A stretch of DNA of 31,284 nucleotides from an uncultured Deinococcales bacterium (lineage in GTDB: Bacteria; Deinococcota; Deinococci; Deinococcales; JAAFIG01): positions 1 through 31,284 of the forward strand of contig CAXTTL010000028.1 of the NCBI GenBank assembly GCA_964247135.1, written 5' to 3'. Positions within the stretch are counted from its first letter, which is position 1; every line of letters starts with the position of its first letter. Positions 1-31,284 of the stretch are shown here, piece after piece. The notes beneath the pieces are model-generated. The model saw only the letters and a program-made list of their open reading frames with translations. It was not told the origin of the DNA and ran no database searches. Both the position numbers and the translations under genes were made by a program.

Positions 1-773
1 CTGGCGATGGCGGTGGCAACGCGGTACATGACGTAAGCCCTGAAGCCAGGGTCGGACATGATCGTGCTCGGGATGGCTCTCACCTCATCCCTAAACCTCG
101 AGGGGTCTTGGGGCGGGTCTGGCGGCTCGTTTGTCAAGCCGTAGACGTTCCAACCAACCGTAAAAACCAGGGCGCCCAAAGCAAAAATTAGGGTGTAATC
201 GAAGGGAAAGACCAAACTCGAGGACAGGATGGCACGTACCAAAAATCCTGCCAGCAACGCCAGCAAACCGCCCCAGAGGTTGCGAATCCCAAAAAACTTT
301 GATCGCTCCTTGGCGGGAATGGTTTTGGCAGCCACCTCAAACCACGGCAGCCCACTGATGCCAGACGAGAGCGAATTGATCAACAAACCCAGCAAAAACA
401 TCACCAGCAAAAGTGTGTGGTTGCCCGAAAAAATCACGCTCGAGAGGACAATAAAGATCATGCTGGCAGTGCGGGCAAAAGCGGTTTTTTGATAGACCAC
501 AATCTTGCGCGGCAAATGCCTGATCTTGCTGGCAACCAGCAATTGTGGCAGCAACCAACCGCCCACGGTAATGGCAGGCAGCGCCCCGATCACGCTGTTA
601 CTCGCGCCCAAGGCGGCGGCGAAACTCGAGAGGACAATCGACTGATTGAAAAAACCGTCGCCCATCGAAACGAACCAGCCGTTCAAAACCCCGTACAGGT
701 AATTGCGATTCCAGCCAAACAAACGCTCGAGTCGGACAAAAATTGGCTCGAGCAGTGATGGCGCAGCTTTCAT
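1..773 (-). CDS. MFS transporter, 5' part (runs off the left edge)
   Basis: Not in the ORF track. My translation from ATG 773 (MKAAPSLLEPIFVRLERLFGWNRNYLYGVLNGWFVSMGDGFF...AAALGASNSVIGALPAITVGGWLLPQLLVA...TIPAKERSKFFGIRN) is open to the edge, has several hydrophobic helices and an MFS-like motif. TATGAT lies 6 nt before the ATG. Confidence 0.85.
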   Translation of the reverse strand, partial: MKAAPSLLEPIFVRLERLFGWNRNYLYGVLNGWFVSMGDGFFNQSIVLSSFAAALGASNSVIGALPAITVGGWLLPQLLVASKIRHLPRKIVVYQKTAFARTASMIFIVLSSVIFSGNHTLLLVMFLLGLLINSLSSGISGLPWFEVAAKTIPAKERSKFFGIRNLWGGLLALLAGFLVRAILSSSLVFPFDYTLIFALGALVFTVGWNVYGLTNEPPDPPQDPSRFRDEVRAIPSTIMSDPGFRAYVMYRVATAIA

Positions 774-878
774 GCCGAGATCATAACGCCTCAAAAATAA
801 CGTGTCTCTGAGCTTACCCTTAAAAAACGGTCATTTTGCACGCCCAACCCAGAATGAACGCGGTATAGTGATTCGAAG

Positions 879-1532
879 ATGACTGCCGCTGACCCACGTC
901 CAACTGTGCTGATCGTTGAGGATGACACCTCATTGCAAAGTGTGCTCGAGGCGCTGCTCGGGCGAGATTACCGCGTCACCATTGTCGGTGACGGCAAAGA
1001 GGCTTTGGAGCACTTGCAGTGGGACACGCCAAACCTGGTGATTTTGGATGTCACGATCCCACACGTCGACGGCTTGGACATCTGCTCGAGAATCAAACGC
1101 ATCAAACGCTTTCGTGACACCCGCGTGATCGTCATGACCGCCAGCATGGACGAACGCACCCACGACGCCGCGAACCTTGCCAAAGCCGATGCTTTTGTCA
1201 GCAAACCCATCGTCAACGAGCATTTTCGCAAACTGGTACGCGATTTACTCAACAAATCTGGCACGCCAAAATCCTTTACCGATTCGGCTTTTACCGGCAG
1301 CCTCGCCGATTCCAGCGCAGACCGAACACCACCAAGCTCGAGCAAAACAACCTCTGAAACAATGATCGCCAAAAATCAAAGCGGCATCATCAAAGCCACA
1401 TTCGACGAATCTGGATTCGCGCCAACAGCTTCAGAAACAGCCAACGCCCATGCCAACCTGTTTGAAGAATGGGACGACTCGAGCAAGGATGAGGGCGCAG
1501 CTCACATTTCCAAAGACAATTCCAGCTTTTGA
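879..1532 (+). CDS. Response regulator receiver domain with a low-complexity C-terminal tail
   Basis: VLIVEDD, VILD (phospho-Asp), MTA and SKP motifs. The last ~90 aa are S/T/D-rich with no recognisable output domain. Confidence 0.9.
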   Translation: MTAADPRPTVLIVEDDTSLQSVLEALLGRDYRVTIVGDGKEALEHLQWDTPNLVILDVTIPHVDGLDICSRIKRIKRFRDTRVIVMTASMDERTHDAANLAKADAFVSKPIVNEHFRKLVRDLLNKSGTPKSFTDSAFTGSLADSSADRTPPSSSKTTSETMIAKNQSGIIKATFDESGFAPTASETANAHANLFEEWDDSSKDEGAAHISKDNSSF

Positions 1533-2149
1533 TGCCGCCAGAATTGCTCGGTTTAAGTTTGGGCGTGGCGGCAGGCATCAGCCCAGGACCGCTGCTCAGC
1601 TTGGTCATGCGCACCAGCCTCGAGCGCGGCTTTTGGGCGGGCGTTCGGGTGGCGCTGTCACCACTTTTGACCGATGCGCCAATTATTGCCCTGTGTTTGC
1701 TGCTGATCAACGCCCTGCCCGCCAGTTTTACTGTTTTGCTGGGGTTATTCGGTGGCGCGTTTGTGATTTACCTTGGCATCGAAGGCATCAAAGCCGCTGG
1801 GCACGCCAGCCTCGTGCAACCTGAACCCATCAAGCAATCCCAAGATTTTTTGCGCGGCGCACTGGTGAATATTCTCAGTCCGCACCCGTGGTTGTTCTGG
1901 CTCGGTGTCGGTGCTCCGACCTTGCACAACGCCTACCAACTGGGGATTCTTCATGCCGCAGGTTTTTTGCTGGGATTCTTTAGCTTGCTGATCGGCATGA
2001 AAATCGGTTTGGCATTTCTGATCTCGAGCGGCAAACGGTTCTTGACACTTAAAACCTACAAAGCCGCGCTGTATTTCTCGAGCGCGTTAATGTTTCTGGC
2101 AGGTTTTATTTTGATGCTCGAAACCGTGCGCAACCTGCTCAAAATCTAG
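1532..2149 (+). CDS. LysE/RhtB family translocator
   Basis: SPGP motif, FLRGALVNILSPHPWLFW, hydrophobic throughout. The ATG overlaps the upstream stop (TGATG). Confidence 0.9.
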   Translation: MPPELLGLSLGVAAGISPGPLLSLVMRTSLERGFWAGVRVALSPLLTDAPIIALCLLLINALPASFTVLLGLFGGAFVIYLGIEGIKAAGHASLVQPEPIKQSQDFLRGALVNILSPHPWLFWLGVGAPTLHNAYQLGILHAAGFLLGFFSLLIGMKIGLAFLISSGKRFLTLKTYKAALYFSSALMFLAGFILMLETVRNLLKI

Positions 2150-2169
2150 CTCGAGTTGTCCTTTTTGCC

Positions 2170-2213
2170 TGTGGATAAGCTGTGGACAAGGCTTGTGGAT
2201 AACCTGTGGATAA
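2170..2213 (-). promoter_or_regulatory. Cluster of four co-oriented DnaA boxes
   Basis: TGTGGATAA at 2170, 2194 and 2205 and TGTGGACAA at 2181 (reverse complements of TTATCCACA and TTGTCCACA). Confidence 0.8.
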
Positions 2214-2214
2214 C

Positions 2215-2248
2215 AAAAAAGCATCTCGAGCATGGATGCTCGAGATGC
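2215..2248 (-). terminator. Intrinsic terminator downstream of bamA, stem built from two CTCGAG sites
   Basis: GCATCTCGAGCAT-GG-ATGCTCGAGATGC is a perfect inverted repeat. The preceding AAAAAA gives a U-tract on the minus strand. Confidence 0.75.
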
Positions 2249-2281
2249 CTGATTGCTTGACCAGATTGTGGTTGGATGCTC

Positions 2282-2306
2282 GGGTGAACACAAGGTTCTC
2301 CCCTAC
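2282..2306 (-). repeat. GTAG-type REP element (class B)
   Basis: Minus strand reads GTAGGGGAGAACCTTGTGTTCACCC, i.e. GTAG plus a hairpin. A related copy is at 25879-25903. Confidence 0.65.
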
Positions 2307-2338
2307 AAATGCTTTGCTCACTGCTAATCGCTATTTAC

Positions 2339-5023
2339 TCAGAACGGAAAGCCCAACCTGAAGTGAAACTTACCGCCTGGATTCCAAGGGCTGAAAGCGT
2401 AATCAAGGCGAATCGCTGGCAGTTGGAACGAACCAAATCCCAAGTTGATTTGAACACCCAGACCAAAACCGAACTGCAAACCCTCGGGAATGGCGACACC
2501 ATTGCGTGAAGCGCGGAATTCCACGCCAGAACCGCCACCCCAGGCATTACCAAAATCGAGGAAAGCAATCCCCAGCAACCCATATGTGAACGAGGTTTGC
2601 AAACCAAAATCGTAACGAAGCTCGAGCGAACCCGTGTAAAACAACTGTCCGCGAAGGTCGTTAAAGTCGTAACCGCGCAAGGTGTAATCCTCGAGTTGAG
2701 AACTGCCACCGATGCGGAACAAACGGTTGGCTGGCGCGTCACCCGCAATAAAACCAGTGTTAAACCTGAAGGCGAGGGCAAATTTTCGGTCATCACCGAT
2801 GTCAAACTTACCGTTTTGATCCCAACCAAAACCCAAGTACGTGCGGAAACCGACCGTGGTTTGCTCCCAGGAAAGTGGTTTTTCGGTACTCGAGCCAATG
2901 CCCGCCGTACCAAAACCGTAACCCACTGTGCCAGTCACGAGCACACCTTGGGTTGGGAAGTCTTGGCGGTTTTTGGTGCTGAACTGCCCTGCGACCTGCG
3001 TAAAGACCGTCAAGTTGTCTGGCGCATTTGCTTTTAACGCCGCGATGGCAGGGTCAACACAATTGGGGTCAATCGTTCGATCACAAGTCTGATTGGCTTG
3101 ATAAGGTGTGGTTGACGGATTGGTTGCTGCTGGGAGTTTGCTGTTATCGGTCTCGAGGTAATTGGATTCGTAACTGAAATCAAAACTGACCCGAACACTG
3201 AAGTTCTCGCCAATCGGTCTTGAAACGCTAAACCCAAAACCCGTAGAACGCGCCGAATACAATCGCGGCGAATTTTTGTTCGAATCGACCACCGCGTAGT
3301 TTGGAATCGGGTTACTGGCGCTGACGCTGGTCGAGATGCTGAAGGTCACCTCGGTACGCGTCTCGCGGAAGTCCAAAAAGTCGATGTCGAGCCACGGGAT
3401 GGTGTACGACAAGCCGCCCGAGAAGGTCTGACCCGCATTGTTTGGACCGCCCTGAATGCCCAAATTGATACGGTGGTTCTGACCCCACAGGTTTTGCTCG
3501 GTCACGCTGAGTTGCCCCGCAAAACCGTCCAAAGTGCTGTAGGTGATGCCTGGAACAATATTGCCCGAAGACCCTTCCTCGAGTCCCAGGGTCAAAATGA
3601 TCTCGTAGGGTTTGCTGGGATCGGGAATTTTCACGCCCACCTGCAAGTCTTTTAATAAACCCAGTTGTTGAATGCGTCCGAAACTGGCACGCAAGGCGGT
3701 GATGTTAAACAAACCGCCCACTTTGGGCAATTCGCGGGTGATCACGCGGTTGTCGGTGCGGTGATAGCCCTTCCAGTTGATTTCGTAACCGATCAGTTTT
3801 TGTTCCTGAATGGTCACGGTGTAAATACCGTCGCTGAAGCCAAACTTGGGTTCTGGAACGATGCCGTAACCCGCCTCTTGATAGGCGTCATTGATTGCCG
3901 CAAAATCTTCTTCGGCAAGTTTGGGATTGTAGGTATCGCCAACTTTTTGCTTGAACCGTGCCAGCAAAACCCTGCTTGGCACAGCCGTGTTGCCCTGAAT
4001 GTTGATGCTGGTGATTGGACCCGCCGCCGCATCCTCGAGCGTCAGGGTCACGATCAGGGTGTCCTCGCCGGCGGGTTCGATCTTGACCCCGATTTGCTTG
4101 TCACGACCTTTGGCGAGACGCCCAATGTCTTTTAAGAGCGTGTCGTAATTGAAAAAATCGCCCGTCTTGAGGCTGAGTTCGTCTGGGTTCACACCGAGCG
4201 CGGTGGCATCGACGGCGGCAATTTTGTATTCGATGATCCGAATGGTCAGCACGCCATCAACCAGTTTGCTGAGTTCAAAACTGGGACCGCTGTAACGGTA
4301 ACCCAAAGCCGTGTATTTGGCTCGGACGGCTTGGGCGGCATTCTGATAGACATCGGCTTTGAACGCCCCACCGTCCACCATCGACTTGTACAACGCCTTG
4401 ATGTCGGCGACGGGCACGAGGGTCGCGCCGACCACCTCGAGCGACTTGATGCTGGCGGATTCGGTGACGTTAAAGGTCACGGTTTGCTTGCCGTCTTTGA
4501 TCGCACCAAGCTCGATTTTAACTTCAGGCTCGAAGGGCAGCACTTGCCTGTAGGCTTGCGCCACGGCGGTGGCAGCCTCTTTGAGTTTGGGTTCATTGAC
4601 AGTCACACCGACGCCAATATTAAAGTTCTTATCCAAGAAATCGATCAATTGGCTGCTGGGCACAATCGCGTTGCCGGTAAAGATCACCTCACCAATCACA
4701 GGGTTGGACTCGACGGCAATCACCACCACATTGCGCCCTGCCCGAACCTCGAGCGTGACTTTGACGGTTTTAAAAAACCCGAGCGCCAGCAATTGATTCT
4801 GAATGTCCTCGGCTTTGACGTTCTCGACCGGATCGCCAACGCTGATGTCGATGGTCACTTTGACCAGACCTTTGATCGTGTCGTCGTCCGTGCCGGTCAC
4901 GATAATTTCATCGATTGAACCTGTCGGCGGCGCGGGTTGGGTTTGAGCGAATGCCGTACCCAGGCTCGAGATCAACCCGAACCAGCACAGCAATAGGATA
5001 GCGATATGACGGACTTTAGGCAT
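2339..5023 (-). CDS. bamA: Outer membrane protein assembly factor BamA (Omp85), POTRA repeats plus beta-barrel
   Basis: Signal peptide MPKVRHIAILLLCW...AFAQ, repeated POTRA motifs (IFTGN, IQGNT), EQNLWG, LRGY loop motif and terminal Phe. GGAGG at 5034-5038 supports a start at 5023 rather than 5164. Confidence 0.92.
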   Translation of the reverse strand: MPKVRHIAILLLCWFGLISSLGTAFAQTQPAPPTGSIDEIIVTGTDDDTIKGLVKVTIDISVGDPVENVKAEDIQNQLLALGFFKTVKVTLEVRAGRNVVVIAVESNPVIGEVIFTGNAIVPSSQLIDFLDKNFNIGVGVTVNEPKLKEAATAVAQAYRQVLPFEPEVKIELGAIKDGKQTVTFNVTESASIKSLEVVGATLVPVADIKALYKSMVDGGAFKADVYQNAAQAVRAKYTALGYRYSGPSFELSKLVDGVLTIRIIEYKIAAVDATALGVNPDELSLKTGDFFNYDTLLKDIGRLAKGRDKQIGVKIEPAGEDTLIVTLTLEDAAAGPITSINIQGNTAVPSRVLLARFKQKVGDTYNPKLAEEDFAAINDAYQEAGYGIVPEPKFGFSDGIYTVTIQEQKLIGYEINWKGYHRTDNRVITRELPKVGGLFNITALRASFGRIQQLGLLKDLQVGVKIPDPSKPYEIILTLGLEEGSSGNIVPGITYSTLDGFAGQLSVTEQNLWGQNHRINLGIQGGPNNAGQTFSGGLSYTIPWLDIDFLDFRETRTEVTFSISTSVSASNPIPNYAVVDSNKNSPRLYSARSTGFGFSVSRPIGENFSVRVSFDFSYESNYLETDNSKLPAATNPSTTPYQANQTCDRTIDPNCVDPAIAALKANAPDNLTVFTQVAGQFSTKNRQDFPTQGVLVTGTVGYGFGTAGIGSSTEKPLSWEQTTVGFRTYLGFGWDQNGKFDIGDDRKFALAFRFNTGFIAGDAPANRLFRIGGSSQLEDYTLRGYDFNDLRGQLFYTGSLELRYDFGLQTSFTYGLLGIAFLDFGNAWGGGSGVEFRASRNGVAIPEGLQFGFGLGVQINLGFGSFQLPAIRLDYAFSPWNPGGKFHFRLGFPF

Positions 5024-5427
5024 TGATTGACATCCTCCAACGTGTCGCGCCACAAAATCGTTTCTGTGGTTCGCGTTGCTCGAGCGTCCCCGAGCGGGTG
5101 CTGCTATAAAACCATAAATACTGGAAGAGCATAAAACGTTTGTGAACTTGTTTTGATTCATCAAGTCTTTACATGTGATGTTTCCAAGTTTCCATGCACA
5201 GCTTTAGGCTTTCAACAATCAAAATTGAGCCACCGGAATTCCTTCAAAAGTGTCGCCCATTCCCGTATAGGAGCGGTGAAGCACCCGTGAGAACCCTGAT
5301 TTGAAAATTGAGCAACCCTTAACCCTGTGCTGCTCGAGATTTCGCGTTGCAATCATACCTGGTTTTTTGAGGGCGAGGCGATTTTTCGTAACGCCAAATG
5401 CTTTGTCCTTAAGCTAAGATGTGAGCC

Positions 5428-6261
5428 ATGAGTGAAATCACCAGCACAATCGCCTCGAGTTTGGCGGCGGCTCGAGCCATCACCGACTTTCAACCCGAAA
5501 TCGCCATCATTTTGGGATCGGGACTTGGACCGCTCGCCGAAGACATCGACAGCCAAACAGGAGCCGTGATTCCTTACGCCGACCTGCCAGGTTTCCCAGT
5601 GTCCACCGCGCCAGGACACGCTGGCAAGGCTGTGCTTGGAATGCTCGAGGGCAAACGCGTGATCGCCTTTCAGGGGCGTGTGCACTTGTACGAGGGTTAC
5701 AACGCCAAAGAGGTCGTGCTGCCCGTATCCTTGGCGCACGGGCTGGGCGCGAAAACCCTGTTTGTCTCCAATGCCTGCGGCGGTTTAAACCCTGCCTGGG
5801 AGGCGGGCGACATCATGCTGCAAAACGATTTCATCAATTTTACAGGCACAAACCCGCTGCTTGGACCCAACGACTCGAGCCTCGGACCACGGTTCTTGCC
5901 GCTCATGGGTGGTTACGACCGCGACCTCGCCAGCATCGCCCGTGAAGCCGCTCGAGCTTGCGACCTGGCACTCCGAGAAGGCGTCTACCTGGGCATTACC
6001 GGACCCATGTACGCCCCCAAAGCCGAGTTGCGCATGTACCGCCAGTGGGGCGCGGACGCCATCGGCATGAGCACCGTGCTCGAGGTGATTCAAGCGCTGT
6101 ACCTGGGAATGCGGGTGCTGGGTTTGTCCAGCGTGACCGACATGGCGATTGCCGACCGCGAGGACCACTCGGAGACCAACGAGCAAGCCGTGATTGAACA
6201 GGCGCAAAAAACTGGACCAAATTTTAGAAAACTGGTGAAAAGCATTATCCGTAGGATGTGA
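5428..6261 (+). CDS. punA: Purine nucleoside phosphorylase (trimeric PNP family)
   Basis: ILGSGLG, PGHAG, QGRVHLYEGY, NACGG and GADAIGMST motifs. TAAGAT lies 7 nt before the ATG. Confidence 0.92.
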   Translation: MSEITSTIASSLAAARAITDFQPEIAIILGSGLGPLAEDIDSQTGAVIPYADLPGFPVSTAPGHAGKAVLGMLEGKRVIAFQGRVHLYEGYNAKEVVLPVSLAHGLGAKTLFVSNACGGLNPAWEAGDIMLQNDFINFTGTNPLLGPNDSSLGPRFLPLMGGYDRDLASIAREAARACDLALREGVYLGITGPMYAPKAELRMYRQWGADAIGMSTVLEVIQALYLGMRVLGLSSVTDMAIADREDHSETNEQAVIEQAQKTGPNFRKLVKSIIRRM

Positions 6262-6319
6262 CCGAAGCTCGAGTTTGCTTACTGTTCAGCTTCATCTTTA
6301 CCCGTTAACCTGTACGTTC

Positions 6320-6958
6320 ATGCTGCCGGAAATTTTAAAGAAAATCTATTCCACCTGCGCTCGGGTCGGACGCGACCCGAAAACCGTGCAATTAATCGCC
6401 GTGACCAAAACCAAAACCGTTGCCGAAATACAGAATTTCATCCTCGAGTACGGCAATTTTGCGCTCGGCGAGAACCGAGTGCAAGAGGCATTGCCCAAAC
6501 TCGAGGCGCTGCCAAATGCCGAATTTCACATGCTGGGACAATTGCAAACCAACAAAGTCAAATTCTGCAAAGATTTTAAACTGCTGCACGGCGTGGACAA
6601 CACCAGAATCCTCGAGGAACTTAGCAAACGTGGCGAAGCCTGGGGTTTTGTGCCGCCAGTGCTGCTCGAGATCAACATTGCCAGGGAACCCCAGAAACAC
6701 GGTTTGATGCCCGAAGATGTCGCGGGGGTGCTCGGTGTGGCTCGAGAATTAAACGTGAACGTGCGCGGCTTGATGACCGTCGCCCCGATTGCCCCAGAAG
6801 AAGTTGTGCAAACCGTTTTCCATGACTTACGTCTGATGCGTGATACCCTAGGACTCGAGGAACTGTCCATGGGAATGAGCGATGATTTTGTGCTGGCAAT
6901 AGAACAAGGAGCGACCATGCTTCGTATCGGACGTGCACTGTACGAGGCAGCCTCATGA
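6320..6958 (+). CDS. yggS: PLP homeostasis protein YggS/PLPBP
   Basis: LIAVTK, GENRVQE, GQLQTNKVK, GLMT, LSMGMSDDF and GATMLRIG motifs. ATG 6320 preferred over TTG 6275. Confidence 0.95.
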   Translation: MLPEILKKIYSTCARVGRDPKTVQLIAVTKTKTVAEIQNFILEYGNFALGENRVQEALPKLEALPNAEFHMLGQLQTNKVKFCKDFKLLHGVDNTRILEELSKRGEAWGFVPPVLLEINIAREPQKHGLMPEDVAGVLGVARELNVNVRGLMTVAPIAPEEVVQTVFHDLRLMRDTLGLEELSMGMSDDFVLAIEQGATMLRIGRALYEAAS

Positions 6959-7446
6959 AATACACGCCCTTGGATGTCCGCCACAAAGAATTTGCCAACC
7001 AAATGGGCGGTTACAGCAAACGCGAAGTCAAAGAATTCCTGGCTGCCGTCGGCGACGACTTTGAGGAGATGGAACGCCAACACCGTGGAATGCAAGAACG
7101 CTTGTTAACCCTCGAGAATCAAGTCAACGAACTTCGTCAAGGCGAAGAAAGCCTGCGCCGCGTGGTGGTCAGTGCCGAACGCATCGGCAACGAGATGAAA
7201 CAAAACGCCGAACGCGACGCCGCCGTGACCCTCAAAGACGCCGAAACCCGTTCTGCCGCCATGCTCGCCGAAGCCGAAAGCGCCAAAGAACATTTGTACC
7301 GCGAGGCGCTCTCCAAAGCTCGAGACATTCGCCTTGATATTGAACGCGTGCGCAGCGAGAAATCCATGTTTTTATCGCAATTTCGGGCGCTGTTAACAAC
7401 GTATCTTGACAGCGTTGAACGGAATGAAGACAAGGGCACGGGATAA
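6955..7446 (+). CDS. divIVA: DivIVA cell division protein
   Basis: N-terminal TPLDVRHKEF...GYSKREVKEFL followed by coiled coil. ATGA overlap with yggS. Confidence 0.93.
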   Translation: MKYTPLDVRHKEFANQMGGYSKREVKEFLAAVGDDFEEMERQHRGMQERLLTLENQVNELRQGEESLRRVVVSAERIGNEMKQNAERDAAVTLKDAETRSAAMLAEAESAKEHLYREALSKARDIRLDIERVRSEKSMFLSQFRALLTTYLDSVERNEDKGTG

Positions 7447-7473
7447 TCAACCAAAAAGCAGCGTGATCTTGTA

Positions 7474-7552
7474 CCCTCTCATCCCCGACCTTCTTGACCC
7501 TGAACGTGCACCTTGCGGGCAGGGTCGCCTTCTCTCCGAGGAGAGAAGGGAG
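7474..7552. repeat. Intergenic CCCTC/GGAGAGAAGGG-type hairpin repeat with a nested hairpin
   Basis: CCTTCTCTCC-GA-GGAGAGAAGG is a perfect inverted repeat (7528-7549). GACCCTG...CAGGGTC forms a second one (7496-7526). Lies between convergent genes. Confidence 0.55.
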
Positions 7553-7586
7553 TTTAATTCCCAACTCGAGAAGCTGAAATATTGTG

Positions 7587-8495
7587 TCATGAACCAAAAA
7601 CCTCGAGCGCTGCCCGAACCGTGTTCGCATGGGCTTCAATGGTCACCTTTGGGTCACGGTTATACCCGCCCGACATCAAACTGACCACCGGAACGCCAGC
7701 GTTTTTGCACCACAAAAAAACGCTGGCATCTCGAGCTTTCGCGCCCGTCAAGCTCAAACTAAACCGTCCAAATCGGTCTTTGGACAGCACGTCCACGCCA
7801 GCAAGGTAAAACACCAGTTCTGGTTTGAACACCTCGAGTGCGGGGAAAACTTGGGTTTTGAGAACGCCAAAATAATCTTCGTCCGTAATCCAATCACTCA
7901 GCCCAACATCCAAACTCGAGCGTTCCTTGTGAAACGGGTAATTGCGTTCACCGTGCACGGACAGCGTGAAGACTCGAGGGTCGGACTCGAAAATATGCGC
8001 CGTGCCGTTGCCCTGATGCACGTCCAAATCGAGTACGAAAATTCGGCTTAAACCCCTGGTTTCAAACAAATCCCGAACCGTGATCGCCACGTCGTTCAGG
8101 GTGCAAAACCCCTCGCCGTGATCTGGGTAGGCGTGGTGTGTGCCGCCTGCCAGATTGATTCCCAAACCTCGCTCGAGTGCATCGTTTGCCGCCATGAGCG
8201 TGCCGCCCGTGGCGCGGAGGGCGCGTTCGACCAAGTTTGGACTCCAGGGCAACCCGAGCAGGCGCAATTCTTTAGGCTCGAGCGTGCCAAAATTCAGTTT
8301 TTTCAGGTACGCCGCGTCATGCACGCGTTCGACCTGCTCCCAGCTTGGGCGCGGCGGGTCTAGAACCTCGAGTTGAGCCGCCAAGGTTTCTCGGACGCCA
8401 GCGTATTTGTACATCGGGAAGCGGTGACCGTCGGGCAGCGCGATGGTGTAGGCGCTGCCCGAATAGGCTCGAAATTTGGATTGAATCAAATTCAA
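7587..8495 (-). CDS. Histone deacetylase family protein (Zn-dependent deacylase)
   Basis: HRFP, GGTHHA, GFC, DLDVHQGNGT, GVD and GGY motifs. Start codon uncertain. Confidence 0.92.
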   Translation of the reverse strand: MNLIQSKFRAYSGSAYTIALPDGHRFPMYKYAGVRETLAAQLEVLDPPRPSWEQVERVHDAAYLKKLNFGTLEPKELRLLGLPWSPNLVERALRATGGTLMAANDALERGLGINLAGGTHHAYPDHGEGFCTLNDVAITVRDLFETRGLSRIFVLDLDVHQGNGTAHIFESDPRVFTLSVHGERNYPFHKERSSLDVGLSDWITDEDYFGVLKTQVFPALEVFKPELVFYLAGVDVLSKDRFGRFSLSLTGAKARDASVFLWCKNAGVPVVSLMSGGYNRDPKVTIEAHANTVRAALEVFGS

Positions 8496-8593
8496 AGTGC
8501 GTTCAGGTTAACGCCTGCGCCAGAAAAACACATCCTCGAGGATTACGGTTGAAATGTTGAATCGGGGTGTTGAAATTGCGGTAATCTTCTCAA

Positions 8594-9073
8594 ATGGAAT
8601 TGCACCTGATTCGCCACGCCGCCGCCGAAATTCCGCACCTTGACTTGCACGACACCGAGCGCAAATTGACCTTGAAGGGCAAAGACCAAGCCAAAGTCCT
8701 GCGCAAAATTCTGCAAACGCTCGAGGTAAATTACGACCTGGTCTTGTGCAGCCCTTGGCGTCGCGCCCGAGAGACCGCCAGTTTGCTCGAACCCGTGGCG
8801 GACAAGCTCGAGCCTTGCGAGTTGTTGGCTCGAGCGCCAAGTGCCGAATTGCAAGAATTGATTGAGGATTTGGCGGGCAAACACAAAACTGTGGCGATGG
8901 TCGGGCATCAACCCTGGATTTCCGAGTTGACGGCGTTGTTGCTGCTCAACGACGCCAGTTTGGGCGACAAATTCGAGTTTAGAAAATCCAGCCTCTACGC
9001 GCTCGAGTGGACGCCACATCAAGCATTTTTGCGTTTTGTCTTGCCGCCTGGCGTGCTGCGCCGACTGCGGTAA
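8594..9073 (+). CDS. sixA: Phosphohistidine phosphatase SixA
   Basis: LIRHA, RKLTLKG, CSPWRRARETA and VGHQP motifs. TAATCT lies 6 nt before the ATG. Confidence 0.88.
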   Translation: MELHLIRHAAAEIPHLDLHDTERKLTLKGKDQAKVLRKILQTLEVNYDLVLCSPWRRARETASLLEPVADKLEPCELLARAPSAELQELIEDLAGKHKTVAMVGHQPWISELTALLLLNDASLGDKFEFRKSSLYALEWTPHQAFLRFVLPPGVLRRLR

Positions 9074-10578
9074 TCCAAGTCCTCGGCGTGAAGCTCGAGT
9101 TTGCGGTCAAAGGCTTTCTCGAACAAGCCCGATTGCTTGCTGGCTTCGACCAATTCCACCCGAGGCACTTCGCTGGCAATCAATTTGATTTTCACGGTGT
9201 CTTTGCCCAGTTCAAACTCGAGGTCGGTCACGCGCCCCGCCCTCGCCCGCTCGAGGTATTCTGCCAGCCGCAAACAGGCGCTAAGGCGCAGAAGGCGTTT
9301 GTCATCATCAGGCTCGAGGATGCTTTTGAAATCGCCCAGTTTTGGGTCGCCCTTACGATGGTACTGGGTTAACAACGCCAGCAGCACGTGTTCGCGGTGA
9401 GAAAAGCCTGGCATTTGCGAGTTTAAAATCAAATACGCGCTGTGCTTGTGATGGTCAAAATAATTGACCGCCATGCCGATGTCGTGCAGGTACGCCGCCG
9501 CATCCAAGAGCAACGCCTCGCTCGAGCCGTAACGGTGCAGGCTCTCGAGTCCATCAAAAAGTTTGCGCGTCAGTTTGCGCACGTTGTCGGTGTGCGCCTC
9601 GGGTTGTGGGTACTGCGCGAACAGATTTTGTAGCGCCATCGAACGCACCTCGGGGATCAAATGCGGTTCGGGCAGAAAATGCCGATAAAACGCGCCCTCG
9701 CGCACGCCCTGCCCCGAAATGTGAATGCCCTCGAGCTGGGTTTCGCGCAAGACCGTGCGGTAGACGAGCGCCCCCGCCAGAATCACATCGGCACGGTCAG
9801 GGTGAATTCCAGGCAAGGAGCGCTCACCTTTCTCGAGCTTGAGAAGTTTCTCAACCACCTCCTCGAGCGCCTCACGTTTTAAGAAATACCCGTGAATCAT
9901 GTCAAACGGGTAATTGCTGGCTTTTTGCACCGCCCGAGCCAAATTCCGAATCGTACCACCCATCGCCACCAGCGGCGCTTTTTCTTGCCTGACCCGCTCG
10001 AGTTGCGCCGCCATTTGGGTTTTCACGTGCTTCTCGAGCGCCACAATTTCTTTGGCGTTGGCTTTATCGCCTTTTAAAAATTGTTCGGTCAACCGCACCC
10101 CACCCAGCGGGAACGCCTGCCCACACACAAACCAACGGTTCTCGAGTTTGGACAGTTGTGCGCTGCCGCCGCCCAAATCCATGACCCAACAATTGGCAAA
10201 CACAAAACTGTTCGCCACCGCCAACGCCCCGTACCGCGCCTCATCCTCGCCAGAGAGCACTTTAAACTCGAGGTTTAAGCCAACGGTGCGCGACAAAAAA
10301 TCCTGACTGTTTGCCGCCTCCCGCACCGCGCTGGTGGCAATCACCTCGAGCCGCCCGAGTTTGGTCGCGCCAGCGTAATCGGCATAAAGTTTTAAGGCAT
10401 CCAAAGCGCGTTCAATCGCGTGTTCGTCCAACTCGCCGCTCGAGGCAAACCCCTCGCCCAGCCGCACGGGTTCGCGGATTTCATCGGTCAGTTTAAACCA
10501 ACGCCCTGGTTCGTACTGGTAGACCACGAGTCGTGCCGTGCCCGAACCCATGTCCACAATCCCAATGCGCTCCGTCAT
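9019..10578 (-). CDS. ppx: Ppx/GppA exopolyphosphatase with C-terminal HD domain
   Basis: DMGSGT, ATSAVREA, LSGEDEA, DLGGGS, GGTIR, GVREG and LHDIG motifs. Confidence 0.93.
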   Translation of the reverse strand: MTERIGIVDMGSGTARLVVYQYEPGRWFKLTDEIREPVRLGEGFASSGELDEHAIERALDALKLYADYAGATKLGRLEVIATSAVREAANSQDFLSRTVGLNLEFKVLSGEDEARYGALAVANSFVFANCWVMDLGGGSAQLSKLENRWFVCGQAFPLGGVRLTEQFLKGDKANAKEIVALEKHVKTQMAAQLERVRQEKAPLVAMGGTIRNLARAVQKASNYPFDMIHGYFLKREALEEVVEKLLKLEKGERSLPGIHPDRADVILAGALVYRTVLRETQLEGIHISGQGVREGAFYRHFLPEPHLIPEVRSMALQNLFAQYPQPEAHTDNVRKLTRKLFDGLESLHRYGSSEALLLDAAAYLHDIGMAVNYFDHHKHSAYLILNSQMPGFSHREHVLLALLTQYHRKGDPKLGDFKSILEPDDDKRLLRLSACLRLAEYLERARAGRVTDLEFELGKDTVKIKLIASEVPRVELVEASKQSGLFEKAFDRKLELHAEDLDYRSRRSTPGGKTKRKNA

Positions 10579-10701
10579 GGTTTTATCGTACCTCGAGCCG
10601 CAGGGTTCACCTCCCTCGAGATTTTAAACCCATGAAAACTCGAGATGAAAAATCACCCAGTTTTTGGTTTGGTGACACTCGAAGTCAACTTTAAACGCCT
10701 C

Positions 10702-11166
10702 TTAAGTTTTTAAAACCTGAAAATCAAACACCGTCTCACAATCATCCGCAAACACGCAACGCCCCTCGAGTTGCTCACCCGTCAAAATCCGCTTCAACCA
10801 ATACCGCGCATCGTCCCACATCCACTCGAGCGGCAGTGCATCCAATTCAAACCAGGCGGGATTCATTTCCGCAGTCTCGAGCGCTTCGCCTGTCCAAACT
10901 CGGGTGGTAAAAACATGCACCAACTGATCCCAATCTGGTTTGGCGGGAAACAAAAACTCTACGGTTCCCATAAACGCCAAGTTAGCCTCTAGCACGCGCA
11001 AACCAGATTCCTCGAGCAATTCTCGGGCTGCGGCTTTGGTTGGGGTTTCGTTTGGTTTGATACCGCCACCAAAGCCCGTGGTTTTCCCAGCGCCAAAACC
11101 ATGTTTTTTGAATCCCAGCAACACTCGAGCATCCTGAATTGGAAAGCACAACGTCACCTCGCGCAT
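10702..11166 (-). CDS. Nudix hydrolase (8-oxo-dGTPase/NUDT1-like)
   Basis: Complete Nudix box GGIKPNETPTKAAARELLEESGL, plus KKHGFGAG, EMNPAWF and MWDDARYW as in MTH1-like proteins. Confidence 0.88.
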   Translation of the reverse strand: MREVTLCFPIQDARVLLGFKKHGFGAGKTTGFGGGIKPNETPTKAAARELLEESGLRVLEANLAFMGTVEFLFPAKPDWDQLVHVFTTRVWTGEALETAEMNPAWFELDALPLEWMWDDARYWLKRILTGEQLEGRCVFADDCETVFDFQVLKT

Positions 11167-11213
11167 GAATCGATTAAAGCATCAAAAATGATTTGAAAGT
11201 CATCGGTCAAGCT

Positions 11214-11888
11214 TTAAACGTAATCGACAACCAAGACTCGAGTCTTCACAGGCAGTGTCTCGAGTGTAATTTCAACCTCGCTGGTGCAAGCAAAATCCAC
11301 GTCCTCATCATCAAAAAGCTCGAGAAAATTCGTGATCCAAAACATGTTGCGGGGTTTGTAGGTCAGGGTGCGAAAGTGCATGGGAATGACCAATTTCGGC
11401 TTGACATGTTCGATCAGGATTTGCAAATCACTCAACTCGAGGGTCGGGTGTCCACCCGCCAGCGCCAGCAGCACGTCAATGCCTTCAAAAAACTCGAGTT
11501 GGGCGGGTGTTAGGGCGTTGCCCATGTCGCCCAAATGTCCAACCTGAATGCCGCCTACGTTGATGCGGTACATGCCGTTCTGGTCTGGGTCGTGCTCGGC
11601 GTGGTTGAGTGCTTCCATCGCTTCGATGGCACGAAATTCAATGCCTTGCTCGAGCCTCACGCCGCCAATTCGAGCCAACTCGAGGGCGTTGATGGTCGTG
11701 TGCGAACCTGGAATCAGGTTTTCGTTGCAGTGAAACGAATCGTTGTCGCTCGAGATGATGACAATATCGGCGGGTTCGGAAAAGGTTTTGAAACCGGCAG
11801 TGGCAGGGTCGTAAGGGTCGGTGATGATCGAAACACCACCCTCACTACGGATGCGAAAACTGGCGTGACCGTACCATTTGAGTTTCAT
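11214..11888 (-). CDS. MBL-fold hydrolase with an atypical metal-binding motif
   Basis: WYGHASF, IITDPY, HLGD and VIPMHF motifs. SSDNDSFH occupies the HxHxDH position. ATGA overlap with iolM. Confidence 0.85.
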   Translation of the reverse strand: MKLKWYGHASFRIRSEGGVSIITDPYDPATAGFKTFSEPADIVIISSDNDSFHCNENLIPGSHTTINALELARIGGVRLEQGIEFRAIEAMEALNHAEHDPDQNGMYRINVGGIQVGHLGDMGNALTPAQLEFFEGIDVLLALAGGHPTLELSDLQILIEHVKPKLVIPMHFRTLTYKPRNMFWITNFLELFDDEDVDFACTSEVEITLETLPVKTRVLVVDYV

Positions 11889-13063
11889 GGTTGCACCGTT
11901 GGTTCTGAGTTGGGCAGCAGAATGATTTTCGCATCTTGGCGCGACTCGAGCCGTTTGAAGGCGGCTTTGGCGTCGCGCAGTGCCATTTGGGCACTGACCA
12001 TCGGGCGCATGTCGAGTTTGCCCGATGCCATGAGGCGAATGACGTTCGGGAATGTGCCGTGTCCCGCATGTCCGAGCGAACCCGCGAGGTGCACGCCGCG
12101 CACCTGGTAATGCTCGAGGGAGAGGCTGGTGGGTTTTTCGCTGCGTCCAATGTGCGCAATGGTCGCACCAACCGCCAAGCCCGAAGTGAGCGGGCTGAGG
12201 GTGTGCTGCGGCGCTCCTGCGGCTTCGACCACAAAATCCACGCCGTGACCACGGGTCAACTCGAGCAGCGAGGCGTTCAGATCAAGTCCTGTTGGGTTGA
12301 GGGTGCTGGTTGCACCCAGTTTTTTGGCGATCTCGAGCCGCGACTCACTGACATCCACGGCAATGATTTGTGATGCACCTGCGGCTGCTGCCAAGGCAAT
12401 CGCAGCCAGCCCGATTGGACCGCCGCCAAAAACCACGGTGTACACCCCTGGCTTCCAGGTCGAAAGTCGGTTGAACATGGCGTGATAAGAGACTCCCGTC
12501 GGTTCAACCATTGCACCCAGCAGCATGGCTTGACGCTCGTCTCCGAGGCGTTCGGCAATTTCCTCGAGTTTCCAGCAGTATTTGGCTTTGACCGCAATGT
12601 ATTGCGCCATCGCGCCTGGGGTGGTGAAGCCGAGTTCTTCCATTTGGGTGCAGTGATTCACCAGTCCACGGCGGCAAGCGTCGCAGGTGCCGCACCAGTT
12701 GACTTCTTCCACTGCGACCAAATCACCTTTTGCCAGACCGTGCACATCCTTGCCAAGCTCGAGAATGCGACCACTGAATTCGTGACCGAGAATATTTGGA
12801 AATCGCGTCAAACCAGGGTAGAGCATGTAACCATCCGCGCCAGTCTCAACCATGTGCATGTCCGAACCGCAAATGCCAACCGCGCAAACCTCGAGCAGCA
12901 CTTCATCGCTGGCACATTCAGGGTCGGGCAGGTTGCCAAGCTCGAGGCGCGGGTTGTGCCAGACGCTCGAGCCTGTGCTGACTTTGCGGGTTTGAAGTTC
13001 TTTTTGGGAAAGTTGATACCCAGATTTTGGGTTCCAGTCTGCAATCAATTGTAGGGCGTTCAT
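11885..13063 (-). CDS. iolM: Scyllo-inosose 3-dehydrogenase (IolM-like Zn-dependent MDR)
   Basis: GICGSD, GHE, structural Zn motif CGTCDAC...C and GGGPIG. The segments GSSVWHNP, GYMLYPGLTRFP and GHAGHGTFPNVIRLMASG match Thermotoga IolM as I recall it. RBS AAAGGA supports a start at 13063. Confidence 0.82.
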   Translation of the reverse strand: MNALQLIADWNPKSGYQLSQKELQTRKVSTGSSVWHNPRLELGNLPDPECASDEVLLEVCAVGICGSDMHMVETGADGYMLYPGLTRFPNILGHEFSGRILELGKDVHGLAKGDLVAVEEVNWCGTCDACRRGLVNHCTQMEELGFTTPGAMAQYIAVKAKYCWKLEEIAERLGDERQAMLLGAMVEPTGVSYHAMFNRLSTWKPGVYTVVFGGGPIGLAAIALAAAAGASQIIAVDVSESRLEIAKKLGATSTLNPTGLDLNASLLELTRGHGVDFVVEAAGAPQHTLSPLTSGLAVGATIAHIGRSEKPTSLSLEHYQVRGVHLAGSLGHAGHGTFPNVIRLMASGKLDMRPMVSAQMALRDAKAAFKRLESRQDAKIILLPNSEPTVQP

Positions 13064-13087
13064 TGTTATCCTTTCAAAACGGCTTTG

Positions 13088-13183
13088 GTAGGGTGCGCTT
13101 CTTGACCATAATACGCACCTATCGGGCATGGTCGCCTTGCGCACCACGGGTTTATGGTTGACGGTGCGCAAGGCGCACCCTAC
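13088..13183. repeat. REPIN-like inverted pair of GTAG REPs (class A)
   Basis: 13163-13183 reads GTAGGGTGCGCCTTGCGCACC on the minus strand. The left copy is split (GTAGGGTGCG at 13088, CGCCTTGCGCACC at 13133). Confidence 0.75.
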
Positions 13184-13214
13184 GGGTTGACAATTGAAAA
13201 CCTCGAGCCTTGAT

Positions 13215-13244
13215 TTGCAAAGATTATCAGATATGATATATGAT
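13215..13244 (+). promoter_or_regulatory. Sigma70-type leaderless promoter of gntR overlapped by a candidate GntR operator
   Basis: TTGCAA-18nt-TATGAT-7nt-ATG, overlapped by the dyad TATCA-GATA-TGATA and tandem ATATGAT x2. Confidence 0.55.
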
Positions 13245-13251
13245 TTCAAGC

Positions 13252-13935
13252 ATGGCGCGACGATCCGAACCCAGACCAGAATTAAAGCTCGGGTTTGCCG
13301 CTCGAGCAAGCTCTGGCAACCGCACCGATGGCGTGTTCGATGCGATCAAAGAAGCCATTCTGACCCGAGCCATTCCAAGCGGCACGCCACTGATTGAACA
13401 GCACCTTGCCGAAGAATTTGGGGTCAGCAAAACCCCCGTGCGCGAGGCGTTGCTACGACTTTCCAAAGAGGGGCTTGTGCGGCTCGAGAACACCCGAGGC
13501 GCGAGTGTGGTCGAACTGACCCGCGAAGAGGTGCATGACATTTTCGAGATGCGCCTTTACCTCGAGCCACTGGCACTCGAACAAAGCGCGGCATGGCTTG
13601 GGAAACCTCAACTCAAGGCACTCGAGCAACTGCTGCTGGATGCCGAAAAAGCTGTGGCTCGAGGTGATTTGGTGAAACTCAGTCGCCTCAACATTGACTT
13701 TCACCGTGGTTTGTATGCGCTTGCGCCGAATCAATTGCTGGTCGGTTGGTTGGACGGCTTATCGGATCGCCGAAGGTTGCTGTCGGTGCAAGGTTGGCAA
13801 CGCGAAAACCGCAGTGAAACCGAATGGCAAGAGCACCGCAGCATCCTGGACGCTGTTCAAGCTGGCGATATTCTATTGGCGAAAAAAAGATTAAAAGATC
13901 ACATCAAACGTTTCTCGAGGATTCTCGAGTCGTAA
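13252..13935 (+). CDS. GntR family (FCD) transcriptional regulator
   Basis: LAEEFGVSKTPVREAL HTH, and FCD motifs NIDFH and QEHRSIL. Confidence 0.93.
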   Translation: MARRSEPRPELKLGFAARASSGNRTDGVFDAIKEAILTRAIPSGTPLIEQHLAEEFGVSKTPVREALLRLSKEGLVRLENTRGASVVELTREEVHDIFEMRLYLEPLALEQSAAWLGKPQLKALEQLLLDAEKAVARGDLVKLSRLNIDFHRGLYALAPNQLLVGWLDGLSDRRRLLSVQGWQRENRSETEWQEHRSILDAVQAGDILLAKKRLKDHIKRFSRILES

Positions 13936-13945
13936 AAGGAGTTTC

Positions 13946-14854
13946 ATGCAAGGGATTGTTCCAATTGTTTTTGTGCCATTTGATGAAGCTGGTGGCATTG
14001 ATGAAGCCAGCTTGCGCCGTGTGGTGCGGTTTGAACTCGAGGGTGGTGCGGATGGCATCGGCATCAACGGGTTTGCCTCCGAAGCCTACAAACTGACCGA
14101 CCAGGAGCGCGAGCAGACCGCCGAAATTGTGGCGGATGAAGTCGCCAGGCAAGTGCCTTTGGTGATTGGCATTGCCGCAGGCAGCACCGAAGGCGCCATC
14201 ACTCAAATGAAAACTTTTGCCAAACTCGAGCCAGCGGTGTTCATGGTTTTGCCGCCAGCCACGTTTGATTACACGCCCCAAAGTCTGGTCGAGCATTACG
14301 TGACCCTGGCAAACTCGAGCGACACGCCGATCATGATGCAGCACTCGCCGCACATCGCGCAGTATTCGCACGTGTTGCTCGAGGTCGAACATTTGGCACA
14401 GATGGCGAACCGTGCCGGCAACCTCGGTTATTTTAAGATCGAAGGTCCTGGCGCTCCAGATCGAATGCGAGCCTTAAAACCTCTGATTCCCGAAAACGTC
14501 AAACTGTTTGGCGGCGTCGGTGGAATCAGCTTTCTCGAGGAACTCGAGGTTGGGATTGCGGGTGTGATTCCTGGTGTGGGCTTCAACGAGGTTTTCAAGA
14601 TGGCTTGGAAAGCTTGGAACTTGGGCGATAAGGCTCGAGTTGCCGAGATTTTGACCCAGCATCAACCGCTCGTCAGTGCCGTCTCGAGCAAGGGTCACGA
14701 GTTCTCACTTCATGCCCGAAAACAGCTTGCCAAACGCGCGGGTCTGATCTCGAGCGCCAAGGTTCGCAACCCCAGTGTTGCACCTACCGAAGCCGAAATC
14801 GGGTTAATCTTTCAAACGGCAGATCAATTTAACTTGCGAATCTCGAGGAGATAA
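13946..14854 (+). CDS. DapA/NanA-like class I aldolase/dehydratase family protein
   Basis: PFDEAGGIDEASL, GFASEAYKLT and Schiff-base Lys in YFKIE. RBS AAAGGAG. Confidence 0.88.
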   Translation: MQGIVPIVFVPFDEAGGIDEASLRRVVRFELEGGADGIGINGFASEAYKLTDQEREQTAEIVADEVARQVPLVIGIAAGSTEGAITQMKTFAKLEPAVFMVLPPATFDYTPQSLVEHYVTLANSSDTPIMMQHSPHIAQYSHVLLEVEHLAQMANRAGNLGYFKIEGPGAPDRMRALKPLIPENVKLFGGVGGISFLEELEVGIAGVIPGVGFNEVFKMAWKAWNLGDKARVAEILTQHQPLVSAVSSKGHEFSLHARKQLAKRAGLISSAKVRNPSVAPTEAEIGLIFQTADQFNLRISRR

Positions 14855-14858
14855 ATTT

Positions 14859-15884
14859 ATGAAATCAACCATTGGTGTCGCCATTCTCGGCGCTGGACGC
14901 ATGGGGCAAGAACACGCCCGAAATCTTTTGGGCATCCCCAACGCTCGGGTCGTGGCGATTGCCGACCCAATTCAGGCTGCTCGAGACGCGGCGCAAGTCT
15001 TGACCCGAGCCGAAAAAACCTATGCCGAACCCAGCGATGCCGTCTCTGACCCGAACGTTGACGCGATTATTATTGTCACACCGACCAACACCCACGCCGA
15101 TTTGATCGAAATGGCTGCCTTGGAGGGCAAAGCGATTTTCTGCGAGAAACCCGTGGCGCTCGATTTGACCCGCACCGTCAAGGCGCTCGAGGTGGTCAAC
15201 AAGACGGGAGTGCCGTTTCAGATTGGGTTCAACCGCCGTTTTGACCCGCCGTATATTTTGGCAAAACAAAAACTCGAGGCTGGCGAATTGGGCGCGATTG
15301 AACAGTTTATTTCGGTGATGCGTGACCCCGCGCCGCCGCCGCTCGAGTACCTGAAAATTTCGGGCGGCATGTTTTTGGATCAATCGATTCACGAACTCGA
15401 CTGCGCACGGTTTTTGGTCGGCGAGGTCGAAGAGATTTCGGCGTGGGGGCATGTTTTTGTTGACCCCGCGATTGGCGAAATTGGCGATGTGGACACGGGC
15501 ATGATCAACTTGCGTTTTAAAAACGGGGCGCTCGGCGTGATTCAAAACTCTCGCCGCAGTGCTTACGGTTACGACGTGCGCACCGAAGTGTTTGGCGCAA
15601 AAGGCAAACTGGTCATGGACGCCACGCCCAAAACACCACTCACCCAGTACGGCTCGAGCGGCGTCGGCGCGGGCAAACTCGAGCACGACCATTTTCACTT
15701 TTTCATGGATCGCTTCCGCGAGGCGTACAAGCTCGAGATGGAAGCGTTTTTCAGGTGCTTGGCTTCGGGCACGCAAACCATGCCAGGCGCGAGGGATGCG
15801 CTCGAGAGTCTGCGCTTGGGTGTGGCGGCGACCATCAGTTTGCGTGAGAAACGAACCGTCAAAATTGCGGATGTAATCAAGTAG
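14859..15884 (+). CDS. iolG: Inositol 2-dehydrogenase (Gfo/Idh/MocA)
   Basis: GAGRMG, CEKP, GFNRRFD, SGGMFLDQSIHELD and YGYDVRTEVFG motifs. RBS GAGGAG. Confidence 0.88.
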   Translation: MKSTIGVAILGAGRMGQEHARNLLGIPNARVVAIADPIQAARDAAQVLTRAEKTYAEPSDAVSDPNVDAIIIVTPTNTHADLIEMAALEGKAIFCEKPVALDLTRTVKALEVVNKTGVPFQIGFNRRFDPPYILAKQKLEAGELGAIEQFISVMRDPAPPPLEYLKISGGMFLDQSIHELDCARFLVGEVEEISAWGHVFVDPAIGEIGDVDTGMINLRFKNGALGVIQNSRRSAYGYDVRTEVFGAKGKLVMDATPKTPLTQYGSSGVGAGKLEHDHFHFFMDRFREAYKLEMEAFFRCLASGTQTMPGARDALESLRLGVAATISLREKRTVKIADVIK

Positions 15885-15944
15885 GGGCGCTGCTTGCCGC
15901 GCCCTAGCTTGCCGCGCTTGCCGCGCCCTAACTTGCCGCGTCCT
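15881..15944 (+). repeat. GTAG REP (class C) with tandem expansion of its 3' arm
   Basis: GTAGGGGCGCTGCTTGCCGCGCCC, with CTTGCCGCG at 15893, 15908, 15917 and 15932. Confidence 0.7.
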
Positions 15945-16137
15945 GTTCTTTGATGATTTTGCGCTTATTGCGACGTGATTCAAGTTGTTCCGCCTCGAGT
16001 TCTTGTTCCAAACTGAGCGTCTCAATCCAGTCACTCAATGTCTTGGCGCCTTGTTCGACGGCTTGAATCGGGGATTTACAATTCGTGCCCTCCAAGAATC
16101 GTTTGGTGGCTCGGGTCAAGTACGCCGTTTTTTTCAT
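15928..16137 (-). CDS. Hypothetical small protein (69 aa)
   Basis: ATG preceded by AAAGGGG; charged helical C-terminus; fills otherwise empty space. Confidence 0.55.
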   Translation of the reverse strand: MKKTAYLTRATKRFLEGTNCKSPIQAVEQGAKTLSDWIETLSLEQELEAEQLESRRNKRKIIKEQDAAS

Positions 16138-16459
16138 GTCAGCCCCTTTTTTGCAATAAAATCACCGCCGATCTCGAGGTTGTCGCTCGAGATTGGGTGC
16201 TTTTATGGTTCTCAATACGTGGGTTTTTAAAAAAAGTTCCAAGATTTTAGGTTTATTCGATTGGGATGCAATCTGAAACCCGATGGTCTTGGATGTGCTT
16301 AGGTCGTGCAGTTTGTTTGGATGAAAATGCGAACTCGGGCGGCTTCGTTTCTGGCGTGGTTGAGCATGGCGGCTTCCTTTCAGGCGGTTATGGAAATTCT
16401 AACCCGAGGCTTAAATTTCAAGTTGTGATTATGTTACCAACAAAATAAGCTGAAGTCAA

Positions 16460-18913
16460 TTATGATCGAACCAAATTACGCTCGAGCGACTGTTCAAACG
16501 CCGCAATCAAACTCTTGTCCAAGGTTTTCCCAGCCTGACGGTGCAACTCGAGCATGGCGTCCCCGTGCGTCCAGGCAGCCTTGTACGGGCGCTCAGAGGT
16601 CAGGGCATCATAGACATCGACCACGGCAAACAACCGCGCCAAAAACGGGATGTCATCGCCGGCTCGAGCTTCGGGATAGCCGCTGCCGTTCAGGCGCTCC
16701 TGATGGTAGAGCACAATCTCGAGGGTTTCGAGCGGCAAAAAATTGAGGTCTTTGAGCATTTCAAAGCCGCGCCCTGGATGCTCACGAATGACCGCCCACT
16801 CATCGGTGGTCAGCGCACCCTGCTTCAGTAAAATGCTATCGGGAACCGCAATTTTGCCAATGTCGTGAAGGTAGGCACCCCACGCCAGGGCTTGCATTTG
16901 CGTTTGACTCAACCCCAGCCCCTGTCCCAACTCCAAACTCAGTTCCATCACGCGGTCGGTATGCCCTTTGGTTTCAAAATCGCGCAACTCGAGGGCGCGA
17001 CCCAGGGTTCTGAAACTGGCTTCGCGGGTGTGCATGATTTCATTCAAGTGCTCGGCGCGTTCAATCGCCCTCGAGATGCGCCCGACCAGAAATTCGATCA
17101 CCTCGCTAAAATGCTCCGGTAAGGCTCGAGGCGTACCAAAGCTCACGCCGCCGACAAAGCCTTGAACCACAGAATTCAAGTACACGGGGGCGAGCACGAC
17201 AGTGCGCACGCCCATCGCAGCATATTGTGGCAGCACAAAAGGACTGTTCAGATAATCTTCAATAATGGCTGAGCGTCCATGCGCGATGACCGACTGAAAA
17301 AAAACGGTCTGTGGACTCAGTTCAAACAAGGAAAAAGCTTCGATAAACTCTGGCGGTGCGGTTCCAAGCTTTGCCAACAGGGAAAATCCTGAATGTTGAT
17401 ACTGCAAATACCCAACCCCGTCCAAACCGCTGAGCTGGAGCATGGTTTGCAAACCACGTTTTGCAATCTCTGTTGGGTCATCGAGCCGCTCTAGATCGCT
17501 CGAGAGCTGGGCGAGTTGCGCAAAAGCATCGGCGCGTTCGCGCACAACCTCGAGCGCCAACATCCGAGAACGGGCAATCGAGAGGCTTTCACTCATGGCT
17601 TTTAAGCGTTCAACGTCGCCGTTGGTAAAATGATAACCGTCTGACATGGTGTCTGCCGTGATTGCACCAACCACACGGCTCGAGCCGTCAACTTGGGTTT
17701 CGCGCAGCGGAATACCGATGTACAAACCAGATTCGATTTCACGCACCGTCACCGCCTGTTCACGTACCCCGGGATCGTTCAGGCTCGAGAGTCGAATTTG
17801 ACCGTGGTCAATGACCCCCCAGGTTAAACCGCGACCCCGTGGCATGGTTAAGCCAACGAATTTTTCGGAATTCTCGCCAGCCGCAGAGACCACCTCGAGC
17901 ATGTCTCGATCAAGATGGTACATCACCACGCTGGCGGTGGTGCAGTGCGTGGTTTGAAGCGCAAAATCCACCACCGACTGATACAACTCGGTCAGGTTGG
18001 TGGCTTCGCGCATGGCACGGTTTGCACCCGCCAGCGCCTCGAGCGCGATTCGTTCGCGTCCACGCTCGAGTTGCGTGCCAATGGCGGCGGCAATTTGGGG
18101 CAAAATGGGTTGCAGATCAATGAGAGGCATTTGGCGGTACAGCAGGGTCAATGAACCGACCAAACGTCCGGCGCTGCGTTGACCCGCCCCAATCACGTAA
18201 ACAAAACCAGCCTTTAAAAGCGGTTTGATGAGTTCGGTGCGTTTGCCCTGAGCGAGCACAAAACTGGTTGCCTCACCGTGCGTCCAAGCCTGTTCGGTCT
18301 CGGGCAGAAAAGTCATTAACTCTGGGGTTTCGTAAGCGCCCCGAGCGGCAACCAAATGATAACCGTCGGCTTGTTTTTCTCGAATCACAACCGCATCTGC
18401 CCCGTGTTCACCAGACAAAGCCTCCAACATGGCTTGATAGATTTGCTCGAGCGAATTGGCGTCGGTCAAAGCCTGCAAGGCTTTTGCCAAGAGAATTTGA
18501 CGCACGGCTTGGGCTTCAATTTCGGTCACATCGCGCATCGTGATGACCAAACCCCCAAGGTAATGGGCGGCGGTGTCTTCGCTAAAAACCCAGTCAACGG
18601 GCAACGGCGAGAACAATATGGCTTTGATGTTAAATTCGATTTGCAGGCGCTGACCGCTGGGCTTTTGATGCCAAATTCGGTCGCGCCAAACCCCGCCGCG
18701 CAACAAAAATTCGCGCGGTGGGCTGGGAGATTGTCCTTGAAAGCCCGGACCGAACAGAAACGACATGTCTTGACCGAGGGCTTGGTTTTGGTCCACTTCC
18801 AACATCTGCCCTGCGGCAGGGTTGATGGCAATCAGGCGCAACTCTTCATCAAAGATCAAAATTGCCTCACTCAAGGCGTCCAACAAGACATTTGACCAGA
18901 TTCCTGAATCCAT
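16460..18913 (-). CDS. PAS/GAF-sensor HD-GYP cyclic-dinucleotide phosphodiesterase
   Basis: N-terminal PAS (INPAA...RDVTE), about three GAF-like segments, then GHTDRV, LHDIGK, HQERLNGSGYP, DVYDALTSERPYK. RBS GGAG before ATG 18913. Confidence 0.92.
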   Translation of the reverse strand: MDSGIWSNVLLDALSEAILIFDEELRLIAINPAAGQMLEVDQNQALGQDMSFLFGPGFQGQSPSPPREFLLRGGVWRDRIWHQKPSGQRLQIEFNIKAILFSPLPVDWVFSEDTAAHYLGGLVITMRDVTEIEAQAVRQILLAKALQALTDANSLEQIYQAMLEALSGEHGADAVVIREKQADGYHLVAARGAYETPELMTFLPETEQAWTHGEATSFVLAQGKRTELIKPLLKAGFVYVIGAGQRSAGRLVGSLTLLYRQMPLIDLQPILPQIAAAIGTQLERGRERIALEALAGANRAMREATNLTELYQSVVDFALQTTHCTTASVVMYHLDRDMLEVVSAAGENSEKFVGLTMPRGRGLTWGVIDHGQIRLSSLNDPGVREQAVTVREIESGLYIGIPLRETQVDGSSRVVGAITADTMSDGYHFTNGDVERLKAMSESLSIARSRMLALEVVRERADAFAQLAQLSSDLERLDDPTEIAKRGLQTMLQLSGLDGVGYLQYQHSGFSLLAKLGTAPPEFIEAFSLFELSPQTVFFQSVIAHGRSAIIEDYLNSPFVLPQYAAMGVRTVVLAPVYLNSVVQGFVGGVSFGTPRALPEHFSEVIEFLVGRISRAIERAEHLNEIMHTREASFRTLGRALELRDFETKGHTDRVMELSLELGQGLGLSQTQMQALAWGAYLHDIGKIAVPDSILLKQGALTTDEWAVIREHPGRGFEMLKDLNFLPLETLEIVLYHQERLNGSGYPEARAGDDIPFLARLFAVVDVYDALTSERPYKAAWTHGDAMLELHRQAGKTLDKSLIAAFEQSLERNLVRS

Positions 18914-18987
18914 GGCGACTCCTATCTTAGCAAGACAATTCTTGACAAAAACTTTCACTTTGCCCGATTAAAGCCAAAGCGTATTGT

Positions 18988-19737
18988 TTAAACATTCGGC
19001 GCAAAACCTCTCACCGCCTCGAGCATTCCCAAATGCGTAAAATCCATAAACAAGGGCGTGATTGAAACAAAACCAGCCTCGAGCGCCGAAAAGTCCGAAT
19101 CGGGTTCGCTGTCGCCCGTGGGTTTGCCCGCAATCCAGTAATACGCCCGCCCGTCGGGGTCGGTGCGCTCGAGCAACGAGTCTTCGTAATGGTGCGTGCC
19201 TTGACGGGTCACGCGCACGCCTTTGGGCTTGCCAGTCGGGAAATTGACGTTCAACACCGTTTTGGCTGGCAGCCCACGTTTTAAAACCTCGAGCGCCAAA
19301 CTCGGTGCGTAATTCGCGCCACTGGTAAAATCCATCTCGTCGGAAAATTGCAAACTGAAGGCGATGCTCGGAACGCCCAAATGTGTCCCCTCGAGTGCCG
19401 CCGCGAAGGTTCCAGAATGGGTTAAATCGTTGCCGAGGTTTGGACCGTGGTTGATGCCGCTGACCACCAGATCGGGACGCCCAAGTTTGTGAACGCCGAG
19501 TACCACACAATCGGCTGGCGTGCCGTCCACACGGTACGCCGTGACGCCCTCTAAACCTGGCACATTGGTTTTGCGAAAGCGCAAGGGGCGGCGCACGGTA
19601 ATGCCGTGACCCACCGCCGATTGTTCGACATCGGGCGCGACCACGAAAATTTCGGCAATGCCCTGCATGGCTTTGGCGAGCGCTCGGATGCCTGGGGCGT
19701 AAATGCCATCGTCATTGGAGATTAAAATTTTCGGCAT
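18988..19737 (-). CDS. surE: 5'/3'-nucleotidase SurE
   Basis: ILISNDDG, GTPADCV, SGINHGPNLG and SGT motifs. Confidence 0.96.
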   Translation of the reverse strand: MPKILISNDDGIYAPGIRALAKAMQGIAEIFVVAPDVEQSAVGHGITVRRPLRFRKTNVPGLEGVTAYRVDGTPADCVVLGVHKLGRPDLVVSGINHGPNLGNDLTHSGTFAAALEGTHLGVPSIAFSLQFSDEMDFTSGANYAPSLALEVLKRGLPAKTVLNVNFPTGKPKGVRVTRQGTHHYEDSLLERTDPDGRAYYWIAGKPTGDSEPDSDFSALEAGFVSITPLFMDFTHLGMLEAVRGFAPNV

Positions 19738-19780
19738 CAGGTCAGCAGTTTACTCTGAATTTCACGGTAGGCTAAAAATC

Positions 19781-20143
19781 ATGAACGACTGGCAGCAACT
19801 CGAGGATGAAAACAACCTCGAGTACCACCGCGCCATTTTGGAAGGTTATCTGGTGTTTTTGCGCACCGAGCCTTTTGAAGATTCTTACGCCGCGCGAAAG
19901 CAGCAAAAAAAGAAACACAAAGACACCGGAATCTGGTTTATTCACATCCTCATGCCGCCAGAAGAGCGCCAAAAGCATTACCTGGCAGGACCAGGCTTTC
20001 AGTACGGCACAGATTTGCAAACCGCCAAAACCATCGCCCTCGAGTTGGTCAAACGCGGACGCGGTTTGCTGATGCGTGATGAAGGTCGTGAACCTCGAGC
20101 GCCAAGCAAGCCCAGCAAAAGTCATAAGAAACGTAAATCATGA
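19781..20143 (+). CDS. Hypothetical protein (120 aa, basic tail)
   Basis: TAGGCT lies 7 nt before ATG 19781; divergent from surE; host-like codon usage. Confidence 0.7.
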   Translation: MNDWQQLEDENNLEYHRAILEGYLVFLRTEPFEDSYAARKQQKKKHKDTGIWFIHILMPPEERQKHYLAGPGFQYGTDLQTAKTIALELVKRGRGLLMRDEGREPRAPSKPSKSHKKRKS

Positions 20144-20161
20144 CGTGGTAATCTCAAAAAC

Positions 20162-20662
20162 ATGATCGAAATTGACAACCAAACTTACCCAAGCGAAGTA
20201 CGTCAAAGCCAACCCGTTCAACTCGAGACGCAAGAAACCCCCGCCGGCTCGAGCGAATTTCCTGGCTTGAGCGAAGAAATCCCCAGCGGACGCAAAATCA
20301 TTGAGGGCGCGGTGATCGAAACGGGCAGTTACCCCAGGGATTTGAACACCTTAAAAGCCGAAGTCTTGTCGGGTTTGCCACATCACATCAACGAGGGCGA
20401 AACGTATGACGGTAACCTCGCCGACCCCGCCGGTTCGGGCGCACCGCTCGAGCGACCTGAGGATGGCAAAATAGTGCTGCTCGAAGAAGATCACCCCCTG
20501 CAAACTGGTGAAGTTGACGCCGCCCGAGAAATGCTGCTCGAAAGCAAAGACCTTTACCCAAACGCCAAAGTGCTGCGATTTGTGCGCTACCCACTCGAGA
20601 AACGCATTGTCTTGCTGTTCACCGACGGCAGCGACACCCTGAGTTTGCAACGCTCGTACTGA
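20162..20662 (+). CDS. Hypothetical acidic protein (166 aa)
   Basis: TGG-TAATCT lies 7 nt before the ATG; host-like codon usage. Confidence 0.7.
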   Translation: MIEIDNQTYPSEVRQSQPVQLETQETPAGSSEFPGLSEEIPSGRKIIEGAVIETGSYPRDLNTLKAEVLSGLPHHINEGETYDGNLADPAGSGAPLERPEDGKIVLLEEDHPLQTGEVDAAREMLLESKDLYPNAKVLRFVRYPLEKRIVLLFTDGSDTLSLQRSY

Positions 20663-20713
20663 AAATACGGCGATAAGTTGAGGGGACAGCATTTAACGTC
20701 CCTACGGAGATTC

Positions 20714-21667
20714 ATGACCCAAGCAGTCCGTTATTTGCGACCCAACGAATTCAAATATCCCGACACCCTCGAGCGGCTCTACCCTGGCGGTTCTGAGCAA
20801 CTTCATCTCGAGGTCGGGTTCGGTGACGGTCGGTTCTGGGCGGAGCATTATAAGCTCGAGCCAGAGGCAAATTATTTGGGCGTCGAGGTTTCTGGCGTCA
20901 GCGTTCAAAAAGCCCTCGCCAGATACCGCGCCAAAGCCGTGCAAAATGCGGTTGTGGTTCGGACCCAAGCCGAGTTTATGGTGCGCAATGTCCTGCGCCA
21001 GAACAGCCTCTCGAGGGTTTACGTCAATTTTCCCGACCCTTGGCCCAAAGCCCGCCACGAGGACGCCAGGTTTTTGCGCCCTGGCGTGTTTGAACTCTTG
21101 TCCACAAGGCTTGTGGACAAGTCTGAAATCTGGTTGACCACCGACCACCCTGGCTATTTTGAATTTGCGCTCGAGGGTGCCGCCAGCACAGGCTTGTTCG
21201 AGATTTCCAAACCCGCCCCGCCCGCCGCCGCGCTGCAAACCAAGTACGCCATGAAATGGCAGGGCATGAAGCTCGAGATTTTTCATGCCAGATTCCAAAA
21301 ACGCGGCGTCAGTCAGCAAGTCTTTTCACCTGTGATGATCGGAGAAACCATGCCCCACAGTCAATTGCGCGGCGAAATACCGGCGCCGCCAGCCGAAAAA
21401 ATTGTTTTCAAAGGCTCAAACTACACGGTCATTGTGCTCGAGGGTTTTGCGCACAACACAAAATTGGCGCTCTTGACCCGCATCGAAGAAATTGATTTCA
21501 CCCAAGAAATTTTGATCACGGTTGCCAAACACGACGATGGTCGCGTGGTGGCTGGACTCGAGAGTTTCGGGGCGCCCTTGATTACCCCAGGAGTGAAGGC
21601 GGCGGTGGGTGTGGTCACGGACTGGCTCGAGAAGCAGGGTTTGAGTGTTGTACAGCGTTCATATTGA
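20714..21667 (+). CDS. trmB: tRNA (guanine-N7)-methyltransferase with C-terminal extension
   Basis: LEVGFGDG, GVE, VNFPDPWPKARH, TTDH and TKY motifs. RBS GGAG before ATG 20714. Confidence 0.92.
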   Translation: MTQAVRYLRPNEFKYPDTLERLYPGGSEQLHLEVGFGDGRFWAEHYKLEPEANYLGVEVSGVSVQKALARYRAKAVQNAVVVRTQAEFMVRNVLRQNSLSRVYVNFPDPWPKARHEDARFLRPGVFELLSTRLVDKSEIWLTTDHPGYFEFALEGAASTGLFEISKPAPPAAALQTKYAMKWQGMKLEIFHARFQKRGVSQQVFSPVMIGETMPHSQLRGEIPAPPAEKIVFKGSNYTVIVLEGFAHNTKLALLTRIEEIDFTQEILITVAKHDDGRVVAGLESFGAPLITPGVKAAVGVVTDWLEKQGLSVVQRSY

Positions 21668-21745
21668 CAAGTTTTAGAGGCACAAGATTATTTGTGTTTA
21701 ACCTTACGCCTCCAAAACCAAGGCTATTTTATTTTTTGATCAATT

Positions 21746-21882
21746 ATACCAAATTGCGGGGAACAGTCATGCTTTATCGACTGTTCCCCCGACCAACGGG
21801 AGTGGCAAAAGTACGGAATCAACGAGGTTAACGGAGTTGTGGAGCGAAGCGGAATAACGGAGTGTTCTCGTTAATTCCGTAT
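21746..21882. repeat. About 137 bp structured intergenic element resembling Deinococcus small non-coding repeats (SRE/SNR-like)
   Basis: Imperfect terminal inverted repeats ATACCAAATT...AATTCCGTAT. Hairpin GGGGAACAGTC/GACTGTTCCCC (21758-21789). Inverted repeat TACGGAATCAACGAG/CTCGTTAATTCCGTA (21812-21881). Confidence 0.6.
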
Positions 21883-22154
21883 TATTTGTAAAAATAAGGG
21901 TCAAGCACCGAAACTTTGATGATGCGGTCAATCGGTAACTTGTTGGTTTCCGCCGCCTTGCGAATGCTTTCAGGGTCGGGACCATCATAAATGCAGTAGG
22001 TTTTGTGTTTGTCCTCGCTGACATACGAATGCACCCACGTCACCCCAACCGTGCTGTTGCCGCCAACCACGTTCAGGCAGACCTGAGCGCCTGCTTCGTT
22101 GACGGGAATCTCGAGACCTTCTGGAAATGTGCGTTCGACCAGATACCTTGGCAT
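21882..22154 (-). CDS. DUF4242 domain protein (SCO4226-like)
   Basis: MPRYLVER...WVHSYVS...KTYCIYDGPDPESIR...LPIDRI pattern. RBS AGGAGG. Confidence 0.85.
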   Translation of the reverse strand: MPRYLVERTFPEGLEIPVNEAGAQVCLNVVGGNSTVGVTWVHSYVSEDKHKTYCIYDGPDPESIRKAAETNKLPIDRIIKVSVLDPYFYK

Positions 22155-22210
22155 GTTGTACCTCCTGAGAATTTACGCCGCCTTTGGCGGGTGCCTTGCG
22201 GCGTGAAACG

Positions 22211-22256
22211 AGTATGCGCCCAACGGGCTGGGCGGCACATCGGGATCATTCCCCAA
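22211..22256 (-). promoter_or_regulatory. Promoter of the DUF4242 gene with a candidate LuxR-type activator site
   Basis: Minus strand reads TTGGGGAATGATCCCGATG (GGGA-N4-TCCC dyad), then 21 nt, then a CATACT -10 box. Confidence 0.45.
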
Positions 22257-22274
22257 TTTGCTGATTTTGATTCC

Positions 22275-24857
22275 CTAGTTTGGCTCGAGCAGCCCGAGTT
22301 TTAGCGCTTTATGGGTCGCTTGAAGACGGTTTTGGCTGCCCAGTTTGACCAGGATGGCACTGACATGATGCCCCACGGTTTTTGTGGAGCGTTGAAGTTG
22401 TTGGGCAATCTGTTTGTCGCTTTGACCGACCACCAAAAGCCGCAGCACCTCGAGTTCTCTGGAGGTCAAACCGCCAGGATTGGTTTTTGTGGTGCGTCGC
22501 GCCCCCCTGGGAATGCCTTTGATTCCCAAATCTTTTAATCGTCGAATCAACCATTGTGCCATCGGACGCGCCCCCAAATCTTCAAAAATCCCCAGCGCCG
22601 CCTTCAGGGCGTTCTCGTCGTCGCTTTCACAAAACGCTCTGGCTGCCTCGTAAGGGCAGTTGAGTTCATGCCAGAACTTGGCTGCCTCGAGTGGCTGCCC
22701 AGCAATTTGCAGGGCGAAAGGGCGGGCAATGTCTGCTGGAATATCGTCCAGGTCGTTCAGTTTCCAACGCCAGTACGCCAACTCGCCCAACAGCCAGGGT
22801 TGCTGCTTCTCGAGCGCCAGGTCGTAAACGGCACGCGCCTCCCGAACGGCATGTTCTTGTTTGCCCTCGAGCCAGAACGCCTCGACCCTGGCAATATAGA
22901 CTTTTCCAAGGCGCTGCAATTCGGCGGTTGGCACCGCGCAAGCCAGCGCCTGGTCGAGCGCCAGCCAAACTTCGGGGTCGCCCCGACGAAGGCGGACCAA
23001 ACCCAGAGCGACCAGGGCTTGAATCCGACTGACGGTTGAAAGCTGCGGGTGGCTTGTCAGGTTTTGAATCAAATCAATCGCCTCTGACCAGCGCCCCTGG
23101 TGAACGAGCCAGACCGCCTTCCAACCCTGAATGTACAGGCGCCAAGAGTCCAGGTCGTGGTCGCTGGTGTAAGCGATCCCTTCATTCAAATAACGTGTCG
23201 CCCGCTCAAACTGCCAGTATTGAACCGATTGCGAGACCAGGTTGGTCCAGGCTCGAGCCGCATGTTCTTCAAGATTTGCCGACAATGCCAGGCGCAGACT
23301 TTGCTCGAGCTGATCCCAGCCCAGATCGGATTGAATTCCCAGCCGTGCCGTGCCGATGTTGTTTAAAGCATGGCTCAGGGTGGCGGTGTCGCCAAATTGC
23401 TGCGCCAAGGACATGGCTTTCTCGCCCCAAAAGATGGTTTGGTCGGCGTCGGAATTTAACATCCTCAATTGCGACAAGTTGCTGTAAGCCATTGCCAACT
23501 GAGGACCCTTGGCGTCAGTTTCCAGAACCTCGAGCGCGGCTTGGGCGTAGCGTTCGGCATCGGCGTTGCGCCCCAGAAACCAGCTCAGGCGCGAAAGCCA
23601 GCGCAGGTTCTCGCCCTCTTTTTCAAAATTTGGCAACGATTGCCAAAAGTTCAAGGCTTGTTTGCGGGCGGCGACGGCGGCTTCCAATTGATCGGTCAGG
23701 TAACACTCGTAAGAGTACGCCTCAAGCACCAGGGCGTGATCGCCAGATTGGTGGTCATTTGAAAATCGCAAGACGCGGGCGTATTGTTCGGCAGCCTCGC
23801 GGTGGGCTTTGAAGGCGGCTGCCCGTCGCGCCGCCTGAATGGCAAACTCGAGCACCGCCGCCCTGTCGTTTGCCGCCTCGGCATGGTGGGCGAGTCTGGC
23901 AAAATCTTGCGTGACTGAGGTTCTCAACGCCTCGAGGATCAGGCTGTGAAGCACCGTTTGACGATGTTGCGCAACGGTGCTCAGCACGGCTTGGCGTGCC
24001 AATTCGTGCCTGAAGGCAAAGCCGTCCGCCTGAACGACCAGCATCCCGCCATCGAGGCAGTTTTGCAGGGCATGAATTTCAGAACCCACGACGGCGTTCA
24101 ACAGCCAGGTTTCCATTCGGGGACCAATCAATGCCGCAGCCTCAAGAACGGCGCGGCTTGAAACCGAAAGCCGTGAAACCCGAGCCAGTACCGCATCGCG
24201 CACGGTGTTGGGTACGGCTTGACCTTGGGCGGCAAGGCTTTCGGTCACGAAAAAAGCGTTGCCTCGGGTTTGCCGATAGAGCACAACACCGTCCAAGCCG
24301 CTGCCTCGAGCCAGCTCGAGAACCGCATGTTCTGAGAGTGCCGGCAAGACCATTCGGCGCACCGCAGGTACGGATGTCAAATCACCCAACAAAACCCGCA
24401 ATGGATGTTGAGCACCCACTTCGTCGTCGCGGTAGGTGGCCACCAGCAGCGTTTTGGTTGCCCCAATGCGCCGTCCCAAGAAACGCAGCAGGTCAAGTGT
24501 GGCTTCGTCCGCCCAGTGGAGGTCTTCAAACACCAACAGTGTCGGCTGAGAACCTTTGCTCAGGTTGGTCAACCATCCCTGAAACATCTGCTCGCGCGAG
24601 GTCTCGGGTGTTTCCAGATTCAGAATTTGAGCGACATCGAGCACAGGTCCGAGCGGTCTTGGGGTCGAAAGTGGGTCGCAAGCGCCAATGGCAACTCGAG
24701 TTGTGGCTTTAACCTCTTGAGACAATTGCTGTACCAGAGCGGTTTTACCAACGCCAGCCTCGCCACCCAAGAAAACCAGATGACCTTGCCCCGATGCTGC
24801 TTGATAAAGCAGCGTTGTCAATTCTGCGATAAAAGGGTTGCGCTCGAGCAAGTTCAT
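22275..24857 (-). CDS. Large ATP-binding LuxR-family regulator (AAA + TPR-like + HTH)
   Basis: Walker A GEAGVGKT, EDLHWADEAT, GNAFF, and C-terminal LTSRELEVLRL...TVGHHVSAILVKLG. TACAAT 6 nt before ATG 24857 fixes the start. Confidence 0.93.
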   Translation of the reverse strand: MNLLERNPFIAELTTLLYQAASGQGHLVFLGGEAGVGKTALVQQLSQEVKATTRVAIGACDPLSTPRPLGPVLDVAQILNLETPETSREQMFQGWLTNLSKGSQPTLLVFEDLHWADEATLDLLRFLGRRIGATKTLLVATYRDDEVGAQHPLRVLLGDLTSVPAVRRMVLPALSEHAVLELARGSGLDGVVLYRQTRGNAFFVTESLAAQGQAVPNTVRDAVLARVSRLSVSSRAVLEAAALIGPRMETWLLNAVVGSEIHALQNCLDGGMLVVQADGFAFRHELARQAVLSTVAQHRQTVLHSLILEALRTSVTQDFARLAHHAEAANDRAAVLEFAIQAARRAAAFKAHREAAEQYARVLRFSNDHQSGDHALVLEAYSYECYLTDQLEAAVAARKQALNFWQSLPNFEKEGENLRWLSRLSWFLGRNADAERYAQAALEVLETDAKGPQLAMAYSNLSQLRMLNSDADQTIFWGEKAMSLAQQFGDTATLSHALNNIGTARLGIQSDLGWDQLEQSLRLALSANLEEHAARAWTNLVSQSVQYWQFERATRYLNEGIAYTSDHDLDSWRLYIQGWKAVWLVHQGRWSEAIDLIQNLTSHPQLSTVSRIQALVALGLVRLRRGDPEVWLALDQALACAVPTAELQRLGKVYIARVEAFWLEGKQEHAVREARAVYDLALEKQQPWLLGELAYWRWKLNDLDDIPADIARPFALQIAGQPLEAAKFWHELNCPYEAARAFCESDDENALKAALGIFEDLGARPMAQWLIRRLKDLGIKGIPRGARRTTKTNPGGLTSRELEVLRLLVVGQSDKQIAQQLQRSTKTVGHHVSAILVKLGSQNRLQATHKALKLGLLEPN

Positions 24858-25110
24858 TTCATCATTGTAGGTCTTAGGGCACGGCACGATAATGTGGCTA
24901 TGTTGACTTTTGATCAGCAAATTGAAATTCAAGGAATGCTGCAAATCTCGAGAGTGTATTCTGTAAATAACAAAATTTAAGAATAGGATTTATGCTTCAA
25001 TGTAATTTTTACCCTCAAGGTACACTGTTTGCCTACTTCGCATTACACCCTACCAACCCGCCCGAAACGAATCCCGTCCCTTAACCCACACCCCACCAGC
25101 CGAGGTCGCC

Positions 25111-25743
25111 ATGCGCAACGATCAACTGCCACTCTTTGAACTCCCAGAACTCCAACCCCCAGCACCACTTCACCCACTCGAGCGACAAAACGTTTCAACC
25201 CGCCTCGATTTAACCGACGGCTTAAGAATTGCCGCCCAAGACATGATCAACCGCATCCCAGACTTGCAACACATCAAACTCGAGCGAGTCCACTTTGCCG
25301 TGTTCTTCACGCGCAAAGCCAGCCGCACGCTGACCTATGCGCGTTGCTATCCACTCAGCCGCGAAATCAAAACCAAAGGACGGCGCAGTTTCAAACTTTC
25401 CAAAGTCCTGACCAACGCCAACCTCGAGGCGCGATACCTGCTGGCATTCGCCTGGGAACGCTACTGGGAAATGACCCCCCGCGACCGTCTCGAGACGCTG
25501 GTACACGAGCTGTATCACATTGGACCAAAGTTTGACGGCGAGGCTCGAGCCTTTGCGACGGGCGGCTGGCACGGACAAGGACGGGTTTGGTTTGACAAGA
25601 TCATTCATAATTTGTGCGAAAAATACTGCCCGCACGGTCTGGAATTCAAACACGAGGTTTTGGGACTCAAACTCGACCCCGAACTCGAGGTGCAATTCGA
25701 TAAATTGCGCCTGCCACGTTGGGAATTGGTGGTCAACAAATAA
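25111..25743 (+). CDS. Putative zincin metallopeptidase (HExxH)
   Basis: LETLVHELYHIGPKFDG with a downstream His (GWH). RBS GAGG. Confidence 0.75.
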   Translation: MRNDQLPLFELPELQPPAPLHPLERQNVSTRLDLTDGLRIAAQDMINRIPDLQHIKLERVHFAVFFTRKASRTLTYARCYPLSREIKTKGRRSFKLSKVLTNANLEARYLLAFAWERYWEMTPRDRLETLVHELYHIGPKFDGEARAFATGGWHGQGRVWFDKIIHNLCEKYCPHGLEFKHEVLGLKLDPELEVQFDKLRLPRWELVVNK

Positions 25744-25753
25744 CGTTGTAAAA

Positions 25754-25778
25754 CTCGAGCAGAACTGTTCTGCTCGAG
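25754..25778. terminator. Perfect hairpin of two CTCGAG sites after the peptidase stop (no U-tract)
   Basis: CTCGAGCAGAAC-T-GTTCTGCTCGAG. Confidence 0.45.
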
Positions 25779-25818
25779 CCTCAAAATGTCAAAGAGCTTG
25801 TTTATGAAGATTGCTCGA

Positions 25819-26045
25819 GTAGGGTGCGCCGTGCGCACCAAGAATAATAAGCAGCGCCCTACAAGAAAGTCATGTGGTGTAGGGGTGAACACAGGGTTCA
25901 CCCTTGCCGCGAAATCGCAACGTTATTCAATTGCGGTTCATGGAAACCGATTTCACCAACATGAGTTGGACTATAAAACGCACTTACGCTAGATTACCGT
26001 GCGCACCAAAAGCACGTGTCCAACGGTGCGCGAGGCGCACCCTAC
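25819..26045. repeat. Composite REP cluster (classes A, B, C)
   Basis: GTAGGGTGCGCCGTGCGCACC at 25819, AAGCAGCGCCCTAC at 25849, GTAGGGGTGAACACAGGGTTCACCC at 25879, CCGTGCGCACC at 25997, and GGTGCGCGAGGCGCACCCTAC at 26025. Confidence 0.8.
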
Positions 26046-26056
26046 CAAATCAAAAC

Positions 26057-27463
26057 CTAAACCAGATTGGTAATAAAATGATGCCAGCCGCTCGAGGCTT
26101 CGGGCAGTGCATCGCGCTCCTCTTCGGGTTGCATGATGCCGTCGGCGTAGGCACGTACCGCCAATTGATGCGATCCCGCCTTGGGCGTCCAGGGGCTGCG
26201 CCACTGCTGCCAGGCGAGGCTCGAGCGACGCGGTAACAACTCGGCTTCCGTCCAGCTTGTGCCGCCGTCGGTGCTGATTTCGACTTTGGTGATGGTTTTT
26301 TTGCCGGCAAAGGCAATGCCGCGAATCTCTTGAATTGTTGCTGCCTTCAGGTTGACCGCCAGCTCGTCTGGGCTGTCGATGCGGCTCATGGTTTGGGTGT
26401 AGGCGCTACGGCTCCAACCGCGCTCGACCCAGTACCCCGTGGTCTCTTTGTCTGAGAGTTCAATCTCGGTGATCCAACGGGGTTGTTTCATGCCCAAACG
26501 CCCGGGAATCAAGACCCGCAACGGAAAACCGTGCTTTTGTGAAAGTGCTTTGTTGTTCATGCCGTACACCAGCAACACATCATCCTCGAGCGCCTGCGCC
26601 AAAGGCAGAGACTCGGTGTAACCATCGGCGGCTTTCCAGTTGATAAACCGTGCGCTGGGTTCAATCCCGACCTCTTGCAGCAAATCACGCAAACGAAAAC
26701 CATTCCAGATGGCATTGCCGATCAGACCGCCGCCGACCGCGTTGGAAATGCAAACCATCGTCGCCTCGAGGTCGTTGCGCGGCTTGGCTTTTAATTCCGC
26801 CAAGCTGAACTGACGCGGGGTTTTCACCAAGCCCGAGACTTTTAACTGCCACTTGTCGGCGCTGAGTTTCGGGTCGAACGCCTCGAGATTCTTGGAAATG
26901 CTGTAAAAATCGGACTGCGCGGTAATGCCTGATGGCAGTTTTTGACCGCTTTTGATCAGCGGTGTTGTCTCGCTCGAGCCGAAAGTGTACTTCAAAAGCG
27001 CTGCCGCGCCGCCGCCAACCAGAACCCCCGAACCGATGGTCAACCAACCAAGGGCGTTGCGCCGATCCAAACGAATCGAATCGCCCAAAACTGGGGACTC
27101 GAGGGCATAACGAATCCCAAAATAAACCAGGGCTGTTCCCAGGGCGACCGTGACGGGCACGAGCAACACGCAAGCCAGGAAGACCAAAACACTCGCCAGC
27201 CAAGGGCGCAACCACCCAAACAGGCTTAGCACCACCAACCACAAACCAAAACTGCCCGCAAAAGCAAAGACCTTGCCCGCCACGCCGTAACCCAAAATCT
27301 TGTGCACCATCTGAAACATCGCGGGCGTGCCCATGAACTGCGAGAGGTGGTTGAACAACTCTTGGGGCGGATACGGAAGCTCGAGCAGTAACCGCAACAA
27401 CAAACCCAAAGCGCTAACACTTACCAGGGCAACAAAACCGCGCATCAAACCAGAAATTCTCAT
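26057..27463 (-). CDS. Membrane-anchored molybdopterin-dependent oxidoreductase (sulfite oxidase family)
   Basis: Mo-ligating Cys in VCISN, GNAIW, DGY, HGFPLR, GMKQPRW, GYW, and a C-terminal dimerisation domain (VEISTDGGTSW). N-terminal TM helices followed by DRRNAL. Confidence 0.9.
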   Translation of the reverse strand: MRISGLMRGFVALVSVSALGLLLRLLLELPYPPQELFNHLSQFMGTPAMFQMVHKILGYGVAGKVFAFAGSFGLWLVVLSLFGWLRPWLASVLVFLACVLLVPVTVALGTALVYFGIRYALESPVLGDSIRLDRRNALGWLTIGSGVLVGGGAAALLKYTFGSSETTPLIKSGQKLPSGITAQSDFYSISKNLEAFDPKLSADKWQLKVSGLVKTPRQFSLAELKAKPRNDLEATMVCISNAVGGGLIGNAIWNGFRLRDLLQEVGIEPSARFINWKAADGYTESLPLAQALEDDVLLVYGMNNKALSQKHGFPLRVLIPGRLGMKQPRWITEIELSDKETTGYWVERGWSRSAYTQTMSRIDSPDELAVNLKAATIQEIRGIAFAGKKTITKVEISTDGGTSWTEAELLPRRSSLAWQQWRSPWTPKAGSHQLAVRAYADGIMQPEEERDALPEASSGWHHFITNLV

Positions 27464-27471
27464 ACCCTGAT

Positions 27472-27500
27472 ATACGCATTCCAAGCCTCGAGTGGATGTT
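27472..27500 (-). promoter_or_regulatory. ECF-sigma-type promoter (copy 1)
   Basis: AACATCCA-N16-CGTAT, 8 nt before ATG 27463. The same motif occurs at 28355-28383. Confidence 0.7.
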
Positions 27501-27536
27501 TTGATGATCTGGGACAGTGTTTCTCGAGGCAACAAT

Positions 27537-27567
27537 AAAAAAACACCCGCCAATATTGGCGGGTGTT
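27537..27567 (-). terminator. Intrinsic terminator of the DUF4397 gene
   Basis: AACACCCGCCAATATTGGCGGGTGTT is a perfect palindrome with an adjacent A7 (U-tract on the minus strand). Confidence 0.8.
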
Positions 27568-27590
27568 CTCTCGAGCGAAAGCTTTAAAAC

Positions 27591-28304
27591 CTATTTAAAA
27601 CCCATTGAACCTTTGACGATTTTGTCTTCGTTCGGCGTCACTTTGAACGATGCGGCGTCTTTTCCATCAAGCAAACCGAAGGCGAACAGGCTGTACGACT
27701 TGCCGCCAGCCACGCTGATGCCTTTCAGGTTGTAAACCACTGGCGTCATCGCACCGGCTGGCACAATGTTCAAATTCACGCCCATTGGGCTGACTTTGAC
27801 GGTCACGCTCTTGCGGTACGCCAGGTTGTTGACCACTTTGGCATTGTTCAAATCGATTGCCAGCGCGTCAACGTTTGGTGATTTGTACGACAGGTGATAG
27901 ACCGTGATTTGGGCTTTGTTCTTGTTGCGGTTTGGGGTTGGGTCTTTGAACACCTCTAAAGCGCGGTCGGCAGCCATGTTGACGGCGGCGACGGTGGTGT
28001 AGGTGTTGGCTTTGACTTCAAAGCTTGGCACGCTGAACAAAACAGATTTCTTGTCGTCGTGAACGGTGACGGTCACTTCGTACTTGCCTGCTGGAACGTC
28101 GCCGTATGGGGTGACGCCCGTGTAAGGCGCACCGTCAACGGTTTTGACTTCCATGCCTTTGGAATCTTTCAGGAAAACGTCAACGGCTGGCGCGTCGCTG
28201 ATGGCGTGAACCACGCGAACGTAACCGTTGTGCATCATCATCTGTGCCGAAGTCATCGAGAGGGCTGCCAATCCGAGTGCGCCAATAAAAAATACTTTCT
28301 TCAT
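27591..28304 (-). CDS. Secreted DUF4397 domain protein
   Basis: Signal peptide MKKVFFIGALGLAALSMTSA and two VRVVHAxxDAPAVDV-like repeats. RBS GGAGG before ATG 28304. Confidence 0.87.
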   Translation of the reverse strand: MKKVFFIGALGLAALSMTSAQMMMHNGYVRVVHAISDAPAVDVFLKDSKGMEVKTVDGAPYTGVTPYGDVPAGKYEVTVTVHDDKKSVLFSVPSFEVKANTYTTVAAVNMAADRALEVFKDPTPNRNKNKAQITVYHLSYKSPNVDALAIDLNNAKVVNNLAYRKSVTVKVSPMGVNLNIVPAGAMTPVVYNLKGISVAGGKSYSLFAFGLLDGKDAASFKVTPNEDKIVKGSMGFK

Positions 28305-28354
28305 AAAATCCTCCGAAATTGTCGAGTGTCTTGAACCTGCCACTCTGATGGTAG

Positions 28355-28383
28355 ATACGAAGCAGAATTGATGTTTGGATGTT
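28355..28383 (-). promoter_or_regulatory. ECF-sigma-type promoter (copy 2)
   Basis: AACATCCA-N16-CGTAT upstream of the DUF4397 gene. Confidence 0.7.
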
Positions 28384-28444
28384 CAAACGGTCTTTCCAGT
28401 TCACATGACATACACTGTTAAAGCCTTGGCTTAGACTCGAGATC

Positions 28445-29488
28445 ATGAAGCTCGAGTTGCTGCATTCCCAATTGCTGGCTTGGTTTGACGCCCACCAGCG
28501 CGATTTGCCGTGGCGCAAGACCAAAGATCCGTACCAAATTTTGCTGTCTGAAGTGTTGTTGCAACAAACCCAGGTCTCTCGAGGTGTGGTGTTCTTCGAG
28601 CGTTTTATGACGGCGTTCCCGACCATCCAGGATTTGGCGGCAGCCCCGCTCGAGGCGGTCTTGAAAGCCTGGGAGGGCGCTGGCTATTACGCTCGGGCGC
28701 GAAACTTGCACAGGGCGGCGCAGGTCATCGCAGAACACGGAATGCCTTCAACATTGGCAGGTTTGCTCGAGTTGCCAGGGGTCGGGCGTTACACGGCGGG
28801 CGCGGTTGCCAGCATTGCCTTTGGGCTGCCCGTGCCGGTCGTGGACGGCAACGTGCGGCGCGTTTTGGCGCGGTGGTTGTGCGAACCCACACCGACCGAC
28901 GATTGGTTGTGGGCGTACACCGAGGGCTTCCTGGCGAAAACCCGTCCTGGCGATTGGAATCAGGCGATCATGGAACTGGGCGCAACGGTCTGCACGCCAA
29001 AAAATCCGTCCTGCGACAGTTGCCCAGTCTCGAGCCAGTGTTGCGCGTTTTTAAAGGGGCGTGTCGCCAGTATTCCAGCGCCCAAAATCCGCAGTGCGGT
29101 CAAGGAAGTCAAAGCCGTTGCGCTGGTGATTGGCAACCACGGGCGTTACCTGCTCGAGCAACGCCCGAAAAAGGGTTTGCTGGGTGGCTTGCACGGCTTT
29201 CCGTTGCTCGAGATTGAGGTCAATCGGCAACTCACGCTCGAGGAACTTTTGAGCCGATACCAGATCAAAACCCCAGCCCGTTTTGTCGGTGTGGTCAACC
29301 ACACCATGACGCACCGTCAATTTGAGATTCAGGTTTTTGAAGTTCAGTCCGAACTCGAGAGCCTCGAGCTGCCTTCAAGCCTTGCGCTCTCAAAATTGGA
29401 TCAAAAGATTTTGGCACTTTTTGAGCGAAGCGAGGCACAAGAGGTATTGCTGCTTGAGCATCCACCATTGTTTCCTGATTTTAAATAG
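28445..29488 (+). CDS. mutY: A/G-specific adenine glycosylase
   Basis: RDLPWR, SEVLLQQT, GYYARARNLH, HhH LPGVGRYTA, VDGNVRRV, and 4Fe-4S motif CTPKNPSCDSCPVSSQC. Confidence 0.95.
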   Translation: MKLELLHSQLLAWFDAHQRDLPWRKTKDPYQILLSEVLLQQTQVSRGVVFFERFMTAFPTIQDLAAAPLEAVLKAWEGAGYYARARNLHRAAQVIAEHGMPSTLAGLLELPGVGRYTAGAVASIAFGLPVPVVDGNVRRVLARWLCEPTPTDDWLWAYTEGFLAKTRPGDWNQAIMELGATVCTPKNPSCDSCPVSSQCCAFLKGRVASIPAPKIRSAVKEVKAVALVIGNHGRYLLEQRPKKGLLGGLHGFPLLEIEVNRQLTLEELLSRYQIKTPARFVGVVNHTMTHRQFEIQVFEVQSELESLELPSSLALSKLDQKILALFERSEAQEVLLLEHPPLFPDFK

Positions 29489-29522
29489 CGCGTTCAGCAC
29501 AAGTCTCAAGCGATTTTCTTGC

Positions 29523-29589
29523 GGCGTCAATTGCCGTCACTCGCCCATGTGACGCCCAAATGACGCCTCCCTTTTATATTGACGGCAAT
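29523..29589. promoter_or_regulatory. Candidate multi-site operator (TGACGSC x5)
   Basis: GGCGTCA 29523, GCCGTCA 29533, TGACGCC 29550, TGACGCC 29561, TGACGGC 29580. Confidence 0.5.
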
Positions 29590-29630
29590 CAAAGCGCCTC
29601 GAGCGAATCTCGAGAGACAGCGAGGACACC

Positions 29631-29981
29631 ATGCTCTCAAGTGCCGAACACCAAGTGAATCACACACGAGCCATCTGGGGATCAATGATGAACCAATTCG
29701 TTGGTACGCTCGATTTGACTGGCGCGGAGATTGAATACGCTGGACACCGCATGAACGTCACCACGGGCAAGCTCGGACATTTTGACCCGACCACCCGCGA
29801 GGTGCGTGGCAGACTCAGCGTCAGCAGCGCCATCCGTCCGAACGTCTGGACGTCCAACATTCGCATCCGTTGGCAAAACCACGAATTTGAAGTGATGATG
29901 ATGTCCGTTCAGGACATGAACGATTCTGGCGAGTTGAAACTCAAATTTATTGCCCGTTGGATTCCGCCCGTGCTTGCTTAA
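29631..29981 (+). CDS. Hypothetical beta-rich protein (116 aa)
   Basis: RBS GAGGA before the ATG and its own terminator at 30028-30065. Confidence 0.65.
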   Translation: MLSSAEHQVNHTRAIWGSMMNQFVGTLDLTGAEIEYAGHRMNVTTGKLGHFDPTTREVRGRLSVSSAIRPNVWTSNIRIRWQNHEFEVMMMSVQDMNDSGELKLKFIARWIPPVLA

Positions 29982-30027
29982 CATTGCCCCTTCTTCGCGC
30001 TTGGTGTTGACCGAGCGCATATCCTCA

Positions 30028-30065
30028 GCAACGCCGGGACCTCCCGCTCGGCGTTGCCTTTTTTT
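30028..30065 (+). terminator. Intrinsic terminator
   Basis: GCAACGCCG...CGGCGTTGC followed by CTTTTTTT. Confidence 0.75.
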
Positions 30066-30107
30066 GCTGTAAACTCGAGCCTCAAACTTTTTTCTTGAGG
30101 TGAACGC

Positions 30108-31100
30108 ATGTATTCAGCCAACGACAACCGTTACGGAACCATGAAATACAACCATTCTGGACGCAGTGGCTTAAAACTGCCTGCGATTTCGCTGGGCTTG
30201 TGGCACAACTTTGGCGGCATTGACAGGCTTGAGCAACAACGCGCGATTTTGCGCAAAGCTTTCGATTTGGGCGTCACGCATTTTGACCTGGCAAACAATT
30301 ACGGACCGCCTCCAGGCAGCGCCGAAAGCAATTTTGGGGTTTTGCTCGAGTCTGACTTTAAACCCTACCGCGATGAACTCATCATCTCGAGCAAAGCCGG
30401 TTATTACATGTGGGCGGGACCATACGGCGAATGGGGTTCGCGCAAGTATTTGGTCTCCAGCCTCGATCAGAGTTTAAAACGTATGAAACTCGAGTACGTC
30501 GATATTTTCTACCATCACCGCCCTGACCCGAACACGCCGCTCGAGGAAACCATGACCGCGCTCGACTTTATCGTGCGCAGCGGACGGGCGTTATACGTTG
30601 GCATCTCGAATTACAGTGCCGCCCAAACCCGAGAAGCCTCAAAAATCTTAAAGTCGCTCGGCACGCCCTGCCTGATCCATCAACCTGTGTTTAACATGTT
30701 CAACCGCCTCGTCGAAAACGATGGTCTGCTCGAGGTGTTGCGCGAGGAGGGCATCGGCTGCATTCCGTTTTCGCCCTTGGCGCAAGGGATGTTGACCGAC
30801 AAGTACCTGGCGGGTATCCCCAGCGATTCTCGAGCGGCTGGTTTGGTTGGATTTTTAAAACCCGAGCAAATCTCGAGTGACAAAATGGACAAGGTTAGGC
30901 GTTTGCAGGTACTCGCGCAGGCACGTGGTCAAACGCTGGCGCAAATGGCGCTCGCCTGGGTCTTGCGCCACCCCGAAATCACCAGCGCCCTCATTGGCGC
31001 AAGCCGTCCAGAACAAGTCGAGGACGCGGTTGGCTTGCTCGAGAAACCGAATTTTGCCAGCGACGAACTGCAATTGATCGAAAGTATTTTGGCAAGTTGA
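30108..31100 (+). CDS. gpr: L-glyceraldehyde 3-phosphate reductase (YghZ/Gpr aldo-keto reductase)
   Basis: ISLGLWHNFG, HFDLANNYGPPPGSAE, YRDELIISSKAGY, GSRKYL and PLAQGMLT motifs. RBS GAGGTG. Confidence 0.92.
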   Translation: MYSANDNRYGTMKYNHSGRSGLKLPAISLGLWHNFGGIDRLEQQRAILRKAFDLGVTHFDLANNYGPPPGSAESNFGVLLESDFKPYRDELIISSKAGYYMWAGPYGEWGSRKYLVSSLDQSLKRMKLEYVDIFYHHRPDPNTPLEETMTALDFIVRSGRALYVGISNYSAAQTREASKILKSLGTPCLIHQPVFNMFNRLVENDGLLEVLREEGIGCIPFSPLAQGMLTDKYLAGIPSDSRAAGLVGFLKPEQISSDKMDKVRRLQVLAQARGQTLAQMALAWVLRHPEITSALIGASRPEQVEDAVGLLEKPNFASDELQLIESILAS

Positions 31101-31284
31101 ACCTCAAGTTTTGTTGATCATCATGAGATGGTTTTGATCGCGTGAACGGCATTTGGCAATTCAGGGTTTGATTTGGTTTCTCGAGCGGTTCGATTGGCTT
31201 TGGTATTGCAGATTTCCCTGACAACCCTGGCTCTTTGAAATGATGACTCGGATTCGGGTTGGCGTTTTCAGGCGGCAGAGCGAA

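Follow-up and report, generated by a model that had tools for sequence, protein, structure and literature searches.

The palindrome CTCGAG is so frequent in a contig of an uncultured Deinococcales bacterium that the question arises of what creates and keeps it. The window, which is the entire contig of 31,284 bases, contains 221 exact copies, one per 142 bases (Table 1). Dinucleotide-preserving shuffles of the window gave a mean of 5.68 copies (sd 2.15, max 11), and none of 100 such shuffles came up to the observed number. The original prediction, about 220 copies against about 8 expected, was therefore right.

Table 1. CTCGAG sites in the window and the features that carry them
Feature	Position	Strand	Basis and context
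CTCGAG field, 221 sites	1..31284	.	Entire contig (C28); exact count vs shuffles
Three sites (2150, 2225, 2239) in a convergent spacer	2150..2244	.	ORF and Pfam calls; between LysE gene 1529-2149 (plus) and Omp85/POTRA gene 2339-5164 (minus)
Two sites, 5454-5459 and 5471-5476, in non-Leu-Glu frames	5454..5476	+	PNP_UDP_1 phosphorylase gene 5428-6261
DivIVA gene with two CTCGAG sites	6955..7446	+	PF05103, E = 3.6e-29
Three sites (10592, 10615, 10639) in a 123-base spacer	10592..10644	.	Non-coding by ORF and Pfam calls; between Ppx/GppA gene 9019-10578 (minus) and NUDIX gene 10702-11166 (minus)

The source genome is a fragmented MAG of 386 contigs, which is 84% complete and has a largest contig of 116 kb. 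In its 5,091,702 bases (5.09 Mb), 33,925 copies of CTCGAG were found, i.e., 6.7 per kb or about once per 150 bases. The observed/expected ratio (O/E) was 24.8 from base composition and 35 from dinucleotides, and CTCGAG was the top hexamer of the genome, more than twice as common as the next one. Each of the 297 contigs of 5 kb or longer carried the word, at densities from 2.6 to 10.5 per kb. The excess is thus genome-wide and not limited to one contig, a weakness that the prediction itself had named as possible. A short palindrome over-represented genome-wide by at least an order of magnitude is what is expected of a highly iterated palindrome (HIP).

The gene calls were made in this analysis, and the coding and frame counts rest on them. 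In the window, 133 sites are in the CTC-GAG frame, 22 in xCT-CGA-Gxx and 32 in xxC-TCG-AGx, and 34 are outside called genes. The two sites of the phosphorylase gene, which had been singled out as a two-frame example within 5453-5476, have start-codon offsets of 26 (xxC-TCG-AGx, site 5454) and 43 (xCT-CGA-Gxx, site 5471). Genome-wide, 26,987 coding sites were observed against a mean of 3,746 in 10 shuffles that kept the amino acids and codon usage of each gene, a 7.2-fold excess. The Leu-Glu frame contributed 16,974 sites (2,949 in the shuffles), and the two other frames 3,886 (260) and 6,127 (537), corresponding to 15-fold and 11-fold enrichment, respectively. Of the protein contexts able to hold it synonymously, the word occupied 42 to 78%. 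Outside the sites, GAG is not the standard codon for Glu, as the DivIVA gene with its 17 GAA and 6 GAG codons exemplifies. The density was 6.63 per kb in coding sequence, 9.38 per kb in short intergenic spacers, 10.8 per kb in convergent spacers and 12.7 per kb in the 30 bases past stop codons; CTCGAG is densest where constraint is least. The word is therefore found in genes, in all frames and between genes, beyond codon and peptide needs, as HIPs are. These results agree with the original prediction that all three frames are used, that intergenic DNA also carries sites, that divIVA is rich in GAA and that protein needs do not explain the sites; the excess persisted under the amino-acid- and codon-preserving null that the prediction had named as able to refute it.

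The word has also shaped the proteins. Leu-Glu is the top dipeptide of the proteome (O/E 2.37), with CTCGAG as the coding sequence in 78% of cases. Across 331 protein matches with a Deinococcus-like relative, 1,849 Leu-Glu were counted here versus 644 in the relative, and only 13.8% of the 1,467 site-encoded Leu-Glu were also Leu-Glu there. Alignment gaps occurred at 4.4% of the site-encoded and 4.6% of the other Leu-Glu. These results show that CTCGAG has driven amino-acid replacements towards Leu-Glu.

The bases flanking CTCGAG carry almost no information, and there is no extension past the hexamer; the 8-mer GCTCGAGC, with 4,225 copies, stays under the product of its margins. The inner core alone is not enriched, as TCGA outside CTCGAG occurs in 20,685 copies, about the expected number. 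The transition neighbours are not depleted, with an O/E of 1.2 to 1.8 (TTCGAG/CTCGAA 1.7 to 1.8; CTTGAG/CTCAAG 1.2), and the ratio of CTCGAG to each of them is about 16 to 24. With short-range exclusion allowed for, the spacing of the sites is near random (CV 0.96; variance-to-mean 1.12 in 1-kb windows), and therefore it gives no pointer to a spacing-dependent function. Most stretches of 1.3 kb or more without a site are low-GC islands, and such foreign-looking DNA lacks CTCGAG.

Between two species at 86.7% identity, 1,581 of 1,983 CTCGAG sites were conserved (79.7%) versus 47.0% for all hexamers, which placed the word 4th among 2,786. Non-coding sites behaved similarly (191/252, 75.8%, versus a background of 45.0%), and one-letter variants of the word were only 40.6% conserved. 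Where the amino acid was conserved, the codon was also conserved more often in a site than outside: 91.7% versus 57.4% for CTC, 94.2% versus 72.0% for GAG, 94.5% versus 71.0% for TCG and 80.6% versus 56.2% for CGA. The flanks of the sites diverged by 14.3%, compared with 12.8% elsewhere. Conservation between relatives thus exceeds the background, as for HIPs, and it is compatible with selection or continuing conversion-type drive alike, between which it cannot separate. The comparison of gain and loss suggested with the original prediction was run on aligned species. At 268 positions, with at least 4 of 6 species aligned, the site was present in all species at 126, missing in one at 58, present in one only at 37 and intermediate at 47. 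Sites are both gained and lost, and the variants were mostly singletons. Transitions away from CTCGAG were spread over all six positions, so that there is no m5C hot spot. Among changed sites, 23.6% and 16.4% had counterparts differing by at least 3 letters, versus 10.4% for hexamers in general.

The same density was found throughout the family. All 18 other family genomes counted had 4.3 to 6.8 CTCGAG per kb, with a GC content of 45 to 59% in the sampled loci. Other Deinococcales families had 0.01 to 3.4 per kb; putative Thermaceae genera in the census had 1.4 to 3.4 per kb, and a megaplasmid stretch of Allomeiothermus silvanus had 1.26 per kb (O/E 3.7). The enrichment that the original prediction mentioned for Meiothermus is only loosely borne out by these values, but no paper stating such enrichment was found in the literature.

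As had been predicted, no gene for a DNA methyltransferase or nuclease lies in the window, whose sole methyltransferase-like gene is a TrmB-type Methyltransf_4 gene (20678-21667). Beyond the window, the searched genomes are MAGs with a completeness of 74 to 94%, and absences of enzymes are therefore weak evidence. None of the 13 family genomes searched had a member of the XhoI nuclease family (PF04555); the sole match among the genomes searched was in G015, which belongs to another family and has a methylase adjacent to the nuclease. Searches for the XhoI-nuclease-linked methylase (E ≤ 1e-15) detected no homologue in any of 16 family genomes or 12 genomes of genus g13, despite 1.4 to 3.1 CTCGAG per kb in the latter, but did detect one in 15 of 22 putative Thermus genomes, where the density is only about 0.6 to 1.1 per kb. 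A search of 21 genomes found no Vsr (PF03852). Profile and homology searches of these MAGs found no methyltransferase common to all family genomes: PF01555 had no match in the closed, single-contig genome G011, PF00145 had none in genome G008 (91% complete), and a 466-residue candidate was present in 7 of 16. At least 11 methyltransferase-like genes were counted in the genome of the window. For six of them, which adjoin a nuclease, the predicted word of that nuclease is purged rather than enriched; the others comprise two MmeI-type fusions, an HsdM, an SNF2 fusion and a patchy MTase-like ORF. No CTCGAG-specific methyltransferase was identified in the genome by these searches; specificities are not readable from sequence without REBASE, and the MAGs are incomplete. 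The searches for the XhoI family, the linked methylase and the resident systems likewise gave no nicking enzyme or methylase that directs repair to CTCGAG. For the XhoI-linked methylase, the search that had been recommended ended without a homologue in the 16 family genomes, and the proposed process driven by a methyltransferase or repair gained no enzyme from these searches. The genome encodes six complete type II restriction systems, and the words matching the predicted specificities of the resident nucleases (GGCC, CCGCGG, CAGCTG, GAGCTC, CCSGG and GCGGCCGC) are almost absent, with an O/E of 0 to 0.07 (GAGCTC, 0 copies). CTCGAG itself is targeted by none of the resident restriction systems. 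ComEC and DprA were present in 5 of 5 family genomes; because they also match in non-competent control genomes, their presence is a necessary condition for an uptake reading and discriminates little.

We conclude that a true highly iterated palindrome exists outside cyanobacteria: CTCGAG is HIP-like and kept by a fixation bias at the DNA level. The original prediction of such a system holds throughout the genome and the family, in every frame and between genes, and with conservation of the exact word. In the fuller form that we prefer, at a probability of about 40%, CTCGAG is the HIP of an uncultured Deinococcales family, maintained by a weak, pervasive fixation bias and serving, in its most likely working, as a self-DNA tag for DNA handling. 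The ratio of sites to transition neighbours suggests a scaled bias of roughly 3 per site, provided that forward and back mutation occur at similar rates. An advantage as small as this would be in keeping with molecular drive, or with weak selection at many sites, rather than with a few essential sites. The bias would create and keep the exact word throughout native DNA, whatever is encoded. Among the workings that could produce it, the most likely is the self-DNA tag, by analogy with the systems compared below: CTCGAG would be read by a lineage-specific DNA-handling protein in DNA exchange, recombination or repair, and alleles bearing it would be slightly more often taken up, recombined or retained, and would spread. 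Since no reader protein was identified in these searches, the step of uptake or recombination rests on that analogy. Methylation of CTCGAG may be part of the reading.

Methylation could also be the whole function. An orphan methyltransferase would methylate CTCGAG, the dense marks would serve mismatch-repair strand discrimination, replication control or nucleoid organisation, and selection would keep the density. This possibility is the closest to the reading in the original prediction and to Elhai's link between HIPs and methyltransferases. A word-specific methyltransferase is reported to accompany every frequent alternate HIP (PMC4390886), and orphan CTCGAG methylases are described from Nocardia (PMC4752239) and, for m5C, Halorubrum (PMC8112702); the many methyltransferase-like genes in the genome and the conservation of the exact word, which fits a protein reading the exact site, also favor it. 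However, six of those enzymes are paired with nucleases whose words are purged, the XhoI-linked methylase is found in low-density putative Thermus genomes and not in the dense family, no methyltransferase is common to the family, changes away from the word show no m5C hot spot, and the spacing is near random rather than even. We consider this explanation doubtful, and somewhat less probable than the self-DNA tag. Less probable again, and in our view unlikely, is a functionless by-product, in which biased mismatch correction or gene conversion, by an Elhai-type ratchet or very-short-patch-like repair, resolves towards CTCGAG. Density peaking at the lowest constraint, the weak per-site bias given by the neighbour ratios and the near-random spacing fit such a process, and the excess of changes of at least 3 letters could hint at patch-wise events; alternate HIPs are perhaps epiphenomena of this kind, according to section 3.4 of PMC4390886. 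On the other hand, none of the one-letter neighbours shows the depletion of a source word, the inner core is not enriched alone, and no enzyme to direct the repair was found. A Vsr-type bias was rejected because the T:G-derived neighbours are not depleted and PF03852 was found in none of the 21 genomes searched for it. Moreover, the conservation of HIP1 is taken as selection, not replenishment, in PMC5861425, and CTCGAG shows the same pattern here.

Two trivial explanations carry almost no weight. The excess might be put down to codon usage or base composition, to a preference for the Leu-Glu peptide or to a repetitive element carrying the word, as CTC-GAG is the commonest frame and Leu and Glu are common residues; this was rejected by the codon-aware null, with its stronger enrichment in the other frames, by spacers denser than genes, by the uninformative flanks and by the rarity of Leu-Glu at the same positions in the relative. 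Just as improbable is an assembly or binning artefact, or a resident XhoI-type restriction-modification system that protects CTCGAG as its target. The assembly is fragmented and G015 does have such a nuclease with an adjacent methylase, but the same density is seen in the 18 other family genomes, one of them a single contig, and in independently deposited MAG records. As a target of an XhoI-type system CTCGAG is very unlikely, since no nuclease with an adjacent methylase was found in the 13 family genomes searched for PF04555 and the words of resident systems are purged, the opposite of CTCGAG.

Several known systems can be compared with this one. Uptake sequences (USS of Pasteurellaceae, DUS of Neisseriaceae) are non-palindromic words of 9 to 12 bases, at about 1 per kb, with a known or inferred receptor. 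They occur in genes and spacers, are common just downstream of genes, distort peptide content and are missing from foreign DNA, and their excess is attributed to many weak fixation events, not to few essential sites. Like them, CTCGAG is an exact word in genes and spacers, dense past genes, shifting peptides and missing from foreign-looking DNA, and competence machinery (ComEC and DprA, which the non-competent controls also match) is encoded; unlike them, it is a 6-base palindrome at 6.7 per kb with no extension. DNA uptake in Thermus has been reported to be sequence-independent, and this, like the differences in length, symmetry and density, counts against the uptake reading. Very-short-patch repair by Dcm/Vsr in E. 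coli can raise the count of the methylase target word, with a small effect and with depletion of the T:G-derived neighbours, whereas the excess of CTCGAG is 25-fold, its neighbours are not depleted and Vsr was found in none of the 21 genomes. Restriction-site avoidance operates in the same genome on other words, and CTCGAG goes the opposite way, with no XhoI-family nuclease in the 13 family genomes.

The same word is read by a non-restriction enzyme with a cellular role in Nocardiaceae, where an orphan CTCGAG methyltransferase is known and the motif clusters near dnaA; what is described there is this clustering, not a genome-wide excess (PMC4752239). In a Halorubrum, m5C at CTCGAG is reported (PMC8112702). 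HIP1 (GCGATCGC) and the alternate HIPs, some of which are hexamers, are cyanobacterial (PMC4390886, PMC5861425 and PMC13756078). CTCGAG is not HIP1 proper, which is GCGATCGC in a cyanobacterium, and can be only an alternate, HIP-like word: the phylum is Deinococcota, and the HIP1 core CGATCG is nearly absent here (47 copies, O/E 0.03). HIPs go with a cognate methyltransferase, whereas none was found for CTCGAG in these incomplete MAGs. HIP density is roughly 1 per kb in PMC4390886 (section 3.4), compared with about 6.7 per kb for CTCGAG, and HIP1 distribution is described as periodic at 10-90 kb (PMC5861425). The over-representation of CTCGAG, about 25-fold, lies within the 15- to 300-fold given for HIP1. 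Like HIP1 and the alternate HIPs, CTCGAG is a short GC-rich palindrome, hyper-abundant, in and between genes, conserved and clade-wide. The idea that it tags self DNA parallels proposals for uptake sequences and, lately, for HIP1, and CTCGAG in Deinococcales thus resembles the still unexplained HIP1 repeat of cyanobacteria.

CTCGAG occurs 221 times in the window, once per 142 bases, against an expectation of 5.68 (sd 2.15, maximum 11) from dinucleotide-preserving shuffles, none of which (0 of 100) reached 221. These figures agree with the original prediction, which put about 220 copies against about 8 expected and proposed the word as a counterpart of the highly iterated palindrome (HIP1) of cyanobacteria. 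The window, which comprises contig C28 in full, has a uniform GC content of 51 to 57%. In the whole genome (5,091,702 bases in 386 contigs), 33,925 copies were counted, or 6.66 per kb, and the word ranked first among the hexamers, more than 2-fold above every other. The observed/expected ratio was 24.8 from base composition and 35 from a first-order model; the maximal-order Markov ratio of 1.24 was discarded as uninformative, because CTCGA and TCGAG are almost wholly parts of CTCGAG itself. The enrichment extends beyond one contig, since the word is present in each of the 297 contigs of 5 kb or more, at 2.6 to 10.5 per kb. The flanking bases had near-zero information (G at -1 in 39%, C at +1 in 38%), and GCTCGAGC, with 4,225 copies, was less frequent than the product of the margins. 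Therefore, the repeated unit is the hexamer.

For the coding regions, 4,097 genes were called by our simple codon-usage model. They contained 26,987 sites, i.e., 16,974 as CTC-GAG, 3,886 as xCT-CGA-Gxx and 6,127 as xxC-TCG-AGx. When the synonymous codons were shuffled per gene, so that neither the protein nor the codon usage of the gene (itself already inflated) changed, only 2,949, 260 and 537 remained, respectively (sum 3,746). A 7.2-fold excess was thus left under the very null that the original prediction had proposed as its own refutation test. The density was 6.63 per kb in coding regions and 9.38 per kb in short intergenic spacers.

The sites are spread almost at random along the genome. 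Their spacing was close to geometric (mean 148, CV 0.96), the variance-to-mean ratio of the counts in 1-kb windows was 1.12, and the genome scan found no clusters beyond chance, with a maximum of 12 sites in any 500 bases. An inter-site distance of 6 never occurred, because GAGCTC would arise from it; distances of 7 to 19 were under-represented (0.33 to 0.70 of expectation), and those of 50 to 200 were slightly over-represented. Neither a longer palindrome surrounding the site nor hairpin-like pairing of sites was found in this genome. The density was maximal within the first 30 bases past the stop codons (12.7 per kb), and was higher in convergent (10.8 per kb) than in divergent (7.8 per kb) spacers. 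Stretches of 1.3 kb or more without a site (the longest was 2,644 bases) were for the most part islands with a GC content of 27 to 45%, where our model called no genes.

As the window shares only about 3 kb around Ppx with relatives, too little for counting turnover, conservation was analyzed with 280 kb from another species of the same genus (280,007 aligned positions, 86.7% identity). The site was intact at 1,581 of 1,983 aligned positions (79.7%), as compared with 47.0% for hexamers generally, and ranked fourth among 2,786 words, the three higher ones all containing ATG. Where the amino acid was conserved, the codons were identical more often inside the site than outside: 91.7% and 57.4% for CTC, 94.2% and 72.0% for GAG, 94.5% and 71.0% for TCG, and 80.6% and 56.2% for CGA, respectively. 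Non-coding sites were retained at 191 of 252 positions (75.8%, versus 45.0%). The divergence in the 60 bases beside the sites was 14.3%, slightly above the 12.8% of a systematic sample, and one-letter variants of the word were retained at only 40.6%. Because the flanks are not conserved and the variants are poorly kept, the conservation is a property of the exact word.

Turnover of the sites was followed in six species of the genus (about 25 to 40 kb, columns with at least four of six species aligned), whose pairwise identities all lie at 84 to 87%, so that their tree is star-like. Among 268 positions with the site in at least one species, 126 had it in all, 58 lacked it in one, 37 had it in one only, and 47 were intermediate. 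This spectrum indicates that gains and losses both occur and are of the same order of magnitude. The losses were transitions distributed across all six positions, and the one-letter variants at these positions were nearly all singletons (e.g., 19 of 20 for CTTGAG). An earlier count of 90 losses and 9 gains, which required one shared hexamer in all but one species, was replaced by the spectrum, because it is biased against gains when non-site words are poorly conserved.

Some further features of the genus were observed. At unmatched sites in the two-species alignment, the counterpart had at least three letters changed in 23.6% and 16.4% of cases, versus 10.4% for hexamers generally; these may be multi-letter events, or sites born in fast-evolving spots. 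Around the Ppx gene, the only part of the window syntenic with relatives, synteny with four congeneric loci (L001-L004) was lost within about 3 kb at 86 to 90% nucleotide identity, and gene order in the genus seems to be often reshuffled. The second species also carries short dispersed repeats, some 80 to 230 bases long, with dozens of matches (74 to 96% identity) to each of four further congeneric genomes; they look like MITE-type families.

The word has also marked the proteins. No dipeptide in the proteome is more over-represented than Leu-Glu (21,814 copies, observed/expected 2.37), and 77.6% of its copies are encoded by CTCGAG. The synonymous contexts already holding the site amount to 77.8% for Leu-Glu, 41.8% for [SPTA]-Arg-[VADEG] and 49.1% for X-Ser-[Ser/Arg]. 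Against 400 kb of a Deinococcus-like genome, tblastn gave 331 matches (best hits, non-reciprocal, mean identity 45.8%), in which Leu-Glu occurred 1,849 times in our genome and 644 times in the relative. Only 13.8% of the 1,467 site-encoded Leu-Glu were also Leu-Glu in the relative, where the commonest counterparts were Leu-Asp, Leu-Ala, Leu-Arg, Ala-Glu, Leu-Gln and Ile-Glu. Gaps were found at 4.4% of site-encoded and 4.6% of other Leu-Glu, and an origin by insertion of entire hexamers was therefore rejected. From the rarity of Leu-Glu at the matched positions and the lack of extra gaps, it follows that the site was written into genes by substitution, amino acid replacements included.

The density is a trait of the whole family. 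By the Ppx protein of the window, the closest relatives are Deinococcales MAGs, with 5.4 to 7.9 sites per kb in their loci (GC 45 to 59%), followed by Trueperaceae (0.9 and 1.6 per kb in two loci); unrelated loci have 0 to 0.4. All 18 other family genomes counted, including a single-contig one, have 4.3 to 6.8 per kb. These relatives are MAGs of 74 to 94% completeness, so gene absences hold for the genomes searched. Counts in 151 genomes of the order form a gradient from 0.01 to 6.8 per kb. The word is depleted in the Deinococcus-like family (39 genomes, 26 to 1,193 copies, 0.01 to 0.3 per kb), and reaches about 0.6 to 1.1 per kb in Thermus-size genomes, 0.3 to 2.9 in two more families and 1.4 to 3.4 in three Thermaceae-like genera (2.4 to 3.9 Mb). 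Enrichment in Meiothermus, mentioned in the original prediction, is only loosely borne out: a megaplasmid stretch of Allomeiothermus silvanus has 1.26 sites per kb (observed/expected 3.7), but our literature search, with subscription journals and supplements outside it, found no relevant report of CTCGAG in Meiothermus, judged on titles and abstract openings, and none among work on Meiothermus methylomes.

Among viral contigs, 80 of at least 120 matches to three close sites were counted; they were mostly of 63 to 73% GC, without the family signature, and are therefore uninformative on phages of the family. Three IMG/VR contigs (L180, L166 and L168; GC 67 to 68%) had 5.7 to 6.8 sites per kb, yet GAGCTC and GGCC were abundant in them, unlike in the family. 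HK97 capsid and Terminase_6C were not found in the five family genomes searched. Among sequencing runs, only two contained a small share of the words, both in contig form and neither with raw long reads.

Resident restriction systems have the opposite effect on their words. Six methyltransferases of the genome adjoin a nuclease, and the word predicted for each nuclease family is nearly gone: GGCC for NgoPII (380 copies, observed/expected 0.016), CCGCGG for Eco29kI (11 copies), CAGCTG for PvuII (15 copies), CCSGG for MvaI/BcnI (0.066, with CCWGG at 1.15), GCGGCCGC for the NotI-like family (0 copies) and GAGCTC for SacI (0 copies; GRGCYC 11). The six complete type II pairs lie outside the window, with Sua5, FtsZ, AlaRS and a menaquinone radical-SAM gene among their housekeeping neighbours, and the loci have native GC and 6.3 to 8.2 CTCGAG per kb, which indicates that they are old residents. 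The genome is thus a clean textbook case of restriction avoidance, in which the words of the resident systems are purged to near zero, and CTCGAG goes the opposite way.

Rarity of palindromes is wider than these six systems. Observed/expected ratios below 0.2 were obtained for 30 or more of the 64 hexamer palindromes, among them CGTACG (5 copies), GGATCC (7), GCATGC (17), ACTAGT (18), AGATCT (25), TCGCGA (44), CGATCG (47) and CTGCAG (49); for most, the matching nuclease was not found among the loci examined. Most genomes of the family have between 0 and 25 copies of GAGCTC, and G008, G010 and G043 have 568, 161 and 114, respectively. A SacI-like nuclease is present in 11 of 19 family genomes; it was not found in these three, nor in five family genomes poor in GAGCTC.

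The cognate enzyme that the original prediction would seek beyond the window did not emerge: the XhoI nuclease family was not found in 13 family genomes. A genome of a different family (G015; 3,937 sites in 2.3 Mb) has an XhoI-family nuclease adjoining a PF01555 methylase, and CTCGAG is not avoided in the presence of this apparent XhoI-type system. Of 151 genomes from across the order, 29 have a homologue of this methylase, including 10 of 17 from the family of G015 and 15 of 22 of Thermus size; none was detected in 16 genomes of our family or in 12 of genus g13 (1.4 to 3.1 sites per kb). Its presence does not follow the density, and it was rejected as the reader. Pfam scans for five DNA-methyltransferase families and MT-A70 gave many genes, none common to all family genomes. 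A D12-class methylase was detected in five of five family genomes, with orthologues in only three; it adjoins a SacI-family nuclease and therefore accounts for the missing GAGCTC, not for CTCGAG. A methylase-like ORF of 466 residues next to ProRS was also rejected, being patchy (7 of 16 family genomes). Vsr was found in 0 of 21 genomes, and no neighbour word of CTCGAG was depleted in our genome.

Three other genes were noted. An ORF of 1,499 residues combines an Eco57I/N6-type methylase segment with a SNF2-like helicase part and weakly matches DISARM DrmD and a MADS methylase. The CTCGAG density of the locus is only 3.6 per kb, and the ORF is probably a defence gene acquired more recently. No evidence ties the metallopeptidase-domain and glycosylase genes of the window to CTCGAG.

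Coordinates of the loci and genes described in the text
Feature	Source	Locus	Positions	Strand
Ppx region compared with L001-L004	window		7592-10620	
Gene with putative phage metallopeptidase domain (PF18894)	window		25111-25743	+
MutY-type glycosylase (HhH-GPD and NUDIX_4)	window		28445-29488	+
Type II restriction-modification pair	same genome, C14	L238	32000-40409	
Type II restriction-modification pair	same genome, C178	L239		
Type II restriction-modification pair	same genome, C189	L240		
Type II restriction-modification pair	same genome, C36	L241	15000-26000	
Type II restriction-modification pair	same genome, C207	L242		
Type II restriction-modification pair	same genome, C320	L248		
1,499-residue ORF	same genome, C112	L245	1668-6167 (of locus)	-
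XhoI-family nuclease and PF01555 methylase	G015, C1	L042	73699-77256	
Short dispersed repeat	second species of genus (G005), C76	L027	14177-14416 (of locus)	
Short dispersed repeat	second species of genus (G005), C76	L027	16914-17130 (of locus)	

These results show that the exact DNA word is under a force in every context, one strong enough to fix amino acid changes, while decay and replacement continue. If mutation is taken as symmetric, the ratio of the 33,925 copies to the 1,442 to 2,188 copies of each transition neighbour points to a scaled per-site bias of about 3; this is a weak force added over very many sites. Three workings fit. The first-ranked is that the site may be a tag read in DNA exchange or recombination, like an uptake sequence, to which we give a probability of roughly 0.4; such a role has now been proposed for HIP1 as well (PMC13756078). 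ComEC and DprA are present in five of five family genomes, which discriminates poorly for this reading. A methylation mark with a housekeeping use ranks next and is doubtful, as a feature that it predicts was looked for and not found. The excess could also be a functionless bias of repair, as discussed for HIPs in section 3.4 of PMC4390886, which we regard as the least likely of the three; here too, a predicted feature was sought and did not appear. In its full form, the exchange-tag reading would make CTCGAG a family-wide self-DNA tag that is recognized in DNA uptake or recombination with no classical methyltransferase of its own, and whose drive rewrote thousands of protein positions to Leu-Glu; this larger claim is tentative.

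If CTCGAG is such a tag, no denser iterated word would be known from a bacterium, and Deinococcota would have its first system of the uptake- or HIP-like kind. This system would be graded over the order, the word being purged in Deinococcus-like genomes, at about 3 per kb in Meiothermus-size genera and at about 6.7 per kb in this genome. The gradient over the 151 genomes makes phylogenetic-profile searches for a reader protein possible, and the cultured genera at about 3 sites per kb are amenable to methylome, XhoI-digest and transformation tests. The proteome is bent by a force at the DNA level, with Leu-Glu at 2.4 times expectation and, at matched positions, nearly threefold as frequent as in the relative. 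Within the same scope of literature, no report linking CTCGAG to highly iterated palindromes was found, and the two main HIP1 papers do not mention it. About thirty years after HIP1 became known, its function is only starting to be worked out (PMC5861425, PMC13756078); a second independent case would reveal which features of such words are general. As compared with HIP1, CTCGAG has no obvious cognate methyltransferase, belongs to another phylum, is another word, and is about six times denser.

Follow-up and report, generated by a model that had tools for sequence, protein, structure and literature searches.

The window, the whole stretch of 31,284 nucleotides of DNA analysed from an uncultured Deinococcales bacterium, carries a five-gene island at positions 11214-15884. 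According to the open reading frame list and the Pfam and NCBIfam matches, the genes encode an MBL-fold protein, IolM, a GntR/FCD regulator, a DHDPS-family protein and IolG. All five lie where the initial annotation had placed them, as a divergent GntR cluster in which iolM is coupled to the MBL gene and a DapA-like gene is followed by iolG. The functions given to the four proteins other than the regulator are family-level assignments predicted from sequence. The features are as follows.

10702..11166, minus strand: NUDIX hydrolase (PF00293, 51 bits), 47 bases downstream of the MBL gene in the same orientation
11214..11888, minus strand: MBL-fold metalloprotein, 224 aa (PF13483, Lactamase_B_3, 125 bits)
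11885..13063, minus strand: IolM-type Zn-dependent medium-chain dehydrogenase (scyllo-inosose 3-dehydrogenase family), 392 aa (NF041097, 501-502 bits against a cut-off of 450)
13064..13239, no strand: divergent promoter region in the 176-bp spacer between IolM and the regulator, with promoter-like sites facing both ways
13240..13935, plus strand: GntR-family regulator with FCD effector domain, 231 aa (PF00392, 59 bits; PF07729, 86 bits)
13946..14854, plus strand: DHDPS/NAL-family Schiff-base enzyme, L-KDA-dehydratase-like, 302 aa (PF00701, 96 bits)
14859..15884, plus strand: IolG-type inositol 2-dehydrogenase (GFO/IDH/MocA family), 341 aa (TIGR04380, 385 bits against a cut-off of 355)
16168..16196, plus strand: terminator-like hairpin 3' of IolG, an 11-pair stem followed by a T-rich tail (consensus match only)

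The gene spacing fits two divergent operons. The IolM and MBL genes share 4 bases (MBL start and IolM stop), and the gaps are 10 bases from the GntR to the DHDPS-like gene and 4 bases from there to IolG. IolM starts at the ATG at 13063; a longer open reading frame with a TTG start extends to 13309, outside the model coverage. The promoter-like sites are located at 13077..13048 (minus strand) and 13210..13237 (plus strand). The spacer also holds dispersed short repeat copies, and the 14-mers of 13084-13175 occur 10-51 times in the genome. In loci L011, L012, L013, L015, L017, L028 and L029, an ortholog of the regulator separates the DHDPS-like gene from IolM. Housekeeping genes flank the island, with NUDIX, Ppx and a deacetylase on one side and HD-GYP and SurE on the other. 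NUDIX adjoins an MBL fragment in the same-genus genome G297, the syntenic site of G274 is without both the island and NUDIX, and the neighbourhood survey found no NUDIX in the other related loci. It may be carried along as a passenger of the variable segment, its membership in the island being uncertain.

IolM scores 502 bits with its own model, compared with 139-198 bits for the idonate and threonine dehydrogenase models. Its best solved relative is 3ip1 (305 bits, full length), followed by threonine dehydrogenase with 144 bits, and the Zn residues, both catalytic and structural, are kept in the family alignment. The absence of iolN and iolO, which had been noted for the cluster, extended to the genome as far as it was searched, where the best matches were 70 bits against a cut-off of 245 for IolN and 100 bits against 300 for IolO; these absences are provisional because the metagenome-assembled genome is 84% complete. 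No IolN over cut-off was found in the 14 IolM-bearing or same-genus Deinococcota genomes or in the five Chloroflexota genomes, and the 125 open reading frames of nine related loci gave no creatininase-family match. In the IolM tree, all MBL- or DHDPS-like-linked loci belong to clade A (30 tips, support 0.881) and all 8 IolN-linked loci to the sister clade B (32 tips, support 0.963), with no overlap of partners between the two. The partner switch of IolM tracks the phylogeny, and the IolM described here is about 44% identical to the IolN-linked members. Among distant metagenome IolM loci, IolN was over cut-off in 8 of the 28 inspected, and IolG (at least 39% identity) adjoins IolM in 12 of 41, which links the IolM family to inositol.

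The island IolG is the second copy in the genome. It is 51% identical to the IolG of an operon on contig C15 with the order DeoR-IolB-IolG-IolC-IolD, which has an IolE-like gene 6 kb away. Since this canonical operon and the IolE-like gene are present, the island adds a branch rather than replacing the pathway. The suggestion that its genes stand instead of iolE/D/B/C therefore holds for the island alone: IolN, IolO, IolE, IolD, IolB and IolC were found by Pfam and NCBIfam neither there nor in the rest of the window. IolD over cut-off was found in 13 of the 14 IolM-bearing or same-genus Deinococcota genomes. The pairing of IolG with IolM, correct for the island, is shared by a minority of clade loci; within clade A it occurs only in the window, G297, L018, L019 and L094. 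The tie to inositol is consequently drawn in part from the family models and genome co-occurrence.

The DHDPS-like protein had been called DapA-like, and this name could not be kept. Its score is 72 bits against a dapA cut-off of 206 and 65 bits against 382 for nanA, and Gln replaces the Tyr of a typical aldolase. The closest enzyme is L-2-keto-3-deoxyarabinonate dehydratase, AraD of Azospirillum brasilense, with 3fkk and 7c0c as the best solved relatives (E 6e-30, 108 bits, full length). Residues K164, Q132 and E166, invariant in all 32 homologs, are equivalent to Lys171, Gln143 and Glu173 of the A. brasilense enzyme, and the alignment points to a divergent-type carboxylate-binding loop as in AraD. 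Unlike AraD, the protein has Gly at the Glu200 position, so that the second catalytic Glu is missing; moreover, the match is weak and there is no arabinose-pathway context. Its 381 homologs bear generic names only.

The best solved relative of the MBL protein is TM0207 (1vjn, E 5.7e-25), which is known by its structure title and carries no functional assignment. The AF2 model is confident (pLDDT 89.2) and matches 1vjn in Foldseek with TM 0.75/0.86. Fold and Pfam family are shared with TM0207 and the UPF0173/UlaG-like hydrolases (PF13483, COG2220), UlaG itself being only 18-19% identical, and the C-terminal His, Asp and His ligand positions of TM0207 are kept. In contrast to TM0207, the HxHxDH motif is absent, with SSDxDxFHC in its place (SSDNDSFHC here). 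Across 131 homologs, the metal-ligand-type residues D24, D50, H53, H96, H118, D121 and H171 never vary. A role as ring opener is putative, and MBL-fold proteins are not known to include a carbon-carbon hydrolase.

We then consider how these genes are linked. Being related, the genomes in these counts are not independent samples, and some contigs are counted twice among the loci. In 17 of 25 related loci, from two phyla, IolM has a DHDPS-like gene within about 4 kb, and in 12 of these the MBL gene is not adjacent. The MBL gene adjoins IolM in 7 of the 25, with one more at 5.5 kb. As both genes recur near IolM, the arrangement is not due to chance. The initial annotation had named an unconserved neighbourhood, or co-regulated iolN/iolO elsewhere in the genome, as evidence against its reading; the survey found instead that the partners of IolM recur and are conserved across two phyla, and the genome search found neither gene over cut-off.

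Our Deinococcota sample comprises 301 genomes, of which 13 are IolM-positive. Among these 13, the DHDPS-like gene is adjacent to IolM in 7 and missing in 6, the MBL ortholog is adjacent in 9, and a paralog of 37-38% identity is adjacent in 2. A DHDPS-like ortholog (at least 60% identity) occurs in 8 of the 301 genomes, 7 of them with IolM; the eighth is G297, where the contig ends at the DHDPS-like gene. Among genomes where the co-occurrence can be judged, the protein was never found without IolM, and the DHDPS-like enzyme is an IolM-specific partner.

The MBL protein is distributed differently. It also adjoins IolM in L018, L019, L020 and L094, and it is present in four of the five Chloroflexota genomes with IolM, unlinked to IolM in all four. 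In Chloroflexota its orthologs sit between iolB and iolD in IolB-MBL-IolD-IolG operons, so a single orthogroup is found either with IolM or inside such operons. At least two genomes, G185 and G303, have IolM without an MBL ortholog, and G183 has the paralog only. Nine Deinococcota genomes that lack IolM carry relatives in mixed contexts, and in two genomes without IolM these lie 0.5-1.3 kb from IolB-IolG. All 20 Deinococcota genomes with a relative of at least 52% identity, and the fragmentary G297, match IolD at E <=1e-150, as do 121 of the 301 genomes overall. The MBL protein, with its remodelled metal motif, belongs to inositol gene sets more generally, and it may serve the canonical pathway or act on a shared intermediate and not on the IolM product. 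About 100 IolD-positive Deinococcota manage without it, so whatever it may do in the canonical pathway is dispensable.

The oxidative inositol pathway of Thermotoga maritima reportedly consists of IolG, IolM, IolN and IolO (TM0411-TM0416). The island resembles it in IolG and IolM, both over curated cut-offs, which would perform the same first two oxidations. It differs in that IolN and IolO were not found, in its separate IolM clade, in its MBL-fold and L-KDA-dehydratase-like partners, and in the canonical pathway encoded by the same genome. With that canonical myo-inositol pathway (IolG, IolE, IolD, IolB, IolC, IolJ, IolA; Bacillus subtilis type) the island shares IolG but not IolE, IolD, IolB or IolC, and the pathway has no described role for IolM, the MBL or the DHDPS-like protein. 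PMC5931981 lists the Thermotoga intermediates.

Our leading explanation, which we put forward tentatively, is that the island is an accessory route of inositol (cyclitol) catabolism with a patchy distribution, operating alongside the canonical IolG/IolE/IolD/IolB/IolC pathway of the same genome. This side branch of inositol breakdown looks undescribed. IolG would oxidize an inositol to an inosose and IolM this inosose to a cyclic 1,3-diketone, and the non-orthologous MBL and DHDPS-like proteins would stand in for the Thermotoga IolN and IolO. The MBL protein may catalyse a metal-dependent hydrolysis, either ring opening or lactone-type cleavage, and the DHDPS-like enzyme a Lys-Schiff-base beta-elimination of water on a cyclic keto compound or an opened keto acid. 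Either step could come first, and the end product would be a deoxy-keto acid feeding central metabolism. Against this explanation are the lack of the Glu200 equivalent in a family whose substrates are normally 2-oxo acids, the fact that the product known for IolM/IolN is no 2-oxo acid, and an MBL protein not obligately tied to IolM.

It was proposed initially that the MBL protein is a non-orthologous IolN converting diketo-inositol to 5-keto-gluconate, followed by the DHDPS-like enzyme in a self-contained four-enzyme route. The missing IolN/IolO and the conserved partners survive from this proposal, and the translational coupling of IolM and MBL, their repeated adjacency, the mutually exclusive partners of the two clades, the absence of IolN wherever clade A was searched, and the genome-wide co-occurrence of the core MBL orthogroup with IolM, including the four unlinked Chloroflexota genomes, are consistent with it. 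However, the route is not self-contained because the same genomes carry canonical iol genes. The orthologs between iolB and iolD, the two genomes with IolM and no MBL protein, and the loss of the canonical metal motif also argue against it, and the DHDPS-like family usually acts on 2-oxo-3-deoxy acids, to which 5-keto-gluconate does not belong. We regard the proposal as rather unlikely.

Equally doubtful is a scheme in which the true pair is IolM and the DHDPS-like enzyme, with the MBL protein general in the inositol regulon. The Schiff-base enzyme would dehydrate or open the cyclic keto product, by analogy with type I dehydroquinase acting on a cyclohexanone, and the MBL protein could act on scyllo-inosose (shared by both routes), a reactive dicarbonyl by-product, or an inositol phosphate or ester. 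The near-exclusive occurrence of the DHDPS-like ortholog with IolM, their proximity without an adjacent MBL gene, the invariant dehydratase-type Lys, Gln and Glu, and the MBL genes placed within or near canonical iol genes favour this scheme. But the described substrates of the family are all 2-oxo acids, without precedent for another type, the DHDPS-like gene is missing in nearly half of the IolM-positive Deinococcota, and any canonical role of the MBL protein is dispensable.

Non-phosphorylative pathways combine a GFO-family sugar dehydrogenase, a lactonase and a DHDPS-family L-KDA dehydratase (PMC9795676), and PMC12632266 describes the oxidation of L-gluconate to 5-keto-L-gluconate and a Paracoccus scyllo-inositol dehydrogenase that is also an L-glucose dehydrogenase. 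A module that oxidizes sugars or sugar acids in the manner of the Weimberg or L-glucose pathways, with the IolG-like protein for aldose C1 oxidation, the MBL protein as lactonase, the IolM-like protein for aldonate oxidation and the DHDPS-like protein for 2-keto-3-deoxy acid dehydration, maps onto these families, and the MBL protein bears the name of the lactonase UlaG in the sources (UlaG structures at Foldseek ranks 10-14), but it is improbable in view of the equivalog scores of IolG and IolM, the absence of an aldonate dehydratase and a semialdehyde dehydrogenase from the island, the MBL orthologs in canonical iol operons, and the IolD carried by the genomes with IolM or MBL. Enolase-superfamily, FAH and SDR genes, which would suit such a module, occur near several Chloroflexota loci.

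The five genes at window positions 11214-15884, which we call the island, form two divergent units set between housekeeping genes (deacetylase, Ppx and NUDIX on the left; HD-GYP and SurE on the right). The initial annotation had described a divergent GntR-associated cluster in which iolM is coupled to an MBL-fold gene and a DapA-like gene is followed by iolG. As far as the genes are concerned, this is borne out by the open reading frames and the Pfam and NCBIfam scores at the exact coordinates listed here.

11214-11888, minus strand: MBL-fold gene (PF13483, 125 bits), overlapping the IolM stop by 4 bases
11885-13063, minus strand: IolM (NF041097, 502 bits against a cut-off of 450)
13240-13935, plus strand: GntR/FCD regulator (PF00392, 59 bits; PF07729, 86 bits)
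13946-14854, plus strand: DHDPS-family gene, downstream of the regulator
14859-15884, plus strand: IolG (TIGR04380, 385 bits against a cut-off of 355), last gene of the plus-strand unit

Both the N-terminal GntR helix-turn-helix and the C-terminal FCD domain are present in the regulator. The 176-bp spacer has promoter-like hexamers in both orientations, and 3' of IolG there is a terminator-like hairpin. At 13084-13175 the spacer also contains a short GC-rich element in inverted copies (GGTGCGC...GCGCACC), whose 14-mers occur 10-51 times genome-wide. The element resembles a dispersed repeat of the REP or MITE kind more than an operator.

At the level of sequence, the island IolM and IolG belong to their named families. 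The IolM match to NF041097 spans model positions 1-387 of 389 and exceeds the curated equivalog cut-off, and the catalytic and structural metal residues of Zn-dependent MDR enzymes (C65, H94, E95, C124, C127, C130 and C138) show complete or almost complete conservation across an alignment of 32 family representatives, the window protein among them. A wider search of 1.84 billion representatives gave about 30 clusters (50% identity) of full-length IolM-like proteins. The NF041097 cut-off was passed by 22 of the 37 IolM-like proteins scanned (the window's included), with scores ranging from 282 to 549 bits; therefore, at 502 bits, the window IolM is an ordinary family member as judged with NF041097.

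The absence of IolN and IolO from the cluster, reported initially, is confirmed, and neither was found over its cut-off in the whole genome (84% complete), where the top IolN-like match scored 70 bits against 245 and the top IolO-like match 100 bits against 300. The assembly amounts to 5.09 Mb in 386 contigs, and all absences from it are bounded by its completeness. The same annotation took the cluster to stand instead of iolE/D/B/C, which is correct for the cluster itself and incorrect for the genome. Contig C15 of the same assembly carries, at about 20279-32545 (locus L045), the canonical order DeoR-IolB-IolG-IolC-IolD and, 6 kb from this operon, an IolE-like gene, with the following scores.

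C15 IolB: 274 bits against a cut-off of 205
C15 IolG: 353.6 bits against a cut-off of 355
C15 IolC: 389 bits against a cut-off of 300
C15 IolD: 896 bits against a cut-off of 715
C15 IolE-like gene, 6 kb from the operon: 206 bits against 290

The operon and the IolE-like gene are separated by a RecQ-like helicase and two unannotated ORFs, and the IolG of the operon is 51% identical to that of the island. The canonical pathway genes co-exist with the island in one genome, and therefore the island adds a second inositol-type gene set and does not take the place of IolE/D/B/C. In a sample of 301 Deinococcota genomes, the window's included, IolE-like genes scoring 140-300 bits occur in 122, usually adjoining IolD and also in MBL-positive genomes; this tally, like that of IolD, counts G252, a genome flagged as unpublished. 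Since most of these scores are below the cut-off of 290, TIGR04379 under-calls IolE in Deinococcota. Contig C15 also encodes, at 36076-36966 on the minus strand, an MppR-like protein (244 bits against a cut-off of 380 for this enduracididine biosynthesis family), whose neighbours are a PLP-dependent decarboxylase and a class C beta-lactamase/PBP-like gene.

When a genome collection was scanned with IolM, 25 loci with a close IolM (65-91% identity) were obtained from Deinococcota and Chloroflexota; one further match was unrelated. In 17 of these loci a DHDPS-like gene, in most cases divergent, is no more than about 4 kb from IolM; in four of the other eight, the sequence upstream is shorter than 2.5 kb. 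Seven loci carry the MBL gene immediately 3' of IolM and one more has it 5.5 kb off, and IolG (at least 40% identity) adjoins IolM in two. Most of the Chloroflexota IolM loci have no local MBL gene and carry the DHDPS-like gene followed by a dienelactone-hydrolase-family gene; IolM itself is followed there by a luciferase-like (F420-type) oxidoreductase, a beta-propeller protein and an MFS transporter. The TIM-barrel gene 3' of the MBL gene in loci L011 and L012 found no support as IolO or IolE, with 27-30 bits only. In the Chloroflexota loci L022, L023, L026-L031, L033 and L035, conserved secreted or lipoprotein-like proteins flank IolM. The flanking proteins of about 594 and 204 residues were considered as hidden hydrolases and rejected, having signal-peptide-like N-termini and no Pfam match.

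A metagenome scan seeded with eight diverse IolM members returned 80 loci, 41 of which were taken as the IolM family by coverage from residue 1 or by identity of at least 37%; the remaining loci are threonine-dehydrogenase-like. IolG (at least 39% identity) adjoins IolM in 12 of the 41, no DHDPS-like gene was found in any of them, and a PF13483 MBL gene is present in L094 only, the IolM of which shares 66% identity with that of the window. We inspected 28 of the 41, picking the longer ones, over 3.3 kb on each side (126 of 143 ORFs were sent to NCBIfam). IolN exceeds its cut-off in eight of these 28 loci, and IolO or tagaturonate-pathway genes are often near IolM.

A FastTree phylogeny of 62 IolM sequences and 5 outgroup sequences has two halves. 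Clade A (30 tips, support 0.881) includes the window and all the MBL- or DHDPS-like-linked loci, and clade B (32 tips, support 0.963) includes all the IolN-linked loci; no IolN-linked tip falls in clade A. Some tips of the tree represent one contig twice (L013 and L064), and the tips marked 'none' include short or uninspected loci. The mean identity of the window IolM is 73% to clade A compared with 44% to clade B. The partner switch of IolM is therefore clade-specific. Three loci of the tree deserve separate mention. L014, labelled as a Chloroflexota MAG, has an IolM 80% identical to the window's and is placed among Deinococcota, for which either gene transfer or an error in binning could account. 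In L073, a 672-aa ORF (9187-11205) directly 3' of a clade-B IolM has an IolO-like C-terminal part of 250 residues (252 bits, below cut-off) and about 400 N-terminal residues with no Pfam or NCBIfam match; either fusion to an unknown enzyme or an artefact of ORF calling may explain it. L068 provides a second, independent MBL-IolM neighbourhood: its IolM belongs to clade B, no IolN occurs within 3.3 kb of it, and a different MBL-family gene (PF00753/PF12706, 5856-6680) is found two genes upstream.

Among the 301 Deinococcota genomes, IolM is present in 13, over the cut-off in 12 and with five in-frame stops in the thirteenth (G202). The module in G202 (contig C14, that of locus L017) is decaying, its adjacent MBL gene having one in-frame stop and its DHDPS-like gene being apparently intact. 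An MBL ortholog adjoins IolM in nine of the 13 genomes and a 37-38% paralog does so in two (G183 and G247); in G273 both genes are at contig ends, and G185, a closed chromosome, has no MBL gene. A DHDPS-like ortholog adjoins IolM in seven of the 13, and outside these seven it was found in the sample only in G297, a genome of the same genus as the window's, in which a contig ends right after DHDPS-like and IolG genes and an MBL fragment with NUDIX is at another contig end. G274, also of this genus, has no IolM, MBL or DHDPS-like gene; it is syntenic with the window as far as a point shortly after Ppx (window 10620), and its contig ends 1.46 kb beyond that point. In L055 and L059 (genomes G238 and G247), an RmlD-like NAD-dependent reductase or epimerase precedes IolM in place of the DHDPS-like gene, and G247 also has an SMP-30 gluconolactonase-family gene and a GMC oxidoreductase near IolM.

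IolN was over its cut-off in none of 14 genomes (the 13 with IolM and G297; best 95 bits), and IolD was over its cut-off in 13 of them; in the remaining one, G235, IolD is split over two contigs. For the background, IolD exceeds its cut-off in 115 of the 301 genomes and reaches E 1e-150 or better in 121. All 20 genomes with an MBL relative of at least 52% identity, as well as the fragmentary G297, fall within these 121. Because related genomes are not independent, the IolN, IolD and MBL tallies are to be read as associations only. MBL relatives of 52-65% identity also occur in nine IolM-less Deinococcota genomes in mixed contexts: with IolB, IolG and an aldo-keto reductase in two, with a GFO-family or SDR dehydrogenase in two, with malate synthase in one, and with unrelated genes in the others.

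On the Chloroflexota side, we chose five genomes whose IolM locus is devoid of an MBL gene. None of the five has IolN over the cut-off, and four have an MBL ortholog (59-65% identity) elsewhere in the genome. In all four MBL-bearing genomes (G301, G302, G304 and G305; loci L162-L165) the order is IolB-MBL-IolD-IolG on one strand, and no account of this order with a PF13483 gene was found in the literature searched. The order, being without IolE, suggested the MBL protein as an IolE replacement, and this was rejected as IolE-like genes occur in the 122 Deinococcota genomes and, at 198-214 bits, elsewhere in all five Chloroflexota genomes. In the MBL tree, the IolB/IolD-linked proteins nest within the IolM-linked orthogroup and have the same motif, and most of the MBL proteins from IolM-less Deinococcota genomes are on other branches with variant motifs. 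One MBL orthogroup is thus found either with IolM or within a canonical-type iol operon, in genomes having both IolM and IolD. Therefore, the MBL protein is tied firmly to inositol genes, and by the same evidence there is less reason to hold that its substrate has to be the product of IolM.

The best solved relative of the 224-aa MBL protein is TM0207 (1vjn, E 5.7e-25). Its AlphaFold (AF2) model, with a mean pLDDT of 89.2, matches 1vjn in Foldseek with probability 1.00 and TM 0.75/0.86; ranks 3-14 comprise UPF0173 proteins, a cAMP-bound MBL-fold protein and UlaG, the last at ranks 10-14 with 18-19% identity. TM0207 carries HxHxDH, whereas the MBL protein carries SSDNDSFHC at this place. Over 131 MBL homologs, D24, D50, H53, H96, H118, D121 and H171 are invariant, C54 is kept in 125 and D48 in 115. 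With this conservation the site looks like a remodelled metal site under selection rather than a dead one. The 1262 homologs are labelled 'UlaG/COG2220' or 'MBL fold', the UlaG name coming from automatic COG labels only, and the annotation sources that cover them give no function; the ESM Atlas returned only generic MBL clusters for the MBL protein.

The name DapA-like, given initially to the 302-aa PF00701 protein, does not hold. The protein scores 72 bits with dapA against a cut-off of 206 and 65 bits with nanA against 382, and has Gln132 at the position of the aldolases' Tyr, so it is neither DapA nor a typical aldolase. Its best solved relatives over the full length are the L-2-keto-3-deoxyarabinonate (L-KDA) dehydratase structures 3fkk and 7c0c (E 6e-30). 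In the review PMC9795676 (section 13), Lys171 of L-KDA dehydratase forms the Schiff base, Gln143 takes the place of the aldolases' catalytic Tyr, and Glu173 and Glu200 are the bases, Glu200 being the one for the C5 proton. K164, Q132 and E166 of the DHDPS-like protein align to Lys171, Gln143 and Glu173, and these residues, together with an FGGVGG stretch, are invariant in 32 of 32 homologs (56-100% identity). Since the dehydratase-type residues are conserved, the protein resembles a beta-elimination enzyme of the Schiff-base type more than it does an aldolase. Lys, Gln and the first Glu are common to it and AraD, but the second base is kept by AraD only: the Glu200 position falls at V191/G192 in the invariant FGGVGG in one pairwise HMMER alignment. 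An L-arabinose oxidative context is not apparent, with no arabinonate dehydratase or semialdehyde dehydrogenase within the window. The family counts 381 homologs at E 1e-30 or better, all with generic names.

To our knowledge, descriptions exist of just two ways in which bacteria bring inositol into central metabolism, the canonical one through IolE/IolD and that of Thermotoga through IolM/IolN/IolO. The island points to a third arrangement, in environmental Deinococcota and Chloroflexota, in which IolM is common with the Thermotoga route but both downstream enzymes are swapped. No account of an IolM module with MBL and DHDPS-like partners was found in the literature searched, subscription literature being largely outside its scope. 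The initial interpretation survives in its IolN/IolO-free cluster and conserved partners, and fails in the replacement of canonical genes and in the DapA identity.

From the established chemistry, IolG would turn inositol into inosose and IolM would turn inosose into a cyclic 1,3-diketone. In Thermotoga, IolN opens the diketone to 5-keto-L-gluconate, with the intermediates described in PMC5931981. After the diketone, the sole candidates in the conserved set would be a metal hydrolase and a Schiff-base dehydratase. The MBL protein is a candidate ring opener, or a candidate for acting on an intermediate common to both branches, and the DHDPS-like enzyme may act on the ring or on the opened acid. 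Alternatively, the island could serve sugar oxidation of the L-glucose or Weimberg type, as four of its families fit such pathways; this is less likely because the curated model scores of IolG and IolM and the iol-operon contexts oppose it.

Taken jointly, and as a tentative proposal that we consider rather unlikely to hold as a whole, clade-A IolM would mark a branch of inositol catabolism that has not been described before and that involves two novel enzyme activities. A Lys-Schiff-base enzyme of the DHDPS/NAL fold would dehydrate or open a cyclitol-derived di- or tri-ketone, and would be the first of its family to use a substrate other than a 2-oxo acid. The MBL protein, with its remodelled Asp/His/Cys site, would hydrolyse a cyclic diketone or enol-lactone intermediate, and would so far have gone unnoticed as a component of inositol operons (IolB-MBL-IolD-IolG) in Chloroflexota and Deinococcota. 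If the inferred steps are true, they would be new chemistry for two large and much-studied superfamilies, the MBL fold and the DHDPS/NAL class I aldolase fold, and would provide names for the 1262 MBL and 381 DHDPS-like homologs that are now labelled generically. For annotation, the label 'DapA' is misleading here and the label 'UlaG' probably so, and IolM alone is no proof of the Thermotoga pathway.

Elsewhere in the window and unrelated to the island, a large AAA_16 and LuxR-type (GerE) regulator is encoded at 22275-24944 on the minus strand, and beside it, at 25111-25743 on the plus strand, lies a gene with a phage-metallopeptidase-like domain.
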